Source: Psammoneis japonica (Eukaryota). Taken from it: DNA of 64,000 nucleotides. Each line of letters opens with the position of its first letter. Positions within the stretch are counted from its first letter, which is position 1. Shown in pieces: positions 1 to 64,000 of this stretch. Made by a program: the position numbers and the translations under genes. The notes below the pieces were generated by a model, which saw nothing but the letters and a program-made list of their open reading frames with translations, was not told the origin of the DNA and ran no database searches. The stretch spans positions 1 through 64,000 of the forward strand of contig QPGO01000227.1 in NCBI GenBank assembly GCA_008632985.1. Direction: 5' to 3'.

Positions 1-180
1 TTCACGGGGGATACGGCATACTCTACAAAAATGCGTGCGGCGATGATTGGAGGCACCTGCGCTGGGCGCGCGGGTGTCGGGGCCCCCCCGTTTTTTCCAG
101 TGTTGGTGTCACGTACCCCCCAATACTTATTTCCACGTAGGAAAGATATAGCGGGGCCCCACTGCGGGGGTGCCACTCTA

Positions 181-560
181 CACTGCAGATGAGATTCTCT
201 TCATTTATGCTCCGAATATTTTATTCTGAGCAACGCTTTATTTAAATTATCCCGACACAATGTGGGACATTCAGAGCAAATAAGAGTTAATTAAGGCGAT
301 AACGCCCACGCAGAGCACAATCAGAGTAAATTTGGTTATTCGGAGCCAGAGAATTTTATTTAGAGCATTGTATCCAGAGCATTAATTTGTAAATTAGAGC
401 ATTGTGCTGACATTCAGAGCGCTGCTGTGATTGTGTCCATTCAATCAGAGCACGACTCTGAACAATGTTTGGATGCCCGTGGAATCTCCATTTAATTAGA
501 GCAAAGCTCTGAATGAACAACGGACATTTAACTAGAGCAAAGCTCTGAATAAACAACGGA
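181..560. repeat. Left TIR and subterminal repeat array (AGAGC/GCTCT motifs)
   Basis: Many (C/T)AGAGC(A) copies in both orientations. There is also a near-tandem duplication of tagagcaaagctctgaat.aacaacggac (about 497-561). This is typical of CACTA-family subterminal regions. Confidence 0.75.
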
Positions 561-582
561 CGACGACAGCCTCTCCATTTAA

Positions 583-972
583 GACGCGTTCCAGCCCTAG
601 GTGGGACTCCGTGTGACATTGGGCCCGTAGAATTCTACGTGCGAGCTCCGTAGTACGAGAATTTAATTAATGGATATGTTTGTCTTCAACATCAAATAAA
701 AGGCCAAGTTTGTGGTACAATTATGCCTCTTACCACTCGACGTTTTTGCAAATGCACCTGCCCTACGCGATTCCTAAGACATTATAGAATCGCGCTGTAA
801 CAAAAAATGTCAAAAGTTTTTGGACGGATCGCTCAATAAGTGTACCGTAAAATGACACAAAATATAAAAAAAATCACGTAGAATTCTACGTGCGCGACAT
901 ACGACGAGATTCAAAAAACTATCGATGTCACAGTTCAGTGGTACGAGGTCCCACCTAGACCTGGAACGCGTC
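583..972 (+). mobile_element. MITE, GAC-terminus family copy 1 (least mutated)
   Basis: Terminal inverted repeat GACGCGTTCCAG...CTGGAACGCGTC with TSD TTAA (579-582, 973-976). Homologous to four other copies in the window. Confidence 0.9.
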
Positions 973-1632
973 TTAAACAGATCACAACTATGAACAAATT
1001 TGCTGATGCTCTGAACAACTGTCATTTACGAAGCTGTGCTTCGATTGACTCTGTTGACAAACACATCCGCCGAACCCTGACTGTGCCGGTGAAATCAAAT
1101 CCCAAGCAATCATGTGTTGTGTTGCGTCGTGCGCATGTGTTGCGTTGCCTTGTTGTTTGTTGTTGTTGTTTCGGGTTGTCCTTCGGCGCCGTTTGTCAGA
1201 TGCAGCTGACATGGTCTTTTGACAACACTGCACACACAATGCAAACCTGCAATTGCAAGAACCATTCAATGCGTTCATGCAAACCCAAGCTGCCTTTCTT
1301 TGTCCAAGACTTGTTCCAGACTCAGGTGGCGCGCACTTGCCCCTTTTTCGCACCCTGTCAGAATTTTTATGCACCATCCAATTTGAAAAAAATAAATGTT
1401 AAATCTACTGTCAAAATATTTTTATATTTAAATTCCGTCTCGTAGGTCAATGTGACTGTTGCATGTCAGCGTGCGAGTGTGTGGGAAACACGCGGAGGGA
1501 TGCAACCTTGTAGTTTGCTCCTCGCCTCACAAAGCAGCTGCACAACTTTCTTTTTTGCAAATCGTTGAATCAGTCCAAAGGCTTGTGCTTCAGACACGGA
1601 CACAAAAGAGCATGTGGGCAACAAACGAACAC

Positions 1633-4600
1633 ATGCCTCGCTGCAAAGGCATTGGCCGCAATCACAAATCAGGCACTGGGCGGAACCAGCAGGCCTCAAG
1701 CCGTGAAGTTTCTTCTGTTTCATCCTTGAGGAATGCATCCACTTTGGCTGCTGGCTGCAGTGGAGATGTCGCCTCTATGAATTGCGAACATCGTGTCTCG
1801 TCTACAGCAGAGGGTGCAACCTTTGCCGAAGTTGCAGTTGGTGCTACCGTCGCTCCCGACCAAAACCAAAACAGAGACGACAGTTTGAATGTACAAGAAT
1901 CTGCCGGTGCACCATCTGATCCAGCCGATGCCACGGGAAACATCTCCATTGTCCCCCCACGGGAGAGCGCCACAAAGCATCTTTCATCACACAAAAGAAA
2001 GCGGGAGAGCGCCACCAAGCGTCTTTCATCATACAAAAGAAAGAAAATTGAGAAGGCAGAAATAGTCGAAGCTGGAACGACCCACCCATTTGCATTCACT
2101 AAGGGAGGCAAACAAAGAAGCAAAGCCGCTGCTGAGAAGGCTCGGAGAAAAGAAATTTGGAAGCTTCTTGACATAGTGCAAAACCTTGACTCAGAAGAGC
2201 AGCGGGTTTCCGTAGTTCAAGGTTTCCTAGAGCACCGCGAAATGACGTCAGTTTCAAAATCGATAGGGTACTATCTTGAGGAGGAACGGCAAGCAGCAGT
2301 ATTATCGTACAATCAGCAACAGAAAATGATAGCGCGAGCCATTGAAACAGACAAACAACGAGGCCGTCCCGACGATGACCGAAGCAATTTCGTTGACAAC
2401 CTGTTGACGGCATCCCAAGCGTCCCCTGACAAAGCACCTGCGCCAAAGAAACTGTTCAGTGGCTCTGGCATGTCCTCCAAGACGCTCAACCGTCGAATGA
2501 TGAAAGCCAAGGAGAAACGTAAAGATTTGATAGCCAAGGCCAAAGGGGTGCGATGGTCTACAGGGCGTAAGCGGAAAAGGTGGCAGAAAATTTCGACGGA
2601 GATTGAAGACAAGCTGGAGAATTGGATACGAAAACACGAGCTAGTAGTTAACTCTCCCATCACTAGCGACACACTCCTGGTGAAAAATCGAAAAACGGGA
2701 AAGAAGGAGAGAAAAGGTAAGTTGCTTTTGCCGGTGTCGGTACGAGAACTCCACAACAGCTTGATCCTACCTGAATCTGCGGGCGGGCTGAAAGAAGCCC
2801 GCAAGGAGGATGGCACGGTATTAATAAGCGACACGATGCTTCGTTCTCTCCTAAAAAAGCTGACGCCAGAGCTTCGAAAAATGACTGAGCGACACAAGCA
2901 AATGTGCGGTTGCGAGGCATGCATTGTGACTGGAACCCTACTCCGTGATCTGTATGCATACAGGTCAAGAGCTGCGACCAGAATGAAAAATAGCATTGCC
3001 GGCCTTCCCAGCAATGAGAAGTCCGCAGCGGAGAGGAAGTTGCATGAATACACAAGTTTAATATACACTCCCGACGGTGAACCCAAGTACAGGCGACCCG
3101 CGGATGCCACCAAGCTGTTGCAGTGTGCAAATGTTGGTGAGCTCGGTCATCCTCGATGGGAATGTGTGTTGCGTCGATGCAAGCATTGTCCAAAGTACCT
3201 TCCACCTGAACCCGAGCGATCCGAAGTATCTAGTGCGACAACAGATATATCGTTCCACACCTATGCACCCCACACAAGATGTTCTGAGCATGGCATTCTC
3301 CCCCTGAACTCCGAGAAATGCGACCGGTGTGAGGCCCCGGCTAACAAAGAAAAGAAGGGGAAAGTACGAACGAGGAAGCTGCTTACCCTTTACAAAAAGC
3401 CAATAGGAGTATTCCACAAGGATTATTTGAAACCGGCGCTCGAAAAGATGGCGTACCACTGGCCACATGTGACGATGCTGGGAAAGAATCATTGCGGCAA
3501 GCTTCGAAAGGAGACATTCGCTCGAATGGTAACGGACCTATACACACACCGAGACTATGCAGAGCGACTGACTGAAGCAATGAATAACAAGATTCAGTCG
3601 GAACACTTCGGACAGAACAGGGACTTGTCGATGGAGGGATGCTCACTGGAATTCTTTTCTGATGAAATAGTAAAGAGATATCGCGAGACGGGGGAACTGC
3701 CCACGGTCGAGGATAGCACGATGGAGTTCCATTCGCATCTTTCTGATAACTCAAAGCAAAATGCAAAGTACACTCACGCGCACATGTGTGAGATGTTGAA
3801 TTACTTGCGAAACAGAGGCATTGTATTGTTGAACAACACCTTGTGGGACAACACTGATGGATGCTTGTGCCAGTATCGATCCGCTCTTGCCATGTACTGC
3901 CTTTCCGTCCTAGCAGTCAAATACCAGATAGTCATCAATCGAGCCATTGGCGCCCCAGGTCATGGCAAGGACCTAGTCGATGGTTTGAATGCCACAGACA
4001 AGCGCTTCTTGCAAGACCTGTTCAAAATTCCATCAACACCAGCGGACATTAATGACGAAAGAAAGATGGAGCCGCACTCAATGACAGGGGACGAAGACAA
4101 TAGCTTGGCAAAGGTTGCCGCCGAAGCCTTGAGCAATCCATCAAGGATCTCTGGTGTAAAGGGAGATAAGAAACACGCGAAGCGTGAGAGTGAAGCTAAA
4201 ATGGACAAGAGAGAGTACCACGTGCAAAACCCAGATGATGTGCTTCACAAAGGATTGGACAAAAAGGCAATTGGATACGAGAAGGGGAGCCGCAATGGGC
4301 TCATGTCGCATCACAACGTACAGGCGGACCACAATCTTGGCGTGGGTCGGGTTGCAAACCGGCGTATCCCCTGCGGATGCAAACCTTGCATGACGCAGCT
4401 TAAGTTGCCTTGGCAGCCAGGTGTCAAGCCTGAAGAGCAACAACGCTATGCTCCCTCGACTGATTGCGTGTATCGTGACATATTTGGATCATTTAATGAC
4501 TGGCGGATCATAACATTGGTGGACAGAAATGAGCGAGATAAGGATGATGACGAAGAAGTGTACGAATCTGTACTTGCCGGTATGACTGAGACAATGTATG

Positions 4601-5145
4601 ACAAAATCCAAGCTGGTGGATTTGGAGCTGTGTCCACAGAAGATCCTGAAGCAGATGGGCATTATTTGATGAAATGGAAGAATGGGCCATACACTCTACA
4701 AGATGACGTAACCCTGTCCGAGTCCAACCATTTCAAGAGAGGCGATCAAGTTGTCGAAGGTACATACTTGACCAAAGTGCCGAGAGCAAAAGGCTGGTAC
4801 ACAAAGGCACCTGAAGAAAGTGAGGAAGAGCAAACAACCTTGGTTAGAGTTCAGCATGTGGTTGCAGGGGCGATTGAGCTGTCTCCCGAGAGTGATTCAT
4901 TAGAGCTTCCACGGACATGCGACAAAACGGCAGCACGAAGACTCGGCCCACTCCACATAAGTCAAAATGATCACAACATAATTGTAGACCAGATTTCCCT
5001 CCGAGAATTCCTTGATTATGAAGAGAACAGAACGACGAGTTCTACAGATGGGGAGGGCGCTGATTGGGAAGGTGACAACGACGATGAAGACTTCGATGAC
5101 GTTAGCGATGAAGACAGTGAGGAGGAGCCACATGAGTGCTACTAA
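1633..5145 (+). CDS. Sola2-like DDD transposase
   Basis: Motifs DYAERL..KIQSEHF, HLSDNSKQ, WDNTDGCLCQYRS and APGHGKDLVDGLNA match the Sola2 pattern (DFAENY/QSxHW/SDGxxxQYK/HGKGxxDG). It has Cys/His clusters and an acidic tail. ATG at 1633 is chosen as the likely start, although the ORF is open from 1459. Confidence 0.8.
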   Translation: MPRCKGIGRNHKSGTGRNQQASSREVSSVSSLRNASTLAAGCSGDVASMNCEHRVSSTAEGATFAEVAVGATVAPDQNQNRDDSLNVQESAGAPSDPADATGNISIVPPRESATKHLSSHKRKRESATKRLSSYKRKKIEKAEIVEAGTTHPFAFTKGGKQRSKAAAEKARRKEIWKLLDIVQNLDSEEQRVSVVQGFLEHREMTSVSKSIGYYLEEERQAAVLSYNQQQKMIARAIETDKQRGRPDDDRSNFVDNLLTASQASPDKAPAPKKLFSGSGMSSKTLNRRMMKAKEKRKDLIAKAKGVRWSTGRKRKRWQKISTEIEDKLENWIRKHELVVNSPITSDTLLVKNRKTGKKERKGKLLLPVSVRELHNSLILPESAGGLKEARKEDGTVLISDTMLRSLLKKLTPELRKMTERHKQMCGCEACIVTGTLLRDLYAYRSRAATRMKNSIAGLPSNEKSAAERKLHEYTSLIYTPDGEPKYRRPADATKLLQCANVGELGHPRWECVLRRCKHCPKYLPPEPERSEVSSATTDISFHTYAPHTRCSEHGILPLNSEKCDRCEAPANKEKKGKVRTRKLLTLYKKPIGVFHKDYLKPALEKMAYHWPHVTMLGKNHCGKLRKETFARMVTDLYTHRDYAERLTEAMNNKIQSEHFGQNRDLSMEGCSLEFFSDEIVKRYRETGELPTVEDSTMEFHSHLSDNSKQNAKYTHAHMCEMLNYLRNRGIVLLNNTLWDNTDGCLCQYRSALAMYCLSVLAVKYQIVINRAIGAPGHGKDLVDGLNATDKRFLQDLFKIPSTPADINDERKMEPHSMTGDEDNSLAKVAAEALSNPSRISGVKGDKKHAKRESEAKMDKREYHVQNPDDVLHKGLDKKAIGYEKGSRNGLMSHHNVQADHNLGVGRVANRRIPCGCKPCMTQLKLPWQPGVKPEEQQRYAPSTDCVYRDIFGSFNDWRIITLVDRNERDKDDDEEVYESVLAGMTETMYDKIQAGGFGAVSTEDPEADGHYLMKWKNGPYTLQDDVTLSESNHFKRGDQVVEGTYLTKVPRAKGWYTKAPEESEEEQTTLVRVQHVVAGAIELSPESDSLELPRTCDKTAARRLGPLHISQNDHNIIVDQISLREFLDYEENRTTSSTDGEGADWEGDNDDEDFDDVSDEDSEEEPHECY

Positions 5146-5330
5146 ATTAGACATGTGTAACATCTGCTCTACCACTTGAGAATGGCATTCAGGATGTTTG
5201 CACTAAGCGGACTACCAAAGCAGGTGACATATTACGACAGAAATGCACAGGTTAGGATTGGAAATGTCAAAGCAAAAACGGCTCATATGGCACATGGCCT
5301 ACCTTTGTATGCCCCAATTAACACCCAAAT

Positions 5331-5983
5331 AACATAAACGCTCCGTCTGGTTGCTAATAGTAACAAAGAACCCCCACTGCAAGCTACTCCTGACGTATAC
5401 GGGACGGTTGATCTACCGTCTACCTTCTGCAGACGGGAAGGTAGAAGTCACTCCGAATCGGAAAATAGGCATCACCAAGTCAACAAGAAAGCTCAAATCG
5501 ACGTCCAACTAACATAAACGCTCCGTCTGGTTGCTAATAGTAACAAAGAGCGCCAACTGCAAGCCACTCTTGACGTATTCGGGACGCTTCATCTACAGCG
5601 CACGGGGCGGCGGGACCAGAGAACACGTGGTATCGCGACAGATGTGGGGTTTAGAAGTAAAAATTATGGTGCAGTAACCCCTCAAGCAGAACAGAGCTTA
5701 CCTATGAATGGGAATAGAGCCACAGAGACCCGAATGAAGGCTCTTATTGTTGTTCCCGACGTCGATCTACCGCCTACCTTCTGCAGACGGGAAGGTAGAA
5801 GTCACTCCGAATCGGAAAATAGGCATCACCAAGTCAACAAGAAAGCTCAAATCGACGTCCAACTAACATAAACGCTCCGTCTGGTTGCTAATAGTAACAA
5901 AGAGCGCCAACTGCAAGCCACTCTTGACGTATTCGGAACGCTTCATCTACAGCGCACGGGGCGGCGGGACCAGAGAACACGTG
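5331..5983. repeat. Internal direct repeats in the 3' region of the Sola2-like element
   Basis: aacataaacgctccgtctggttgctaatagtaacaaaga occurs at 5331, 5511 and 5866. A block of about 220 bp is duplicated at about 5410 and 5764. Confidence 0.9.
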
Positions 5984-8900
5984 ACTTGGCGACAGCAACA
6001 GAGGGTGAGAAGGGAAGAAGGAGATTGTGACGTACTGCCTTTTCCACTTTCAGAGACACGGTTCCTTGCCTGGTATGGAAATACAAGAAATGAAAGGCGT
6101 CGCTGTCAGAATAGGAACTGCTTGCCGAACGAGTGTCATGGCCTTTCGTCCTCCGTTTTGGCGCCTGTTTGTACTGCTGTTTTTACTGTACAATACCTGT
6201 GGATGAATCCCCATACAGTCGTTGTCGCTCATTTGTCCGTTGAATGATGTTGCCCAACAGTGAAATCTCTACTATATTTGTAATAATTCTTTTCTATATA
6301 GTAATTTATGTACCTTTTGTGAAATTATATGAATATCTGATTGAGCTGAAATTTTTATGTATGTTATTCAAGACCCAATAAAGATTTAAAAATTTCGTTG
6401 AATCCGATGAAAAATTCGATCGCTTATCTTTTACGGTACCATTTCACGTCCAAAAACTGAATCTATCAACAGAAACGACGATATGGGTACACGCACGAGA
6501 CCTTCCTGTATGTACCCATACCATCACATTTGAAAATCATAGTGTTACATCGTTCGAAAATGGCACCGCAAGTTTGGACTGCGCGTTTCATGCGAAAAGG
6601 GGCATTTTTTCGCGCGTGAGCGCACCTGAGTCTGGAACAAGTCCCAACCTTGTAACTGCTTGATCCAAAAACAACATCACACTTTTCGCCACAGCACTTT
6701 GCAGGGAACAGTGGGTTGGTTTTGAAGTGCGCTTGAGCAAAACATTTTCCGTCATCTTGATGGACCAAGGCATGGAACAAGTGGGCCTCCTCGCACTTGC
6801 GCTGAAAACACAAACAAACAAACACAATTGGTTTGCGTGCGTGAACAAGACAACACAACAACAGGCATGCCAAATCAACAATGACGTTTGCTCTGTGCCT
6901 GCGAATTGCAAGCAGTTGTTTGATCCACTTGAGCCACAACGAGTGTTGCAGTTTTGTGTGTGCGTTTGTCATTTGCTGTCTTTGTCTTTGTTGCAAACAA
7001 ACAACAAAGTGAGAGGTGATGTTTCCAAGATGCTGCGCACAATCCGCACGACTTCATCATGCATTCTCTCTGCTTTGTTTTGCAATGGATTTAACAATGG
7101 TTTAGAGTGGTTGGCTGGTTGAGTCTGCAAAAGAAATGCCATCATGACACACATTGAATGCCGTTAGATCAACTTCTCAATGGCAATCCGGAGCACCAAC
7201 AATGCTCTCACCTCTTCATTTGCACCATATGCCATTGTCTCTTTGACCTTTCTCATTGCAAACAACAATGGCTGTGTGAGACGTGTCCGATGAATTGCAC
7301 AATTGGCTGCAAGACAATGTGATCTTGCCGTCTTCTGTGGTGCTCTCTCTGGCATTTCAGCAACTGGGGATGGTTGAGTCTGGCATCCAGCAATGATGCC
7401 CCAAAGTGGTTGGAGCAATTGTTTCATTTGCAACTGGAGCACTGACATTGCTCTCACCTTTTCATCATTGCCACTGTCAACCACCTCATTTGCCTGGTCA
7501 CAAAGAACAGCAGGAGCAGTGTGATTGGTCAATCCAATCCATGTGTCGCGCTCTGCCTCAGAACTCTGTTCACTCACTTGTTTTTTTTGTGCTCGCTCCA
7601 GTGTTTCAACTGTCTGGGATGGTTTGGTGTGGCATCCAGCAACCCAATGAGGCCAAAGAGCTGTTAGAGCAACAGTCCAAATTGACAGCTGGAACACCGA
7701 CAATGCTCTCACCTTTTCTTTTGCACCAGTTGGCTCGTCCATCTCATCAACCTTTTGCATGAAGAACAGTGGTGTGAGCGACGTGCAATTCAGCCGCATG
7801 ACACAATGCATTTTTCTTGCCGCTGGAGCGTTCCCGGGCTCTTGTTCCGTCCTGCAACAAGGGGACCCAGACAACTGTGTCTGACAAGCCAAACAAGGCA
7901 TCAAAGCGGAAGTTGGTTAGAGCCATCCAACACCACAGCAATTGGACCACCAAATCATGTGGTCACCTGTGACACCATTTCTGCCAACTCTTCGTCATTG
8001 GAATTCCAACCATCGATGACATCCAAATCCATGGTGAGGGGTTCTAGTTCATCATTGCGCTCCCGACGAGGAATTTGCTCTGCCTCCTTCTCCTTCTCGG
8101 TTAACTTCCGCTTTGCCGTTGGTTCGGATGGGCAATTTAGCGCGGTGTCCATGGTCAGTGTTGACACCTGAGTTTCGGACTCATGTTGCGGATCAAGCAC
8201 AATCTCTTCGTTGACCATTTGGGATGAACTGGTGACTGTCATGCTGCCACGAATCGACTGGAGCAAATCTTCCTTGGACAGCGGAACTCCCATTTGTTCT
8301 GACAACATGCTTGCTGTTTTCGCAAGGTCCACAAGGGATGCAATGTCAATGTCTTTGCTGGATGCTCCCTGAGCAACTTGTTTTGATGCTTCGGTGTTCT
8401 CCTCCTGCTGTCAAGGACCGGAAATGGGAACAAAGTCGTCAACCAAACAAGATTGTCAACAAAAGGACAAACAAACAATGTGCGACTAACTCACCGCCAC
8501 TGGTTTCATCGACACGACGTAAAACTTTGCTTTGGTTGTTGTTTCCGCATTGGTTGCAGCGGGGACGGCCACACATGTTTTACCTCCATTCTCCTTGTTG
8601 CTCTTGTGCATTGCAGTTGCCACACACCAGCCTGCTTTCCGCAGCATAAACTCCACAAACGTTTTAATCATTTGACATTTGGCTTGGCGTGCCACCACAG
8701 CAAACCCGCCTCTGTCATCGCGACACATTTTGCGAGGTTTGCTGGAAGCGTCCGTGGCATGCGGCATGAGCTTCATGTTGTTTGCGGTGAACCATTTGTC
8801 AATGGCAGCAGCCAGCCATCCTCTGTTGCGATGAAAGGCGTGGAAAACTTGATGCACGAGCTGCTGATTCTCGGCTGTGCTGTCCATGCTTGCCAGAATG

Positions 8901-10127
8901 TTTTTGAAGTCTTCTGTTGTGACGGGATTGGTGTTTGTTGATGGCATTGCCACTTCCTTGTCCATTGCATTTTTCCGACAGCCCTCCAGGCATTGAGTCA
9001 TGACGTGTTGTCGAAGGGACGACCGGATTTGTGCCACCTCTTGTGGCATCTTCTTGCCATTGGGCGGCACCGTCTCCACCTCACCAAGTTGTGGACGTGC
9101 CTTTTGGTGTGACCACAAAAGAGCAGCATCCTCTGGTCTTGTGGGGTTGGCCCCTGTCGTCGGATGGAAAAAGTCTCTTGGACAATCCAATGGACGATTG
9201 GGTGCTGTCATTTTTTCCCCTGGATTTGTTGCAGAAGCTTCCCACTGCATGTCAGATCACAATGTTAGCTTCCAAATGCACACTTCGATTTCAAATGCAC
9301 CCACCTGTGTTCCCCGCCATTGCAACATCTGTCCTTGACGGGGTTGTGTTTCCCTCTGTTGAAGTGTTTGCCCTCGATGTGTTTGTAAGATCAAGGCTGA
9401 CGACCGACACCTGTGTCTGATGAAATGAATTCGTCATTGTGTTTTCGACTTCTAATCGCTTTTTACACTTGTGGATGGTCCGGGACGAGCCGAATCTGTT
9501 TGACACAATTGCAAAGTCACGGTTGCATGTTCTCATTGCACGGTTTTTGAACTGTGTTCAGTTTTGTTCTTTTCTGCATTTTTCATTGTTTCAATCAAGC
9601 ATTGTTGTTCTGAAATGAACATTGACAACCATGTCGACCTGTGTGTCAAGAAGATTGTTCTTTCCTCCCATTTGAAACAAAATTTTCCTCAAACAAAAAT
9701 TGGGTTCTCATTGGTTCACTTTTGAATGTGTGATTTTCCACAATTGAAGTTTGATTTTTCATGTGTGTTCTTTTTTAAAGTGCTCGCTTCATCTACGTTG
9801 TTGAATGAAATGCATTGTGCAATCACACGATTGGGTGGGAGTGCACGCGCGCGTGCGTGCTGCTCTTTCAGCATGTGGAACATGTGTGGGGCCCTGCGCA
9901 CAGGGCTTGTCTGCAAATGCGCAGTGCAGCAGAATGCACGTGTTTTGCGCTTTTGGTGATTGAGAGCACATGCGTTGCTCCACCTCATTTTCACAAATCC
10001 TCTGCGCTGCGTAAGCCCATCAACAGAACTGCGATCCCTCCCCTCTTTTCCATCCAATCATCTTTTGGGACTCTTCTTGAATCTTGCATCTTGCTCTTTT
10101 GTGCATTGAACAATCCCAAACGACGCC

Positions 10128-11500
10128 ATGGACGACATGGCAAACAATTGGGGGTGCAATTTGGTTGCCGTTAGCCCGCGTGGCTTAAAACGCAATGGCG
10201 AAGATTTGATGAATTCTTCCATGGACATCGGCCACCACAAGCAGTTAGAAGAAGTTGTTTTTCGTCACTTTGATGGTGAATTGCTGCTGTACAAAGTGAT
10301 GCCAAACGGCTCCGATGCAAATTTGTTTGCAGTTGATTCTGTGACGGGAGGGCACAACGACGGATGTTTGATTGCATGTGGAAGTTATGTGGCCGGTGAT
10401 CATGGGCCCATCCACTGTTGGACCACCAGCACGTTCAGTGCAGAACATGGTCCGAGCGCGGCAATGCACCCGGACGACGTGTTCAACTCTTTTACACGCA
10501 ATCACACCATTGCGCTGCCGCATCACATGCCAGGCACTCTGAGCTCCGCGGAGCTCAGTGAGTGCGAAAATGATTGTCTCAACCACATTCATCTCCGTTG
10601 TTTGATGCAGGCTGTAAAGAAGGTGCCAATCACTGCATTGTTTTTAGAATTGATGCTGGCAAACAATGGCGCAACACTCAGCGACAACTTTCTAGAATCT
10701 CTCGGTCGGTTGGCTCACCACCATTCCTTTGAGATTGTTGTTGACGAAATTGTGACAGGCGGGCGCAGTGGATGCATGCTGTCATGCCTGGCTAAACCCA
10801 AGCATTTTGTTGATGCTGTTGCCTGTGTTGCCATGGGCAAATGGCTGCAAGCTGGCACCGTTTTAGCAAAACCCGATCATTGCAATCGGTTTTGCAGCAT
10901 GACATCATCTCTTCCCAATCGTGGCACCTCCACGGGCATGGATTGTAAACAAATTGTCATGACATGGAAGACTGCAACTTCACAGTTTTGTCTCACAGCC
11001 GAGCGTCGACAAACTGTCCTAAAGAAACTCAAAGTGACAGAGCAAGATGCGTGGGGCAGCGGCTTGCTTGTGTTTGCTCCTGTGAAACGAAGTGATCTGA
11101 CGCCAGCGACCAAGAATCATTTCCTTCCTTTGCTTTGCGCCACCCCATTGGACAACGTGAAAGTCCAAAAGCACGATCAGTGGACAAAGCCTCTTGTGAG
11201 CCAATGCATCATTGATGGATGCCGCTGTTGGTTAAACGCACACCCGCACACGGACGAGGAAATGAATGGCATGTGTGGGTTGCTCAGTCATTTTGCGGAT
11301 CAACCCGCGGGCACGTGTTTTCAAACTAAGGGGCTCATGATGAATGTCCTTGGTGGGAAGCCTCGCACACTGCCGCAAACGTGCCAACTGTTGCGTGCTG
11401 CAGAAAAGGCCGGGCTTGTTGGCAAACATTGGTGACTCGCAAACGCCTGCATGCCTGGAAATCGTTGGCCCCGACAACCATGCCAAGCAAGAAGAATTAA
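10128..11500 (+). pseudogene. Class-III PLP-dependent aminotransferase-like protein with short C-terminal extension (cargo gene B, hypermutated, 1-nt frameshift near 11425)
   Basis: Class-III motifs appear in order: NGSDANLFA, GSYVAG, ALFLELMLANNG, IVVDEIVTGGRSG and MGKWLQAG (putative Schiff-base Lys). The duplicated copy at 11766 onward supplies the in-frame tail GKTLVTRKRLHAWKSLAPTTMPSKK. Confidence 0.78.
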
Positions 11501-12152
11501 CCCACAATTGCATTGTCTTGCCGCTTGCATTTGCGCAACCTTGTTTGGACAGCCTTCGGCATTTCGAAAAAAACTGCTTCCTCCACTGCTGATTTTGGAT
11601 CTTCTGCCAGTGCATCCATTTCAAATGCATCATTCCCCAAACACCAATTCAACCACTGAATGTCTTTTGCCGGAAGAGCGAATTCATGATTGGAGTCGAA
11701 GATCCAACCACCATGCAAAGCAATGCAGTGATTGTTTGTCAACCGACAAAGAACAATGTCATCGGCAACTGTTGCGTGCTGCAGAAAAGGCCGGGCTTGT
11801 TGGCAAAACATTGGTGACTCGCAAACGCCTGCATGCCTGGAAATCGTTGGCCCCGACAACCATGCCAAGCAAGAAGAGTTGACCCACAATTGCACTGTCT
11901 TGCCGCTTGCGTTTGCGCAACCTTGTTTGGACAGCCTTCGGCATTTCGAAAAAAAAACTGCTTCCTCCACTGCTGATTTTGGATCTTCTGCCAGTGCATC
12001 CATTTCAAATGCATCATTCCCCAAACACCAATTCAACCACTGAATGTCTTTTGCCGGAAGAGCGAATTCATGATTGGAGTCGAAGATCCAACCACCATGC
12101 AAAGCAATGCAGTGATTGTTTGTCAACCAACAAAGAACGATGTCATCGGCAA
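11385..12152. repeat. Tandem duplication, about 381-bp unit x2
   Basis: caactgttgcgtgctgcagaaaaggccggg... starts at about 11386 and again at 11766. Both units end in tgtcatcggcaa. Confidence 0.92.
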
Positions 12153-15100
12153 TGCAGGTGGTCAAATCGAAGAATCCCCTCTTGCCAGCTGCCATTTTCT
12201 GACGCTTCTTGCATGCACGCCACTTCATTGATGCAGCCAGTGGAGGACAAAGCTTCTGCTTTTGTCCCAACAACATGCCAATGGCGAACTCCAACCATTT
12301 GTTGTTGGTGTTCTCTGATCTGCAAGAATGATCCGTGTGGTTCACAATGTGTCGCTCCATCCTTTCATCTCCAATGTAATTTGGGACACTGGCCAGGCTC
12401 GAAAACACGCATGTGTCTTTCTCCCCTTGTTGATGTTTGACTGGGGGTCCCGAGCTGGGAAATTCCAGCCCGCTTTTATCCAACACGTGACCCTCCGGCA
12501 GTCTGTGCCATTTCTTCCCTGGTTCCCAATCACACATGGCCTTGTACACTGTGGGACATCGCTGCTGAAAATTGGCTCTTGCCCACTCCATGGTGCAACA
12601 GGGCGGTTTCTTCCTTGTGCCAACCCCCACGAATGCTGGCGTTCCCTCCGGACCTTCAAAATCATCATCGGCTGCAAGCCCCTCCTTCGTTGGCTCCTTT
12701 GCTGTCAGCCATCTCACTTTGTGAACCTGACCATTGTTTGTCACGTGATCAGCTCTTTTGCCAATTTGCCTCTTTTGTCTGGCATTGAAAATCACTCTTG
12801 TGTCAGGTTTCTGTTCAGCTTCCTCAATTGCGGCTCGAACAAGGTTCATCAGCCCTCCTCCAATGTCCTTGTCATTCGTCGCTCCAAAATGGTCTTCAGC
12901 AAATGTTCTGCCGTGCTTGAAATCTTCGAACCATCCACACAAAACTGGTCCTTCACAATCAACAGCATCACCTGGCACCTCACTTTCATCCGGCCGTGTG
13001 GCCCGATCGACCCACTCAAAACCATGTAGCCGTTCCAATTCTTTGGCATCCTCACAGTGCGTCCTCGCCTCATGACGTAGATCTTGGTGTTTCTTGTCCC
13101 TGGCAGACAACACTTTTCTTCGTGACACAAGGAGACCTTGATCTTCTGGTTCCGATTCGGACTCCTCTTCCTCTGGGTCACCATCTCCCTCTTGTGGTTT
13201 CGGTTCCTTCTTTTCTCTCTTGTTTCCCCTGGCAGAGAATTTTTTGTCAAGCATCGCCTCCTTCGCCAGCTCTGTAAAACGACATTGTCGGAACAACCGA
13301 TTGATCTGGTGCCAATGCAGTTGTTCCGCTTCTTTGCACCAAATTGCAATGTGTCGCAAAGGTGGCAGAAAGAAATCCTTTTTGTTCAACCGCACTTGGC
13401 GTTTCTCTGGGTCCTTCAGAGTTTCTCTGTCTTCTTGTGCAGCACCAACCAGCAGTTTGTACACTGCACTTTTGCTTTGTGCAGTGCAAATGGGGTGCTT
13501 GCCCGGAACACACATTGCATGATCACAGCAAGGTCCCGCAAGCGCTGAAAACAAAGTTGCTGCTGGTGACAGTCCACCTTGATCTTCCTGGTTGTAATCG
13601 ATGGGAAACACCATGTTGCACGTGTTGCACTTCAAACAGATGCTTTCAAGAAGTTGACATGTGGCTCCATCATCACCCAAAGGCATTTCCATTTCCATGT
13701 CTTCATCTGAATCGCTCCGACTCCGTTGGTGACACTTGGGGTTGAGAACATGCTTCCGGTCATCAGTTCCCAACTCCGCAGTTGCGTTGAACTTGCCCCT
13801 CACACATTTCGCTCTTTGAGCTAGCTCGGAAGTCCTCGATCGAAACGCCGCTCTTTTCCATGTTTCATCATTTGCTGATTCGCTCATTTGGCAGGAGAAA
13901 TTGACGCTTGCGGCAAACAAAGCCGTTGTCTCAAAATGTGACTTAACTTGGTTGGCGTCACTTGCACCCACGCAATGTTGGCAGGATTCGTAAATGCACT
14001 TTCCAATGTCAAACCATTGGTGTCCATCCATGTGTTTTTGCCAGGAATCTTTAAAAGAATCCAGTGTTGCATTGCCAACCATCACCACTGACGATTTGTA
14101 GATGAGGTCTTTCTCTTGATCCACCAAATCTTGGCATTGATCGGCGGGTCTCTTCTTGCTGCTCCAGAACCCAACACGATCTCGCCAATGTTTTACATTG
14201 CATTGGAAATCATCCTCTGTGTGAGAGATGGGCAACGCAATTTTTGCACAACGTGTGGTGACTCTGCGTTTCACCATCAGTGCCCCAGTGTTGTCTCCGT
14301 CCTCTTTGATCAAAGCACTCCAATTCCAATGGTGTCTTGCTCTTTCCCAAGAGGGCTCCTCATTCATTTCCTCTGTGATGTCCTCGAAACCCAAACTTTC
14401 ACAGTGGTGTTGTTTGAGCTTGACTTGACAATGCAGCATTGTGTCCCAAGTGCCAACAACCGTGTAGCCGACAGATTGAGCCAGGCTAATCAGGAAGGGG
14501 CACAACCCATGGTTGTGCACTTTGGCTCCTCTGTCGACTCGAACACAGTCAACAATTGTCACTGGCACCAATTCAATGCACCGATGCAACAATTCAGCGA
14601 CAAGATCAGTTGCCAGTTTGCCACTTTCTTGATTTTTTGGCATTGCACAAATTCCCAAAATGTGAGTGTGTTTGTTGTTCAACAAGTCGACAATGTCGCC
14701 TTCGTTTTCTTGATTAAATTCACAAAGAAGAAAATCCTTTACAGCTGCCCTTGCTTTTTTACTTGCTTCTTTGCCGAAGTCGGATGACAACCCCTTCTGG
14801 TTGTGATGCAACAAAATGCATTTCTTCCCGCGATTGTTCGGCCCGCGTCCAGAATTTGCCAGTGTTGTCAGTGATTTTGGTTCTGTGCTTGGGTTGACCA
14901 CGGCAAACAAGGGACAAGTGCGGTGGACATTGTCCCGCACACGCTTTGACATGTCATGTTTGACTGCATTCACGAAATGCCGGAGCTTGGTGGGAATGTG
15001 TTGAATGTCCCCCTCCTTGGATTTTGATGATTTTGGTAAAGAACCCGCATCTTTCTTTTCCTGAGAAGCATCATTGTCCATTTCCTTAGAATTCACAGCT

Positions 15101-15278
15101 TCCTTGTCCTCCTCTGATGTCCGCATTTCCTCCGGCATTTCCTCCTCCTCTTCTTCCACATCTTCTTCCTGGGAATTGTGGTTGTTCTCCCCTGTGACAA
15201 CCGGATTTCCTCATTCTCTTCTCGGGAAGCCACAACAGCCGCTTTGGCAAGAGCTTTCATTCCATTGTCCCTTGACAT
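11497..15278 (-). pseudogene. Large cargo gene C: GNAT acetyltransferase-like domain plus C-terminal papain-like peptidase domain
   Basis: GNAT-like segment IVDCVRVDRGAKVHNHGLCPFLISLAQ...HHCESLGF reads YYYESLGF after reverting TpA mutations (about 14380-14560). Papain-like Q-C-H-D pattern: QQGEKDTCVFSSLAS...NNHCIALHGGWIFDSN (about 12050-12440). The ORF is 1220 aa and its true start is uncertain. Confidence 0.6.
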
Positions 15279-15321
15279 CGCAGGCGAATCCTCGCTTCCC
15301 TTTGCTGCTGCCTTGTTTGCG

Positions 15322-16270
15322 TCAAACTGTGCAACACAACGAGGGTGCCCCAGCCAGTTCTCCAGGTCTCATTGTTGAAAACCCAATTGGCGGACTGTCG
15401 GTGGGCGACAGACGCGGAAATGCAGGGAAGAGACATGACAGACGGAGACGACCCACCGACAACAGTGGCCTTGGAACATGCATGTTCTTGACAATGTCAA
15501 GGAAAAAGGAGCTTGCGCCGTCTGCCAACACAACCCAGATCAGCCGGTCCCCTTTTCTTCAAACTGCACAACACAACGAGGGTGCCCCAGCCAGTTCTCC
15601 AGGTCTTGTCATTGAAAACCGATCAGCGGAATGTCACTGGGCGACGGACTGGCAGTCCCACTCGTCCGTTGCTGTGCAACCATCAGCAGTTGACGCGGAG
15701 ACACAGGGAAGAGACGCGACAGACGGAGACGACCCACCAACAACAGTGGCCTTGGAACATGTGTGTTCTTGACAATGTCAAGGAAAAAGGAGCTTGCCCC
15801 GTCTGCCAACACAACCCAGATCAGCCGGTCCCCTTTTCTTCAAACTGCACAACACAACGAGGGTGCCCCAGCCAGTTCTCCAGGTCTTGTCATTGAAAAC
15901 CGATTGGCGGAATGTCGCTGGGCGACGGACTGGCAGTCCCACTCGTCCGTTGCTGTGCAATTGTCAGCAGTTGACGCGGAGACACAGGGAAGAGATGCAA
16001 CAGACGGAGACGACCCACCGACAACAGTGGCCTTGGAACATGTGTGTTCTTGACAATGTCAAGGAAAAAGGAGCTTGCGCCGTCTGCCAACACAACCCAG
16101 ATCAGCCGGTCCCCTTTTCTTCAAACTGTGCAACACAACGAGGGTGCCCCAGCCAGTTCTCCAGGTCTTGTTGTTGAAAACCGATCAGCGGAATGTCGCT
16201 GGGCGACGGACTGGCAGTCCCACTCGTCCGTTGCTGTGCAATTGTCAGCAGTTGACGCGGAGATGCAGGG
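15322..16270. repeat. Tandem repeat, 281-bp unit, about 3.5 copies
   Basis: tcaaactg..caacacaacgagggtgccccagccagttctccagg occurs at 15322, 15559, 15840 and 16121 (spacings 237, 281, 281). Confidence 0.95.
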
Positions 16271-16943
16271 AAGTTGCTGACTTTGTCTGCAACCAATTTC
16301 GTGGCAGTGCCTGATGATGATTGTAAAGAGTCAACGAAATGCAGCATGCACACCAAATCATCTGAGATGCGAGATAAAGAAACAACGCACAGACTGCGCC
16401 GTGAGCTCAGCATTGTTCTTGCAGCAGCGATGAAGTTTCGGTTCTGGTGGTGTCTTGCAATGAACCTTCACTAAAGGTCACAACATTGTCAACACTTGTT
16501 GACAAGTTGACAAGAATGACAACATGCAATGGAAGGATGAATGACAACAGCATTGCATGGGCAGCAAAGTTTGATGACAACAGCGGTGTCAGCGGCGGTG
16601 TCATGGATGCACTCTTTTCCGACATTTGTGTTGTTGCAACATGCGGCAAATGCAGTGATGTCATAGAAAAGAGGGGACTCATTTTCTTGTTGAATTCCAC
16701 AATGAGTGCAGAATTTTTGTGGTGTTCTGTTTGTGGCGCTGCAGGCGGCCACAACCAGTTGGCCACGTGAGGGGATGACATGCAAAATTCCGGATTCCGG
16801 TGTTCTGACTCACCCAACATGCATCATCTCTCAATCACGACCAGACAAAGGCGACATCATCATCGCACAATCACATTCTCGTGCAAATGACAAAGGAGTT
16901 GTGAAGCTGTTCTGCTCTCATTGTTTTTCATTGTAGCATCTGC

Positions 16944-19900
16944 TTGCTCAAATTCGAACCATCCATGCATCACAGAAAAGGCAAATGTGACGCTCCCGCT
17001 TGGAGCAGATCCGGCGCTCCCAAGGGAAGAAGGACAAGGAGTGCGCGTCCATCAAGAGATCCGCCGGGTCGCTTGATTCGTCAAAGATCCGAATCGCCTG
17101 TTCAAAGTTCCACAGGTCGGTTGTGGTCAAATCGAAACGACGGATCCAGGGAACGCAGACTGTCCAAACGGCGATGCAGGTCGAGGTCGAATTCCCGCCA
17201 ACGATGAAGGTGTCAATCGCCGTCCCGGTCTTGGTCAAGTTCTCGGTCTCGCTCTTTGTCAAGTTCTCGGTCTCGATCGCGTCATGGACCAGACATCGTT
17301 GTCGTTCTGGAACTTCTTCGCGTGGTTCTCCTTGTCGATCAAGGTCTCGTCATTCTGGGTCTGGGTCTCATTCTCGTCGAAGGCATCGGCGACGGTGTCG
17401 GTCACCATCCATGGGTTACCACAACTCAAGTTCCCGGCACAGTTGCAGGGAACGTTGTGGCGCTGTTCCCTGCTCTCCATGCAGGGATCACCAAGGTTGA
17501 TCGCAATCGCGGCAGAGGTCACGCCAAAGGTCTCCATCTAGTTCACCGCAATGGTCTCGTCAAAGGTCTCTGGATTCTTCCAACAAAAGGTCTAGATTGT
17601 CACCTCGGCGTAGACACAGGTCACCGCACAGGTCACCATCCAGGTGCAGGTCACCCTCCAGGTCAAAAAACAGGTCTCCAACAATGTTGAGGTCACCATC
17701 CAGGTGTCGGGGTCGATCGCGTGTTCGCAAACCCAGGCATTCGTTGCGCTCGCACAGGTTGGGTACATCGAGGAAATCTGAGAGTCGCGGTTGGGACAAA
17801 AGCCATCCTCCCGCACGTTCTGCAGACGACAGCATCTGCTCAAGGAGTTCAAGCAGAACAAGTCAACCTGCCAACAGTGGCACGGTCCCATTTTGTCAAA
17901 TGCGACTCCGCAGAAACAGAAGTGGCAGTCCAATCTCACACCGCACAAGATCTGCCACATCCAGGTCACGCAGCCTGGAATCTCCCCTGGGACGGTCTCC
18001 ACCTCCTCGCAAGCGAAGACCAGCAGACCAGTTGCTTTGCTTGCTGAGTGTGCAGCACATGCGGGAAGAAGCAAAACGCCATGAGGACTTGGCTTCTGTG
18101 CATCACGTCGAGGAACAATCAACAAACAGTGATGTCATTGATTCTGTTTTCTCAAGTCAGAGCGACCAATCATCATCGCATTGGCATGATGGCGCAGTTG
18201 TGTCAGCACTTCCCATTGATTTCTCTGATTCTGATTTGCCCAATGGAAGCAGAGACGAATCATCTGATTGCCATTCAAGCGCTTTTGAGGCAGCACTGCC
18301 CTTGCAGATGCAGCGTCCAACTTTCACTGGCAACTGCAAGACTCGGCGGGAGAAAATAGTGTTGTCCCGTTCCCTGCTGCAAGAAGAGAGCTTGCATGCC
18401 AAAAACATGTTCAATGTTGTTTTTGTGTTTGAGGAGATGATCAGTGCTTGCTTCCGCCACAATTCTGGAAAAGCCAAAGCACTTGACAATTTGGGGAAAC
18501 TGTCTGGAGAACGCAGGCAAAAGCATGCCACCCATCTGCATGTTGTCTTCCAGTCAAAACTGCAGGTTTGCTTGGCAAGCAGAGCAGACATCCCCCACTG
18601 CCAAGTGCCAATTCGGATTTGGCGTTGACACTTGGACAGGATGAAACTGACATCAAATGGTCCTTGTGTGATGTTGATTCCGACCATTGCAATGACTTCA
18701 TGTTGGTGCTTAACCACTTTCCAAACAAACACCCAATCCACCGCATTGACTGGGGCCGATCGCACGTGCTGATTGACAAATGCCATGAACGTGAGTCGAA
18801 AAGCAACCAGGGAAAGAAAACAAGGAAAGGCAATGTTGGCAAGAAAACTGGCAAGAGAAAACGTTTTCAGAAAAAGAAAAGCAACAAGCCCAAGAAAACT
18901 GGGACCCATCTTCAACCAAAGGACCACTTTGCAGATTTCGGCGTTTGCACCAACACAAGCACTACAAGGGAAGGCCATGCTGATGGTGTTGCACGGCCTC
19001 GAGTTGGGAAAGGGACTGAGGAAGCAATGCCTTTTTTGAGTCAATGTCTGAAATTGCGGAGACACTGAATCCCACTTTTACATCTAGATTGTGGCACGAT
19101 GAAGAGACAAAAAACCGACGTCAAGACCACGCGGGTTCATTGCCGGATGCCTCAGCAAATGATGTCGTGGAGGCACTGCGTCTGGCGAATGCCAAATTTG
19201 GCAAAATTACAGATTGCCACTTGGATGAATGCAACGGCCAAAACAAAGACATGACCCCAGTTTTGTCTGTTTCAAAAATCACAAATGATGGAGAAACAAG
19301 AGATGCTGTCATTGCTTGCACCCGCAGTTCTGTAGAAACTGCGGAGAAGAGGATTCGACTTGCCTTGCCCATCACAACATGAGCCATTCACACCTGCCAA
19401 AACTTGCCCGTGCACCGGCAACGACTGGAGCCGGCAATTGTCCATGATCACTTGACAGGATTTAAGGGACACAAAGGAATCAATGCATTAAAAGGCGACT
19501 GCAACATGGAACCAACGTCACACCACCAGCTCTTTCTACACTTCATTGTCGCAATGATTTGACAAATTCTCACTTACGTTGCCGCAGATTGTCGCTGTTC
19601 AGACTTGCTTTGAGGTGCACCCGGCGCAGTCACATTGCTTTGGAGCAGTTGCGTTGGTTCTTTTATCCGTTGATGCCTTCCAGCCACCAAGCGACCCCTG
19701 CGGATTGGGATGTCTCATTTGCGAAATGATGGTCCACGTAAAAGAGGCACATTCTAGAGGCATCCCTCTGCGATGTGCGTCACGCAGCAAGAGACCACCC
19801 TTGCCAACCAAGGCTGAATGGAAAAAACGGAATGATAAAAAGGGAAAGTGGATTTGCGACATTTGGAATGAGCATGCAAACAAGCCACAAAACAAAGACA

Positions 19901-20592
19901 TCGTCTCCATTTACAAGAAACTGATGAATCAGTTGTCTGAATTCTCCCCGCAATGTGACGTCTTGTGTCTCAATCATTCGATTGCGATCATGGCAGAAAT
20001 TGGCCAGCTTCCCATTTGGATGCTGCATTGTTGCCACTGCAAAAAGGATTCCCTCCCTAACACAAAAATTGCCGAAGAACATGGACTGGGCAAGATGGAC
20101 GATGCGGACATGTTCCGTTTGGCTCAAACCACACAGGGTGCATTCACCGTGCAGTTGAACAACCCCGGGGGTGATGACAAGAAAGACACTCACTTCACCA
20201 TTCATTTTGTTGAGAACATTCTTTGCAAAATGTTTCGCTTCTGGATCAGCAAAGGGAGGGTAAACTGCTGCGATGTCCATTTTGCAGGAATGTCATTTTT
20301 TGTTTTCCACGATGAGGCGAATTTTCTTTGTCACTTTGATGGTTCCAGTGACCCCGAAGAGCTGCCTCCCGGTGGACCAATCCAAAACTTTTCATGTGAA
20401 AGTGAGGAAAAAAAGATGGAGGAGATTGCCAAAGAACTGTGTGAGGACAATGATTGGGCCGGGTCGACCTGGGATCATGACCCCATTCAAATTGCATTTG
20501 AGTTCAATTTCAACAAACTGCTGTCTAATCCACCAGAGGCGATGTTGGACATTTTGGCCCAAAACAAAATGTCAAACGCAATGAGGGACTGA
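16944..20592 (+). pseudogene. Cargo gene D: RS-rich N-terminus plus globular region with HxD/RxxxxxYxR (2OG-Fe/TET-JBP-like?) and HhH-like ENILCK motif, frameshifted
   Basis: SRSRSPS repeats run about 17060-18010. Successive plus-strand ORFs 17597-18628, 18568-19068, 19044-19382 and 19579-20592 read as one decayed protein. Motifs are CHLDECN, RDAVIA(C/Y)TRSS and FVENILCKMFR. The domain identity is tentative. Confidence 0.45.
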
Positions 20593-20840
20593 TCTGTGTG
20601 GTTCCACTTCACAAAGAGAAAGAGGAACATGAAATGAGAGCAGATGCCCAGCTCGCATGTCCTTCTTGTCCCCCGCAGCTAGCTGCGTGTCGGCCACAAC
20701 AGCGCGTCTTTAAACAAAAGAGCATGTGCACTGCTCCTTCACGGGTCTGTCCACCATTGGAGCACGTGCACTGCTCATGCCATTGTCTCCCCCACACAGG
20801 CTGGATTGTCAACCGAGACGGATGACAGAGCAGTTGATGG

Positions 20841-23800
20841 TTAGCCGGCTGTCAACCAATCGCCGAAAATGTCCAAGCTGAGTTCCGTTTTCACAAAGCA
20901 TCCATCTCTGGTTCTTTCATTCCACAGATGGCTGACACAATAAAAGCTGTTTAGGAACGTTTCACCATCATCTTCCATCCTTGGCAATGCCAGCACAAAC
21001 TGATGTCCCAAACTGTTGCAAAGATCTGTTGCCGCATCAAATGATTTTCTCCTGTCTGTTGCTTGAACTGGCGCCATCCAACACAAGTCCAAAATTTCTT
21101 CACCTTCCTCATCCACAAATTCTAAAGCAACTGCAGTTGCAGAGGAGCGAGCAGCTCCTTTTTCACCCACTGGTCGAAACAACAACCACACAGTGCAATT
21201 GGACGACACAAGGCCAGCAAAGGGAAGGCATTGCTGTCTTGCCTCCAACAATGTGTTCCAGTTGCTGCAGATTTTGAAGATGCCATCTAGACGTCTGTTC
21301 TTTGATGAACCTTTCTCACTGTCACGTTCTAAAAGCCAAGAAATGGTTGCATGTTGGTGAATGTGACGCAAAGCGATTGTTTGCCAGTCTGCATTGCTGC
21401 GTTTGATGCTGACCTCTGGCCTCACAGTTTGCACACCACTTTCTCCAGAATCGTCACCCTCCCAATGCAGAATGGCCGGTCCATCATGTTGGTGGGATTC
21501 CGCGACTCCCAGCATTCCAAGTGAAACAGATTTCACAAAGTTCGCCTTTTTTTTCTTTTTCTTCTGAACTTCACCGTCGCCTTCTACGGCATCGTTGTCT
21601 GCCTCATCTGAGGGTGCTTTCATCAACCACATGTCCATCTCGACCATTGCATCCAAGCATGTCAAAACCATTTCGTGAAGGTCCCCAACAACACGCTCCG
21701 AAGACATGACTCGGCTCAGACAAGCTTGTGTGGCAGAAGCAAATCGAAGCAACATCCGTGACACACCTGCATGATCCGAGTGATTGTCCATCACCCGTTG
21801 TTGGTGAAGCGCAGGCAGCGCAACCACAACTTTTACTGTCCTTGCCCAAAAGAAGCAATTTTCACTGACCCAGGGACCTGTGCCCCACTTGCTGGTGGAC
21901 AGTGGATGAGCCGCAAAACATTTGGTTGATCGGAGGGACTGGATGGACCGCAAGCATTTGTTTGCTTGCTTTCCAAAGGTTGCCTGAAGCTCAAATCGAG
22001 AGAACAATTTGGACATCATTTCGAAATCACTTTTAACATTGCCCAGACCAATGGTGTGCATTGGTGCATGATGACAACGTGAAAGTGCTTTGGGATTGAG
22101 CCAAGGTGCTGGATGTGTTGGGCAAGGCAGATTGCATTTTGCAGCTGCGTGCACTGTGTCGATGTGGCGTTGGATGACGGCACAAGTACGAAGATGGGCC
22201 GTGAGGTTAGCTTTGGTCCAAAAGCGCTTGGCACTTGGGGTGCCCGGCGGATGTGTTCTCATGTTGTGATGCGCAAACACGATCGCTTGCTGCAACCAGG
22301 GAACAGTGAGTTTGATGGAGGCCAACCATTGTCTTGGGGCGGCCACACGTTGGCGTTTGCGTCTGCGACGAGAAGAATCGGTCGATGTGGATGGATCTGT
22401 GGCCAAGTCTTGAGTGGATTGGATGTCATGTGCCGACGGGTTGAAGACAGTCACTTCCCTGCCAGTGGGAGGTTTTGGTGCACCTTCGCGTTGGTCATGT
22501 GAACAGGGGCAGTCAGCCGGAGCCAGAAAACGAAACGCAGTGTCGAGCACATTCCAGGATGCACAAGCATTGTGTGGACATGTGCTAGAAACAGGAGGAA
22601 CGTTGATTGCAACTGCGCCATCCACTGGTGCTCCTTCTTCCTGTGAATTGTCGGCGACATCAGAAGGATCCTCGGACGTGCTAAAATGGTTGCTCACATG
22701 TGCTTTGCAACAGAGCTGACAATGAGGCAAGTGATTGAAAGAACAGTTTCCATCTACATGGCAGGCATGTTCCCAAAACGTTGAACAGCTGCCATTGTGG
22801 TCTCCAACACGAAACATGCAGGAACGTTCAGGCCGATCCACACAAACACTGAGTTTGCCAGCTTTAACCCGTGTGAGCTTCTGCAGTCCGCCATGGTAAA
22901 ACCAATGGCTTTCTTCAGACAATGACTGCAGTTCGCGCTCAAATGTTGTCTCCACAACTTCATGATTTTCTCCCTTGGACGACATTGCCATGAAGTGGGT
23001 GTGGCGTCCACTGGAAGAATTGGGAGGAGGGCAGCAGGTGTGCGTGTTGAGCCACACTTGATTGCATGACTTCTTCGTGCCGTTGGGATCGAAGTCATCA
23101 CGCCATTCTTGCACCCAAAGACACAACACAAAACCGTCGACATCTTCTTTAAGTTCCATGAACAAGGAATGCACCGCCGGTGTGCGCGAAATGGCAGGTT
23201 GTGAATCTTGAACAATGACGTCCGCATCAAAATAGAACTTGTCAAATTGCGTGGCTTTTGCCAACTCATTTGCAAGCACGTCTTTAAAGGAAACACAGGA
23301 ATGACTGCCATCATCGGTTTTCCTGGGAACAGGATGAGGCAAATTTGGCACAATGGCACGTTTGCTGGACAAATGCAACATTTCAAAATCTTTCACAGAA
23401 GTGGGGACACGAGTCCGACGAAAAATGGACAAGTCTGGATCACGGCTGTTTGTGGCTTGCAGCATGCATTCTGCCAACAATTCACGTTGTTTCTTGGTGA
23501 GTTGTGAAAGCAGGCTAGCCATCACAAGTGAAAAATGTGCCTCTTCTTTGGTCACCTCGGTGACGGGCAATTCGAAAGCGTCAGCTGTCAATTTCTGGAT
23601 GCCTTGTCCGGGGTGCGAATGCTCGTACCAAAAAAAGGCCGGGCTGTTGGAGTCCGGATCAAAGCCTTGTCGGAGATCATCAACACGCAATGGAGGACGT
23701 GAGCCGGCATCATTGACGTCGTAAATCCAATCATCTTGGTTGGAAGGCTCCTTGCTCTCGGAAACAGAGGCGTCATTGTCATCGTTGCACCAACATTCGT

Positions 23801-24140
23801 CGTGTGTGGGCTCCGCCAGCGCACACACGGCATTTACACTGCTTGTTGGTGCGGCTTTCAAAGCTTCAAAGGACTGCACATGAGTTGGAGTTTTGGCGTG
23901 CTTGACGCAGGTTTTCCAATCTTTAAGAATTGGAAGATGACGACCACCGCTGTTTGTGTTGCTGCTGTTCCAGCAGCATTTGCAGACAAAAAAGGAATCA
24001 ACTGAACACTCCGGGTTGAGACATTTGCCGGAACAGAGGCAATCACCCATGTTTACGATGCTGTTGGAGTTGTCACATTGAGTCAATGGAACAGTCGAGA
24101 AGCAATGTTTGCAGCATGTGGAGAAGGCTGTGGAGGCCAT
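20841..24140 (-). CDS. CMC/EnSpm (CACTA/Plavaka-like) transposase, hypermutated
   Basis: 1099-aa ORF with an N-terminal Cys cluster and the motifs EWRDDFDPN, VCVDRPERS and HAPMHTIGLGNVK (DxMHxxxLG-like). These are characteristic of CACTA-family DDE transposases. The ORF starts about 540 bp inside the right TIR. Confidence 0.72.
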   Translation of the reverse strand: MASTAFSTCCKHCFSTVPLTQCDNSNSIVNMGDCLCSGKCLNPECSVDSFFVCKCCWNSSNTNSGGRHLPILKDWKTCVKHAKTPTHVQSFEALKAAPTSSVNAVCALAEPTHDECWCNDDNDASVSESKEPSNQDDWIYDVNDAGSRPPLRVDDLRQGFDPDSNSPAFFWYEHSHPGQGIQKLTADAFELPVTEVTKEEAHFSLVMASLLSQLTKKQRELLAECMLQATNSRDPDLSIFRRTRVPTSVKDFEMLHLSSKRAIVPNLPHPVPRKTDDGSHSCVSFKDVLANELAKATQFDKFYFDADVIVQDSQPAISRTPAVHSLFMELKEDVDGFVLCLWVQEWRDDFDPNGTKKSCNQVWLNTHTCCPPPNSSSGRHTHFMAMSSKGENHEVVETTFERELQSLSEESHWFYHGGLQKLTRVKAGKLSVCVDRPERSCMFRVGDHNGSCSTFWEHACHVDGNCSFNHLPHCQLCCKAHVSNHFSTSEDPSDVADNSQEEGAPVDGAVAINVPPVSSTCPHNACASWNVLDTAFRFLAPADCPCSHDQREGAPKPPTGREVTVFNPSAHDIQSTQDLATDPSTSTDSSRRRRKRQRVAAPRQWLASIKLTVPWLQQAIVFAHHNMRTHPPGTPSAKRFWTKANLTAHLRTCAVIQRHIDTVHAAAKCNLPCPTHPAPWLNPKALSRCHHAPMHTIGLGNVKSDFEMMSKLFSRFELQATFGKQANKCLRSIQSLRSTKCFAAHPLSTSKWGTGPWVSENCFFWARTVKVVVALPALHQQRVMDNHSDHAGVSRMLLRFASATQACLSRVMSSERVVGDLHEMVLTCLDAMVEMDMWLMKAPSDEADNDAVEGDGEVQKKKKKKANFVKSVSLGMLGVAESHQHDGPAILHWEGDDSGESGVQTVRPEVSIKRSNADWQTIALRHIHQHATISWLLERDSEKGSSKNRRLDGIFKICSNWNTLLEARQQCLPFAGLVSSNCTVWLLFRPVGEKGAARSSATAVALEFVDEEGEEILDLCWMAPVQATDRRKSFDAATDLCNSLGHQFVLALPRMEDDGETFLNSFYCVSHLWNERTRDGCFVKTELSLDIFGDWLTAG

Positions 24141-24399
24141 GACTTACACAGACAAAGGTGGAAATGCAAAAATTGTGTTGTGTGTGCGATGCGCCGACAC
24201 AGGCGACAATTGGCAACAACAGAGCAACAATGATGCTCGTCGACAGATCGCCACAAACAAAAATGACGAGATTACGAGCATTGACTGGCAACCATGAATG
24301 CATGCGTGCACATGCGCCAATGACGCTTTGAATCGTCCATCATTGCGTCTTGTTGTGTGTGCATGTGTTCATTGTTCGTTTGCTTTGAAGAAAAACCAT

Positions 24400-24681
24400 T
24401 TGCTCTGAGAATGTAAAAGGTCGCAGGAGGCTGCAGTCATTTGAAGCGAATGCCCTGAACAATTGCACTCAATTGAAGGCATCCTCTGAATGCGGTTAAA
24501 CAGGGCAAACATTGGCATTTTGCTCTGATTGTCTCACACACAGAGCATGTCGCTCTGACTGTGGCTTGGACAGAGCAAAGCCACAATTGGTTGTTTAGCA
24601 CTTGCAATCGGAGCAAAATGCTCTGTTTGTTTTTTATTTAGAGCGAAAACAGCTCATTCAGAGTGATTCTCATTTGCAGTG
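24400..24681. repeat. Right subterminal repeats and TIR of the CACTG element
   Basis: Repeated GCTCTG/AGAGC motifs ending in gattctcatttgcagtg|TA. Confidence 0.75.
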
Positions 24682-24751
24682 TAGCGCCGGCGACCGCGCG
24701 TTCGCCTCGAAACTTGGAACTTCCCAAAACACACAAGATGCCGCAGTCACC

Positions 24752-25573
24752 ATGTCCACCGCCGCAACCGCCGCCGCTCCCGATAAAGTGACGAGTGGCG
24801 ACACTCGCAAGCGCAAAGCTGACAAAGAGGAAACTCGTAAGAAGAAGAACAAGAAGAAAAATCAGTCAAAGGAAATCTCCGAAGACGAGGAGGACAAAGA
24901 ACGAACTGTCAAAGAGCTCGTTTGGAGGGACATGCGGAGCGACGACTTTGCGACAGTTGTCAAAGCCACTGATGCCATCAGTCACTTGACTGACGAGCGC
25001 CATCCTGAACATGAATCAAATTGCGTGAAAGTTTTCAAAGCATTTGGTCCTGCTGTCTTGCTTGTGAACATTGAAGAGTCCTTACGTGCCCGGGACGACG
25101 ATCGCACGGATTTTATCAGTGCAGCCCTCGGCGTCCTTGTGGATCTCTCTTGGCTGGGGGGCGAGCGTGCGAAAAGCATCGCAGAGGCCCCGGATGTCAT
25201 TGAAACTGTAATCGAGGTCATGCAAAAATGTTCCAATGACGCACTTTGCTGTGCCTGCGCATGCTGTCTGTTGAGTCATCTAGCCGAGCACAATGAGGAC
25301 TTTGCCACTCTGATCTATGATGCAGGGGTCATCCCGTTGGCTGTGGAAGCTGTGGAACGATTCCCTGAGGATGAACACCTGCAGTGCTGCATCTCCTTCT
25401 TGCTGCGAACTCTCCTTGAAAGCAAATCGAAGAAAAAGAAGAAGATTGTTGACGCGGCTCATGAGAAAAAGGCCTTGGTTGTGCTTGCCATTGCCAAGTG
25501 CAACTTCCCAGAAGCTGGTGGAATCCAAGGTCACACCACCGCATGCATCAATGTTTTGAATAAAATGGAATAG
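24752..25573 (+). CDS. Armadillo-like repeat protein (partly hypermutated, possibly a pseudogene)
   Basis: Lys/Glu-rich N-terminus followed by helical repeats (VIETVIEVMQK..ND, GVIPLAVEAVERFPEDEHLQ). Cys appears at positions where Tyr would be expected. Confidence 0.65.
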   Translation: MSTAATAAAPDKVTSGDTRKRKADKEETRKKKNKKKNQSKEISEDEEDKERTVKELVWRDMRSDDFATVVKATDAISHLTDERHPEHESNCVKVFKAFGPAVLLVNIEESLRARDDDRTDFISAALGVLVDLSWLGGERAKSIAEAPDVIETVIEVMQKCSNDALCCACACCLLSHLAEHNEDFATLIYDAGVIPLAVEAVERFPEDEHLQCCISFLLRTLLESKSKKKKKIVDAAHEKKALVVLAIAKCNFPEAGGIQGHTTACINVLNKME

Positions 25574-25899
25574 AACCCATGGTGCCTTGGTGACTGGAAG
25601 CCAACCGGGGCATTGGCAGCGTGGTTCGAAGCTTGTTCATGGCAGGGCTGTTGGATCTATGGAAGTGAAAGGATTCCTGTCATGTTGTGCTGCATCTTCA
25701 TGGAACAACTGTGCGCAATCTCTTGTCACACAACTGTCCACTAGCAGGTCGCTTGCAAGTTGAAGATTCAGAGCCCTGCCGAAAGCAGCACGCAAGTAGA
25801 GAATGATCATGGCAGACAGAAGAATCCGCCAGGCCCTGGGCAGGACTGATTCAGAAGACCAAACCCTTGATTCCTGTCAAAGCCCTTTTGATGACACAT

Positions 25900-27115
25900 T
25901 GGACTCGCCACTGACAATCCAAGGGTAACCTCTGACTTGGTCAAGGCTCAGTCTGACCTTTGCAGCAAATCCATGGCATTCGAACTGATCCAGCGCCCAG
26001 TCCGTCAGCATTTGCGCCACTCATTCAGCCGTCATGCATTTGAACTGTTCATCCGTCGGCGTTGCTCGTTCCCATGGAGGCAACCCCGTTAGCATGAGAA
26101 AAAAATGACGCCAGCTGACCACATGTCAACAGCGAATCCATCAAAAGGCTCTTTGTTTCGGCAAATCTCCGGTGATGTGCAACGCCCGCTGTCGACCAGA
26201 CACTGGAGTTTTAAACTTGTCTCCATTTGGTCGCGGGTCTCCCCACTCGAAGAAGCTGTGGCCTTCAAAGTCATGTTCCCCATGAATGTTGTTGAGGATT
26301 CTGCTTCTGTGGCGAGCGGCACTTGTGTGCACAATTCCACATCACCACAATGAATTCACGGTTTTCATGAACCAGCAGATTCTCCAAACTCATGTCACGG
26401 TGGCATGCTCCAGAGTGTTTTTAAGATTCTCAAGGCCCTGGCATTCAACGAACAAGAAATGAACATGTTAGAATGGAGCAAGAAGCAAAATCACCATCGT
26501 TGGTCGCATCGACTCACATTTGGCTTTAGCACCTGATGCATCCAATGCCGGGATTCTTCTTTGGAGAATCTCTCGTTTGCAGCAAGCCGGGCAAACAGAC
26601 CTCCTCCATCACAAAAGGGCATGATGCAGCACAAACAACCGTGAGCTGAAAATGAATCAAGAGGCATCATGTCGGACGGTGCGGCAAGCAGTGACACAGA
26701 CAAACCACCTTGTTTGGAGTTCCACCATTCCTTTGTGTGTTGCACAGCTGAGACTTCCTTGATCGGGTCTTTGGCTGACCAATCGCAATCGCGAATCTTC
26801 TCCCACGATTGGGCTGCTGGCCTGTCATCCCTGTCATTCTGGTGAGGGTCTCTCTTTTCCAGAACAGCGGCCAACCACACTCCACCATGGTGCGTTTTGC
26901 TTGTTCTTCCTTCCAGCACAGTTGCCCTGGTGTTCAAAACAGCGCATTTTCCCGTCATTTGCACCACCCCACGGAGTCGCTTTCCGTGATTGACTCGGAA
27001 TGTGACAGCCGCCAACAACATTGCAAATGGTGCAATGATGTGCGTCTCCCGTTGTTCCATCCGGTTTCTTGGTGTTGTGAGCTTGAAGAAGGGTCGCAGT
27101 GACGGGCACGCCATG
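25900..27115 (-). pseudogene. Ser/Thr protein kinase pseudogene
   Basis: Motifs DPIKEVSAVQ, IMPFCDGGGLF, CHRDMSLENLLV (about 26370-26405), SPEICRNKEPFDGFAVDMWSAGVI and GLPPWERAT. It carries frameshifts and Tyr->Cys changes. Confidence 0.85.
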
Positions 27116-29071
27116 TCATTCATGGAGAGAGAGTGCAGCAGGATGAGCACGACCTCGCTGCTTGTGCTGCAAGCTGCAGTCTTGTTGGGGACTGGGAAAT
27201 TCTCGGGCAAAGACTTTGCTTCAATGACTCTCCAAAACAACGAGTTTGTGCGTCAAAAGAGCCGCGGTCACACTGTTGTGTCCCATTTGTCGAATCGCCA
27301 ATCGGCAACACGTGAAGCCTTGTGCTGGACTCTGTCATTCACAGCCAACAGAAGCATGGGGTGCAACTGTGTCACTTCTCGGATCTGGAAACGGATGTTG
27401 GGCTACCCTCTGTTGTTGTGCTGTGCGCTGCCACTTTGTAGAACGTTGAACCTGCACATCGTCTCATCATCAATTTCATCATGCCCAGAGATGCTGACGG
27501 CTCTGCCACCCGTGCTGCAAACACCATGGGAGATCTTCATGTGGCCGCACAAAACCATCTTGGCGGCATCTACGACATTGTCCCCTGAGAGCTTGACTCC
27601 CACTTTTCTAACATGCTGGAGATCTGAGAACCAAAAAAGCACCCAGAAGCCCAGAAGGAAACCAGCAACTTCCCAATGAAACACAGTCACTGCCTGCATG
27701 TTGGGCGCAGGACGCAGGACGCACAGCGCTTTCAGATGAGCCATGGTGACTTGCATGAAGATTTTGGTTGGCATTTCTTGGGCATGCGAGTGCATCGCAA
27801 AAGTGGACAACTTCGCTGTTTGCTGCGGTGCTGTCAGACTGCCACTGCCATGGTGGAAGTAAGATCAGCGAGTGTGTCGGCACTCTGTGCAGCATGTCGG
27901 TTCACTGCACCCTCTGCCAGCTAGAGAGCACTGTGCGCACCTGTGCTGTTTGTACGGACTGGTCACTTTTCTGCATTTGTTGGCATTGAATTTACCTGCG
28001 TGTTTTCAATGCGGCGGAAGAAATGCCGCTTCTGCAAACAAAGACACCACCATTGCTGACGATGTTGCTGTCAATCAAGCTTCTCTCAAACCTTTGTCAA
28101 AACCGAAAGAATGACAATGCAAAGAGATCACCGTTCGCTTTGACATTCGTGGTCCAGAGGCTGCTTGCAAACCAATGGCTCTCATGACCTCTCATCTCCA
28201 AGTTCTCAGTCAGATCCTGTTTACGTTCCATGACAAAGTTCGGGCATTGGACAACAACAACACCAGAGTTGCAAATGTCAACATTGCCAAATGGGTGTCT
28301 GCTCTTCCAGATTTCAACAACTTGCAGTGGCGAGAGCCGTCCCGTCACTCACCGTTTGTGTCACCGCATCCTTGCGAAAGTGCCCCTGCGCAACATTTGT
28401 TCTCACCCCAACATTCAAAACATTTTGGAGGCAAACAACATGGGTTTGAAGCGTCATTGTTGGAACGAATCTGTCATTGACATGGCCAGTCCAGCACATT
28501 TTGTTGCCACTGCGTCAAAACATGCTCCCATTGATGCTGCTGCAAAGTTGTTTGTCAAAGACATTGGGGATTTAAAAACCAAGATGCCAAAGTTCCACTC
28601 AGCCCCCACTTCCGTTTGGGCAGACAACAACAGAACATCGGCACCAATTCGTGTGGTGACCTTTTGGGTCAAAGTTCAACAAGAGGACTGTCGCACCACG
28701 GCAAAAACCCTTTTGTGTGCATCTGACAAGCTTCCAACTCACATCCTTGTGGCAAAAACCCGACACGTGTCTCCTCTTGCCTTTTACAATGCTGTCAAAA
28801 TGCAAGCCCAACGCAACAACAACACCTTCGTCGTGCCGTTGTTGCACATGACTGTGGACATGATGTTTTACTTGGAGAATCACATCAAAGACATCCAGGG
28901 CATGATTGACATTTTTCCATCCCCGTCCACATCATCTGCTGGCAGACACAACATTCTGGTCCACCGCACTCAATTCAAAAAGGCCCGAGCTGAGATTTCA
29001 ACGTGTGTTCTGAACAAAACTCTGAATCTTCCAAAGGAAGCCCATCCGACCCCTCCATTTGAAGACCTTCC

Positions 29072-29469
29072 GATGGGCTCCAATCCCAGGTGGGACTCCG
29101 CAGGGACATTGGGCCCGTAGACTTCCATGTGCAAGCTCTGTGTTAAAGTCATTGATCAATTGTAACATGTGTGATCGCCAACAGAAAAAGAGGCAATTTT
29201 GCGAACGCATCTCCTCCTTCACACGTAAAGCACACAGATGATGGTTTGCATGGGCACATTCTACAGACATTGAAGAACACACCCAGCGCATTTTCATTGT
29301 CACAAATGTTGAAAATAGAAAGCCTTTGGCTTCACAAAATGGGAAGCATGAAACAATTTCGTAGAATGTCACACGCAGCCATCTACGTGCGCGACATGCG
29401 GCGCGATCCAAAAAACTGTTGATGTCACAGTTCAGCACTGCGAGGTCCCACCTGGAGCTGGAACGTGTC
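29072..29469 (+). mobile_element. MITE, GAC family copy 2
   Basis: TSD TTCC (29068-29071, 29470-29473). Ends are GATGGGCTCCAATCCCAGGTGGG and CTGGAACGTGTC. Internally homologous to copy 1. Confidence 0.88.
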
Positions 29470-30249
29470 TTCCTCAGGTTTCCGGAGTTTTCGTCGAAGC
29501 TTCAGATGCCAGCAAATCCATCATGTCAGCTAGCATCCGGAGCCTGGAGTCCCTTGCTTTCTCAGATGTGTCTCCTTCAACCAACATTGATGCTCCTTGA
29601 ACCACCCGTCTGCCCAACCCTTTGTCTGGTGGAGGCAATGGCCACTCCACTCTTGCGGGACGCGGTGAATCGGCAGCCCACCCCACCATCATTTCATGCT
29701 CCAAATTGTGGTTACACCAGATGTCCTGGCATTGCATCTCCGCAGGTGTCTCATTCTCAGGTCGCTCAATCCTTGTCGAGTTCATTGATTGCATCCGTTC
29801 AATTGGCCGAGGTTCAGCAAACAATGACCCAAATGCAATCTTGACATGAAAAGGCCCTTCGTGAACTGCGCGACAAACATGCCAACAAAATGCAAAATGT
29901 GCAATCACAACACACGGAGAAATTGTCAGGCATGCAAGATCAGATGAATGAGATCATCCAGTTGTTACAAGCGTCCCAGTCAGTTTTGTCCGCCAGTCCT
30001 GCGAGGAAGCGACAAAACCAAAATCAGACTCCCAACCGCAGCAACAATGGGAAAGACTCGGATTTTTAGCATGAAGATGGATTTCGCTGCCTCCATCTCC
30101 ACAAACCATCAGGCGCCCTCCCGACATTCATCAGCACCCATTTCCACTGTCCCTTGCACGGGTTTTCTGATGCACCAGCAAGTATCGGCCTTTTTCGCTT
30201 CATTGGGGTTCCACTCTACTTCCTTGCTACAAGCCCCAGTCTTCTCTTT

Positions 30250-30628
30250 GACACGTTCCAGCCCCAGGTGGGAGCTCGCAGTGCTGATGTGTGACATGAA
30301 CAATTTTTGTCATCCGTCGCATGTTTTGGACGTGCATTTCTACGTGTGATGTTTAAAAAAAAATTGTCCAGACCCAGACGTTTTATGCAACAAATTTGCA
30401 GAAACAACAATGTGCCAGTTGCATTCTTCAATGTCTGAAGAATGCAACTGGCCAAGTGAAAAATGATGCACTTCAATCATGGGCGAGTTTGTGCATTTGC
30501 AAAATTGCCTCATTTTCTGTTGGCGATCATTGACACTCTAATTGCCGTGTGATTTTGCTGCGGAACTCGCACGTAGAATTCTGCGGGCCCAATGTCACAC
30601 GGATTCCCACCTGCGTCTGGAACGCGTC
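30250..30628 (-). mobile_element. MITE, GAC family copy 3
   Basis: TSD CTTT (30246-30249, 30629-30632). TIR GACACGTTCCAG...CTGGAACGCGTC. Confidence 0.9.
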
Positions 30629-32133
30629 CTTTGGAGGAGCATGGCCCAATCATGAGTAGAAACCCTTCTCCTGCGAACATGTTGGCGTGGCAATCTCTTT
30701 TAAATGGACGAAGTTGCTGTCCACCGGCTGATTGACATGTGGGCTTTTCACGCTTGAAAACCAATGAGCCTGTTGGTGACAGCCTTCGTCCCAAGCTGCC
30801 ACACCACACATGTTTACATGCCTTCAATGCCAATGGATGCAAGTTCGACAAGCGCGGCAGCGACATCAATGAACACTGCCAGGTGGCTGATGAAATCCAA
30901 GCCGACATTGTTGGCATGTTGGAAGCATGTCTGGATGTGACACAATTTGACATTCTGTCAGCATGCAGGTCTGCGGTTTCCAGTTCTCTGTTGCACGGCC
31001 GAGGCACATTCTCCACCAGTTCCACCCCATTCTCCACGCAGCACAAACCAGGTGGAACTGCTCTCCTTTCCTGCAATTCCGTGTTGGCACGGCACCGGCT
31101 CCAACATTCAGATCCTCTTGGGCAATGGTCTGTTCAACTGTTCAACGGCCGCAATGGACAACAAGTCATGTTTGTTTCATGCTGCAGAGTTTGCGCCAAA
31201 AACCAGTGCCAACCAGGGAAAACCACCGCATTTGCTCAACAACAATGTCTCTTTTGACAGAATGGAGCTGCAGCAGTGGATCCATGCAAAGCCTTTTGTG
31301 CGGATTTATCTTGGGTTCTCCAAGAGTTCATGTCTGAATCCAATGGAGAAGTCATCTTGTTCAGTGACTTTGGCACAGACTTCGAATTTGATGCTGATTC
31401 TTTGGCAAGCTTGGCGCAATGGTTTAATTTGTCAGACGTCTTCTTCAGTGTCATTGGCAACACCAACTTCTCCACCCACACCCGCAGATCAAAAAGCCTC
31501 TGCTTTGTTCTGGCTTTGCCAGGCGCCTTGTCTGCTGTCAGATTGGGAGGGTGCGAAGCTTTTGGGTGTCGCATCACTTCCGACCACCGGGCGCACTACG
31601 TTGACTTTGACACGATTGCATTGTTTGGAAACCCTGTGGTTGATCTCCCCAAAGCATGTTTCCAAGACATGCAAGCATCGTCTGAACCTCAAGTCACGGC
31701 TTGTTTGAAATCCATTGGTCCCATGTTGGAGAGTCAATCCGCATTGGAAAGATCTGCACGGCTCTTGGCACTCAGCGAACCGGAGAGATGCCGAAGCAGA
31801 GATTCAGGCCATTTGTTTGAGATCAGATGAATGTCTTGCAAAGGACAGGGCACAACTGTTTGATTCAGTTGATGAACACCTCACTCATTCCACTCATTGC
31901 ATTTGAAATTGGCCAGCTGTGGTCAAACCCATGTTCAAGTCAAGCATCAAAGAGGCCAAGTGTCTTGCTGCACATGGAACAAGAACCATTGCAAGTCACT
32001 TTGGCGTGGCATCACCTGCAGGTGATGCCGATCCCGGCCAATTGTCACATGCTCCTGCCACACTGTCAGTGCACTGGGGGTGTGGGTTAGCTTGTTGCCG
32101 GAGTTGCGGGGTGGAAGCGCAGCAGCACTTTAA

Positions 32134-32633
32134 CCCTTCAACCACCAGCCTTGAGCAAATCTCCACGGGTGGAGATTTGCTCGCTTGCGTCACAAATGTC
32201 ACAAATGGAGCAATTTGGGACNATGAACAATGTTTGATTCGCACGATTTTGTTTTGGAACGCACATTTGCCGAAAATCTGGGGGGACCCTTTTTGCAATT
32301 TAGAAAGTTCAATGTCAAATTTTAACACCGGGTTTTTTGCAAGCTTCGTCTGTGAATCGAGAGGAACTAAATCTCACCCCTGAAAAATGGAGATTGTCAT
32401 GAATTGCTGTCACAAATGGCGCTGTGATGCCACACCCTTGGAGCAAATCTCCACCGGTGGAGATTTGCTCCCAATGGGTGAATGCACGCAGCATGCTTTG
32501 CGCAGATCGTGCGCGATGTGACATTTTTACATTGTTCTGATTGTGTCATTGTGAAGGTGATTGACACGTCACACACCCTCAAGTGGGAGCAAATCTCCAC
32601 CCGTGGAGATTTGCTCCCCTGGCGGTTGAAGGG
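32134..32633. mobile_element. piggyBac-like MITE
   Basis: TTAA TSD (32130-32133, 32634-32637) and TIR CCCTTCAACC(A/G)CCAG. It contains three 30-bp palindromes GAGCAAATCTCCACNNGTGGAGATTTGCTC. The other LINE tail (about 57000) lacks this insertion. Confidence 0.88.
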
Positions 32634-32764
32634 TTAAACACAGAAGTTTGGTTTTGTTTGCATGGAATGATCAGAGACATTTGACATAGAGGAGGGAAGA
32701 CATTTCTACACAAAGGAGGGAAAAATGGTCATTGCTCATTGTTGCGTTTGCTGTCTGTTGACAC

Positions 32765-33097
32765 TTTCCTCATGGATTCTCATGGATCCTCATGCTGCAG
32801 ATCTACGAGCGGAACTGAGTAGAGCGGAGCAAGGTCACAGTGAGACACAGTCATTTTTGTGTGCCTCAGTTTTCTTTGTAGACTGTGCAAGAAAAAGACA
32901 CTCAATTTTAAAAATGGTCATTTCCTCAGTCATCCACACGAACCCACATGGCACAAATCTACGTGCAAGAAATCAACGGTCAATGCAAAGAGTCATTCTC
33001 TAAACTCCAATTCCTTTGTACAATGTGCGTGAAAAGTCATTGAAAAATTCAAAATTTCCATGAGGATGACTGAGGATCCGTGAGGATCCGTGAGAAA
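32765..33097. repeat. Small inverted-repeat (MITE-like) element
   Basis: ctcatggattctcatggatcctca at about 32769 is inverted relative to tgaggatccgtgaggatccgtgag ending at 33094. No TSD found. Confidence 0.45.
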
Positions 33098-33989
33098 CCA
33101 AACACCCTGCACAAACCGCAACCATTGAAAAACTTGAAAAAGACAGCACACAACACAAACCCACGGTGGCTGTTTGGCATCCAATGCCGTCGTGATTGCT
33201 GCTTTGCTGTGGTTGCACAAGTGAGCAGGTGTCGTGCAACTCTTGACCGTCACTTTAGCTGGGATCGAAGACGTGTCGAGACGCGACGATGTCCTGGAGA
33301 GCATGTGTGAAACTGGAACTCCATTGATGCTTCGCACTTTGGTGGATTTGGGATGCGTGCTCAGAATCTCACCATGCGACGTGAATCAAGGCCGAAATCG
33401 CAAGTCGTGCGCCTTGTTGGATCAGCAGTGCGTTGGTTGTCCGGCCAAGGGAGCGTGTCTCAACAAACACATGGCATCATGGAATCCAAACAAGTCATTC
33501 TTGCATCGCGGCAAACACAAAGTCTAAGACAGCAATCGTGGCCATGATCAAGACGAACGACGACAAAGGAGAAAACAGGCCTGATGAGACACGTCCAGAC
33601 ATGATTGAGAAACAGAGTTTTTGGATGAATTCGTTGTTGGCGGCATGGGTTGGAAAGCCAGGGCCTTCCCGGCAGCAGAAGAACCACCAATGCGAGAGAG
33701 GTTTGACCAGCCCCGAAACAATTTGAGAGCTCTTGGCTCACTTGGGCGCCTTAAAAAACATTGACGTGGGTGCTCATTTGGCATTCCAGTCAAAGGCCCC
33801 AACTCCCATGACTCAATCAAATGCCGAATTGACTGTTGAGCACAGCAAGGAGCTCATTGAGACCAAGTTCGGCGTGGCTGTGGCACACATCATGCCACAC
33901 AAGAACAAAATCATCCTTCATCTTGACCTGCCTGTCCATCTCACATGCAAACTTTGTTGAGAGCACAGAGGTTGGGGTTGGGATCTGTC

Positions 33990-34915
33990 ATTGGAGAAGA
34001 CACAAATGTCTCAAACCTTCGGTGACAGTCGCCGAAGGTTTGAGATTGTTCAAAGCATTCGATTCACCATCTGGGATGCCCTGTGGACAAATCAACTTGA
34101 CAACGGGGGCAAAAAGCAACATTGGTTGGGCAAGAGGCAATGCTGTTCTTGCCGAGTTTGGAACATTGCAACTCAAGTTTCGGTGTTTTGCCAAGGCCAT
34201 CAACAGACCAGAATGCGCCACAAAAGCAAACAAAATTTTTGAAATCATGGACAGTGAACCTGTCTCTGCCAATCGACGCGTTCCAGATGTGGGTGGGAAT
34301 CCGTGTGACATTGGGCCCGTAGAATTCTGTGTGCAAGCTCCGCAGTGAAATTGTGCGGCAATTAAAATGTCAATGATTGCCAACAGAAAATGAGGCAATT
34401 TTGCGAATGCACAAACTCACCCATGATTGAAGTGCATCAATTTTTACTTGGCCAGTTGCATTCTTCAGACATTGAAGAATGCAACTGGCACATCATTGTT
34501 TCTATAAATTTGTCACATAAAACATCTGGGGCTTTGCAAAACAGCGAGTCTGGACAATTTTTTTTTAAATGTCACACGCAGAAATGTGCGTGCGAAACAT
34601 GCGACGGATGATAAAAATTGTTTGTGTCACATGTCAGCACCATGAGCTCCCACCCAGGGCTGGAATGCATCAATCAGAAAATTGTGTTTGGGGCCATGGC
34701 AGACAGTTTCTACAAGTGCATGCTCAAGGTGTGGTTGCAGGGCAGAAAGACGGAACCAATCTACCGCAAAATGTATGACAAGGGGTGATCCAAGGCATGC
34801 ACAATGAATTGCCACACATGTCAATGCCGTCTGGTCTCACATGCACTGCCGACAAGAACAGTGATTGTGTCAATCACAAGATGGACTGTTTGGTTTGCTT
34901 CATGGGAGGCAAGTC
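33990..34915 (+). pseudogene. Glycoside hydrolase family 47 (alpha-1,2-mannosidase) fragment, interrupted by a MITE
   Basis: Motifs AFDSPSGMP.GQINL, LAEFGTLQL.FR, GAMADSFY..MLKVWLQG and HKMD.LVCFMGG. Confidence 0.82.
34275..34671 (+). mobile_element. MITE, GAC family copy 4
   Basis: TSD AATC (34271-34274, 34672-34675). Ends are GACGCGTTCCAG and CTGGAATGCATC. Closest to copy 3. Confidence 0.9.
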
Positions 34916-35907
34916 TTTCGCATTTCTCCCGTGTTGTCTAGAATTTTACATCGGATGCTGGCTGTGGGGAATTTGCAATCTGGCAAAGACAAAGGGCAGT
35001 TTGAGTCACATGCCCGACTTGAGTTGGGTTGGAACAAAATTGAAGTCAAAGGAGAAGAGACGCATTGCCGCTCGACACTTCAGGCACAAATGCATCCATG
35101 AACAAGAACAACCACACCGCAGCAGCACGTGCGATGACTGGCAAGTGTTGTTGCAGTGTGGGCACCACCAATTGGACTGCGGGTGGTGTCAACAGTCTTG
35201 GTGCGGCCGTGATTGTGTGGAGTCGACAGGGCATTGATTTTGATCAATTGCTTGGGGCGCACATGCTGAAGCGAGTCTCACAAGGGCGCACTGAATTAAA
35301 GTCGTGCATTGGTCACACCCTCCAGCAAAAAGTGGGGGAGGGAGGGCAATGGTGTAAAACCGTGTCAAGGGGGACCGTCGGCTTTTTTTTTGCACGTCTT
35401 TTCCAGGTTTTTCAGCATTTTTGATGGATCGCGACAGAAAATGACACGACAAAAGCACGAGCAACAATGATGATGTTCACGACGAGCGGTGAGTTGCAAA
35501 GCATCACCTCACGAGGGATGCTCATTGGTTTCATTGTCGTGATGTGGTGCAGATTGATTTGCATGCTTTCGTCCCTCATGCCATTGGGCCAATTTTGAGA
35601 GACAGCGCAATGGCCGTCATTGTCGTGCTTCGATCGCGGTGCCTGATGTTCTCGTTTTCGAGGGCGATTGAACAATTCTTGCACTTAAAATTGACAAATG
35701 TGAACAAACGCATTCAAACACAATGCCAATTTTGGGACAAACGCTGAAAAAATGGGTCGGCGTTAATCTGCAAAACACGTGCTTTGTCGTGTAAAACAGA
35801 GTCATTTGGCCAACAACCCAATGCTCCCGTAGAATCCTACGTAGGAAATGTGTGGAGGAAATTAACGCGCCAATTCTTCCTTCCATCGCCAGTCTGGAAA
35901 TATCTTC

Positions 35908-38900
35908 TTGGTCCACTTCAGGCACTTTTTGTTTGGCTGTGGCGTCGGCAGGTGTCACCGTCGTTCTCAAGTGGACGACAGCCGCATGTCAGCACCTTTT
36001 GCCCAGGTGGCGACATGGGTTGATGATGCAGGCAAACTTGCGCTGTCTGACCTCATCCGCCAGGAAATGGTTGAGAAGCGCCCCACTCATCAGCCTTCTG
36101 ACGATGACATCAAAAGTGTGTCAACACAGGGAGGTGCTGGCGTTCTTTTGCTGATCAACCAGCCCGTGTCAGTCTTGTTGCAAGTGACCTGCCGGGATGA
36201 GCAGAATGAAGTGCAAGTTGTCATCAACACGTCATCCACCGCTCGACAGCCGTCTCAAAATGCCTTGTCACTGCTGATGGCAAACTCGCAACCAAGAGCA
36301 GCTGTGCTCCAGTCAGCATGGGCTGTCGATGCCGTGGAAGAGTTTCAAGAAGCATGTGACAAGGCACCAAACAAGGCTGCTTTTCTTTCCGCACTTTCAG
36401 TGAAGCCAACCATCCACCAGCAGATTGAAGCAGTCATTGTCTCAGAGATGACAAAGAACAAGCTTGGGCACTTGCAATGCCAAGGCAATGGGACAAGCAA
36501 CAAGTCAAAGAAAACTGACAGAGATCTGGCAGAGAGTGCTCTTCGCAAGACGGCGATGTTGTTCTCTTTTGTTCAAGGGCAGCGAGACAAGCTTGCCAGG
36601 GACAGAAAAAAGATGTTTGATGCTCCAATCCTCAAGGGCATGGGTTTAGCCAGAAGTGCCAAGGCTTTTGCAAAGAAGCCGGAAAGACTTGCCAAGGAGC
36701 TGCTTGCCAAGAAATTGAGAAAGGTCAATGAAGCAAAATGCAGCTGGCCCGATTGGCACAGCCATGAGAAGGGTGGTGGACAGCGGAAGGGTGAGGCGAC
36801 ACTGGGAGAGCTGGAGAATGTAAGAGACATTCTCTCCCGCCATCTGATGTGTTCACAAGAACAAGATGTGCAAAACAAAGATGCAATTAATGCAACGGAA
36901 GGGGCCAAGGCAAGTCCATCGACAAGGCACTCTGTTTCATTGAAACCCAGCCGTGAGCATTCCGACATGTGTGCTTTGCCATTGTGACACAAAGTTTGAT
37001 TTGTTTGCATCCAATGTGTACATTCTCATGCATTCATCCTGTTTCAGGTGATGGAAGAAGTTGTCCATTCAATCTGAAGAGGACAAAGATCAGTGCACTT
37101 TGTTGGAAGAGCTCGAGTGACGTGTTGCATCATCAGACATGTGCAAATTTATCCAAATCACTGATGATGTGATGGGCATCTCTGAGGAGACCTGTCCTGA
37201 TTGTTGGGATCATGTGCATCCAAGGAAGAGATTCACAGACTGTCTTGGTTCAACGAAGTTCCGTCTTGGGTCACACACCTGTGCTGTCCCAGGGAGCACC
37301 ACCAACTGGAAAGTCATCTTCAAAGTCCCTCGAGGTGTCAACAAATCTCATCCAAGAATCACAGAGGCTGTTGCAAGTGCGGCAAAATGTGCTCCCATTC
37401 AACTTTCTTGTTGAGAGATCGCCGACGCAATTGAATCGATTCATGCTGCTGCCGGGGTGAACAGTTCATTGTTGCCTCTCTTCTTCTGTCTGCTTTGCCG
37501 GAGGGCACTTCTCCTACACTTTGTTCCCATTCAGACGACCAGCTGCTTCTTGATGACATCTCTGCATGGACAATCTGTGGGGATGGGATTGATGGAGATG
37601 AAGACATTGGGGCCATTGCTGACATGCGTGCATTGATTTGCCGTGTGAATGAGGAAGGCGGGAAGTTTGGTGTGTTTTGAAAAGCAGCAGCTCAAGTGAC
37701 AGAAATGGATGGTTCTGGTGCTCACTGATGCCGACATGCCGCGGATGACCTGGAGACTGCTGCCAATGCACAATGCGCTCCCGCCATCAATTCCATCCCA
37801 CAGCTTGTTCAAGAGACAAAAAGGATCCTTGTTGAGACAGACAAATTGCAAGAAGGGACCCACTTTTATGTCCCCAGCCCATCCATGGTGCTGTTGCAAC
37901 TTTCACCGAGTCATGAGAATTGCCGGACTCTGCAGCCAGGTGTGGTGGAGAGCTTCCATTCAAGTGCCAGCTTGTGTCCCAAACCACTTGTGATGAAGCT
38001 CATCCACATGGGCATTGGTGTGCCCAGGTGACTGTCAAGCAATGTGATGTCGAATTCCCCAAGGCAATTGAAGTGTTGGACAAAAGGCAAGGGATTGTGG
38101 AGCAAGGCAAGTCAGACAGTGAGCCAGACATTGATTCAATGGACAATGGCTCCTCGATGATGATGCTCCCAAAGAAGTTCAGAGTGACGTTGGCAAGTTT
38201 TTTCCCAGGTGCGGTTGGCACAATGGCAAGGTGTCTGTGAGATCAATCAAAATGCCGAAAATGGAAAGATGCACCAGATCACCTTTGAAGATGGAGAGTG
38301 CAAAGACTGGTCACATGAAAAGATGACAGCCAATGCCAAGGAGGCCAGCATCCCCATTGGGGACATTGGCTTCAGATTTGTCCGAAAGTTTCATGGCGGG
38401 GGGTGTTCAGTGGCAAAGTGGTGGTCACGACATTGCAGAATGACAAGCAGAAGTGCGCATTTGACAAAGACAGAGACGTCAAGGAGCACACATTGGCACA
38501 ACTGGAGATGCACTCAAAACAATGCTTTGCACCCACAGCAACTCTTCAGACAGCAGTGACAATGAGGGCGAGAGCAGCAGCGACAAGGACGAGAGCAGTG
38601 ATGAAGAGCAGGCAGATGCTGCTGATGCTCAGAATGCTGCACACTGCCCAACGAGTGCGGGAGGTTCTCAACAACCCAAGAGGCAAAGAAATTGCCACTC
38701 GGCTAATTGTTGAGTCCCTTCTCCGCACACACATTCAGGCATGTGTTGTGCACAGCATCATCACACAGCATTTGTCCAACTCTCCCTCTCGTCGCAGGAT
38801 GGGGTGTCGCCTTGGGGCGCATCCACACGGCGGACTTACGAATTTGACCATGCACTCCCTCTGATGGGCAGGATGGGTAGCGCCATGTGGCGCATCCGGC

Positions 38901-41143
38901 CAAGGGAGGAGTGGGTTCGAAGCCCAACCGCCCACCCCGGATGGGGTTGGAAAGGGGCAGGCCGAGAAAGAAAAGGAGGCTTGGATTTGAGGCCGACTCG
39001 AACCAGCGACCTCAGGAAGCGTAAAGACTCATAACCACTCAGAATGCTGTACACTGCCTAACGAGTGTGGGAGGTTCTCAACAACCCAAGAGGCAAAGAA
39101 ATTGCCACTCGGCCAATTGTTGAGTCCCTTCTCCGCACACACATTTAGGCATGTGTTGTGCACAGCATCATCACACAGCATTCATCCAACTCTCCCTCTC
39201 GTCGCAGGATGGGGTGTCGCCTTCGACGTCCTCGTGACAATCATCCGCATCCAGGACCTCTGGATCGTAGAAATCGAAGCCACGATATGTAACACACGGA
39301 GGCAAGTCGTAGCATGCGTCTTCAAAGTGTACGTCGTGTTCAAGGATGAGATCTAACTTGGTGTCGTCTGACAGCATGTCCGTCAAATGTGCGGGAGCGT
39401 CAAAGAACTCATCTGGATGCTTGATGGAGTGCAGCTTCGAGGCCGGAAACAACTCAACAGCCGGTGGTTCGTTTTCAAAGGCAGAGAAAGCGTCGGAGCA
39501 TTCGCAGAAGTCATCGGCGTCTTCGGGAGTGACAGTCTCAACCACGATGGGAGACACGACTGGATCCACGACTGAGGTGAGTGCAGGTGGGCTCGTTTCG
39601 ATGCAAACCACCTCAGTGCTGATGACTGCATCGCTCTCCCTCTCGGCGAAGAAGCCGGAGTAACAACAATTGCAGCAGCAACAGGGGCGGAACAGAAATC
39701 CGGGTCGGCAACGGGATCCGTAGCCGCGCACCACATTCCCGTGAAAACCAACTCATTGGGGTCAGATTCGTCTCCCTCTGGTGCCTTGGCAGTCTGAGCG
39801 GGCGGACCCATGGGCACGCCACTGTCCGGATCAGCAACAGAAGACAAATTCCCGGCTGGGGTCTCCTTGGGAGGTTGCCTGCGGTCATCGGCATGTTCCG
39901 CGGTAGAGTGCTTCTGGCAGATTCCAGGTTTGTCGGCACCCTTCGCCGTGCACGTGGCACACCACTTCCATTCCTTGCCATTCTTGTCCTTCTTTGTTTC
40001 TCCGTCAAATTTAGTGCGCCAGGCAGCGATGGGTCGCCTCTTCTTCTTGGAAGGGTCGTCTGCAGGCGGCGGATTGGGAGGAGGATCGTCACGCGGCGGT
40101 TTGGCGTTGCACTTCGGACACGTCTTCTTGGTGTGCCCCTCGAGACCGCAACCACAACAGTGCTGTATTCTGAGTGGTTATGAGCCCAACTCTGATGGCA
40201 ATCATTGCCTCAGCAGCAACAAGGGAACACCGACGGTGAAGGAGATGTCTGGCAAGTGCCTCAAACAGATGTTGAAGGTGCCGCTGGAAGAGCTCAGGGC
40301 CCAAAGGACAGCACGAGAGGCATTCAGTGCTGCCATGGTCGCCCAGTGCAGATCCGACGTTGGATGGAAAGTTGCACAAAGAGGCATTGTGTTGGCTTGA
40401 TCCACCCGTTGTCAATCCTGCCAACAAGGATCACTTCCTGTCGCCAGAAGAGACGAGAGCGCACATCAACAAGTCTGACTTGTCTCTGGACAAGCTGCCA
40501 AAGGGATTGCTCCCAAATGCAAAAAACAACACCGGAGAGCAGGAATCAATTGCAAAAGCGACAGAGAAAGACAGGGCACACACACTGTTGTTTTTCGGCA
40601 TCCAAGGTTCGAGCCACTGTCACATGTGATTCTTGCGGGCCCCCCAGGTGCATCCATTCTAAGAATGCCGTCAGCAGGGGAAGCTTGCCAAATCAAGAGC
40701 ATTTCAAGGAACTTGAGAGCTGGATGGAGAGCGGACATGTCTGCGGCAACACGGTTCCAGTTGCCAGCTTTGTCATTGAGAGGAAGCTCAGGTGTGGCGA
40801 CTTTGTCGAATCGACCTGCTGCAACCCACCCAAGCTTGGACCAAGGGGGGGCAGAGTCATGACAACAGATTTGTGCTCCATTTGCTGCTCAACACAAGAG
40901 ATTGTTTCGGCAGAGGAAATGAAGAAGAGCCATGACGTCGGAGGCAAGAATCCACTTTTGGTCTGCAGGGCTTGTTTCAACCTTCATGTGAAAATGCCAA
41001 CCTCCGGGGGGTCCGGCAAAGAGCGTCAGAAGAAGAAGCAGAAAGAGCAAAGAAAGAGAAAGCAGCTCGAAGTGGCAGTTGCTCAAGGAAGGCGCAAAGA
41101 CCGATGCCGAAACAGCTCCACTGCAGCGGGTAATAGTCAGTAG
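35908..41143 (+). pseudogene. Degenerate DNA-transposase remnant (Zator-like family), interrupted by a Copia-derived insert
   Basis: Fragments DMRAL...GKFGVF(W), VPSPSMVLLQLSP and HPHGHW. C-terminal Cys-rich region KVRATVTCDSCGPPRCIHS...VCG...LRCGDFVEST..LCSICC..VCRAC. The catalytic core and TIRs were not found. Confidence 0.4.
38628..40187 (-). mobile_element. Copia-derived LTR remnant: gag-like piece, PPT-LTR-PBS, short leader, PPT-LTR
   Basis: 186-bp direct repeats at 38628-38813 and 39038-39223 each contain the polypurine tract GAGAGGGAGAG (minus strand). PBS GGTTATGAGTCTTTACGCTTCC (39036-39015) is complementary to the 5' half of initiator tRNA-Met. A gag-like motif KEWKWCATC...KHSTAEH lies near 39900-39980. 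Confidence 0.7.
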
Positions 41144-41307
41144 ACTGGCAGTCGTTGTACACAATGGGGCGTTTTACATAATTGGCAAATCCGGGGTGAA
41201 AGTGGGTGAGGTTATGCGTCCAATACGCGACCTAAGTCAGTGCGCTTGATGGGAGCGCACCTACTACAAGTTGCGAAAACGAACGAAAAACTTGGAGCAA
41301 GAAACGA

Positions 41308-41559
41308 TTGAAACGAAACGAGATTACGATTCGGATCCGGGAAAAGGGACGCGATGGAATTGTGCTGCACATTATGCCTGTTTCGGAAGAGCTTGATGTC
41401 GAATCGCACCCTAGATTTCTGAATGAACTGTACGGATATGGTCGTTGGATAGAGGAGCTCATTTGGAGTGATGCGCAGTACCACAAGGACTTGCATGAAG
41501 CGCACGAGTACGCGAAGGAACTGCGAGCGAAAGGCATTCGTGTGCATACATACATTTGA
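41308..41559 (+). CDS. Small hypothetical protein
   Basis: 83-aa ORF with normal Tyr content in an unmutated island. No motif recognised and the start is uncertain. Confidence 0.35.
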   Translation: MKRNEITIRIREKGRDGIVLHIMPVSEELDVESHPRFLNELYGYGRWIEELIWSDAQYHKDLHEAHEYAKELRAKGIRVHTYI

Positions 41560-41743
41560 GAGGGGGCGGATGGTGGAGTTGACTGCGACATTTTCAAACG
41601 TAGCCTTTAGAGCACTTGTCTTTTAAAGTGCTATCTTGACAGAGCTCTTGGTTCACAAAATACAGCGGCGGGCGCGTGGATAGATCATTTCTTCGCGTCG
41701 AACGGGCCCTCGTGTTATCTGACACTCGAATGCTCGGAGTTTC

Positions 41744-42943
41744 CTAAACCGGCGAAAAATTATCGAAAAGGTCCTCTTCAAGATGGAAGGACAGGTCATC
41801 CTGGTCAAATGACGTTTCCGAGTCCAGGGGAAGACTGCTAAACGAGGCCGTCATGTCCATGGGGGACGACAAGTGGTCGTTCGAGCCGATCGACGACGAC
41901 AGCGAGACGGCTGCTGGTCCGACGACAAATGGCTCCTTGGTCGCTCCTGCATCATTTTCCATGTGGAGCAGCTGCTGTAGAGTGGCAAGAGAGGCGTCGA
42001 CAGTGGTAGACGGCATGACAGCGTTGGGACTGACGTCATGGGTGGGAAAGGTCGAGTCCTTTGCCACCCATCCTTTCTTGGCCTTCATCTTATCCAAGGC
42101 CTTCCTAACCTTGTCGGCGGCAGAGCGGTGATCTCCCTCCACCCAGACGCCCGGCGAAGCTTCCTTCATGAACCGCCCACCACTCTGATGGACAGCGCTC
42201 ACGACCATGTCCTGGTATGCCTTCTTCGCCTTTTCATCTCCACGCTTCTCTGCATCGCGGTACCCCGGCTCAATGCCGTCGACGTACCCGCGGTATGCGC
42301 GGAATCCTGGATGACCTGGACATCCCTTGATGCAAGGGACGTCTGCATCACGCAGGTCCTGGCGTAGGGAGAACGTCAACGACAAGACAACACGGTGTGT
42401 TAGGCTTTCAAGCCAGCGCCTTAATGTCTCTCTGGCATGTGTACTTACAGCAAAGCGCACCACAAGTTGATGCTGAGGCCCATGTTCTTCCTGATCAGGT
42501 TCCGCTTCATAAACAGCATCTCGAATGGCGATCTCTTGATGGGACAAGTCAAACATGTCGCTCCGAGGGTTCACGAACGTAGCTGTCAGGTCAACCTTGC
42601 CCACCTTTCCGATCAGATAGTCGAACTCGGATGCAGCACGATGGGCGTGCAGATTCCCTGAATCTCCGCAGTGATTGATATCCAAACAATGCTTGTTGAT
42701 CAATGCTAGAAGAACAGTCTTATGGTCGGACGAAATCCCGATGTTGCCCCGGATGAAGTCGGCCACCTTGGTGGTCAAGATATGGAGTAGATCATAACAA
42801 ATATGACCATTTCCATCCCGCAACTCCCCAATCGGGATTTTTAGCGGTGAACCTTGCAATTCTTCGCCATCCTTGATGACTTGCACCCAAACGTAGTGCT
42901 CAAGAGCAGCATTGGAAATGCCAGGAGTACTTGATTGATTCAT
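41744..42943 (-). CDS. DUF6824-like domain protein (diatom-expanded family), one intron
   Basis: Motif GHPGFRAYR...EKAKK...VVSAVHQSGGRFMKE...WVE...AADKVRKAL. There is an in-frame 90-bp GTAAGT...CAG intron at 42448-42359. Confidence 0.75.
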   Translation of the reverse strand: MNQSSTPGISNAALEHYVWVQVIKDGEELQGSPLKIPIGELRDGNGHICYDLLHILTTKVADFIRGNIGISSDHKTVLLALINKHCLDINHCGDSGNLHAHRAASEFDYLIGKVGKVDLTATFVNPRSDMFDLSHQEIAIRDAVYEAEPDQEEHGPQHQLVVRFAVSTHARETLRRWLESLTHRVVLSLTFSLRQDLRDADVPCIKGCPGHPGFRAYRGYVDGIEPGYRDAEKRGDEKAKKAYQDMVVSAVHQSGGRFMKEASPGVWVEGDHRSAADKVRKALDKMKAKKGWVAKDSTFPTHDVSPNAVMPSTTVDASLATLQQLLHMENDAGATKEPFVVGPAAVSLSSSIGSNDHLSSPMDMTASFSSLPLDSETSFDQDDLSFHLEEDLFDNFSPV

Positions 42944-43299
42944 CTGAAGAGAGACGGAAACGAGCTGATAATCGGCAACATGAGACTCGAATCGACTCTG
43001 CAAACATCTGAGAGGCCTCCTGTGAGCAAACAAAGCTCATAAATAACTTACTTTCGTAACAAATAGTGATGCTGGCGAGTTGTGCAATGGCAGTGGCTCC
43101 AAAAAGTGAGGCAAGAGGCTCGAGCCTCAAGAACGCCAAACGACCGTCGTGGGTACGTCACGATGACGTTTCTCACACGGTTTGGGCGACGAATGGACGG
43201 ACAGCGCACAAGTCTTTCTTTTGCTCACACGACATGGTGGGGGGGGAAGCACACCACACCCTGGTCATGGCACTTGCTCCTGATGGAGGCAACACCAGA

Positions 43300-45130
43300 T
43301 AAATCATGCTGTGTTCATTGAACTGGGTCACTGGCGGCATCACCAAGGCGAGAGAGTCTCTCACAGACATTTGCTTGCAGGGTGACACTGTTGACCTGAC
43401 CGGGTGGACTGTTGACAACCACCTGCCAACGGGAAAGTTGATTAAAGGAGTGCCAACTTTGGGCAACAAGAAAAGTAGTCACAGGCGCTGCTGCCTCAGT
43501 TCATTCAGTCGGCGCCGCTGGAGAAATGACCCAACGCGGCTTCTTCTGAAAGAAAAGGCAAGGTGAGCATTTGGCATGTTGTGAACTGGGACACATCATG
43601 TGTGCCTCTCTCTCTAACCAAAGTTGATTCTAATGCTGGTGTCTTGCACAATTCTCTTCAAACCTTTCTTCTTAGGGAAAAGAAGTGGCGAGTTGGCAGG
43701 CTGAAGAAAGCAGGCGCCCAACTCAAAGAGGGATTCGCCCCAAAAAAAAGGGTGTGTTCAGCATTCTACAGGTGATGACTGTGGCCCAGGAACACAAGCC
43801 CTTGTCTGTCATTCAGCTGCCAGTTGTCCATCACCTCTTGGAAGCTGTAAGACCCATCACTGCAGGGGAAACGGAGAGGGCAAATTCTCGTCGAACGAGT
43901 GCATCTGTCTCTGGCAACCTGAAGGGACACGCTCCAGCTCTGGGTGGGACCTCGCACTGCTGAACTGTGACATCAACAGTTTTTTTGGATCGCGCCACAT
44001 GTCGCACATGTAGATGGCCATGTGTGACATTCTGCGCAATTGTTTCACACTTCCCATTTTGTGAAGCCAAAGGCTTTCTATTTTCAACATTTGTGACAAT
44101 GAAAATGTGCTGGGTGTGTTCTTTAATTTCTGTGGAGTGTGCCCATGCAAACCATTGTTGATGTGCTGCAAGTGTGAAGGAGGAGATGTGTTCACAAAAT
44201 TGCCTCTTTTTCTGTTGGCAATCATTCACATTTTCATTGCTTGATGAATTTGCTGCGGAGCTTGCACGTAGAATTCTGCGGGCCCAATGTCACACAGAGT
44301 CCCACCTGGGATTGGAATCCGTCAAGGAGGGTTTGATGAAGAATTGGTGAGCACCGACAAGGGACATGCTGGATCCAGTGAGGATTGTTTCTATGGAAGC
44401 CATGGGACTGGCACAGATGACTCCAAGTTGTTGCATCGGAAGCATGCCTGCCCTTGCAATGACTGCCTTCAATGCAACCACCGTCATTGCAACCTGACAA
44501 CCACTTTTGGATGAGCCACCAAAAAGAAGTGCATGCTGCCATCTTCTTCTTCAAGTGTGGCAGCTGTGACCCAAGGAGGATCTGACATTGAAGACTTTGT
44601 TGAAAACCTGGAGGCAGCATTGAATGTCATTGCAAGGATCAGTGCAGCGGACAAGGCGCTGCATCCTGAATGTGAGCACTTTGTTGCTGGGCTGTTGGAG
44701 AAGCCATGCAAACTCAGAAAGGGAGGGATGCATGGCACAAATGGATTGAATGCTGGATGGTTTGTGGCTTTGATTCATTTGTGTGATCAAAAAGAAGTCA
44801 ACAACAGGGGAGACCATTGGCACAAGCTGACTTGAAACGAGCAAGTGATGCAATGCAATGCATTTGTCAGGAGCATTCAGTGGGATGTCACGCTCACTTA
44901 CATCCATGAGAAAAGGCTCTGCAGGCTTGAGAGAGCCTTGGGTGACACCACACAAAAATGTGGCACATTTGCATGATCATGATCTGGTTCATCACCAACA
45001 AAAAAGGAATGACATCGACTGCTCCTTTTTTCGAAAATTCAACTGTCACATCAATCTAGAGTTTCTGCATGAAATTGACCCTTTTTGTTGCTCACAGTGC
45101 CTTGCTTGTACAAGCTTTTCAGTTGCTTGA
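43300..45130 (+). pseudogene. Heavily decayed putative DNA-transposase C-terminal fragment
   Basis: RKHACPCNDCLQC..C resembles RRIPCGCKPCM of the Sola2-like transposase. The downstream segment loosely resembles that transposase's C-terminal domain. Confidence 0.3.
43926..44323 (-). mobile_element. MITE, GAC family copy 5
   Basis: TSD AAGG (43922-43925, 44324-44327). Ends are GACACGCTCCAG and TTGGAATCCGTC. Closest to copy 2. Confidence 0.9.
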
Positions 45131-45984
45131 TGGAACATTAAAAATGCATCGTGTTTGACTCAGACAGTGCAGATTTGTGTGGTTTCATTCATTTCATCCC
45201 ATGTCCCACAGTGCCGTTCCAGGAAAGCAACCCAGAGGATGACCTGGCATGCTCTGGTGGTCCTGGTGACAGGAGCCAATCCTTGAAATGTCATTGTTGG
45301 GTGTTTTTGGTGCAATTGACCAGCCAACCTGCCTGTGAGTGAGCACACGGCAGTCACAGATGGTGATGGACTGCAAAAGAGCCAATGGCAGAGAGGTGCA
45401 GTTTCTGCACAAGCACTGCAAATTGCTTTGCAGGCAATGATCTTTGTGAGATGCACAAGTTGCAACTTTGAACCAAGCGTTCTTCATTGGAGGCCCTTGA
45501 GCAAGTTGCTCTCGCACCACTGACACACACACAGACCAGCTCACCTTTGAAACCAAAGTCTGTTCCACCCATGATGTGCGCTGAGTCACACTCTTTTGGT
45601 GCCACCATTGAAGTGTCATGAGCATGCAAACATCTGACACCCCTGTCTTCAGCAAGCTGGGTTGCTTGCTGCCGTAGAGCTCCATTGGAGATGGTGTCCT
45701 TGCTTGACAATGGCTGGGCAATTGTTGCTCTTGAGTCATGTGCACACTTGCTTCAAGAGCCACACAGGTGGTGGATGAACTTTGCTTGTCATGCCAGTTG
45801 CAGGGCCCCAACAAAAACCAAAATCAAGCGTCAGACGTGTGCACCTCTCAGCACAACCAAAGGAGTTGCCCGCAGGTGAAATGCTCTGCTTCTTGGACAA
45901 TCAATTTGAGCTGCCAAACCTGCAACTGCACACACCCACCAGCATTTTGATTGCCAACAGAGCTGGTCCCTTTCCTGCAGGTGA

Positions 45985-46120
45985 GGTGTGTTCCAGCTCC
46001 AGGTGAGACCTCACAACGCTGCACTGTGGCATGAGATTTCTTGGATCTCACCACAAGTCATGTGCAACACGCGTGTTTTTCTGCATGTGATCTTCCACAA
46101 AGTTGTTTCGTGCTTGCTGT
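45985..46120 (-). mobile_element. Degenerate partial end of a GAC-family element
   Basis: ggtgtgttccagctccaggtgagacctcac...actgtggcat aligns with the MITE end. The other end and the TSD were not found. Confidence 0.45.
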
Positions 46121-47549
46121 TTTGCAACTCCAAAAGCAGCAACACTCTTTCAGATGTCTGCAGAGTTGGGTGTTGCCATTTGCTTTGCACCTTCATCCAT
46201 CCCTGCCTCCTCCAGCCAACTGACAAAAAAGTGCACAACGTGTGCAAAATTTGCCACACAGGCAGAGATGGCCACTGCGATTCTCATTGCAAGTGGCAAC
46301 ACCTGCAGCATTGTAAGGCAAACCAGAAATTGTGTGTTTTGATGGGTTCAGAGGAAGAGAAACGTTTGTGAAGTTGGCACTGGTGGAGCTTGCATGCAGT
46401 GTTTTTCAGCCCAAATCACCAGCAGCCCCACCCAGGGACCCAGGGATGGAGCACACATCAGAGGTCGACACTGCAGACAAGGCACTCCATGCACTGGATG
46501 ATGTGTGCCTGCATTTTGGGGGGAGCTGGATGAGGGCTGAGGACTGCTGGTGATGCTGCAAAAAGGAAGATGAAGCAACAAGTCATGTGCACCACTTCTT
46601 TGACACACTCACGAGATGCGCCACATGTGCCGAGATGAGTGGGGGAAGCAGTGAGAGCTGCTGGGGCTGCAAAGGAAAATGATCCAGTGTTCTCCTGTTG
46701 TCTCAAGTTGTTGCTGCTGGCAAACTCGTTGGCGCCCCGGTGCATTTCTGAGCAAGAGCACACACACAAGGTGTGCGGGCTGACTTGGAGCAGGCGAAGA
46801 TTCTGTGTGATGGGAAAAAGAATTGCATTGGTCACAGGAGAGCAGATGACAAGAGCACTCCTTGGTGATGCAAGAGTCAGCACTCAGCCAAGGCACGTTT
46901 GTGTGGGTGTCCTTCAGCGGCAACGACAAGGTCCGCTGCAAGCTTTGTCGTGGCCGGGCCCCCAAAAGAATGTTCCTTCTGGGGGAGAGGAGTCCAGGGG
47001 AAGTGTGCTCTGACCTGGTGACGACACTGTTGGCATTGACATGGCACAGCTTTTGATCAATGAAAAGGCAATGGATTGGGGATTGGGAATTGAGGATTGC
47101 ACTCTCACGCAAGGTGCAGAGTGCAGAAGCCACAGCAAGCACGACTGAAACCGTCGGGGAGACGTCATGATGACGTTTTCCCTCCGGTTGCGGGCATGCA
47201 CCGCAGGAACCCCTGTGCGGTTTACGATTATGGATGGTGATGTCCGGTAGTTAAGAAACTCAAAAGGTATATTGTGTATTGTTGTTTGTTCGAATATGTG
47301 TACCTATGTTATAACACATTGGGCCCACGTTAATTATTTAAAATGCATGGTGCAAGCTAGAGCCGTCCGTGGCGCCGCACAGGGGTGCACAGCCATGCCG
47401 TTTTCTTTTCGCCCACGACTCCTCTCTCCTCTTGTTCGCACTTCGAAACAGATTAAGATGCGAGTGTGAACCCTTTTGGCTCTCCCATTGTACCAATCTA
47501 CTGTCCTTCTCGCGCCTTGTCTTGATCGTTGCTGTCTCCCACCAGCATA

Positions 47550-49364
47550 ATGATCGATACTACTACTGCTGGATCGAACCCCCAGGCGGCCAACGCCAAT
47601 AGCCACGTCGAATCCTGGACACCGGAATCGTTCGTGATCCCGGGAAAAATCAAGGAAGATCCGTCGATCCAGGAGATTAACCTCATGGATTTTATTGGCA
47701 AGCAGTCAAAAATGGCGAAAAACCTAAAGAGCTCTAAAGGACTGGAGTGGAAAGCGTTCGGATACCACAAGCCGCAGCTCTTTCCCGTTTCTCAGTCTCG
47801 CGACGAGATTAAAAGATATCTGTTCAACAAGGCCACCGAATCCGGGTTCAAGCTGCGTATAAGTAGCAAGGGCTACGATCGGGGGAGTTGGAAATTCGAG
47901 TGCCCTCACGAGCAGTGTAGATTCCATTTTATTTTGAGGTACGATAAAGCGACTAAACAGTGGTACTTCAACACAGGATCGGGCTTTCCCACACATACCA
48001 ATTACTGTCCTTGCCCACCGACGACGGTCGAGAATCCTTCGGCAACTGGGGCTTTAACTCGATACGAATCCAGACAGAATTTGATACAAGGTATAAATGA
48101 GTCTGCGGAACGTGAAGTGAGAGACTACATTGCTGCTATCGGTGAAGAGAACTTACCGATCAACGACGACATCTCTCACGACTCTGAGCCTCTACAAATT
48201 GACATTGGCATTGTTGTGTTGAACGACTATCTGACCCCGACGGAAGAAGACTTTACCACAGCTCCGTTAGATAATTTTGGTGATGAGCTCGACTGCAGCG
48301 TTGATCGTAACATGGAAGTCGACGGTGAAGAGAACTTCCGAATCAACGACGACGACCTTCAAAGCCTACGTTACGACCACGCGATCGAAGAGATCGTATT
48401 GGAAGAAGAGAGGGACGACCTCTCAGAGAATGAAGTCGAAGTAGCTACCGATCATAGTGACAACGGGTCCTTTAACAAGCTACAACTCGTATGGTACAAA
48501 ACGGAGGACACCTCCCAACCAGACGCGCAGAAAGAGATATCAGACGCCATTGCAAAAGCAAATATAAGCGAGGCGTTACTCTTGATTAAAAATCCCCTGC
48601 TTTATTTGCCTTGGAACAAAAACAACGACTACATTGAAAGCCGCTGGCGTATCGCCAACATACAGGCGTCCGCTGGAATGTATGATCTTGCAGCCCAGGT
48701 GATCGATCGTTGCCTTGAAGACCTTGCCCGCCGTGACGACATTGACGCTTGCAAGTTCAAACTCCGTCTTCTCGTTGTTCAGGGACTTATCTTGAAAAAC
48801 CAACGTCATTGTAACCTTGCAAACAAAAGTCTCTCGGAAGCTTCGAACAACTACCTAACGGTCGCCTATGTTGGCGGCGCCAGCCCTGATTGTGATGAAC
48901 ATTACTCAACCGTTCTTGAGTATATTGGCCTTATTCACCTCGAGAAAGAAGAATATGACAAAGCAATGGATCGAATCGAGCAAGCCCGCAAAATGCATGA
49001 AGGACGCAGGGATCTCAAAGCGGTGTTGGTCTCGGATGGTAACATTGCTTATTGCGAATACCGAAGAGGTCGGTATCCAAACGCTATCAGACGATACAGA
49101 GAGGCCATTGATAAGTTCAAAGCGAACGTGTCCGACGAAACAAGTTTGTCGCTTGCGCTGCTCAATGAGAATCTAGCGCTCGCGTATCACCGAAACTACG
49201 AATACACCAATGCAAAACATTTCTATGACATTTCGATCGGAATACGGCAATGCCATCGTGGCGTGAATGAGAAGCGGCTTCAGCAGGTCCGCGAGTTCAG
49301 AGCAAGGGCGGAGAAGTGTGATTCACTTCCTCTCCAATCATCGCTTACGATACTGTTTTCGTAG
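47550..49364 (+). CDS. TPR-repeat protein with N-terminal WRKY/FAR1-like Zn finger
   Basis: Intact ORF with normal composition. N-terminal motif GFKLR...FECPHEQCRFHFILRYD...WYF...HT. C-terminal TPR-like helices (IGLIHLEKEEYDKAM, NIAYCEYRRGRYPNAI, NLALAYHRNYEYTNAK). Confidence 0.75.
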   Translation: MIDTTTAGSNPQAANANSHVESWTPESFVIPGKIKEDPSIQEINLMDFIGKQSKMAKNLKSSKGLEWKAFGYHKPQLFPVSQSRDEIKRYLFNKATESGFKLRISSKGYDRGSWKFECPHEQCRFHFILRYDKATKQWYFNTGSGFPTHTNYCPCPPTTVENPSATGALTRYESRQNLIQGINESAEREVRDYIAAIGEENLPINDDISHDSEPLQIDIGIVVLNDYLTPTEEDFTTAPLDNFGDELDCSVDRNMEVDGEENFRINDDDLQSLRYDHAIEEIVLEEERDDLSENEVEVATDHSDNGSFNKLQLVWYKTEDTSQPDAQKEISDAIAKANISEALLLIKNPLLYLPWNKNNDYIESRWRIANIQASAGMYDLAAQVIDRCLEDLARRDDIDACKFKLRLLVVQGLILKNQRHCNLANKSLSEASNNYLTVAYVGGASPDCDEHYSTVLEYIGLIHLEKEEYDKAMDRIEQARKMHEGRRDLKAVLVSDGNIAYCEYRRGRYPNAIRRYREAIDKFKANVSDETSLSLALLNENLALAYHRNYEYTNAKHFYDISIGIRQCHRGVNEKRLQQVREFRARAEKCDSLPLQSSLTILFS

Positions 49365-49671
49365 AGAAATTTCCACTGATACGAACGATTACTTGGGTTT
49401 GGGACATAGTAGCGCTGACTGGTAGCAATAAGTTCCGGCGCTTTTTGTATCCCAGTCAGGTAGCGACGGCCAGTAGCAAAGTCGTTCGTGGACATACTGT
49501 AGCACTCACATTCCGTTACGAACAGAGATAGTAAGTTTGTTTTATTGTGCAAAACAGTCTGGAAACAGCTTGTCGGTGTATCCCATTGTGACTCTTTGCC
49601 GTCTTTTTCTTTGACTGACTCGACGCTTAGCCAGACGACCATTTATTCCCACCCACATCAAGATCCGTAAG

Positions 49672-49923
49672 ATGACCAATCTCACGTTTGAAGACTTTAT
49701 CAAGCTGCTTCCTGACCCTCTAAGGACTTGGACTGAACAGATCGTTGTGCTTGGCAAGATTTACGTCGAAGTCGCCCACTTTGAGAAAGGACAGTTCAAA
49801 AAGAAGACCTTAGAGTATCAGAGGGCTGGTATGAAAGAAGAGGAAGCATTGTTTCGAGCCATGTACGACTTGAACATGATTGATCATGACGCTTTGGACA
49901 TTGGTCTAGAAAGCTGCAAGTAG
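49672..49923 (+). CDS. Small hypothetical protein
   Basis: 83-aa ATG-initiated ORF with protein-like composition in the unmutated island. Confidence 0.4.
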   Translation: MTNLTFEDFIKLLPDPLRTWTEQIVVLGKIYVEVAHFEKGQFKKKTLEYQRAGMKEEEALFRAMYDLNMIDHDALDIGLESCK

Positions 49924-50102
49924 TGATTGTAGTAGGTCATACGTTAGTGGTATGGTAGGATAACAAGATAGTACGAGCGATTTACATGATGTCAAGGTTC
50001 AAGGTTCGGGCTACAAGCAAACAGTACGATGAATGTGCGGTCCGTCATCACAAGAAGAACAGCACATGCTATTACAACCAACATTTTATTGATTATTGGT
50101 TC

Positions 50103-50684
50103 CTACGGTTTGCTTGTATCCTTTGTCACGGTTTGGTAAAAGTCTAGCAACCACTTTCGGTGCTCGTTTCTGAGTTTGACATTCAACCGGCCCGATGACA
50201 CCATTTCTTCGGCTTCTCGGGGGCTTGCTCCATGGTACTTGATCAGCCATGCTATGACCATTACTGGGGATCGGTGCATACCCCCACTGCAGTGTACCAA
50301 TATTCGTTTCCCCTGCAATCGCTTCGACTCAATAAAGTAAGCGCAAGTACTCAAGACAGCTCCAGTTTCCGACTCTTCCGGTAGGCTACCAACCTTGTCG
50401 GAGATGAAGAGCTTCAGGTAGTCATCTTCTTGGACCAATTGAGATGGACGAGAGCTGCCATCAACATTCCCGACATTGACAATAGCATTTATCTTGTGTT
50501 TTGACAGTGTTTGTTTGTCCTTGGCGGCAAAAGAATTTCCAACAAACACACTCGATATTATCTCGTTAATGCAGCCCGAAAGTTTCTCACGGGCAAGTTT
50601 TCGGCTTCCCTTGGAGCCGTTGGAGACGGCAAGCTGCCTTTCCGCTGTCACTTTTCGCAATTCTTCCAGAAGGTCTGAAGACAT
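50103..50684 (-). CDS. Dual-specificity protein phosphatase
   Basis: VFVGN...INAIVNV, ISD, and the catalytic motif ILVHCSGGMHRS (CX5R), followed by VIAWLIK. Confidence 0.93.
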   Translation of the reverse strand: MSSDLLEELRKVTAERQLAVSNGSKGSRKLAREKLSGCINEIISSVFVGNSFAAKDKQTLSKHKINAIVNVGNVDGSSRPSQLVQEDDYLKLFISDKVGSLPEESETGAVLSTCAYFIESKRLQGKRILVHCSGGMHRSPVMVIAWLIKYHGASPREAEEMVSSGRLNVKLRNEHRKWLLDFYQTVTKDTSKP

Positions 50685-51220
50685 GGTGATATTTTTTGCG
50701 CTTTTTGGGCTTGCGTCTCATTCTGAATCTCTCAGTTCTCAGTCGTGCTTCGAATGAAATCATACCCGCGTGTACCGTAGTGGATATGGTACAGTATCGT
50801 CCGTCGCCCGCGGCGTCATCGCGTCGCTTCCCGCACTCGCTTTCAATAACTTCCAACTCCAACTATTGTGGAACTTTCGAACTCCAGAACTTATTCAACG
50901 CGCCCATCGCCCATGCTCCACGACGGCGGCCATCGCTGAGACGTCTCGTTGTCTTTTCTTTTTCTTTCGATATTCTTTACACTTCTAATAGAGAAGTGTG
51001 TGAAAGTGATGGGTTGTCGAAAGCTTGAAAACGAAAAATACGTGACAATGAGCGATGAAAAGACGAAGACGTTTCAAAAGACAACGAGAAAGCAAGCTGT
51101 TTCAATATGATTCGACTCTACTGGTTATTCTTTCCTAAATATTCTGTTCGCCCTTGGCTGCTGCTGCATAATGACTCACTTGCACTTGACCCAGAGACCG
51201 AACTCCAAGATGGCGACTGA

Positions 51221-51517
51221 CTACTTGGTCTCGACAACGTACCTGTCGCCGTCCTTCTTGATGATGAACTTGATCGGGGTGTTGTTCACCCACTGGTTCT
51301 TGTAGGCCACTTCCTCTCCCTTGACCTTGAAATGAAAGATATGGTGGCTCTTCCCCCCATATTTACCAAGGTGAGCTTGACCGTGGGGGGCAATGGTGGT
51401 TCCCTCGACATCCACGGGTTCATTGACCTGACTCGTGGCGGTGACGTCGAACTTGGTAAGATCGGAAACAGCCTCGCCTGCCTTGTTGACGGAGTCCTTG
51501 ATGTTGTCGAAAAACAT
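51221..51517 (-). CDS. Small hypothetical protein (98 aa)
   Basis: ATG in an AACCATG context, strongly C-ending codon usage and a clean ORF. Confidence 0.7.
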   Translation of the reverse strand: MFFDNIKDSVNKAGEAVSDLTKFDVTATSQVNEPVDVEGTTIAPHGQAHLGKYGGKSHHIFHFKVKGEEVAYKNQWVNNTPIKFIIKKDGDRYVVETK

Positions 51518-51767
51518 GGTTTCAATGATGAGATTTTGTTTTGGATTTCTGCTTGGATGTTTTTGTGAAGAGTGTTTGGGGGAAAACGAGACCTGCAAGT
51601 GGCGAACGACTACCTAGTAGCGAGAGAGTAGCGCCTCCCGAGTAGCGAAGGAAGGTAGCGAACAAGTGGCGCTGCCAAGTCGCGAATGGCAAGTAGCAAA
51701 CAAGCGACATGTCATGTCAATGGCTCACAATTTGGTTCATTGAGTTTTTTCCTGATTATCCAGCATC

Positions 51768-53009
51768 ATGACTTTGCTGTCCGTCTACGTGTTTTACCGC
51801 ATCACTGCTGCCTACGACTCAAAGTCCCTTGCCGCAATCCCTGCCAAAACGATACAGCGCTACGTGCAGATTACAAGGGAGGTTACCCAGCAAAGTGACA
51901 ATGTCTGTGCCCATCTTGGCGGTTTCTATGCCCCTGACTCGACGTCTTCGTCGTCTACCGGGGTGACCATCCGGTATTTGACCGACTTGCCTGCCAGTTC
52001 GCCACGACTTTACGTCGATCTGGTCGATGGCCACGCCTTTGTCGAGGAAGGAAAGGAATCCTGGATGCAACGAGTGGATTTAGTGCGTCGAGCTGGCTAC
52101 ATGTTGGGCGGCGTTGGTGAAATCGCGGCAGGATGCATGCTGGAGGATTCCTTTCCCGAAATAGTCGGCGTCCAACGCGGTTTGGGAGGTGGCTTGCGAA
52201 ACGAAGGGGCGAAAGCCATGTTTACTGGGTTGCTTGCTCCTAAAGAAGAGCTTTCATGCGCAAACTTTGGTGCTGGCCTTGCTGGAGCGGCTGCTGAGGA
52301 AGGGATCCGCTATTCCTACTACGGAGAGAACCGCACGGCGTTCGGCAGGATTGTCGAAGGGACGGTTGCTGGTGGTGCCAATCGTGGCGTCCAAGCTGTC
52401 ACCAAAGATCTCATTTCTCAGCATGAAATATCACCCATGCGTGTCTACACGATTGTCTTGGAAGGGTCTTTGATGGGATGCTTCAATGCGCTTGTCTACG
52501 AGGTTGAGCAGATGCGAGACAGTGCTGACAAGGATGAGGACAAAGACGAGCAGAGGAAAGGCGATGAGAAAGAAGACAACGAAACGCGTTCCGCCGACGG
52601 CAAGTCCACGGGTCTTTGGGGCTGGCTGTCATTGCGTCTTGCTAGGAGCACCATCGATGAGAATGGTGGAAACGAATCCGGGGAAGCCCAAGGCACGACA
52701 CAGCCTCCCCCCTCCTTTTGGAGCTGGCCTTCGTTCTTGAATGGTAGAGAAGGCATCATCCACACGGACACTCCAGGCGGCAACGAAACTGGGGATGCCC
52801 AAGACGCGTTCACTTCTTTATGGAGTTGGGTGTGGCTGTCGATTCTTTCAGGTGGTGCAAAGGCGAAAGTTCTGATTCGTGATGTGTTCTGGGCGAGTCT
52901 TCGCGGGGGCATGAGGAAGGGCACGGAGCAGTGGTGCGAAGATCGTGCAAAGGCGATCACGATCGCGCTGTTTGATTCTTTGTTTGGGACGAAGGTAAAA
53001 ACTGCTTGA
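51768..53009 (+). CDS. Hypothetical protein (Gly/Ala-rich helical region)
   Basis: 413-aa intact ORF with normal composition. No family recognised. Confidence 0.65.
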   Translation: MTLLSVYVFYRITAAYDSKSLAAIPAKTIQRYVQITREVTQQSDNVCAHLGGFYAPDSTSSSSTGVTIRYLTDLPASSPRLYVDLVDGHAFVEEGKESWMQRVDLVRRAGYMLGGVGEIAAGCMLEDSFPEIVGVQRGLGGGLRNEGAKAMFTGLLAPKEELSCANFGAGLAGAAAEEGIRYSYYGENRTAFGRIVEGTVAGGANRGVQAVTKDLISQHEISPMRVYTIVLEGSLMGCFNALVYEVEQMRDSADKDEDKDEQRKGDEKEDNETRSADGKSTGLWGWLSLRLARSTIDENGGNESGEAQGTTQPPPSFWSWPSFLNGREGIIHTDTPGGNETGDAQDAFTSLWSWVWLSILSGGAKAKVLIRDVFWASLRGGMRKGTEQWCEDRAKAITIALFDSLFGTKVKTA

Positions 53010-55549
53010 ATCTGTCGAGTTATGTAGTTGTCTTATGCATCAGGCTACCAGCGTCCACACCAGCAAAATTGAACTAGATTAGGGCTAAAATTTGTCCCCC
53101 ACTCACAAACAATTGCATACAGCTGTGTTTGATCTGCATTACGTTGGCCGGTTTTTAGTGTACCGCGAATAATAATCACGAAGATGTCTACACAAAAGAT
53201 GCTCTAGACATCAACTTTGCCAGCACGTGCACAAGCTGTGAAAATCATCAGTCCTAACTTGATTTAAGGTGGCCATTTATGATGTGCCAAGCACGTTCGA
53301 AAGAGCATCGCATGAAAACGCGATGTCACGCGACTAGCAGCATTGCCCACTGGTCTTGTCACGTGTTTGGGAAAATGCATGCTGGCATGCAATGTGCATT
53401 TGTGCTGGGCAGGTGCAGCATGCGCAAAAGTTTTGGGGGGACAGCAACCATTTTTGTTCTTGTCTGATCCTTTGTCCACCAGGAGAGCATCAAGCACATC
53501 TGCGTGCAGTTCTCCATGCATTTTGTTGGTCCTCATGCTGGTCCTGATGGTTGCATGTGCTCATTGCATGCTGGCCATTTCAACTGGATCTATTGCAGTG
53601 GATTGGTTGCACAACAGGCACCAAGGATTTTCACCATGCAGCCATCAAGCAGTGCCATTGAGCCAGCCTCCAGAACTGGCCACCATAAGTGGATGTCAAT
53701 GAGTTCCATCTCATGAAGCATGCTCAGCTCTTAATTTCTTTTGGGGTTGCAGTCAGAGGATGTTGCAATGATTTGTGGGATTTGGCATGTCTTGTGAAGA
53801 ACTTTGGTGCAGCAAGGCAGTTCCATCATCTCAAGGACCTTGATGACAGGAATGCATTCATGGACACATCAACAAGGGAGTGTGGACTTGCCCACCTGGG
53901 GGAATCTTGCAAGGGGTCTCATTTTGTGTGACAGCATTTGGGAAAACCCATGCAGATGTTGCTGCAAAGAAATGCTTTGTGCACAGATGGTGGCATTTGT
54001 TCCAGTTGATTGGAAAGGAGAACATTCCCAGCATCAAGCAATGTGGCCATTGTGTTTGAGAGCCAATCAACTGTTGTTCTTTTGCAAACGGTGGCATTGA
54101 AAATGGGCTGCCAGCTGCAAAGGATTTGTGCCAATCTCCCTCTTTTGTTTTTTTTTGTTTTTGGACACAAGCCATTGTCAAGCAATGATGCTCCAGCTGT
54201 GGTGGTGAATGTTGCTTGCTCCAGTTTTGAAACTTGTTGATGTCACACTGTGATGCAATTTCACAATGTCAGATCCATTCCACCCCAAAGGGATGATGTC
54301 ACCATTGCAATGTCACAATTTGTGACCTGGCCTGTCTGTGCTAAACTCTGAAATGGGCATTTGTGCTGTCTCACATTGTGCATTTTCTGTCTTGGCTTGG
54401 CTGCACAACAACTGGCAACAGTGCACTGTTTTGCTGTTCATTGGACCATCCTGTTGTCCCCGCTTCTGTCAAATTTGTCACTGTTGGATGTTGCGCCAGC
54501 CACCATTCCTGCAATCTCACGCTTCTGTCTTTTGTTTCTTCTGGAGATGCCCCCGCTCTGCAAGTGTTGGTCACTGCAAGCAATGCAATGTGTCACCCCA
54601 CAGCACCCGTTGCTTTTTGCATTGCACATGCAACCTGCTCATGCAACCTGCTCTGTGGCAATTCTCCATCCTTTTGGTTCTTGTGACATGGACACCTTTT
54701 TTGTGTGGCACATCACAATGCAGTGTGTCATGTTTTGGGCACAATGCACCACTTGTGGTCCAGCAGCGGCCATTGACGGTGTCACCGTGGCCACTCCCCA
54801 TGCCTGACATTGTCAAAGCAGCTCCTGCTCACTCTGTTGCAGAGTTTGCATCTTTTGCACCACTGCTGCAGCCCCTCCCTGTGCCTTGATGTGGGTTGAC
54901 AGTGCATTGCCGCAGCCCCCAACTCTGTGATTTGTGTCGTGCTCTGCAGCAGACTTCATTTTCCATGATTTTTGAATTTGCCACTTTGTTGTTTTTTTGC
55001 GAGCACATCCACCATCGCTGTTGGTTGTTGTGTCCTTTGCAGAGTGTCAGGCTTGCCATGACCAGCAAAATGCCAACAATCCACAAGCACTGGCTTTTGG
55101 GGGCAGCTGAACCCTGTTGTCCAGAGATTTTGGGTCACAGCACATTGAGTGGCACACCCCCTTCCTTGGAGGCACCACTTTCAGTCTTGCCGGGGAGCAA
55201 CCCCTTGGCTCTTGCAAGCCATCTTACAGAAAAAAAATTGCCAAGGCGCCGCTGCAGTCAGCTGCCTTGGCACAGTTGTTGGCTTGCTTGCAATTGTCAG
55301 AGATGAGAGCAACCTCATCTGCCCTTCATGTCGTGACTTTTCCAAAAGTGCTGGATTGTGGATTAAAAGGAAAAAATGCTCTTCACCCTTGGACCACTCC
55401 AAATGGAATTGAATGTTGGCATCTGCTTGAGCCGCTCAGTTGTTGCACTCTGTTGCTGCTGGATTCCTCACACAATCTGCACTTGCTGTTCAACACAATC
55501 ATCTCTCCCATGCTTGCAGACTTGCCTTGGGTTGTTTGATTTCTTGTCT

Positions 55550-57035
55550 TGTGTTGACTGCGTCTCCACTTGCCTTGAAATCAAAAGAACAACTGTCATT
55601 GTTGGCATCACACAGCCAATGCACTGGCTCCTGACTGGGACGTGGTGCACAAAATTTTTTGACACTGAAAATTTTTCCAGGTCCTTCAGATGTGGAACAA
55701 GTCAACACAGTTGTGAACATGCAGTGGGTTGAAGGTCACCAGGACAATGACAGCCCGTGCAAGTCCTTGCCTCTCCCGGCACAATTGAACGTCCATGCTG
55801 ACCGGCTGGCAAGCACGTTTCAAGGCCAACACAATGGTGACACCCCACTTGTGCCTTGTCTCATTTCAAGGCCAACACAACGGTGACACCCCACTTGTGC
55901 CTTGTCTTCCCAACTGTTCCACAATGATGATTGCACAAGAAGCATCTGTGACTTCAAGAAATTCAAATCAGTGCTTTGCTGTGAAGCATCCAGTCCGGCC
56001 TTGACAGAACACATGAAGGAAAAGTGCGGGTGGACTGATGCGGTGTGCTCTTCAATGGACTGGCAAGTTCATTCCAAATTGATGTCCAGAAAGATCCGGC
56101 GTAAGCTGAGCACAGTGAAACTTGTGAAAGATCCATTGCCGATCAACAAGATTGTCCACTGCTGCAACCCGACTTGTCCTGACTGTTGCACAAACTGCCA
56201 ACATCTGCTCAAAGACACAGATCACATTTTGCATTGCAAACATGATGAGTCTTGGTGGCGTTTCTCCATGGCTTGCAGAAAAAGTGTGATGACACACACA
56301 TTGCCGTCACTCTGGGATCTGTTGCTGCATGCTCTCAAGGGTTGGTTTCATGATGAGTTGCTGCATTCTGCGAACCTCCATTGGAGCACTGTGTTGGTGT
56401 TTCAAGCTCAAGATGAAATTGGTTGGAGACAGATTTTCAATGGGCGTTTCTCGTTGTTGTGCAACAAAGCTCAAGCATTGCACTTGTCGTCAACTGGTTT
56501 GTTGGTTTGCATCACTCCTTGCTGGATGCGGATGGGTGCTCAGATTGGGCCACTGCAATTGGTGGTTTTGTGTGGTGTCAATGGTGGGAACTCTGGGACA
56601 GCCATGATGACGCTGCACATGGGCACAATTCAGAAACAAGAAAGTCCTCACAGCACCGTGACACTGAGGCAGAAGTGCAAGCCATCTGTTCCAAGGCAGA
56701 TGACTGTTTTTGACTTGTGATTGATCCAAGTTGCTTGATTCAGTGGAGGAGCATCTCACTCATTCAACCCACAGATTGCGCAATTGGTTGGCTGTGGTTC
56801 GGCCAATGTTCAAGTCCAGCATCCGCAAAGCCCGGCGTCTGGCAGTGAGGGGCACTTGCACCATTGCAAGTTGTTTTGGCATGGCATCACCTCAGGGTGA
56901 TGCTGATTCAGGCCAGTTGTTGCATGCTTGTGCTGCACCTGGTGCACTGGGAGTGTGGGTTGGCTTGTTGCCCTGGAGTTGCAGGGTGGAAGCACAGCAG
57001 CACTTAAAATTAGAGACTTTGGGTTTTGTTTTGGT
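55550..57035 (+). mobile_element. LINE 3' fragment (RNase H end, CCHC knuckle, 3' tail)
   Basis: Motifs WVEGHQD...AQLNVHADRLA, CTNC..LKDTDHILHC and QDEIGWRQIFNGRFS. The tail is homologous to 31790-32660. The 5' limit is uncertain and may extend to about 54.4 kb. Confidence 0.78.
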
Positions 57036-58699
57036 TCCTCACAGAATCACAAGAAATCACGCACTCCCACGGGTGCTCTCATGACGTGATTTCCATGTGA
57101 TTCCAGTGATTTTGCACGGCTGCTGTGTGATTGCTTGACAGGGACCCCCCACAAGTCTGCATGTTGTCCATGCTGCTTCTGCTCTGTGACAAACACGCTG
57201 CATTTTTTCATCACAAAAACATCAAACCAACAATGAACATTGCAAAGGCCCCACATGGCTTCTCATCACTGGCTTTCTGGCTGGGTTGTGGTGCGCATGG
57301 ATGGACAGTGACCTCATGCTGATGCTGAAGGCACTGCAACGTGGTGGCTTTCCAGGACTCCATGAGGATGACATGTCATCTGCTCTCCGAGTTGCCTCAA
57401 ATTCACTTGCCCTCCAATCAGATGACTGCCAAGGCAAGTGCCAATGTGCTGTTGCTCTGACACAGGTGAAGTGCTCCAGCACCATTGCTGTGAAGCACAG
57501 GAGTTTGAAGGGTGTCTTCATCAAAGAGTCAGGAGCAAATGTTTCCTGAGAAACACGAGGGAAAAGGACGGCATGGCAGCAGTGGAGACCATTCGGACAT
57601 TGTCAGAAGCTGGCTGCTTGCACAAGGAGAACAATGGCAATGCTGCTCCCTGTGCTTCTGGCAATTTGGAAATGCAGCAAAGTGACTCAGAATCCAAGAC
57701 TGTTGATGATGGTGGATGCAAAGAATGGGGCAAGAAATTGGTCGACAATGATTGGTTGATTGATTTTGCAAATGAGCTGCAGCAGCATGCTTGAGAGCGG
57801 TTTCTCTGTGGGGAGTTGCTTGAGCATGGAAAGAACTGCAAACACATGATTTTAAGACACCAATGTGATGCTTTGCAGAGCATTGCCAATTGTCAATGAT
57901 CGGAATCAAGGCATCTGCGAAAATGCAACACACACACAACTGGCGACTGGCGTGTTGGGTGTTTCTCTCCATGCAGGAGTTGCTCGAGCACTGCAGCAAC
58001 CACTGCCATGGCACAAGACACCAACACAATGCTTTGCAGAGCATTTCCATTAGATGCAACCTAGAATCAAGAGTCACAGAATTAAAATCTAGAATCTAGA
58101 GTGATGACAAGTGGCTGCACATGAGTGCTCTCTGGCAAAAACAGCAGTGTGTCCAGTTGCAGTTGTCCCATTTCTGTCCATGTTTGAAAACCTTCTGCTG
58201 TTGATCCTTTTGATCAAACCTCACCAATGGGAGCAAAACAAATGATTTGTGGGAAAGTGTCAACAGCCGAAGAGTTGCAATGACCAAACAAACGTTTGCA
58301 AGATGCAAGACGTTGACGCAACAGCCACAACAAGCAAAGAACATTGACATTTTGCGACTTGCTCCTGGCACCAAAACTCTCGTTGTCTTCCATGCCAGCT
58401 CCACACATCATGCACCGGGATTGCATGCTTCTTTTTGTCAACTTTTTATTTCATTTGGCTGGGCTCAGACGAGTTTGGTGCATCGTTGCTTGGCAACGGT
58501 GACATTCAGAACCACGATTGTTGTTGTCGAAAAACACTTTCACCTGGCGATCCTTTTCACCAAACCTCGGAAACATGACAGCCAGAACAAGGTTGGCATG
58601 CAACACACTGAAACGGAAATTGTCGCGGTGACAACACGAGAAGGGTTGCGTTTCACTCGCAAAAAATGCTCCATCGGATGGTCGCACAGACTTGCAAAA

Positions 58700-61600
58700 T
58701 TCGACAACCACGCCACAACCAAGTAAATCTAGCTGCCGGACAGGCTCAGCCACTCACAGTCTCAGTGCGACAGTGCGAACACAACCAATGAGATGCTTCT
58801 GGGCCTGTTGCAACTGCAATGGATGCAACAAGTGAAGACCCATTTCGCGGTCATCGGCGTCACTGTCTGCATGCCACGTCATGGTTTCTCCACAGCACCT
58901 CCTAGAGCACACTGGGCAGTCCCTGATGCACTGGATTTCATTTGGTCCCCTCGAAATGTGCCTGACTCGTAAGACACAACTCGATCCTGTGCTGTGTCAG
59001 AGGTCCAACTCAAACAATCTTGACTCATCGATCGACGTAAAACGCCAACCCTCCATGCGTGGTGCAAACCCTCACTGGGGAAGAAACTCACCACCGCTCC
59101 ATGCATCCATCTCAATGCGTGAACTTGTCTAACAGAAAATTCCGTCTGACAGACGACATGACCTTTGTGAACAGATTGCTCAGGTTTGTCTCTGTTCCCT
59201 CCTTTGCAATCCTGACAGTCCCCGCAGCAACGGCCTTGCGGTTGCGGTGATGCACAATGGAGTGATGCTTCTTCTTGAGTGTGGACTCAGGAATGGAGCA
59301 ATTCTTGTAGACGGCCTCATTGTCACAGAAGACATTTGTTGGCCCTTTGATCGGCACCCCAAACATTCGAAGCTTGTGTCACAGACCCTCCATGAGCTCG
59401 ATGGCATTCTTGAGTGCAACGATCTCAGCCCCAAATGTGCTAGCCTCCATGGTGTTCTGATGCTTCGAGTGCCACACAATGGGTGCCCGATCAACAAACA
59501 TCAAGATGCCTGCATGGCTGTGACGATCGGCAACATTTCCGGCATGGTTGGCATCCACAAAACAATGTGTCGACACCACGTTGCCTCAAGCTGGCGGTGC
59601 ATTTGTCGGAATGGCTTCTCTTGCATCTCGGCAGAAGTCATGCCAGTCGCATTTCACGAATCGCGATTCATCGATCTTGGGATGAGCCGGATCAAATGCC
59701 ACTTGGCGCTTTGGAACCTGTTTGAGGCATGCAAAGACATGATGCGAGGAAGAGCGAGGTGAGCAGACATTGACGAAACCTCCAAATGGATGTCCACTCC
59801 ACCGAGTTCCACAGCCCAAACCAGCACGCCAGTCAGCTCTTGACAGCAGTGAAGTCCCTCAGCGTCCAATTCGCCAGCAGTGTCTAACTCGGGTTTGCAT
59901 CCACTGCTCAATGGGGTTGTCGCCTTGCTGGGCAGACGTTTCCCCTCCTCACTGAGCTTGTCCTCTACATTTTGGACAGCAGCCTTGCAGCACTTCTCCG
60001 CAGACATTGCCCAACAGGTGGTCCCATCGGCTAAAGTCATCTTGGAAAGCGCGGCACCGAGATGAGAATCCGGTTCGGCTGCCTCATCACCCTTGAGCTT
60101 GAACTTGGACCTGATGCCATCCATCGTCTTCATGGGTTCGTGACCAATCAACAGCACGTCGTCCACATAAACTAGAACGCATTTGCATTGCTCGAATCCA
60201 TCGGGTTTCACCGCAGGTTGCATCCATGCATCCGGATCAGCCTTGCTCGGTTTGCACCCTGGATCATGAAGCGTCTCCGCTGGAAATGCCCTGAATGCTG
60301 CTCTGGAGCTCTTCAATCTGTGTGGGGCTCTGACCACAATCATGATGCAACCTTCATCCTCGCCAAACTCGGAACCTGCTCTGGTCCAAATCTTCTCCCT
60401 GCAAGGGGCAGCAAGGCAGGCGTTCTGGGTGTCACATGCAAAGACTTGCAAGTCATTGAGCGCGGCAAGCATCAGTGCAATCCTTGCCAAATCCCAAGAG
60501 ACGACAGAGGAGCAGGTGATGTGTGCGGGGGGTTCAGCAGTGTGGCCTCCAGCCACCGTGCGAGCTTCACAGCGGAAGTTTTCTCCCAATTTGATGTCAA
60601 AAATCACACCACACTTCACTTCCTGGAAACCAGGCATCATGCCCTTAAGTTCCCCTTCATGCTCATCAAAAGCAACCCACACATTCTTCATCTCCATGCA
60701 AATGGCGTCCCACCACAGGGTGTTGCCATTTGCGCGATTGATCTGGATCACCTCCTTGACACTCTTTGGGATCCGCACGCCAAACTTGTGTGTCCGAAGC
60801 CAATGTTTCGACTTGACCTTCGCAATGGAATGCTTGCGGGTTTTCATGACATGAGGGACCCACCAAGCAAACGCTGCCTCATTTGAGATCTTGTGCTGAA
60901 TGGCAAACTCAGCAACTTGGACTGGGAAGCTCTCCTTCACAATCTTCAAGTCGATCCAAGTTGTGCTTCCATCCTTCCATTGGAATGGGAGTTCCCATCC
61001 TTTGGCAGTCTTGCGCCTCTTCCGAACGCCTTGCTCGGTCTCAAAGAGCTCGGATTCAGGAACGTCCCCATTGGTGCGGCAATCAACGATCTCGTCAAAT
61101 GAGACATGCCGGTTTCCGTCCTTGTTGATCTGAGCAAACACATTCATGGCGATGGAGTTAGCAGAGAGCGCAGCATGGTGCCCATCAGGGCACTCTACCT
61201 CATGCATCCTTGCATCAAGGATGGGATTGTCATTGGCTGTTCCTGTTGGAACACCACTGGCATCTCTCAGCCTCTTTGTGACATGAGCAAACTCAGGACC
61301 ATTGTCATCTCTTGGAAGCGCAACTTCCATGTCAAGGCACCCCCAGTCTGCCGCCTCCGGTGAGGCTTCCTCGTCTTTCTTGTCGTCATCATCATTTGCC
61401 ACCTCCTCTGAGGACACGACACGATCATGCTCATCGAGGAATTCATCGTCACATTCAAGGCAGTCTTTCCAGTCTTTGGGACTGATCTTACAATCCTCGT
61501 CATCAGGGAAGTCTTGCTCCTTCAACCGGTGCTTGATCTCCTCGTCAAAACTGTCAAACTTTGCCTTTTTCTCTTGAGTGGCGGCTTCTAAATTGGTGAC

Positions 61601-64000
61601 TCGTTGAACGGAAGTTCTCGAAATAACGCTGCCTGTCTGTGTCAGAACACAGTGCGACATGAGACTCCCTGTTCCATGAGATGCACCAAGCCACCTGCCG
61701 AGCTTCTCGTCCCCTGGACCGGCATTCTCCCTGCACCAGACCCAATCATAAAATCCAAAGTCAAGGCACTCCGAGATGTCCACGGTCTCTCCGAGAATGT
61801 TCTCCAGTGGCACTCCAGCATCCAAATGATGTGCTCTAAGGAATGTGCGAGACATGGTCTCACATGTCCACGTAAATCCGCAGTCCCACAGTGCCGCGGT
61901 GCTTGCTTCTTGACCACGATGCGGAACCACTTGCGTCTGACCTCGCGTACAACCCCTTCTGCAGGGTTCTGGTTGTGTCGATCGGGTTCGATGATGTGAC
62001 AATCTATGCCCTCCTTGCGCACGGTCTTCATGAACTCCATGCCAGGTTTTGTTTGCTCCTTAGATCCATCCATCAGGAGTTTCTCTGGCACGCCAAATTC
62101 CTGGCAAAACATTTTGAGAGCTTCGCCAGCCTCACTCTTTTTGTCCATGGGATAAATCGCAGCAAAGCATTGCTTGTTTGTTAAGATCTGAGCATGTCAA
62201 TTGCCCTCCAGCAAAATCACCTTGCCATCAACCATGTTGGTTGCCCATTCACCCCGTAACCCAGGCTTTGTGAACATCCAATTGGCCCGATGGCGTTGAC
62301 CCATTGGCATCAATGCTGACCTGATGAGCTTTTGCACAGTCTTCTTGAGTGCACTTGCTGCTTGCTTGAGTCCTGTGCACCATCGTTCACTCAAGTCAGC
62401 AGCCGATGCATCACCATGTCTCTCCTTAGACATGAATGTCTTTGGGAGTGCCAAGTCTTCAGGTCCTTTGCCAATTGTTTCCGTGGTGGAGATCTGGACT
62501 GTTGACTCCGATTCCACGTTGACGGCAGCCATGAGCCTTGATTGGACTTGATCGACTCCACAAATGAATCGCTCATTGCAACAGTCCCTGGATTGAGGGT
62601 CACTGCAGGCAGGATCAGCTTTGAACTCGTGTGTCAGATTGGCATGGATCGTCGCAATTGACCGAACTAGCTCCATTTCCTCCTCCGCAGATCGTCGAGT
62701 TCCAATGGATTTGAACTTGACGGTCTGTGGATCCCAAGGTTGTTGGGAGGTCATCTGGATCTTGGGGCATTCGTGCAATTCCTGCTCTGCAGGAGTGCGA
62801 GTTGCCACAACAACATTGGTCCCCACAGCTTCAAGTGGCATCATGAAAGATCTGTCCTCTGCAAGGACACACAGTGGCAAATCAGAGCAGGGGTTGTCCT
62901 GAACCTTAACACCAAAGTGCTGCAGCTGGTTTGGGCCAACCAGCGAGTGCTCCATGGAATCCGGCATCCACAAGCCCTCGTGGAAGACCAGAACAAATGT
63001 TGCTCCCGATGTCGGTGACGTCCACGCCGTGGCTGCCGAGACAATTGGGACACTCTTGATGGAATTGCATCCCTCGTTAAAAGGCGATGCATCACATTCT
63101 CGTCCAGAATGACCTGAGAGGGTAAAGTTTTGACCAAAAACAGTGGTGTCAGCATGCGAACCCATTTCAAGGCGTCCATGCTGTGCCTTGCTCATGTCAC
63201 GGATGTGAGTGATTCGTGTGGTGTCAGACCGCGTTGCCGAGACACGCCGTGTCGAGGTGACAACCTCACAGACGCGTTTGTCACAGCCACGTGGGTGCTG
63301 CTCCTTTGATCGATGCGGCTGTCCCCTGCCCCATTGCAGCAACCACAACAAGAAGTTTGTGATGCAACAGAGCAGGGTCCAGCTTGGCAGTCATTTGTTC
63401 TTTCCTCTGTGCTTTTCACTGCGACCACCGAATGCGTCTCCGGCATTGTCTCTGTCTTTGCCGCCAGCCCTTGATTCATCATCGCCAGAATCGGCGCTGG
63501 CATTGGTGTTCAGGGCAGAGATTTTGCAGTTTGCTTCTTGCGACTTGACGGATGCAGCACAGCGTTTGGTTGGTTTGGGTTGTTTGGCAACACCCAGACG
63601 CACGCGCTTGTCGACAACCTTCTGTTTGTCCTCCTCACTCAACTGGTGCCAATTTTTGTGGTGTCCAGTGTCAATGGATCCATCCTCATCATAGATGGCA
63701 CCACCCTCTCTTCCGCCTCCACAGGTGACTGCGGCAATCGCATGACGATGCGCAATCGTCTCTGGAAGGGTGGCAACTTTTGCAGCAAGATGATTGGCCG
63801 CCGTGGTGAACATGATGCCTCCTCCAAACTCATTCTGTGCCTTCAAGGTCTCAACTGCCGCTTGCAGTGATTGGTGCTGCGTCTTCTCAAAAAGCATCCA
63901 TGATTTCTGGGCCTCCGTTTTTGGTTCGTTGTTCTCCTCAAAAATGTCAAACATTTCTTGAAGCTTGTTGACAAACAACTCAAACGGCACAGCGCGTTCA
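58700..64000 (-). mobile_element. Ty1/Copia (CoDi-like) LTR retrotransposon, decayed, running off the window end
   Basis: Domain order is gag-PR-IN-RT-RNase H. The candidate PPT TTTCGAGGGGA is near 58950. LTR limits are approximate. Confidence 0.9.
59112..63990 (-). pseudogene. Copia gag-pol polyprotein (frameshifted, hypermutated)
   Basis: Protease LEMGSHADT (normally LDSHADT). Integrase MDGSKEQ and HNQNPAEG. RT RTHKFG and LVYVDD. RNase H VDANHAG, STFGAE, FCDNEAV and KKHHSI. Confidence 0.92.

Follow-up and report, generated by a model that had tools for sequence, protein, structure and literature searches.

Among the systems closest to the locus studied here are some described in red algae and fungi. 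One is the giant Plavaka (EnSpm/CACTA superfamily) of the red alga Bostrychia moritziana, which spans 17.4-19.1 kb and encodes a transposase together with the accessory genes PAG1-3 (bioRxiv 10.1101/2025.02.11.637652). The red-algal Plavaka accessory genes outlined there include a methylase/SET and a 2OG-oxygenase; in PAG3, the 2OG-oxygenase and ParB-like portions came to light there by HHpred only. Moreover, enlarged En/Spm families of 16-20 kb with 4-5 ORFs are known from Chondrus crispus (Kojima 2013, as cited in PMC6431247). The fungal ESTA elements are EnSpm-like transposons with TA duplications, and TET/JBP dioxygenases are carried by fungal CMCT and KDZ elements (PMC12730594). In the same paper, members of the CMCT clade duplicate 2-5 bp of their target site and have ends of the form 5'-CA..TG-3', and RAG1 and Transib are the only ones with solved structures.

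The window analyzed here is a 64-kb stretch of DNA, in which positions 181-24681 form a unit of 24,501 bp. With a probability of about three in four, we consider this unit to be a single copy of a DNA transposon of the CMCT clade that moves by cut-and-paste, is present in multiple copies, and bears its own accessory genes (Table 1). As the original prediction had stated, the unit is bordered by CACTG terminal inverted repeats lying 24.5 kb apart; these are 17-bp ends that begin with CACTGCA and match at 15 of 17 positions. When the 64 kb were scanned with a degenerate 17-mer, the two ends were the only matches with zero mismatches, and the remaining three had three mismatches each, against an expectation of 1.35 at three mismatches or fewer. 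Further copies within the 64-kb window were found for the MITE only and not for the main element. Both termini (CACTG...CAGTG) conform to the 5'-CA..TG-3' pattern of the CMCT clade. Of the predicted TA duplication, what stands is a TA on each side, though such an agreement has a 1-in-16 likelihood by chance and the flanks were read in a single copy, so that duplication and exact ends together represent one instance. A 3-bp duplication was rejected, since CTA on the left and TAG on the right have TA alone in common. The subterminal repeats foreseen for both ends are borne out by the 11 AGAGC/GCTCT motifs on the left and 7 on the right, the background in the window being 0.57 per 200 bp.

Table 1. 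Features of the element and its nested insertions, in order of position in the window.
Feature	Position	Strand	Evidence
TA, candidate left copy of 2-bp target-site duplication	179-180		direct reading, one copy
Left terminal inverted repeat, CACTGCAGATGAGATTC	181-197	+	direct reading, inverted pair search, 17-mer scan
Left subterminal region, 11 AGAGC/GCTCT motifs (273-546)	198-578		motif count, repeat search, depth
36-bp x2 tandem unit in left subterminal region	489-561		repeat search
Nested 390-bp MITE, ends GACGCGTTCCAG...CTGGAACGCGTC, not part of element proper	583-972		inverted pair, empty joints
Nested 5,336-bp TIR element, 21-bp perfect ends GACTTGTTCCAGACTCAGGTG	1308-6643		inverted pair, empty joint
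1229-aa orphan ORF inside the 5,336-bp nested element	1456-5145	+	ORF list
Three orphan ORFs (250/151/256 aa), first with ~250-bp internal repeats, possibly one putative gene	7164-9256	-	ORF list, repeat search
Class-III aminotransferase-like gene, 435 aa here	10128-11435	+	Pfam, homologues, alignment, model
384-bp x2.0 tandem duplication, 97% alike, spanning convergent 3' ends of aminotransferase-like gene and 1237-aa ORF	11385-12152		repeat search
1237-aa orphan ORF, acidic N-terminus	11497-15210	-	ORF list
281-bp tandem repeat (x3.1, units 95% alike), upstream of 1237-aa ORF	15411-16273		repeat search
Orphan ORFs, putative genes: 375 aa Arg/Ser-rich (17501-18628), 344 aa (19558-20592), shorter ones between	17501-20592	+	ORF list
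Predicted DDE transposase, intact, 1100 aa	20841-24143, start ATG 24140-24138	-	homologues, profile, AlphaFold model, Foldseek, structure alignment
Right subterminal region, 7 AGAGC/GCTCT motifs (24402-24640)	24380-24664		motif count
Right terminal inverted repeat, CACTGCAAATGAGAATC	24665-24681	-	direct reading, inverted pair search, 17-mer scan
TA, candidate right copy of target-site duplication	24682-24683		direct reading, one copy

Set beside the Bostrychia Plavaka, the element is alike in its size class, in a DDE transposase of the same broad clade, in 3-4 extra genes kept across copies, and in its internal tandem repeats and multi-copy state. Unlike in that system, its accessory content consists of orphan ORFs and one gene resembling class-III aminotransferases, and Pfam gave no DNA methylase or SET match in the ORFs scanned. 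Moreover, Plavaka (PF18759) had no match in 17 close and 30 distant relatives of the transposase, and the host group is presumed to be a different one. The Plavaka termini also differ, being TGT..ACA in PlavakaA and CATCA..TGATG in PlavakaB. With the Chondrus En/Spm families, the element has in common the CACTA type, a length of 16-20 kb, and 4-5 ORFs instead of 1-2, a likeness in description. The fungal ESTA and TET/JBP-carrying CMCT elements share with it the TA duplication, a transposase for which RAG1 is the closest protein of solved structure, the motifs C(2)C and H(3-4)H, and an enzyme gene beside the transposase. In those elements, however, the gene encodes a TET/JBP dioxygenase rather than an aminotransferase-fold protein, and the hosts are fungi; the comparison is one of features. 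In these terms, the present element shows both ESTA features, a TA duplication (in one copy) and RAG1 as the nearest solved relative. It also shows those of the CMCT clade, namely a candidate DDE triad on an RNase H-like core, C(2)C/H(4)H, CA..TG termini with TA (again in one copy), and structural kinship with RAG1/Transib. The original prediction had considered a multi-gene family with enzymatic cargo as possibly undescribed in diatoms, which is not supported in that form, as red algae are known to have CACTA-type elements of large size that contain 4-5 ORFs (PMC6431247 and 10.1101/2025.02.11.637652). With giant CMCT elements bearing several accessory genes recorded for both red algae and fungi, the present element is a variant.

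Plant En/Spm (CACTA) elements encode the transposase TnpD, and TnpA binds their subterminal repeats. Like them, the present element begins with CACT(A/G), has short TIRs, bears at either end a subterminal array of a short motif in both orientations, and encodes a second protein. It differs in a TA instead of a 3-bp duplication, in having far more ORFs, and in separate genes on both strands in place of one alternatively spliced transcript. Transposase_21 (PF02992) was likewise not matched, neither in any of 17 close relatives of the transposase at E ≤ 5 nor in any of 30 distant ones at E ≤ 0.01. Hence, among the strict EnSpm/CACTA features, the subterminal arrays are present, while the 3-bp duplication and the Transposase_21 match are not.

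On its modeled fold and conserved residues, the 1100-aa protein is a predicted DDE transposase of the CMCT clade (CACTA/EnSpm-Mirage-Chapaev-Transib) with a RAG1/Transib-like core. We found 16 strong homologues with 35-50% identity, and a profile search returned 2283 representatives at E ≤ 0.001. Of the three candidates for catalytic residues, D349 and D436 are invariant among 82 aligned sequences, as are C475, C522, M695, and H696, while the third, E761, is conserved in at least 90% of them, like C478. Here, the C(2)C motif corresponds to C475-x2-C478 and the H(4)H motif to H691-x4-H696, which is invariant in 17 close relatives. In the AlphaFold model (pLDDT 88.4, pTM 0.83), D349 is predicted to lie in strand 340-351, D436 right after strand 422-435, and E761 in helix 760-768.

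A Foldseek search of the PDB with this model gave only RAG1, RAG-like, or HzTransib chains at ranks 1-49, though the E-values for RAG1 were only 3e-3 to 5e-2. Structural alignment with VIA-align yielded a Z of 13.3 for RAG1 (rmsd 4.3 Å for 458 residues), 12.8 for BbRAGL, and 10.6 for HzTransib, the next family being the P element transposase with a Z of 6.6. Taken over the RAG1 and RAG-like cores, 447-466 residues of the model could be aligned (Z 11.6-13.3) with the same predicted layout of DDE and zinc motifs, and for HzTransib this was 374-409 residues (Z 8.5-10.6). Unlike RAG1, Transib, and ProtoRAG, to which sequence identity is 8-11%, the protein has extra N- and C-terminal domains and is associated with a 2-bp rather than a 5-bp duplication, and no RAG2-like partner was seen. 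Pfam gave no match for the 1100-aa protein, and a PDB sequence search with the single protein also gave none; the sole PDB match of the profile, a TRIM chimera, was at chance level (E 0.54). Atlas look-alikes of one transposase homologue (P0009) fell into clusters with Plavaka (0.96), Transposase_21 (0.93), and DUF1258 (0.92), and in the top cluster 42% of the members carry Plavaka; we treat these likenesses as a lead only. The CMC-type transposase of the original prediction is therefore backed by fold and by the C(2)C/H(4)H motifs, though not by Pfam.

The predicted layout of ORFs in the element (-,+,-,+,-) is indeed present. As for the genes that it was thought to represent, a transposase and four more, homology backs the transposase and, of the others, the aminotransferase-like gene alone; the first (-) and fourth (+) are putative genes, each a group of orphan ORFs 151-375 aa in length. 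For the 1237-aa ORF, whose C-terminal Cys/His-rich module is duplicated in this copy, there was no homologue at E ≤ 0.001 among 6480 candidates of near length and no Pfam or PDB match, and it may be specific to the family in this genome. An OTU- or ULP-like cysteine protease was considered for the C-terminal module on the basis of motifs, but no search supports it. For the remaining orphan ORFs, Pfam gave nothing at E ≤ 0.01, and what it listed at E ≤ 1 was at the level of chance. In a metagenome scan, four short loci (2.2-3.8 kb) contained relatives of the transposase and of no other ORF, a tblastn search using the accessory ORFs gave nothing below E 0.1, and the 71 pattern matches in viral contigs included no relatives.

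The aminotransferase-like gene is the one accessory gene with a recognizable domain. Its final ~25 residues were lost to the 384-bp tandem duplication, and the ancestral tail is still readable in the ORF ending at 11882. Homologues comprise 69 cluster representatives with 30-50% identity, of which 22 have a precomputed PF00202 annotation, and their clusters contain up to 273 near-identical members. PF00202 was matched at E ≤ 1 in 29 of the 32 members aligned (best 1.9e-8), and the protein in the window scored 21.5 bits, below the gathering cut-off of 30.5. D206, E207, T210, and K238 are invariant in all 32 sequences, which also show little or no variation in the blocks PNGSDAN and DEIMTGGRTG. 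In the alignment with chain 5m4d_A, D206 (VVDEI) falls on its DE and K238 (MGKW) on its GK, and we take these columns to be the PLP-binding aspartate and Schiff-base lysine of the class-III family. The model (pLDDT 89.4) retrieved with Foldseek, among the PDB matches listed to rank 50, exclusively class-III aminotransferases or related racemases/lyases (E 7e-10 to 2e-8; TM-scores 0.40-0.55). The protein also carries a C-terminal extension, and no helix-turn-helix families were found in the 32 members. In the literature searched, we found no report of an aminotransferase-like protein as the partner of a eukaryotic transposon.

Homologues of the aminotransferase-like protein and of the transposase occur on contigs of the same size in 4 of 17 cases (9685, 7483, 8803, and 1191817 bp), with linkage deduced from the equal contig sizes and with the 1.19-Mb case saying little. 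On these contigs, the transposases show 42-45% identity, and the aminotransferase-like proteins come close to this with 40-42%. The gene forms a deep, distinct family that appears to accompany the transposase lineage in other organisms, which argues for a conserved component of the element, an accessory gene and not a captured host gene. The word "cargo", with its sense of captured host genes, is thus better replaced. Of the stable enzymatic cargo first proposed, one enzyme-like gene tied to the transposase remains, and the other ORFs are without a recognizable domain. The contrary case, in which cargo homologues would never be linked to the transposase, is not what the four contigs suggest.

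According to our preferred reading, that of a CMCT transposon with accessory genes, the transposase would recognize the CACTG ends, a second protein binding the AGAGC subterminal repeats would probably assist it, and excision would be followed by reinsertion with a 2-bp TA duplication. The aminotransferase-like protein would then most likely be the DNA-binding or regulatory partner of the element, with its fold as a dimerizing or ligand-binding module and its C-terminal tail in contact with DNA; the negative search for helix-turn-helix families counts against DNA binding.

Alternatively, all inner genes, the aminotransferase-like one as well as the orphan ORFs, might be captured host genes that hitch-hike, as in Pack-CACTA or Pack-MULE, with no role in transposition. 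We find this unlikely, as the aminotransferase-like protein is full length, keeps its cofactor residues invariant across a family of such diversity, and scores in the window copy under the Pfam threshold for ordinary class-III enzymes. It also recurs with the transposase at matching divergence, and its large clusters of near-identical members fit a repeated element gene. Passengers would nonetheless agree with a fold that belongs to a metabolic enzyme family and with orphan ORFs that have no visible relatives near transposase homologues. Moreover, the 7.5-kb contig, apparently with homologues of the transposase (1146 aa) and of the aminotransferase-like protein (523 aa), is too small for an added 1237-aa ORF, and gene content would therefore differ partly between lineages. 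A Pack-type CACTA element, with inner fragments of host genes, was rejected as far as the aminotransferase-like gene is concerned, since this gene is full length bar the copy-specific loss of the tail and its family is conserved.

We also weighed whether a widespread transposon lineage without a Pfam model (the 2283 representatives) recruited a PLP aminotransferase-fold enzyme as a conserved and active partner, whose target would be either the element itself, as DNA or as chromatin, or a small molecule governing its silencing, by analogy with the TET/JBP, methylase/SET, and 2OG-oxygenase genes of related elements. The cofactor lysine and aspartate and both sequence blocks are kept in 32 sequences, which would point to retained chemistry rather than a dead scaffold, and related giant elements bear nucleic-acid- or chromatin-modifying enzymes (PMC12730594 and 10.1101/2025.02.11.637652). 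Divergence among copies of the element, consisting mainly of transitions (199, versus 33 transversions) and including CA/TG double changes as expected from the decay of methylated CpG, is in line with this as well. However, CpG observed/expected is 0.68 in the element and 0.65 in the rest of the window, so that CpG depletion was rejected as a sign of special methylation, and the TM-scores are such that no substrate can be deduced from the fold. To our knowledge, no PLP aminotransferase acts on eukaryotic DNA or chromatin. We thus regard such an enzymatic role as doubtful, and improbable as matters stand.

Copy number was judged from summed depth, which adds up look-alike contigs of one DNA run, covers positions up to 20000, and is not a formal copy number. 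Depth was 40 in the left flank (position 57), 573 at 463, and 982 at 1097, and amounted to 575-1929 in the bins of 6004-20000 as against 57.7 over the larger nested insert. This suggests ~10-30 copies of the element with the inner ORFs included, and the multi-gene family of the original prediction agrees with an amplification of those ORFs together with the element over 6.6-20 kb. It is very improbable that the two CACTG ends stem from separate elements, or from an element and a solo end, so that the 24.5 kb would be a composite with host DNA: the inverted match is short (112 inverted pairs of at least 14 nt arise by chance in 26 kb) and no empty site is among the joints and loose ends listed for one DNA run, none of which is at 180/181, but depth rises 10-30 fold across the interior to 20000 and falls in the nested insert only, the left flank is at single-copy depth, the same subterminal motif is mirrored at both ends, and the transposase gene adjoins one end with other ORFs filling the remainder and no single-copy gap. 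Separate insertions, the outcome named beforehand as adverse, hence give way to one transposon with an interior amplified as far as position 20000.

Both nested insertions are exactly missing from DNA contigs of other copies. For the MITE, flanked by TTAA duplications at 579-582 and 973-976, this is seen in the joint 579>975 and in loose ends at 582 and 973, and its own summed depth reaches 46,000-79,000. For the 5,336-bp element, flanked by CCAA at 1304-1307 and 6644-6647, the joint 1303>6644 (depth 592) skips 5340 letters with 4 in common. Run X2, with spliced contigs and RNA-like behavior, covers the nested insert only; the main element is absent from it, and it holds no evidence on expression. 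From the empty joints, the length without nested inserts can be computed as 24,501 - 394 - 5,340 = 18,767 bp, in agreement with the ~18.8 kb given earlier. With two insertions in the left arm and a tandem duplication that removes the tail of the aminotransferase-like protein, this copy is probably impaired.

In giant DNA transposons with a lasting set of several genes, the border between a simple transposon and a cargo-mobilizing element becomes blurred. Known eukaryotic cases in the CMCT clade bear DNA- or chromatin-modifying enzymes, while in the present element the conserved companion has an aminotransferase fold and its cofactor residues are intact. If a PLP-enzyme partner were true, amino-group chemistry would join TET/JBP, 2OG oxygenase, 6mA methylase, and SET in the epigenetic management practiced by giant CMCT transposons. 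The transposase family is large and has no Pfam model, and as its high-confidence model shares the whole RAG1 core architecture, it would be a useful outgroup for the origin of RAG1 and Transib. Moreover, when algal genomes are annotated, the real-looking enzyme genes of such 19-25-kb repeats will be mistaken for host metabolism genes.

The element at 181-24681 is a repeated unit bounded by terminal inverted repeats, and it encodes a RAG1/Transib-like DDE transposase together with a conserved companion of aminotransferase fold. A search of the 64 kb with a degenerate 17-mer matched both element ends without mismatch, and elsewhere only three sites with three mismatches each (1.35 matches at ≤3 mismatches expected by chance), which bears out the original prediction of matching CACTG repeats 24.5 kb apart. 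The subterminal repeats proposed for both ends are likewise there, with AGAGC/GCTCT found 11 times in 273-546 and seven times in 24402-24640, where the window as a whole averages 0.57 per 200 bp. The predicted TA duplication stood in part: TA borders either end in the one copy read, but a 2-bp identity has a chance of 1 in 16 and is weak evidence alone. No 3-bp target-site duplication fits the element ends (CTA versus TAG). To the left the flank reads ...GCCACTC followed by TA, and to the right GCGCCGGCG..., their join being the predicted empty site. In 24682-25573, the first ATG (24738) of a 324-aa ORF comes 56 bp downstream of the right end, so the insertion site is likely a promoter or 5' leader. 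This ORF has a weak armadillo-repeat match (PF23744, E 3e-5, under the cut-off).

Features of the element and its nested inserts
Feature	Position	Strand	Remarks
Left terminal inverted repeat	181-197		CACTGCAGATGAGATTC
390-bp MITE	583-972		ends GACGCGTTCCAG...; TTAA both sides
5,336-bp element	1308-6643		perfect 21-bp ends GACTTGTTCCAGACTCAGGTG; CCAA both sides
ORFs of 250, 151 and 256 aa	7164-9256	-	putative
Aminotransferase-like ORF	10128-11435	+	class-III aminotransferase match, sub-threshold
384-bp tandem duplication	11385-12152		97% alike; spans convergent 3' ends of aminotransferase-like gene and 1237-aa ORF
1237-aa ORF	11497-15210	-	
281-bp x3.1 tandem array	15411-16273		95% alike; upstream of 1237-aa ORF
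ORFs of 375 aa (rich in Arg and Ser) and 344 aa	17501-20592	+	putative
Transposase ORF, 1100 aa	20841-24143	-	
Right inverted partner	24665-24681		CACTGCAAATGAGAATC

Contig depth was 40 in the left flank (position 57) and 57.7 in the nested 5.3-kb insert, 573 inside the left end (position 463) and 982 at position 1097. Across all bins of 6004-20000 it was 575-1929 with look-alike contigs summed (322-663 for single contigs), a summed depth that does not equal a formal copy number and that covers the window to 20000. Since the interior thus stands about 10-30 fold above background, uniformly across all inner ORFs (6004-20000), it has been amplified as a whole, and 181-24681 is one repeated unit rather than two separate ends. 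The rest of the 64-kb window holds no second copy of the main element, only copies of the MITE. Transitions outnumber transversions among the inter-copy differences (199 versus 33 in 6004-20000), and many differences are adjacent CA/TG double changes, the pattern expected from methylated CpG decay. For CpG, the observed/expected ratio of the element is 0.68, that of the nested insert 0.90 and that of the remaining window 0.65; far under the window mean, at 0.22-0.32, are 44001-46000 and 54001-58000, which may be old methylated repeats. The window has a single N, at position 32222.

For both inserts in the left arm, the contigs of one DNA run include forms exactly without them, with joints at 579>975 (MITE) and 1303>6644 (5.3-kb element, where four letters are common to both sides); the MITE-free site can also be read from loose contig ends at positions 582 and 973. 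Subtraction leaves 18,767 bp (24,501 - 394 - 5,340), in agreement with the predicted length of about 18.8 kb. By depth, the 5.3-kb element with its 4-bp duplication is single-copy, and it has an unbroken plus-strand ORF of 1229 aa with no relative in Pfam or PDB. In the RNA-like sequencing run X2, a 2,994-nt contig aligns over 1849-5211 as five blocks, and the four gaps between them, as well as the joint 5211>5303, end CT..AC or CT..GC on the plus strand, which makes it a spliced minus-strand transcript. Having no ORF >190 aa, this contig looks like spliced antisense RNA across the putative transposase gene of the 5.3-kb element. The MITE family, which shares a GAC..GTTCCAG terminal motif with this element, reaches 46,000-79,000 when contig depth is summed (about 1000x single copy) and has at least four more copies in the window (29079-29471, 30558-30628, 34275-34346, and 43926-44323).

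A Pfam scan of the 1100-aa transposase gave no match, and the same held for a Pfam transposase family in the 17 close members (E≤5) and 30 distant members (E≤0.01). It has 16 strong relatives that align end to end with 35-50% identity, and a profile built from these retrieved 2283 representatives (E≤0.001) among 1.84 billion proteins. In an 82-sequence alignment reaching down to 19-24% identity, Asp349, Asp436, Cys475, Cys522, Met695, and His696 are invariant, while Cys478 and Glu761 are conserved at ≥90%, which gives the motif order D...D...C(2)C...H(4)H...E. The AlphaFold model has high confidence scores (pLDDT 88.4, pTM 0.83) and places Asp349 within a strand, Asp436 right after a strand, and Glu761 within a helix. 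Foldseek hits in the PDB at ranks 1-49 were all RAG1, RAG-like or HzTransib chains, though with modest E-values (3e-3 and weaker). Structural superposition with VIA-align gave Z 13.3 for the RAG1 core (rmsd 4.3 Å for 458 residues, model 200-947), followed by BbRAGL (Z 12.8) and HzTransib (Z 10.6), and for the next family, the P element transposase, Z 6.6. As a further lead, the Atlas look-alikes of one homologue (P0009) include clusters with Plavaka, Transposase_21, and DUF1258, which agrees with placement in the CMCT clade of CACTA/EnSpm, Mirage, Chapaev and Transib, a group named in PMC12730594 and described there as having CA..TG termini and 2-5-bp duplications. Together, motifs, fold and look-alikes place the protein in this clade as an intact RAG1/Transib-like DDE transposase. 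The CMC-type enzyme of the original prediction is therefore recovered through its C(2)C/H(4)H motifs and RAG1-like fold, with no Pfam match. We set aside EnSpm proper, whose 3-bp duplication and Transposase_21 are not found here, and Plavaka, whose Pfam model and terminal motifs are absent as well. With the fungal ESTA elements (EnSpm-like, with TA duplications), the likeness consists of two features, the TA duplication and RAG1 kinship.

The Pfam match of the aminotransferase-like ORF falls below threshold (E 1.1e-4, 21.5 versus 30.5 bits), and weak PDB sequence matches run across the cofactor region. Its protein has 69 relatives (E 1e-134 to 2e-36), 22 of them with a precomputed PF00202 assignment, and 29 of 32 aligned members match PF00202 at E≤1. 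Asp206-Glu207, Thr210, and Lys238 are invariant and sit in the conserved blocks PNGSDAN, VVDEIMTGGRTG, and TMGKW; among these residues, Asp206 and Lys238 correspond to the cofactor aspartate and Schiff-base lysine of class-III aminotransferases. For the structural model (pLDDT 89.4, pTM 0.90), the PDB matches listed (ranks 1-50) are all class-III aminotransferases and close PLP relatives, with E of about 1e-9 to 1e-8 and TM 0.40-0.55. The frame stops in the first unit of the tandem duplication (...AGLVGKHW, then a stop), yet past the second unit it reads ...AGLVGKTLVTRKRLHAWKSL..., which fits the family consensus AGL-x5-K-x3-R-x-R-x-W; about 25 residues at the C-terminus are thus missing from the present copy, lost to the duplication. 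The ancestral tail, patterned as a helix, GL[IV], a short strand, a basic turn, and an R-x-W strand, looks like a candidate winged-helix DNA-binding end, for which searches gave no support among the 32 members scanned.

The two genes also appear to travel together elsewhere. Four of 17 transposase homologues lie on contigs identical in length to those of four of 69 aminotransferase-like homologues, namely 9685 bp (P0005 and P0171), 7483 bp (P0006 and P0174), 8803 bp (P0007 and P0175), and 1,191,817 bp (P0013 and P0206). As we estimate about 0.2 coincidences by chance (some 1,170 pairs, sizes spread over thousands of bases), the three short contigs very probably hold both genes within 10 kb, judging from their equal sizes. 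Moreover, the paired proteins have diverged to a like extent from their counterparts in the window, the transposases being 42-45% identical and the aminotransferase-like proteins 40-42%. Clusters of 273, 119, 77, and 58 near-identical aminotransferase-like members, and one of 204 for the transposase, fit genes of a repeated element.

As for the remaining ORFs, the one of 1237 aa is far beyond chance length; comparison with 6480 candidates of like length gave no relative, and Pfam and PDB gave no match. In 24.5 kb, we estimate that chance ORFs of about 250 aa occur some 0.3 times, and that none of ≥340 aa is expected. The alternating gene order originally proposed (-,+,-,+,-) is found, though what backs the putative ORFs of 7164-9256 and 17501-20592 is length and co-amplification only. 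The 281-bp array separates the divergent starts of the 1237-aa and plus-strand ORFs, and a contig from another copy omits 607 bp of it (joint 15448>16056); copies thus differ in their unit count.

As to how the element might work, the transposase would cut at the CACTG ends and reinsert the element with a TA duplication, while a second protein would bind the AGAGC arrays, much as TnpA of En/Spm binds subterminal repeats. This binder may be the aminotransferase-like protein, whose fold would then serve as a dimerising or ligand-sensing module; we propose a comparison with the bacterial MocR/GabR regulators, in which a winged helix is joined to an aminotransferase fold. Alternatively, it would be an active PLP enzyme with DNA, chromatin or a metabolite as its target, a reading that the strict conservation of the cofactor residues favours.

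From Chondrus crispus, enlarged En/Spm elements that have 4-5 ORFs are described (PMC6431247), and giant Plavaka elements (17.4-19.1 kb, with tandem repeats) from Bostrychia, where the three accessory genes encode a methylase/SET protein, a ParB-like protein with 2OG oxygenase, and one of unknown function (bioRxiv 10.1101/2025.02.11.637652). Fungal CMCT elements carry TET/JBP genes (PMC12730594), and the repeat classes listed for one diatom genome include EnSpm (PMC7466962). Given the Chondrus, Bostrychia, and fungal cases, a giant multi-gene CACTA-type element is not categorically new. We found neither an aminotransferase-fold accessory gene nor an account of the present transposase family in our literature searches, points on which the preprint's supplements (curated-element table) may bear. 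The original prediction of a real transposon is upheld in its anatomy, that is, inverted repeats, subterminal repeats, and CMC-type transposase. Its claim of enzymatic genes stands for one enzyme-fold gene, but, in light of the probable linkage to the transposase, the 'cargo' is better described as accessory genes of the lineage's own, with one enzyme-fold protein among them.

Follow-up and report, generated by a model that had tools for sequence, protein, structure and literature searches.

Evidence for localised TpA to TpG or CpA hypermutation in transposon-rich DNA of Psammoneis japonica

Fungal RIP introduces C>T transitions at CpA (or other CpN) and thereby makes TpA and stop codons; it is triggered by duplication, is timed before meiosis and involves homologues of the RID/DIM-2 DNA methyltransferases. 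For adenine, laboratory base editors are DNA-acting derivatives of TadA, and we know of no demonstration that TadA/ADAT enzymes naturally act on DNA genome-wide in chromatin blocks. The closest described system belongs to an alga with an intron-rich genome, Bigelowiella natans. According to the main text of Mettrop et al. (April 2026; bioRxiv 10.64898/2026.01.13.699255), mutation-accumulation lines of this alga show A:T>G:C hypermutation, at TpA only, of integrated NCLDV and virophage DNA, at a measured ~6e-7 per site per generation, the de novo rate being episodic and raised roughly 1000-fold. The viral inserts are the main targets and are mildly depleted (rho 0.45), 124 depleted clusters lie in 95 Mb, and TpA-poor coding sequences are enriched in transposon domains. 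The same preprint names an ADAT2-like candidate deaminase in the genome, cites amphioxus ADAT2 as a DNA-acting derivative or relative of the tRNA deaminases, and points to the U that precedes the edited A in the natural tRNA substrate of TadA/ADAT. TpA-targeted hypermutation is rare, and to our knowledge this preprint is the one earlier account.

We analysed a window of 64 kb from Psammoneis japonica (GCA_008632985.1, QPGO01000227.1, positions 1-64,000, forward strand), in which the observed/expected ratio (o/e) is 0.22 for TpA, 1.51 for TG, 1.50 for CA and 0.68 for CpG. The segments pooled as depleted (6601-38900, 39400-41000, 43201-47200 and 53401-64000; 48,501 bp in total) hold 307 TA, or 6.3 per kb (TpA o/e 0.10, CpG 0.59, TG/CA 1.62), whereas the host islands, 13,800 bp when pooled, contain 570, or 41.3 per kb (TpA o/e 0.62, CpG 1.01, TG/CA 1.12). 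About 90% of the expected TA has been lost from the depleted blocks, which amounts to near-saturation, and by the thresholds of Mettrop et al. for the long-term signature, TpA depletion combined with a CpA+TpG gain, 40 of the 64 1-kb windows qualify, in runs of up to 13. We attribute this to a localised process that converts TpA to TpG or CpA in transposon-rich blocks, by A:T>G:C transitions only, and put the probability of this reading at roughly 0.8, a figure that applies to the process and not to any enzyme. An earlier examination of the letters alone, hereafter the sequence-only reading, had noted this contrast between TpA-poor blocks and TpA-abundant host islands; the blocks it listed stand, but its extents were incomplete, as 39.4-41.1 kb is also depleted and 1.0-2.0 kb partly so. 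The blocks and islands are as follows.

990..2000, unstranded: partly TA-poor stretch adjoining the intact MITE copy A (o/e 0.22)
6547..41130, unstranded: main TpA-depleted block (1-kb TpA o/e 0.04-0.27)
41131..43154, minus strand: spared host island with a DUF6824-domain gene (ORF 41747-43036)
43155..47222, unstranded: TpA-depleted block of ~4 kb (TpA o/e 0.02-0.24, CpG 0.20-0.56)
47223..53335, unstranded: spared host island with a TPR gene, a dual-specificity phosphatase and one more ORF
47526-49361, plus strand: the TPR gene of this island
50106-50717, minus strand: its dual-specificity phosphatase
51756-53006, plus strand: its further ORF
53336..64000, unstranded: TpA-depleted block up to the window end, holding a Copia element (TpA o/e 0.02-0.16)

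Depleted DNA gives way to host DNA within 100-500 bp. At base level TA positions jump at 6546|6653, 40660|41131, 43154|43300 and 53335|53591, with none at 46800-47223, and the two copies of a direct repeat of 40 nt, at 43143-43182 and 47150-47189, mark the edges of the ~4 kb block. A small TA-bearing patch at 39022-39354 is an exception inside the main block, and the partly TA-poor stretch includes one TA-rich patch of 75 bp (1368-1443). The depleted blocks contain Copia, MITEs and an element-like multi-copy ORF family; adjacent host genes are spared.

For each flank pair, N-YR-N steps per kb are equal in host and depleted DNA; within the YR class of depleted DNA the shares of TA and CG are down and those of TG and CA are up. 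Such a redistribution within a constant class implies transitions only. The decay of CpG to TpG/CpA, already remarked upon in the sequence-only reading and visible also as CG/TG and CG/CA differences between copies, runs alongside the loss of TpA in the depleted blocks without explaining it. The two losses are correlated across bins (Spearman 0.72), which suggests a possible link to methylated chromatin. Deamination of 5mC in methylated transposons would feed the same TG/CA sink in the same blocks, but CpG decay cannot remove TpA, and a related metagenome locus with the same signature, L041, has lost TpA while its CpG stays at 0.74-1.06.

The direction of change can be read from conserved tyrosines in the open reading frames of depleted DNA, three of which are these.

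11500..15210, minus strand: open reading frame of 1237 aa inside a depleted block (0.6% Tyr, 4.2% Cys, 4.2% His)
20844..24143, minus strand: open ORF of 1100 aa, of an unnamed protein family with 8 relatives at 31-48% identity, probably a mobile-element family
59657..62059, minus strand: Copia pol ORF, open over 801 aa (0.2% Tyr)

Tyrosine makes up 3.0-4.8% of 25 relatives of the Copia ORF, and 2.0-4.4% of 5 host ORFs against 0-0.6% of 11 ORFs in depleted DNA. Of 14 conserved-Tyr columns the Copia ORF reads Y at 2, C at 7, H at 3, Q at 1 and F at 1, while 162 of 209 other conserved columns are retained; the 1100-aa ORF, at 13 such columns, has Y 2, C 5, H 5 and F 1, so that Tyr is kept at 2/13 compared with 327/387 for other columns (Fisher p=1.6e-7). 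Pooled, the two ORFs carry Cys or His at 20 of 27 conserved-Tyr columns and at 20 of the 23 changed, and Tyr>Cys and Tyr>His/Gln number 12 and 9. These counts bear out the claim that conserved Tyr had become Cys or His, and the strings quoted for it are present: SKHW, ITCSS, NACL and APHRLK at 60311-60811 and PEIC at 26161-26172, all on the minus strand. The last had been called a kinase; it is kinase-like, with no Pfam hit at E<=0.001. A family search with the 1237-aa ORF gave none, nor were viral relatives found for the two large ORFs of depleted DNA for which they were sought.

Repeat copies within the window provide a second source of polarity, the MITE family being represented by an intact copy in a gene island and four copies in depleted DNA, alongside a tandem array.

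583..974, plus strand: MITE copy A, in a gene island, the unmutated reference (31 TA within the aligned 421 bp, 570-990)
29073..29471, plus strand: MITE copy B, in depleted DNA (8 TA)
34264..34684, plus strand: MITE copy C, in depleted DNA (8 TA)
30237..30639, minus strand: MITE copy D, in depleted DNA (6 TA)
43926..44323, minus strand: MITE copy E, in depleted DNA (4 TA)
15316..16273, plus strand: tandem array of a 281-bp unit, the units differing mostly by TG vs CA at the same dinucleotide

Copy A is bounded by terminal inverted repeats and 4-bp flanking duplications. At 11 of its TA sites the 44 cells of copies B-E read TG 19, CA 17 and TA 8, and nothing else, with one converse case among the copies. 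Copies C and D differ by CA/TG at 13 sites, TA/x at 7, CG/x at 10, other transitions at 3 and transversions at 6; comparisons within the array give TG vs CA 14, CG vs TG/CA 8, other transitions 4 and transversions 2. That adjacent units differ mainly by TG vs CA indicates a change made in place and on both strands, and supports mutation in situ, after insertion or duplication, that is strand-symmetric. All the paired-copy strings quoted earlier were found and the pairs are real; the pair described as LTRs (38628-38813 and 39038-39223) is a duplication with a spacing of 410 bp, for which we do not adopt that term. As the sequence-only reading had proposed, the net polarised change is TA to TG or CA, a direction supported by ancestral states taken from protein relatives, in the Tyr columns, and from a few repeat copies of one window, in the TA-bearing MITE compared with its TG/CA counterparts.

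How hard a TA is hit depends on its flanking bases. The 5'-T-A-Y-3' strand is mutated ~4-9 times harder than 5'-T-A-A-3', the order of the +1 base being T > C > G > A. Measured against 75 TA-normal Copia loci, TA survival is 0.008 for ATAC, 0.011 for ATAT, 0.045 for GTAC, 0.26 for CTAG and 0.44 for TTAA, and a multiplicative two-strand context model reaches R2 0.92-0.93 with two baselines, although both baselines, host islands and Copia loci, are only approximations of the real ancestral composition, and part of the remaining TA may have arisen afresh. We regard this flanking-base rule as a new element of the present work; the main text of Mettrop et al. (bioRxiv 10.64898/2026.01.13.699255) makes no mention of flanking context.

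Could such a pattern arise without hypermutation? Mild under-representation of TpA is common and is seen even in the host islands (0.62), but a native composition or selection for TA avoidance is contradicted by the replacement of conserved Tyr while other conserved residues are retained, by the same-lineage Copia relatives, which are TA-normal (80 Copia-like metagenome loci, median rho TpA 0.68, 79/80 above 0.43), and by the differences between copies of one MITE according to location, so that we give this explanation almost no credence. Equally hard to credit is a base-calling, polishing or assembly artefact at a modified base. A word-based contig of 8,994 bp from the public run X1 covers 45304-54297 with 3 differing letters and a word depth of 59, equal over depleted and normal parts, although this run is possibly from the assembly's own sample and its library and platform are not on record. 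Moreover, any given site reads consistently as either TG or CA, CG is not produced, and the signature is shared by L041 and by public protein predictions. Hyperediting of element RNA by an ADAR-like enzyme, from A to I, with fixation through reverse transcription and reinsertion, has in its favour that one target is a Copia retroelement and that, as cited in Mettrop et al., U is preferred before the edited A. As in ADAR or APOBEC editing of retroelements, which is deaminase-driven, transitions are clustered in mobile elements; but that editing acts on RNA or cDNA in the retro cycle and is strand-biased, whereas here MITEs, which lack an RNA intermediate, and adjacent tandem units were mutated in place, and sense-strand T>C (Tyr>His/Gln) about equals A>G (Tyr>Cys). 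ADARs also prefer a G 3' of the edited A, and TAG is one of the contexts hit least; this route is very improbable.

More weight attaches to targeting by repetition and to a different chemistry. If duplicates were sensed by homology and then mutated, as in RIP, one would account for the mostly transposon-derived nature of the depleted DNA (Copia, MITEs and the multi-copy ORF family) and for the very high word depth in parts of it. Against this, the family of MITE copy A reaches word depths of up to ~52,000, compared with ~59 for single-copy DNA, yet copy A keeps its 31 TA, although it is short and may be young; 45.3-47.2 and 53.3-54.0 kb are depleted at single-copy depth, as judged at >=90% likeness, a threshold below which heavy mutation could itself drop copies; and the main target in B. 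natans is a single-copy viral insert, according to the main text of Mettrop et al. We consider repeat-induced targeting unlikely and do not retain the description of the process as repeat-restricted and RIP-like, inferring instead that chromatin or locus state, rather than copy number, guides it. The likeness to fungal RIP lies in dense dinucleotide-specific transitions in mobile DNA, sharp borders and diverging copies; the difference, as the earlier reading rightly stressed, is one of direction, TpA being destroyed rather than gained, with GC slightly up and no way for stops to arise. Modification of the thymine of TpA, for example TET/JBP-type oxidation to 5hmU or 5fU, which pairs with G and yields T>C, would turn the motif into 5'-R-T-A-3'; oxidised thymines do mispair, and 5hmU occurs at TpA in dinoflagellates. 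By sequence, A>G on one strand and T>C on the other are inseparable, and the window offers no counter-evidence, but the UpA rule of TadA/ADAT, as set out by Mettrop et al., readily explains the motif, and we hold thymine chemistry to be rather improbable.

Hypermutation at TpA, as we propose it, consists of A:T>G:C transitions made on genomic DNA itself, in place, with either strand mutated independently, in transposon-rich and probably silenced blocks, neighbouring host genes being left alone. The adenine may be converted to inosine by a TadA/ADAT2-like enzyme; TadA and ADAT2-3 likewise deaminate adenine after U or T, with A>G as the outcome, and we put DNA adenine deamination by such an enzyme at about even odds. 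Scanning 230 different ORFs of the window revealed no deaminase or dioxygenase domains. Given the genetic code, Tyr codons are turned into codons for Cys or His and TAA and TAG disappear, while new in-frame stops are impossible, so that affected elements keep long open but crippled ORFs, such as those of 801-1237 aa that remain open here.

We infer that this process is of the same kind as that of B. natans. Insofar as the main text of the preprint describes it, in both almost the only changes are A>G or T>C at TpA, which turn it into TpG or CpA according to strand, both affect discrete foreign or mobile blocks next to normal host DNA, and both leave long-term TpA depletion with a gain of CpA/TpG. 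That preprint, which measured the same spectrum, also overturns the earlier statement that no such eukaryotic system had been described. Unlike in B. natans, where a rate was measured, we see a fossil signature only, near-saturated, that extends over about three quarters of the window, in Copia, MITE and further element sequence, and comes with CpG decay and with a defined rule for the +1 base. The present case is thus a saturated, transposon-wide instance of the kind reported by Mettrop et al. A broader reading, which we advance tentatively and against somewhat unfavourable odds, is that a dedicated DNA adenine deaminase, guided by chromatin and recognising 5'-T-A-Y-3', would serve as a genome-defence mutator that saturates all classes of mobile DNA in a second, intron-poor lineage unrelated to chlorarachniophytes. 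If true, TpA hypermutation would be an old and widespread counterpart of RIP in which elements are disabled as Tyr codons, stop codons and TATA-like signals are lost and no new stops arise, and it would be traceable in environmental contigs such as L041. As to the host, the protein collection searched gave no match for two of its proteins, five host ORFs of 204-1229 aa apparently lack introns, in contrast to the intron-rich B. natans, and the DUF6824 gene is presumably a hint of stramenopiles.

TpA is scarce in the window as a whole, with an observed/expected ratio (o/e) of 0.22, next to 1.51 for TG, 1.50 for CA and 0.68 for CpG. In 1-kb bins, TpA o/e ranges from 0.02 to 0.27 across about 7-41, 43-47 and 53-64 kb, and from 0.46 to 0.89 in the gene islands. 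We pooled the TpA-poor blocks (6601-38900, 39400-41000, 43201-47200 and 53401-64000; depleted DNA) and the spared, gene-bearing DNA between them (host islands). The scarcity of TpA outside gene islands, first noticed from the sequence alone, proved real (pooled o/e 0.10 versus 0.62).

Composition of the pooled depleted blocks and host islands
Pooled length: depleted 48,501 bp; host islands 13,800 bp
TA count: depleted 307 (6.3 per kb); host islands 570 (41.3 per kb)
TpA o/e: depleted 0.10; host islands 0.62
CpG o/e: depleted 0.59; host islands 1.01
TG and CA o/e: depleted 1.62; host islands 1.12
GC: depleted 0.497; host islands 0.484

The borders between the two are sharp: consecutive TA positions jump at 6546/6653, 40660/41131, 43154/43300 and 53335/53591, and no TA at all occurs at the block edge from 46800 to 47223. 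An 8,994-bp contig from the public sequencing run X1, covering both depleted and normal DNA (45304-54297), differs from the window at three letters and has a word depth of 59 throughout, depleted and normal parts alike. This agreement argues against a consensus artefact as the cause of TpA loss; X1 is possibly the source sample and its sequencing platform is unrecorded, so that the agreement is not a two-platform comparison. In a further run, X2, whose library kind is unrecorded, depth was found in 15 of 30 bins, and the long pieces fall on gene islands; a third run, X3, produced no pieces on the window.

The depleted blocks hold transposon-related DNA and the islands hold genes:

59657-62059, (-) strand: Copia pol ORF, weak RVT_2 match
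20844-24143, (-) strand: 1100-aa Cys-rich ORF, eight relatives, without assigned Pfam family
583-974 (copy A, in a gene island), 29073-29471 (B), 30237-30639 (D), 34264-34684 (C), 43926-44323 (E): five members of a MITE family whose copies are about 390 bp long
10110-11432, 24599-25570, 26092-26355, 31907-32380, 33833-34345: host-gene-like fragments in depleted DNA
Spared islands: 1229-aa ORF, DUF6824 gene, TPR gene, dual-specificity phosphatase, 417-aa ORF

The Copia ORF has 11,965 relatives at E<=0.001, with a top identity of 44%. MITE copies end in long terminal inverted repeats and carry variable 4-bp flanking duplications (TTAA, TTCC, AATC, AAAG, CCTT); their word depth in X1 reaches about 52,000, compared with about 59 in single-copy DNA, so the family must comprise many hundreds of copies. 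The 1100-aa ORF is probably a member of an undescribed transposon protein family. Its relatives are 626-1268 aa long, share 31-48% identity and cover up to 100% of its length; one of them stands for 204 sequences, on a 1-Mb contig, and one has weak Tudor matches under Pfam's own cut-offs. A profile search of this family against the PDB gave no match, no relatives of a 1237-aa ORF in depleted DNA were found, and a check for viral origin found no relatives of the two largest ORFs among viral contigs. Tandem arrays are also present in depleted DNA. A Pfam scan of 230 different ORFs of the window returned only weak gene-like matches there (Aminotran_3, ARM, Exo_endo_phos, Fer2 and GH47, the last at E 9e-11), and no family in the 43.2-47.2 and 53.3-59.6 kb blocks. 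The host-gene-like pieces (class-III aminotransferase, ARM repeat, kinase-like, ferredoxin, GH47) could be captured pieces or pseudogenes; single-copy pseudogenes would count against repeat-restricted targeting. In the islands, five host ORFs (204-1229 aa) run without interruption. A protein collection drawing on public genome sources contained no match to two of the host proteins, and a literature search on DUF6824 found nothing.

Three independent lines of evidence, from protein relatives, MITE copies and Copia loci elsewhere, establish the polarity of the change as TA to TG or CA, which bears out the net change that the sequence-only reading had proposed. Tyr content is 3.0-4.8% in 25 Copia relatives versus 0.2% in the window's Copia ORF. 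At 14 conserved-Tyr columns (Tyr in at least 70% of relatives), Tyr remains twice in this ORF, the other residues being C 7, H 3, Q 1 and F 1 with replacement codons TGY, CAY and CAA; elsewhere the conserved residue is retained at 162 of 209 columns. The 1100-aa ORF has Y 2, C 5, H 5 and F 1 at 13 conserved-Tyr columns while keeping 327 of 387 others (Fisher p=1.6e-7 versus Tyr columns). More broadly, the Tyr share is 0-0.6% across 11 depleted-DNA ORFs versus 2.0-4.4% across five host ORFs. The MITE family provides the second line: an aligned 421-bp stretch contains 31 TA in copy A and 4-8 in copies B-E. At 11 well-aligned copy-A TA sites, the 44 cells of copies B-E read TG in 19 cases, CA in 17 and TA in 8, with no other outcome; both TG and CA are seen at seven of these sites, which requires a TA ancestor, and the comparison gave one converse case only. 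Finally, rho TpA has a median of 0.68 across 80 Copia-like metagenome loci and exceeds 0.43 in 79 of them.

Mutation struck in place and on both strands. In the 281-bp array at 15411-16253, three pairwise unit comparisons, summed and mutually non-independent, give 28 differing sites: TG versus CA at 14, CG versus TG/CA at 8, other transitions at 4 and transversions at 2. As only about 40% of CpG is lost, opposite double hits at a former CpG should be much rarer than single ones, and the TG/CA pairs must therefore derive mostly from TA; mutation thus followed duplication, came near saturation and was similarly likely on either strand. MITE copies C and D differ likewise by CA/TG at 13 sites, by TA against another dinucleotide at 7, by CG against another at 10, by other transitions at 3 and by transversions at 6. 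In the two ORFs, Tyr>Cys (sense-strand A>G) occurs 12 times and Tyr>His/Gln (T>C) 9 times, with no clear transcription-strand bias; Cys and His outcomes appear mixed along both, in counts too few for a formal test. Pyrimidine-purine steps per kb are similar in host and depleted DNA at every flank pair and only the partition within this class shifts, as expected from transitions alone.

The bases flanking TA strongly modulate its fate. We computed TA survival relative to the host islands on the one hand and to 75 TA-normal Copia loci (370 kb in total) on the other; both references are proxies, and part of the surviving TA may be new. Survival is lowest in ATAC/GTAT (0.008-0.009) and ATAT (0.011-0.017), and highest in CTAG (0.26-0.32) and TTAA (0.44-0.55). 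These data are fitted, with R2 0.92-0.93, by a model that treats the A of either strand as an independent target whose mutation rate depends on the following base.

Fitted hazard according to the base after the A
T: 2.2-2.4
C: 1.55-1.6
G: 0.55-0.61
A: 0.24-0.36

In Y-TA-Y contexts the summed gain is +0.65 to TG versus +0.33 to CA; this excess of TG places the rule on the T-A-Y strand (equivalently R-T-A if T is the modified base). In agreement with the model, all four Tyr codons surviving in the two ORFs follow a T. The resulting order, in which T-A-T and T-A-C greatly exceed T-A-G and T-A-A, is a testable rule for any candidate enzyme.

The coding consequences are peculiar. By the genetic code, TA to TG/CA turns TAA or TAG into TGA, CAA, TGG or CAG and is incapable of making a stop in an open frame. 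TAA and TAG are indeed nearly absent from depleted DNA, where TGA is the sole stop left. ORFs of 801, 1100 and 1237 aa thus persist despite heavy mutation, since stops are erased and none created, and they are Tyr-free and Cys/His-rich because the change recodes Tyr. In its effect on stops the process is the mirror image of fungal RIP. In practice, mutated elements yield very long ORFs that gene finders will call as Tyr-free, Cys/His-rich 'proteins'.

CpG to TG/CA changes accompany TpA loss, as had been noted from the sequence: CpG o/e is 0.59 versus 1.01, and copies differ at CG versus TG/CA sites. The o/e values of TpA and CpG are correlated (Spearman 0.72 in 64 bins, 0.54 in the 49 depleted bins), consistent with both marking silenced, methylated DNA. 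The two processes are nonetheless separable, because L041, a related metagenome locus, is TpA-poor with normal CpG (o/e 0.04-0.40 and 0.74-1.06 inside the element). L041 (about 1000-6000) is a full-length Copia in an environmental contig. Tyr makes up 0.4% of its 1404-aa ORF, which at 20 conserved-Tyr columns shows C 9, H 7, Y 2, A 1 and M 1 and keeps 264 of 330 other conserved columns; five control loci have Tyr at 16-19 of these 20 columns (one locus with 18 aligned). Among its surviving TA, small numbers suggest T-A-C as the strongest context.

At least four of the 150 Copia relatives that rank best in the library of public proteins (P0070, P0103, P0104 and P0116) bear the same scar: these pol predictions are almost devoid of Tyr, and Cys or His occupies the columns where Tyr is conserved; P0070 has Tyr at 0 of 12. 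They are hypermutated copies annotated as genes, and at columns common to them and the window ORF some outcomes differ. With one of 80 metagenome loci and several protein predictions bearing this scar, the process probably reaches beyond one genome. The source is probably a species other than Bigelowiella natans, which is intron-rich and represented in public protein sets: the five host ORFs of the window are uninterrupted, and two host proteins went unmatched.

A literature search found one prior report, and none on diatoms. Mettrop et al. (bioRxiv 10.64898/2026.01.13.699255) describe mutation-accumulation lines of B. natans with 302 nuclear point mutations, of which one integrated giant-virus region and one virophage region account for 231. 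All but one of these (230) changed A to G or T to C, every time within TpA; the rate was about 6e-7 per site per generation, and only some lines showed the effect. TpA-poor, CpA+TpG-rich windows form 124 clusters in that genome, its TpA-poor CDS are enriched for transposon domains, and as the agent Mettrop et al. put forward an ADAT2-like deaminase acting on DNA adenine. Before this 2026 preprint, no natural eukaryotic TpA-specific DNA mutation towards G:C was known, and the initial view that no such eukaryotic system had been described is outdated. By their thresholds, 40 of the 64 1-kb stretches of our sequence qualify, and we regard it as a further case of the same kind, set apart by being saturated, by having transposons as targets and by its quantified T-A-Y rule. 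The B. natans targets are mildly depleted viral inserts in one species, whereas the present window displays an end state, transposon DNA of several classes with about 90% of TA lost beside intact genes. A term search of the preprint's main text found no mention of flanking context, some of which its supplementary per-site tables might hold.

As to the agent, we give adenine deamination about even odds. Thymine modification, for which the same contexts would read R-T-A, ranks below it and is rather unlikely. GC-biased gene conversion was ruled out, as AA/TT (1.25) and AT (0.92) are undepleted. A RIP-like, repeat-restricted process, as initially suggested, is not established. A high-copy MITE is spared and some depleted DNA is at single-copy depth. 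Both observations point towards targeting by locus or chromatin, and both have other explanations. An enzyme with T-A-Y specificity would be of interest to base-editing work.

Several local features deserve mention. A 40-nt direct repeat (43143-43182 and 47150-47189, 78% alike, with ACGTCA/TGACGT motifs) flanks the 4-kb depleted block at both edges, adjoining the starts of two host genes; it could be an insertion or duplication scar, or promoter elements in common. The 1229-aa ORF (1456-5142) has intermediate TpA o/e (0.5-0.6) and TG up to 1.5, and 990-2000 is TA-poor save for a 75-bp patch with 9 TA (1368-1443); this pattern may mean that the process leaked into a gene, or that differently aged sequences were combined into a mosaic. 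One N occurs at 32222, within a depleted block. The motifs quoted in the sequence-only reading were all found in the window, and the pair it had taken for LTRs is a duplication with 410-bp spacing. The latter belongs to a high-copy repeat (38628-39354) whose word depth reaches about 11,000, and one of its units retains several TA where the twin shows CA or TG; within it, 39022-39354 forms a small TA-bearing patch enclosed by depleted DNA.

Follow-up and report, generated by a model that had tools for sequence, protein, structure and literature searches.

A decayed member of a probably transposon-carried gene family predicted to join TET-like and DNA transferase-like folds

Transposon-borne TET/JBP genes of fungi were reportedly described by Iyer et al. 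in 2014. The available text of Kojima 2025 (PMC12730594), from which the words 'diatom', 'stramenopil' and 'algae' are absent, places fungal TET/JBP genes on transposons and defines TET/JBP by a 2-His-1-carboxylate triad. For phages, PMC8989533 describes thymidine hypermodification by separate genes, in which 5-hmdU is supplied by a dUMP hydroxymethylase or a T-dioxygenase together with a kinase, and the substrate has to be phosphorylated for the transferases to act. The same paper reports that a Cys and a neighbouring Glu are required for activity of M6 gp51 and ViI gp247, homologues of PaMx11 gp46, that phage clusters join the transferase with PLP decarboxylases or acetyltransferases, and that tryptophan synthase beta served as the model for the phage PLP enzymes.

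The locus studied here lies in a window of 64,000 nucleotides (the whole stretch of DNA analysed) and is part of a transposon-type tract, hypermutated at TpA, in a diatom-like genome. This tract extends over ~6-40 kb and contains many unrelated remnants. Within it, gene D (~18392-20592, plus strand) is a dead, frameshifted, TpA-hypermutated pseudogene of a ~700-aa two-domain protein. We consider it fairly probable that gene D is a dead copy of a transposon-carried family of fused oxidase-like and transferase-like DNA-base modifiers. The features of the region are collected in Table 1.

Table 1 Features of the gene D region, in window coordinates.
Feature	Position	Strand	Evidence
435-aa open ORF, divergent class-III aminotransferase-like (fold-type I PLP)	10128..11435	+	Pfam, relatives, PDB profile match
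Tandem duplication of ~385 bp, 2 copies, 97.7% identical	11385..12152	.	self-blastn
Main part of 1237-aa stop-to-stop ORF (11500-15210)	12150..15210	-	ORF far beyond chance
Tandem array of a 281-bp unit, three copies, 94-95% identical	15411..16273	.	self-blastn
Arg/Ser-rich ORF stretch	17597..18391	+	Frame shared with first homologous gene D piece; ORF 17597-18628
Gene D piece 1, start of TET-like domain	18392..18604	+	tblastn of P0080 and P0055
Gene D piece 2, second frame	18676..19023	+	tblastn of P0061 and P0080; alignment
Gene D piece 3, third frame	19086..19559	+	tblastn, translations, conserved columns
Gene D piece 4, HhH-type amino-acid:DNA-transferase-like domain and small beta subdomain	19564..20592	+	32 relatives, AF2 model
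1100-aa ORF convergent with gene D, multicopy family	20844..24143	-	8 relatives

The four pieces of gene D lie in three frames and are collinear with full-length relatives by tblastn (summed E 2e-39 for P0080). The copy has lost its open frame through three or more frame changes and an in-frame stop, a TGA at 19380-19382 within piece 3. Family landmarks are still legible along its length: PHCQ at 18593-18604 is the counterpart of the family PHYQ, DFGVCTNTSTTR at 18934-18969 in piece 2 retains the invariant G, R, G and P, CNMEP occurs at 19500-19514 in piece 3, and NHSIAIMAEIGQLPIW occupies 19972-20019 in piece 4. The original prediction placed the gene at 18600-20592, which does enclose its motifs; the true start is further upstream, near 18392 and possibly at 17597. 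The Arg/Ser-rich stretch may thus be a candidate N-terminal extension, and long N-terminal extensions also occur in the relatives P0054 and P0055. The suggestion of self-protection was not supported, as gene D (TA observed/expected 0.11) is as TpA-depleted as its surroundings. At consensus-Tyr columns of the family, 16 cells of the window copy hold one Y, five C and two H, and the C of RDAVIA(C)TRSS occupies a position that is Tyr in several relatives. It is likely that nothing in this copy works today.

Exhaustive HMMER searches of 1.84 billion representatives returned 32 relatives of the 344-aa C-terminal ORF at E ≤ 1e-3 (best 1.4e-16). Intact relatives of gene D, with ORFs of 859-1177 aa, occur at loci whose TA observed/expected is 0.49-0.56. 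All three motifs on which the original prediction rested were present, CHLDECN at 19215-19235, RDAVIACTRSS at 19299-19331 and FVENILCKMFR at 20206-20238, and since these coincide with columns that a protein family conserves, they are not chance. The H-x-D within CHLDECN (H258 and D260) was found in 24/24 relatives, the following N263 in 23/24, and the Arg of the R-x-S within RDAVIACTRSS (R295) in 26/26. In ENILCK, E581 was nearly invariant (≥90%) and N582, C585 and K586 were invariant. The window copy retains H258, D260, N263, R295, E581, N582, C585 and K586. The family is unnamed and unrecognised by Pfam: none of 42 gene D family sequences matched Tet_JBP or ADDT (PF18724) at E ≤ 5, with a library that detects gp46 at 1.6e-27. 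Searches of PHROGs gave no consistent family, only 21 single-member matches (best E 0.0028), none of them aGPT-Pplase/AADT or TET by listed description (most have no description), and a PDB profile search with the family gave no match.

Structural models join a TET-like fold to a DNA-transferase-like fold. We modelled the intact relative P0061 (pLDDT 92.9, pTM 0.87) and compared it with 48,161 solved chains using VIA-align; only two reached Z ≥ 8, NgTET1 and PaMx11 gp46, so both the double-stranded beta-helix and the HhH aGPT-Pplase-like domain foreseen for gene D were recovered. For the N-domain, NgTET1 (5cg8) was the best match (Z 9.0, rmsd 3.6, 167 aligned), followed by TET2 (9hxv, Z 7.0), CcTet (7vpn, Z 7.0) and CMD1 (7cy4, Z 6.9), and FTO and AlkB homologues ranked below the TET enzymes (Z 6.2 and below); VIA-align values of 5.5-9, here and for the C-domain, fall in the range where, by the tool's own warning, a match can reflect a common arrangement. 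The modelled N-domain is therefore predicted to be a double-stranded beta-helix that resembles TET enzymes most closely, with the H-x-D, the subsequent N and the C-terminal R-x-S kept. The family pattern C-x-C-H-x-D-x-H-N-S is, we presume, reminiscent of the TET motif around H-R-D. Unlike TET/JBP enzymes, the family has no Pfam Tet_JBP match, and in the P0061 model H-x-D and R-x-S are separated by two strands only. The early caveat that no distal His is evident was borne out, as no conserved His occurs downstream of H-x-D anywhere in the N-domain alignment. The 2-His-1-carboxylate triad is consequently incomplete, and the N-domain may be inactive or another ligand may replace the His.

The P0061 C-domain was closest to the 5-PmdU glycinyltransferase gp46/PUGT of PaMx11 (8z2m; PF18724 ADDT, formerly aGPT-Pplase clade 2) at Z 8.0 over 227 of 287 residues, then to QNG1 (Z 7.6 and 7.4) and HhH glycosylases. 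An AF2 model of the C-terminal ORF of the window itself (pLDDT 77.8, pTM 0.79) had the same fold class, with QNG1 at Z 6.9 and PaMx11 gp46 at Z 5.5, followed by AGOG, OGG, MagIII and AlkA. Foldseek at E ≤ 0.001 gave no match for either model. Profile alignment to 53 phage relatives was collinear over 243 columns (P 0.0027), with a score of 30.3 against 26.1 for the highest-scoring of six controls, a small margin, and hhalign paired the family ENILCK with the catalytic ETILCK of gp46; this E-x-I-L-C-K motif sits in the same late helix of both. The models thus suggest an HhH glycosylase-like fold most like that of gp46, with the catalytic Glu and Cys kept. In contrast to gp46, the gene D protein is eukaryotic, lacks a PF18724 match and has an oxygenase-like domain as its fusion partner; in the models an extra beta subdomain follows the helices. 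Nor was a partner kinase seen for gene D: no 5-hmdU DNA kinase homologue was found in 9.5-24.5 kb.

The N-domain could instead be a degenerate, non-catalytic TET-like module (e.g. a modified-base reader), leaving the HhH domain alone to act, as a glycosylase-like enzyme or a transferase, on bases modified by something else. We regard this as unlikely, though it accords with the unconserved distal His and with the resemblance of the HhH domain to the base-excising and base-salvaging QNG1, AGOG and OGG (Z 5.5-7.6). Against it, H-x-D, N263, R287 and R295 stay invariant or nearly so among relatives that share only 21-31% identity outside the close P0061 clade, which argues for a conserved ligand-binding pocket.

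The genomic setting bears on whether the family is mobile at all. In 10/10 related loci longer than 5 kb, the gene D relative lies tail to tail with a ~1130-aa ORF, and the window has a similar layout; the partner ORFs of the ten loci are 77-100% identical and the loci therefore represent about one element family. The 1100-aa ORF of the window shares no sequence similarity with these partners. It has eight relatives at 31-48% identity, one of which represents 204 sequences clustered at 90% identity, and it carries H or C at 13/18 consensus-Tyr columns, so it is hypermutated though still open. It is a putative transposase. Its assignment to KDZ/Plavaka was not supported, as it has no Pfam match; among its relatives the only match was Tudor in P0007, just below the cut-off. 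Mobility is a matter of inference because no terminal inverted repeats were found, self-blastn revealed no second copy within the window, and neither large partner ORF matched a transposase family. The lack of terminal inverted repeats and of transposase family matches, with the dissimilarity of the two partners and the many unrelated remnants of the hypermutated tract, would suit a host chromatin or repair protein, of which the window holds a decayed duplicate in a repeat graveyard beside unrelated ORFs. We think this rather improbable given the near-identical 204-member cluster and the tail-to-tail layout with an ORF of 1100-1137 aa in the window and all ten loci. The large transposase-like ORFs that adjoin the family come from two or more unrelated sequence families, which makes carriage by DNA transposons probable. 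In fungi, TET/JBP genes on transposons likewise sit beside large transposase-like ORFs of more than one kind; the present gene differs in its diatom-like lineage, in its fusion to a transferase-like domain and in having partners that belong to no recognised transposase family.

The proposed PLP neighbour of gene D was confirmed. The 435-aa ORF contains a DEIVTGGRSG motif (10740-10772) and a candidate PLP lysine in MGKW (10833-10844), and D212 and K244 are invariant in its family. Its own match to Pfam Aminotran_3 (E 1.1e-4) scored 21.5 bits, under the 30.5 cut-off, but 16 of its 39 relatives (27-54% identity) carry PF00202, and in the PDB the family profile matches class-III aminotransferases (best 6jix, E 3.2e-6). 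The ORF retains 54/58 highly conserved columns at a TA observed/expected of 0.19. The ~385-bp duplication covers its 3' end and that of the minus-strand 1237-aa ORF, and the second copy also carries a match, at 11775-11879, to the tail of the PLP relative P0021.

The 1237-aa ORF is far longer than any ORF that arose by chance in 50 simulations (at most 390 aa) and had no Pfam family and no usable Atlas match; the 281-bp array sits between it and gene D. By eye, a Cys...His protease-like pattern is visible near its C-terminus. The GNAT reported beside gene D was not recovered, with no GNAT family in 107 stop-to-stop ORFs of at least 70 aa across 9.5-24.5 kb (E ≤ 0.05). That claim presumably referred to ~14221-14883 within the 1237-aa ORF, the most GNAT-looking stretch, which had nothing relevant in Pfam or PDB at E ≤ 10.

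A single conserved modification pathway made up of gene D, the PLP enzyme and the minus-strand ORF, as first proposed, is very doubtful. The three lie side by side in the window, phage clusters offer a precedent for the pairing, and Tudor-like modules are apparent by eye in some PLP-like relatives and below the Pfam cut-off in P0007, but none of the 18 loci with gene D relatives held any PLP-like gene or any relative of the 1100-aa or 1237-aa ORF, neither GNAT nor kinase was found, and the models of the phage PLP enzymes were based on tryptophan synthase beta, not on class-III aminotransferases. The equal contig sizes of P0027 (PLP-like) and P0007 (1100-aa-like; 10,555 bp each) and of P0021 and P0108 (6,221 bp each) are a coincidence of size only.

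The DNA-modification reading is thus supported for the TET-like and transferase-like folds and the PLP neighbour, and not supported for the GNAT and the conserved gene set. By analogy with phage thymidine hypermodification, the oxygenase domain of intact members of the two-domain family would oxidise a 5-methylpyrimidine of DNA, either thymine (to 5-hmU) or 5mC, and in the transferase domain a thiolate would attack C6 and an amine or amino acid would be coupled to the activated 5-methylene. The PLP enzyme could tailor the resulting DNA adduct; its pairing with gene D is not conserved, and the association may be accidental. As in M6 and ViI, a transferase lies near a PLP enzyme, whereas the phage clusters (M6, ViI, PaMx11) differ in that the oxidase-like and transferase-like parts form one polypeptide in the gene D family, and that the PLP enzyme of the window has a different fold type. 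Given the joined folds of the family, some mobile DNA of algae may chemically decorate DNA bases as phages do.

Gene D, a broken two-domain gene on the plus strand, contained all three motifs named in the original prediction (CHLDECN, RDAVIACTRSS, and FVENILCKMFR), and as these fall on conserved positions of its family they are not chance matches. The 344-aa frame at 19558-20589 matched 32 proteins at E ≤ 1e-3, three of them at E ≤ 1e-10 (best 1.4e-16), among 1.84 billion representatives, and the family alignment contained the motifs CNMDP, NHS..I.S.LGLLP.W, and (V/I)ENILCK. Longer relatives (698-1186 aa) were collinear with four window pieces spread over three frames, and this homology moved the start of the gene upstream of position 18600, where it had originally been set. 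Because the pieces lie in three frames and a TGA stands in frame at 19380-19382, gene D reads from its sequence as a frameshifted pseudogene of a ~700-aa protein, with unusual introns the less likely option. Self-comparison of the window found no second copy of the gene D element.

Coordinates of gene D, its motifs, and other features of the window
Feature	Position	Strand	Remark
PLP gene	10128-11435	+	
1237-aa ORF	11500-15210	-	
Gene D pieces	18392-18604, 18676-19023, 19086-19559, 19564-20619	+	Alignment to long relatives
CHLDECN	19215-19235	+	H-L-D at 19218-19226
RDAVIACTRSS	19299-19331	+	Includes R-S-S
FVENILCKMFR	20206-20238	+	VENILCK at 20209-20229
1100-aa ORF	20844-24143	-	
DUF6824 domain protein	41744-43033	-	Pfam domain
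TPR protein	47529-49364	+	
Weak RVT_2 (copia-type reverse transcriptase) remnant	59654-62002	-	

We modelled P0061, an intact relative of gene D (716 aa), from a 42-row alignment (mean pLDDT 92.9, pTM 0.87) and compared it by VIA-align with 48,161 representative chains. Z values below 8 (below 13 for helical proteins) can mean a common arrangement in this comparison, and only two chains reached Z ≥ 8: NgTET1 (5cg8) against residues 98-303 (Z 9.0, rmsd 3.6, 167 aligned) and the 5-PmdU glycinyltransferase PaMx11 gp46 (8z2m) against residues 313-612 (Z 8.0, rmsd 4.6, 227/287 aligned). The next ranks were QNG1 (Z 7.6 and 7.4), then TET2 (7.0), CcTet (7.0), and CMD1 (6.9), and further down the N-domain matched FTO and AlkB homologues, and the C-domain AGOG, OGG, Mag1, MagIII, AlkA, and EndoIII. 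Four TET-type structures headed the beta-helix matches and gp46 headed the helical matches. The window C-terminal frame, modelled from a 23-row alignment (pLDDT 77.8, pTM 0.79), matched QNG1 (Z 6.9 and 6.7), gp46 (Z 5.5, 203 aligned), and then HhH glycosylases; for P0061 and the window ORF alike, every long C-domain match other than gp46 was QNG1 or an HhH glycosylase. Neither model had a Foldseek match in BFVD or PDB at E ≤ 0.001 (8z2n appeared at E 0.57), and BFVD returned no named phage aGPT-Pplase model. Given the Foldseek result and the limits on Z, the case for the fold stands on ranking, whole-domain coverage, and motifs jointly. The P0061 model predicts an N-domain double-stranded beta-helix nearest the solved TET structures, to which the window copy is assigned through its collinear alignment, and a C-domain with an HhH glycosylase-like fold as in gp46. 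The guess that gene D joins a TET-like to an amino-acid:DNA-transferase-like domain was borne out at the level of predicted fold and motif.

The predicted iron ligands H258 and D260, corresponding to the H-x-D of TET/JBP, were kept in 24/24 relatives, N263 in 23/24, R287 in 25/26, and R295 in 26/26, with S276 likewise conserved. The window copy retained each of these residues. R295 was followed by S in most relatives and begins R-S-S in the window; the Arg of this R-x-S may correspond to the 2-oxoglutarate-binding Arg of the last core strand of TET. A passage in the fungal TET literature gives a facial triad of the 2-His-1-carboxylate kind as a defining trait of TET/JBP (PMC12730594). When the N-domains of 26 relatives were aligned, no column after D260 reached 80% His, and the only further conserved His residues of the domain, H60 and H80, both lie upstream of H-x-D. 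With no conserved His downstream, the facial triad is incomplete in the gene D family, as had been suspected from the window copy. The family is like TET/JBP in its predicted beta-helix fold and H-x-D, but unlike it in lacking the downstream His and a Pfam Tet_JBP match.

In the C-domain, the N, C, and K of ENILCK were invariant across relatives and the E nearly so, and hhalign of the gene D family against gp46 placed ENILCK on VETILCK. Against a phage profile built from 53 relatives from 75 IMG/VR loci, the family aligned collinearly over 243 columns (score 30.3, P 0.0027), an alignment that also set NHS..LGLLP.W against FGPWIGFKVADM. Six control profile comparisons scored 14.4-26.1 (P 0.019-0.35), and since controls reached 26.1 the sequence signal toward the phage transferases is weak alone. 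Passages in PMC8989533 report that the Cys and adjacent Glu are needed for activity of the gp46 homologues M6 gp51 and ViI gp247, and that the phage enzymes displace phosphate from 5-PmdU, with C6 thiolate attack proposed. No HMUDK_hel or P-loop kinase match, as expected of a 5-hmdU DNA kinase, was found in the 107 ORFs of 9.5-24.5 kb, and no kinase among the ORFs tested in related loci. The same Pfam library recognised PaMx11 gp50 as HMUDK_hel and, as a positive control for ADDT, found gp46 at 1.6e-27. The gene D family shares the predicted HhH fold and the Cys/Glu motif with ADDT (PF18724), but has neither a match to its profile nor a nearby kinase.

Pfam matched 0/22 gene D relatives at E ≤ 0.01, and at E ≤ 5 the 42 aligned sequences gave only ten unrelated single-member matches, with 0/42 for Tet_JBP and 0/42 for ADDT. 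PHROGs likewise gave 21 unrelated single-member matches for the family, a PDB sequence-profile search had 0 matches at E ≤ 10, and an Atlas search with the P0061 N-domain produced nothing usable. In function the gene D family probably resembles a TET-type oxidase joined to an amino-acid:DNA transferase; it is probably a member of neither family, because it has no Pfam profile membership in either and is missing one defining TET residue.

The window is eukaryotic and diatom-like, and its TA dinucleotides occurred at 0.22 of expectation overall and 0.10 in 10128-20592, with CA and TG at ~1.5 of expectation. The TA-depleted tract extended from ~6 kb to 40 kb and started again further along; over the greater part of 8-40 kb and of 54-64 kb TA was 0.02-0.17 of expectation, whereas 1-6 kb and also 48-52 kb had 0.55-0.70. 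This loss fits TpA-to-TpG/CpA hypermutation of the type that one preprint reports for Bigelowiella natans (10.64898/2026.01.13.699255). CG was likewise scarce (0.22-0.32) in the most strongly depleted blocks, 44-46 and 54-58 kb. A 1228-aa ORF with no Pfam family lay at 1459-5145 (+), where the left end of the window is less mutated. Dispersed and inverted repeats with 84-90% identity (29079-30634, 43909-44316, and 34269-34665) hint that the tract holds other small elements.

TA-to-TG/CA changes never create a stop codon and can remove TAA and TAG, and for this reason an open frame carries little weight here. We counted 103 ORFs of at least 60 aa in 8-23 kb. To gauge chance ORFs we simulated 32 kb of sequence 50 times with a first-order Markov model; the longest stop-to-stop frame averaged 266 aa, with a maximum of 390 aa. 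ORF length was discarded as a sign of function, as simulated TA-depleted sequence of this size yields ORFs up to that maximum, which only the 441-, 1100-, and 1237-aa frames exceeded. At the 16 cells where the gene D alignment has a consensus Tyr, the window held one Tyr, five Cys, and two His; examples of the loss are the (Y) of the original prediction, which is C in RDAVIACTRSS, and the family PHYQ, which is PHCQ. These Tyr-to-Cys/His changes are those predicted from TpA mutation.

A PLP enzyme and a GNAT had been named as neighbours of gene D. The PLP gene is a real neighbour and class-III aminotransferase-like: the frame at 10110-11432 had 39 relatives at 27-54% identity, 16/39 with PF00202, and the family profile matched nine class-III aminotransferases in PDB (best 6jix, E 3.2e-6). 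The window frame itself scored 21.5 bits against PF00202, under the 30.5 cut-off, and retained 54/58 highly conserved columns. D212 and K244 were invariant in the family, K244 being the candidate PLP Lys. Reading by eye from sequence, we noted apparent C-terminal Tudor-like modules in three PLP relatives (P0025, P0026, and P0027), and P0007, a relative of the 1100-aa frame, had a Pfam Tudor match slightly under cut-off; such modules in both sets of relatives would point to chromatin targeting. The GNAT was not recovered. No GNAT family occurred in the 107 frames, and 14221-14883 (-), the part that looked most like one, had no GNAT match at E ≤ 10 in Pfam or PDB, with the same Pfam library recognising PaMx11 gp48 as a GNAT. 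The 1237-aa minus-strand frame, longer than chance, had no recognisable family in Pfam and nothing usable in Atlas, and its last ~130 codons are read-through, since they lie antisense to a duplicated copy of the PLP gene tail.

The frame of 1100 aa that converges on gene D had eight relatives, one of which represents 204 near-identical sequences. It has no Pfam family and is hypermutated: His or Cys stands at 13/18 consensus-Tyr columns, yet no stop interrupts it; this frame and the PLP gene remain open because TA-to-TG/CA changes never create stops. Its putative assignment as a KDZ/Plavaka transposase found no family match, as neither the ORF nor its eight relatives hit a transposase family in Pfam at E ≤ 5, and no convincing terminal inverted repeats occurred in 5-32 kb, where there were short imperfect pairs only.

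Scanning metagenomes with sequences of the P0061 clade gave 18 loci; at E ≤ 1e-5, 0/18 carried anything related to the PLP gene or to either large window frame (1100 and 1237 aa), which speaks against a gene set that travels together. All loci longer than 5 kb (10/10) had a 1127-1137-aa frame tail to tail after the gene D relative, as in the layout of the window; the 1100-aa window ORF had no similarity to this ~1130-aa partner ORF (BLASTP best E 3.1). Partner ORFs were 77-100% identical among the 10 loci, so that these represent roughly one independent case. The gene D frame was open throughout in 9/10, at 859-1177 aa when whole on the contig and 433 and 652 aa when running off the contig end, and was split into 489- and 292-aa frames in L011. 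As nine of ten frames are open and TA in these loci was 0.49-0.63 of expectation, working copies of gene D probably exist, judging from sequence.

The partner ORF (L003:3680-7087(-) and its equivalents in L004-L012) contained a C-x-C...C-x-H pattern and had no Pfam match. From its core we read a resemblance to MULE/SWIM transposases, and from the 1100-aa family consensus a resemblance to CACTA-type motifs; both are patterns seen by eye that no tool backs, and neither candidate was kept. An RVT_1-like frame under the cut-off (L006:6401-9496(-), E 6.9e-5) adjoined one related element. PLP-like and 1100-aa-like proteins came from contigs of equal size twice (P0027/P0007, 10,555 bp; P0021/P0108, 6,221 bp), which hints at adjacency and is no proof of it.

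On present evidence we do not uphold the conserved modification pathway, the self-protection, or the link of gene D to TpA mutagenesis that the original prediction had raised. 5-Formyluracil mispairs with G. We think it very improbable that intact members are transposon-borne two-step thymine modifiers whose oxidised TpA intermediates (5-hydroxymethyl- or 5-formyluracil) cause the TpA to CpA/TpG hypermutation found throughout this genome. If true, the hypermutation would be a T-to-C process begun by a TET-like enzyme, as against the adenine deamination proposed for Bigelowiella. The gene D family is also a concrete candidate enzyme, to be set against deaminases, for unexplained TpA hypermutation.

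Transposon-borne TET/JBP genes have been described mainly in fungi. Related systems were reportedly predicted in stramenopile algae by Iyer et al. 2013, and the fusion idea may partly be in print already through that work; our literature search found no description of a TET-like/transferase-like fusion in diatoms. The activity of amino-acid:DNA transferases has been demonstrated in phages only, according to a passage in PMC8989533, the main text of which contains no word starting with 'eukaryot'. A single-chain eukaryotic TET-like/transferase-like fusion beside transposase-like ORFs would predict hypermodified pyrimidines in some marine algae, which could be produced by, or aimed at, mobile DNA.
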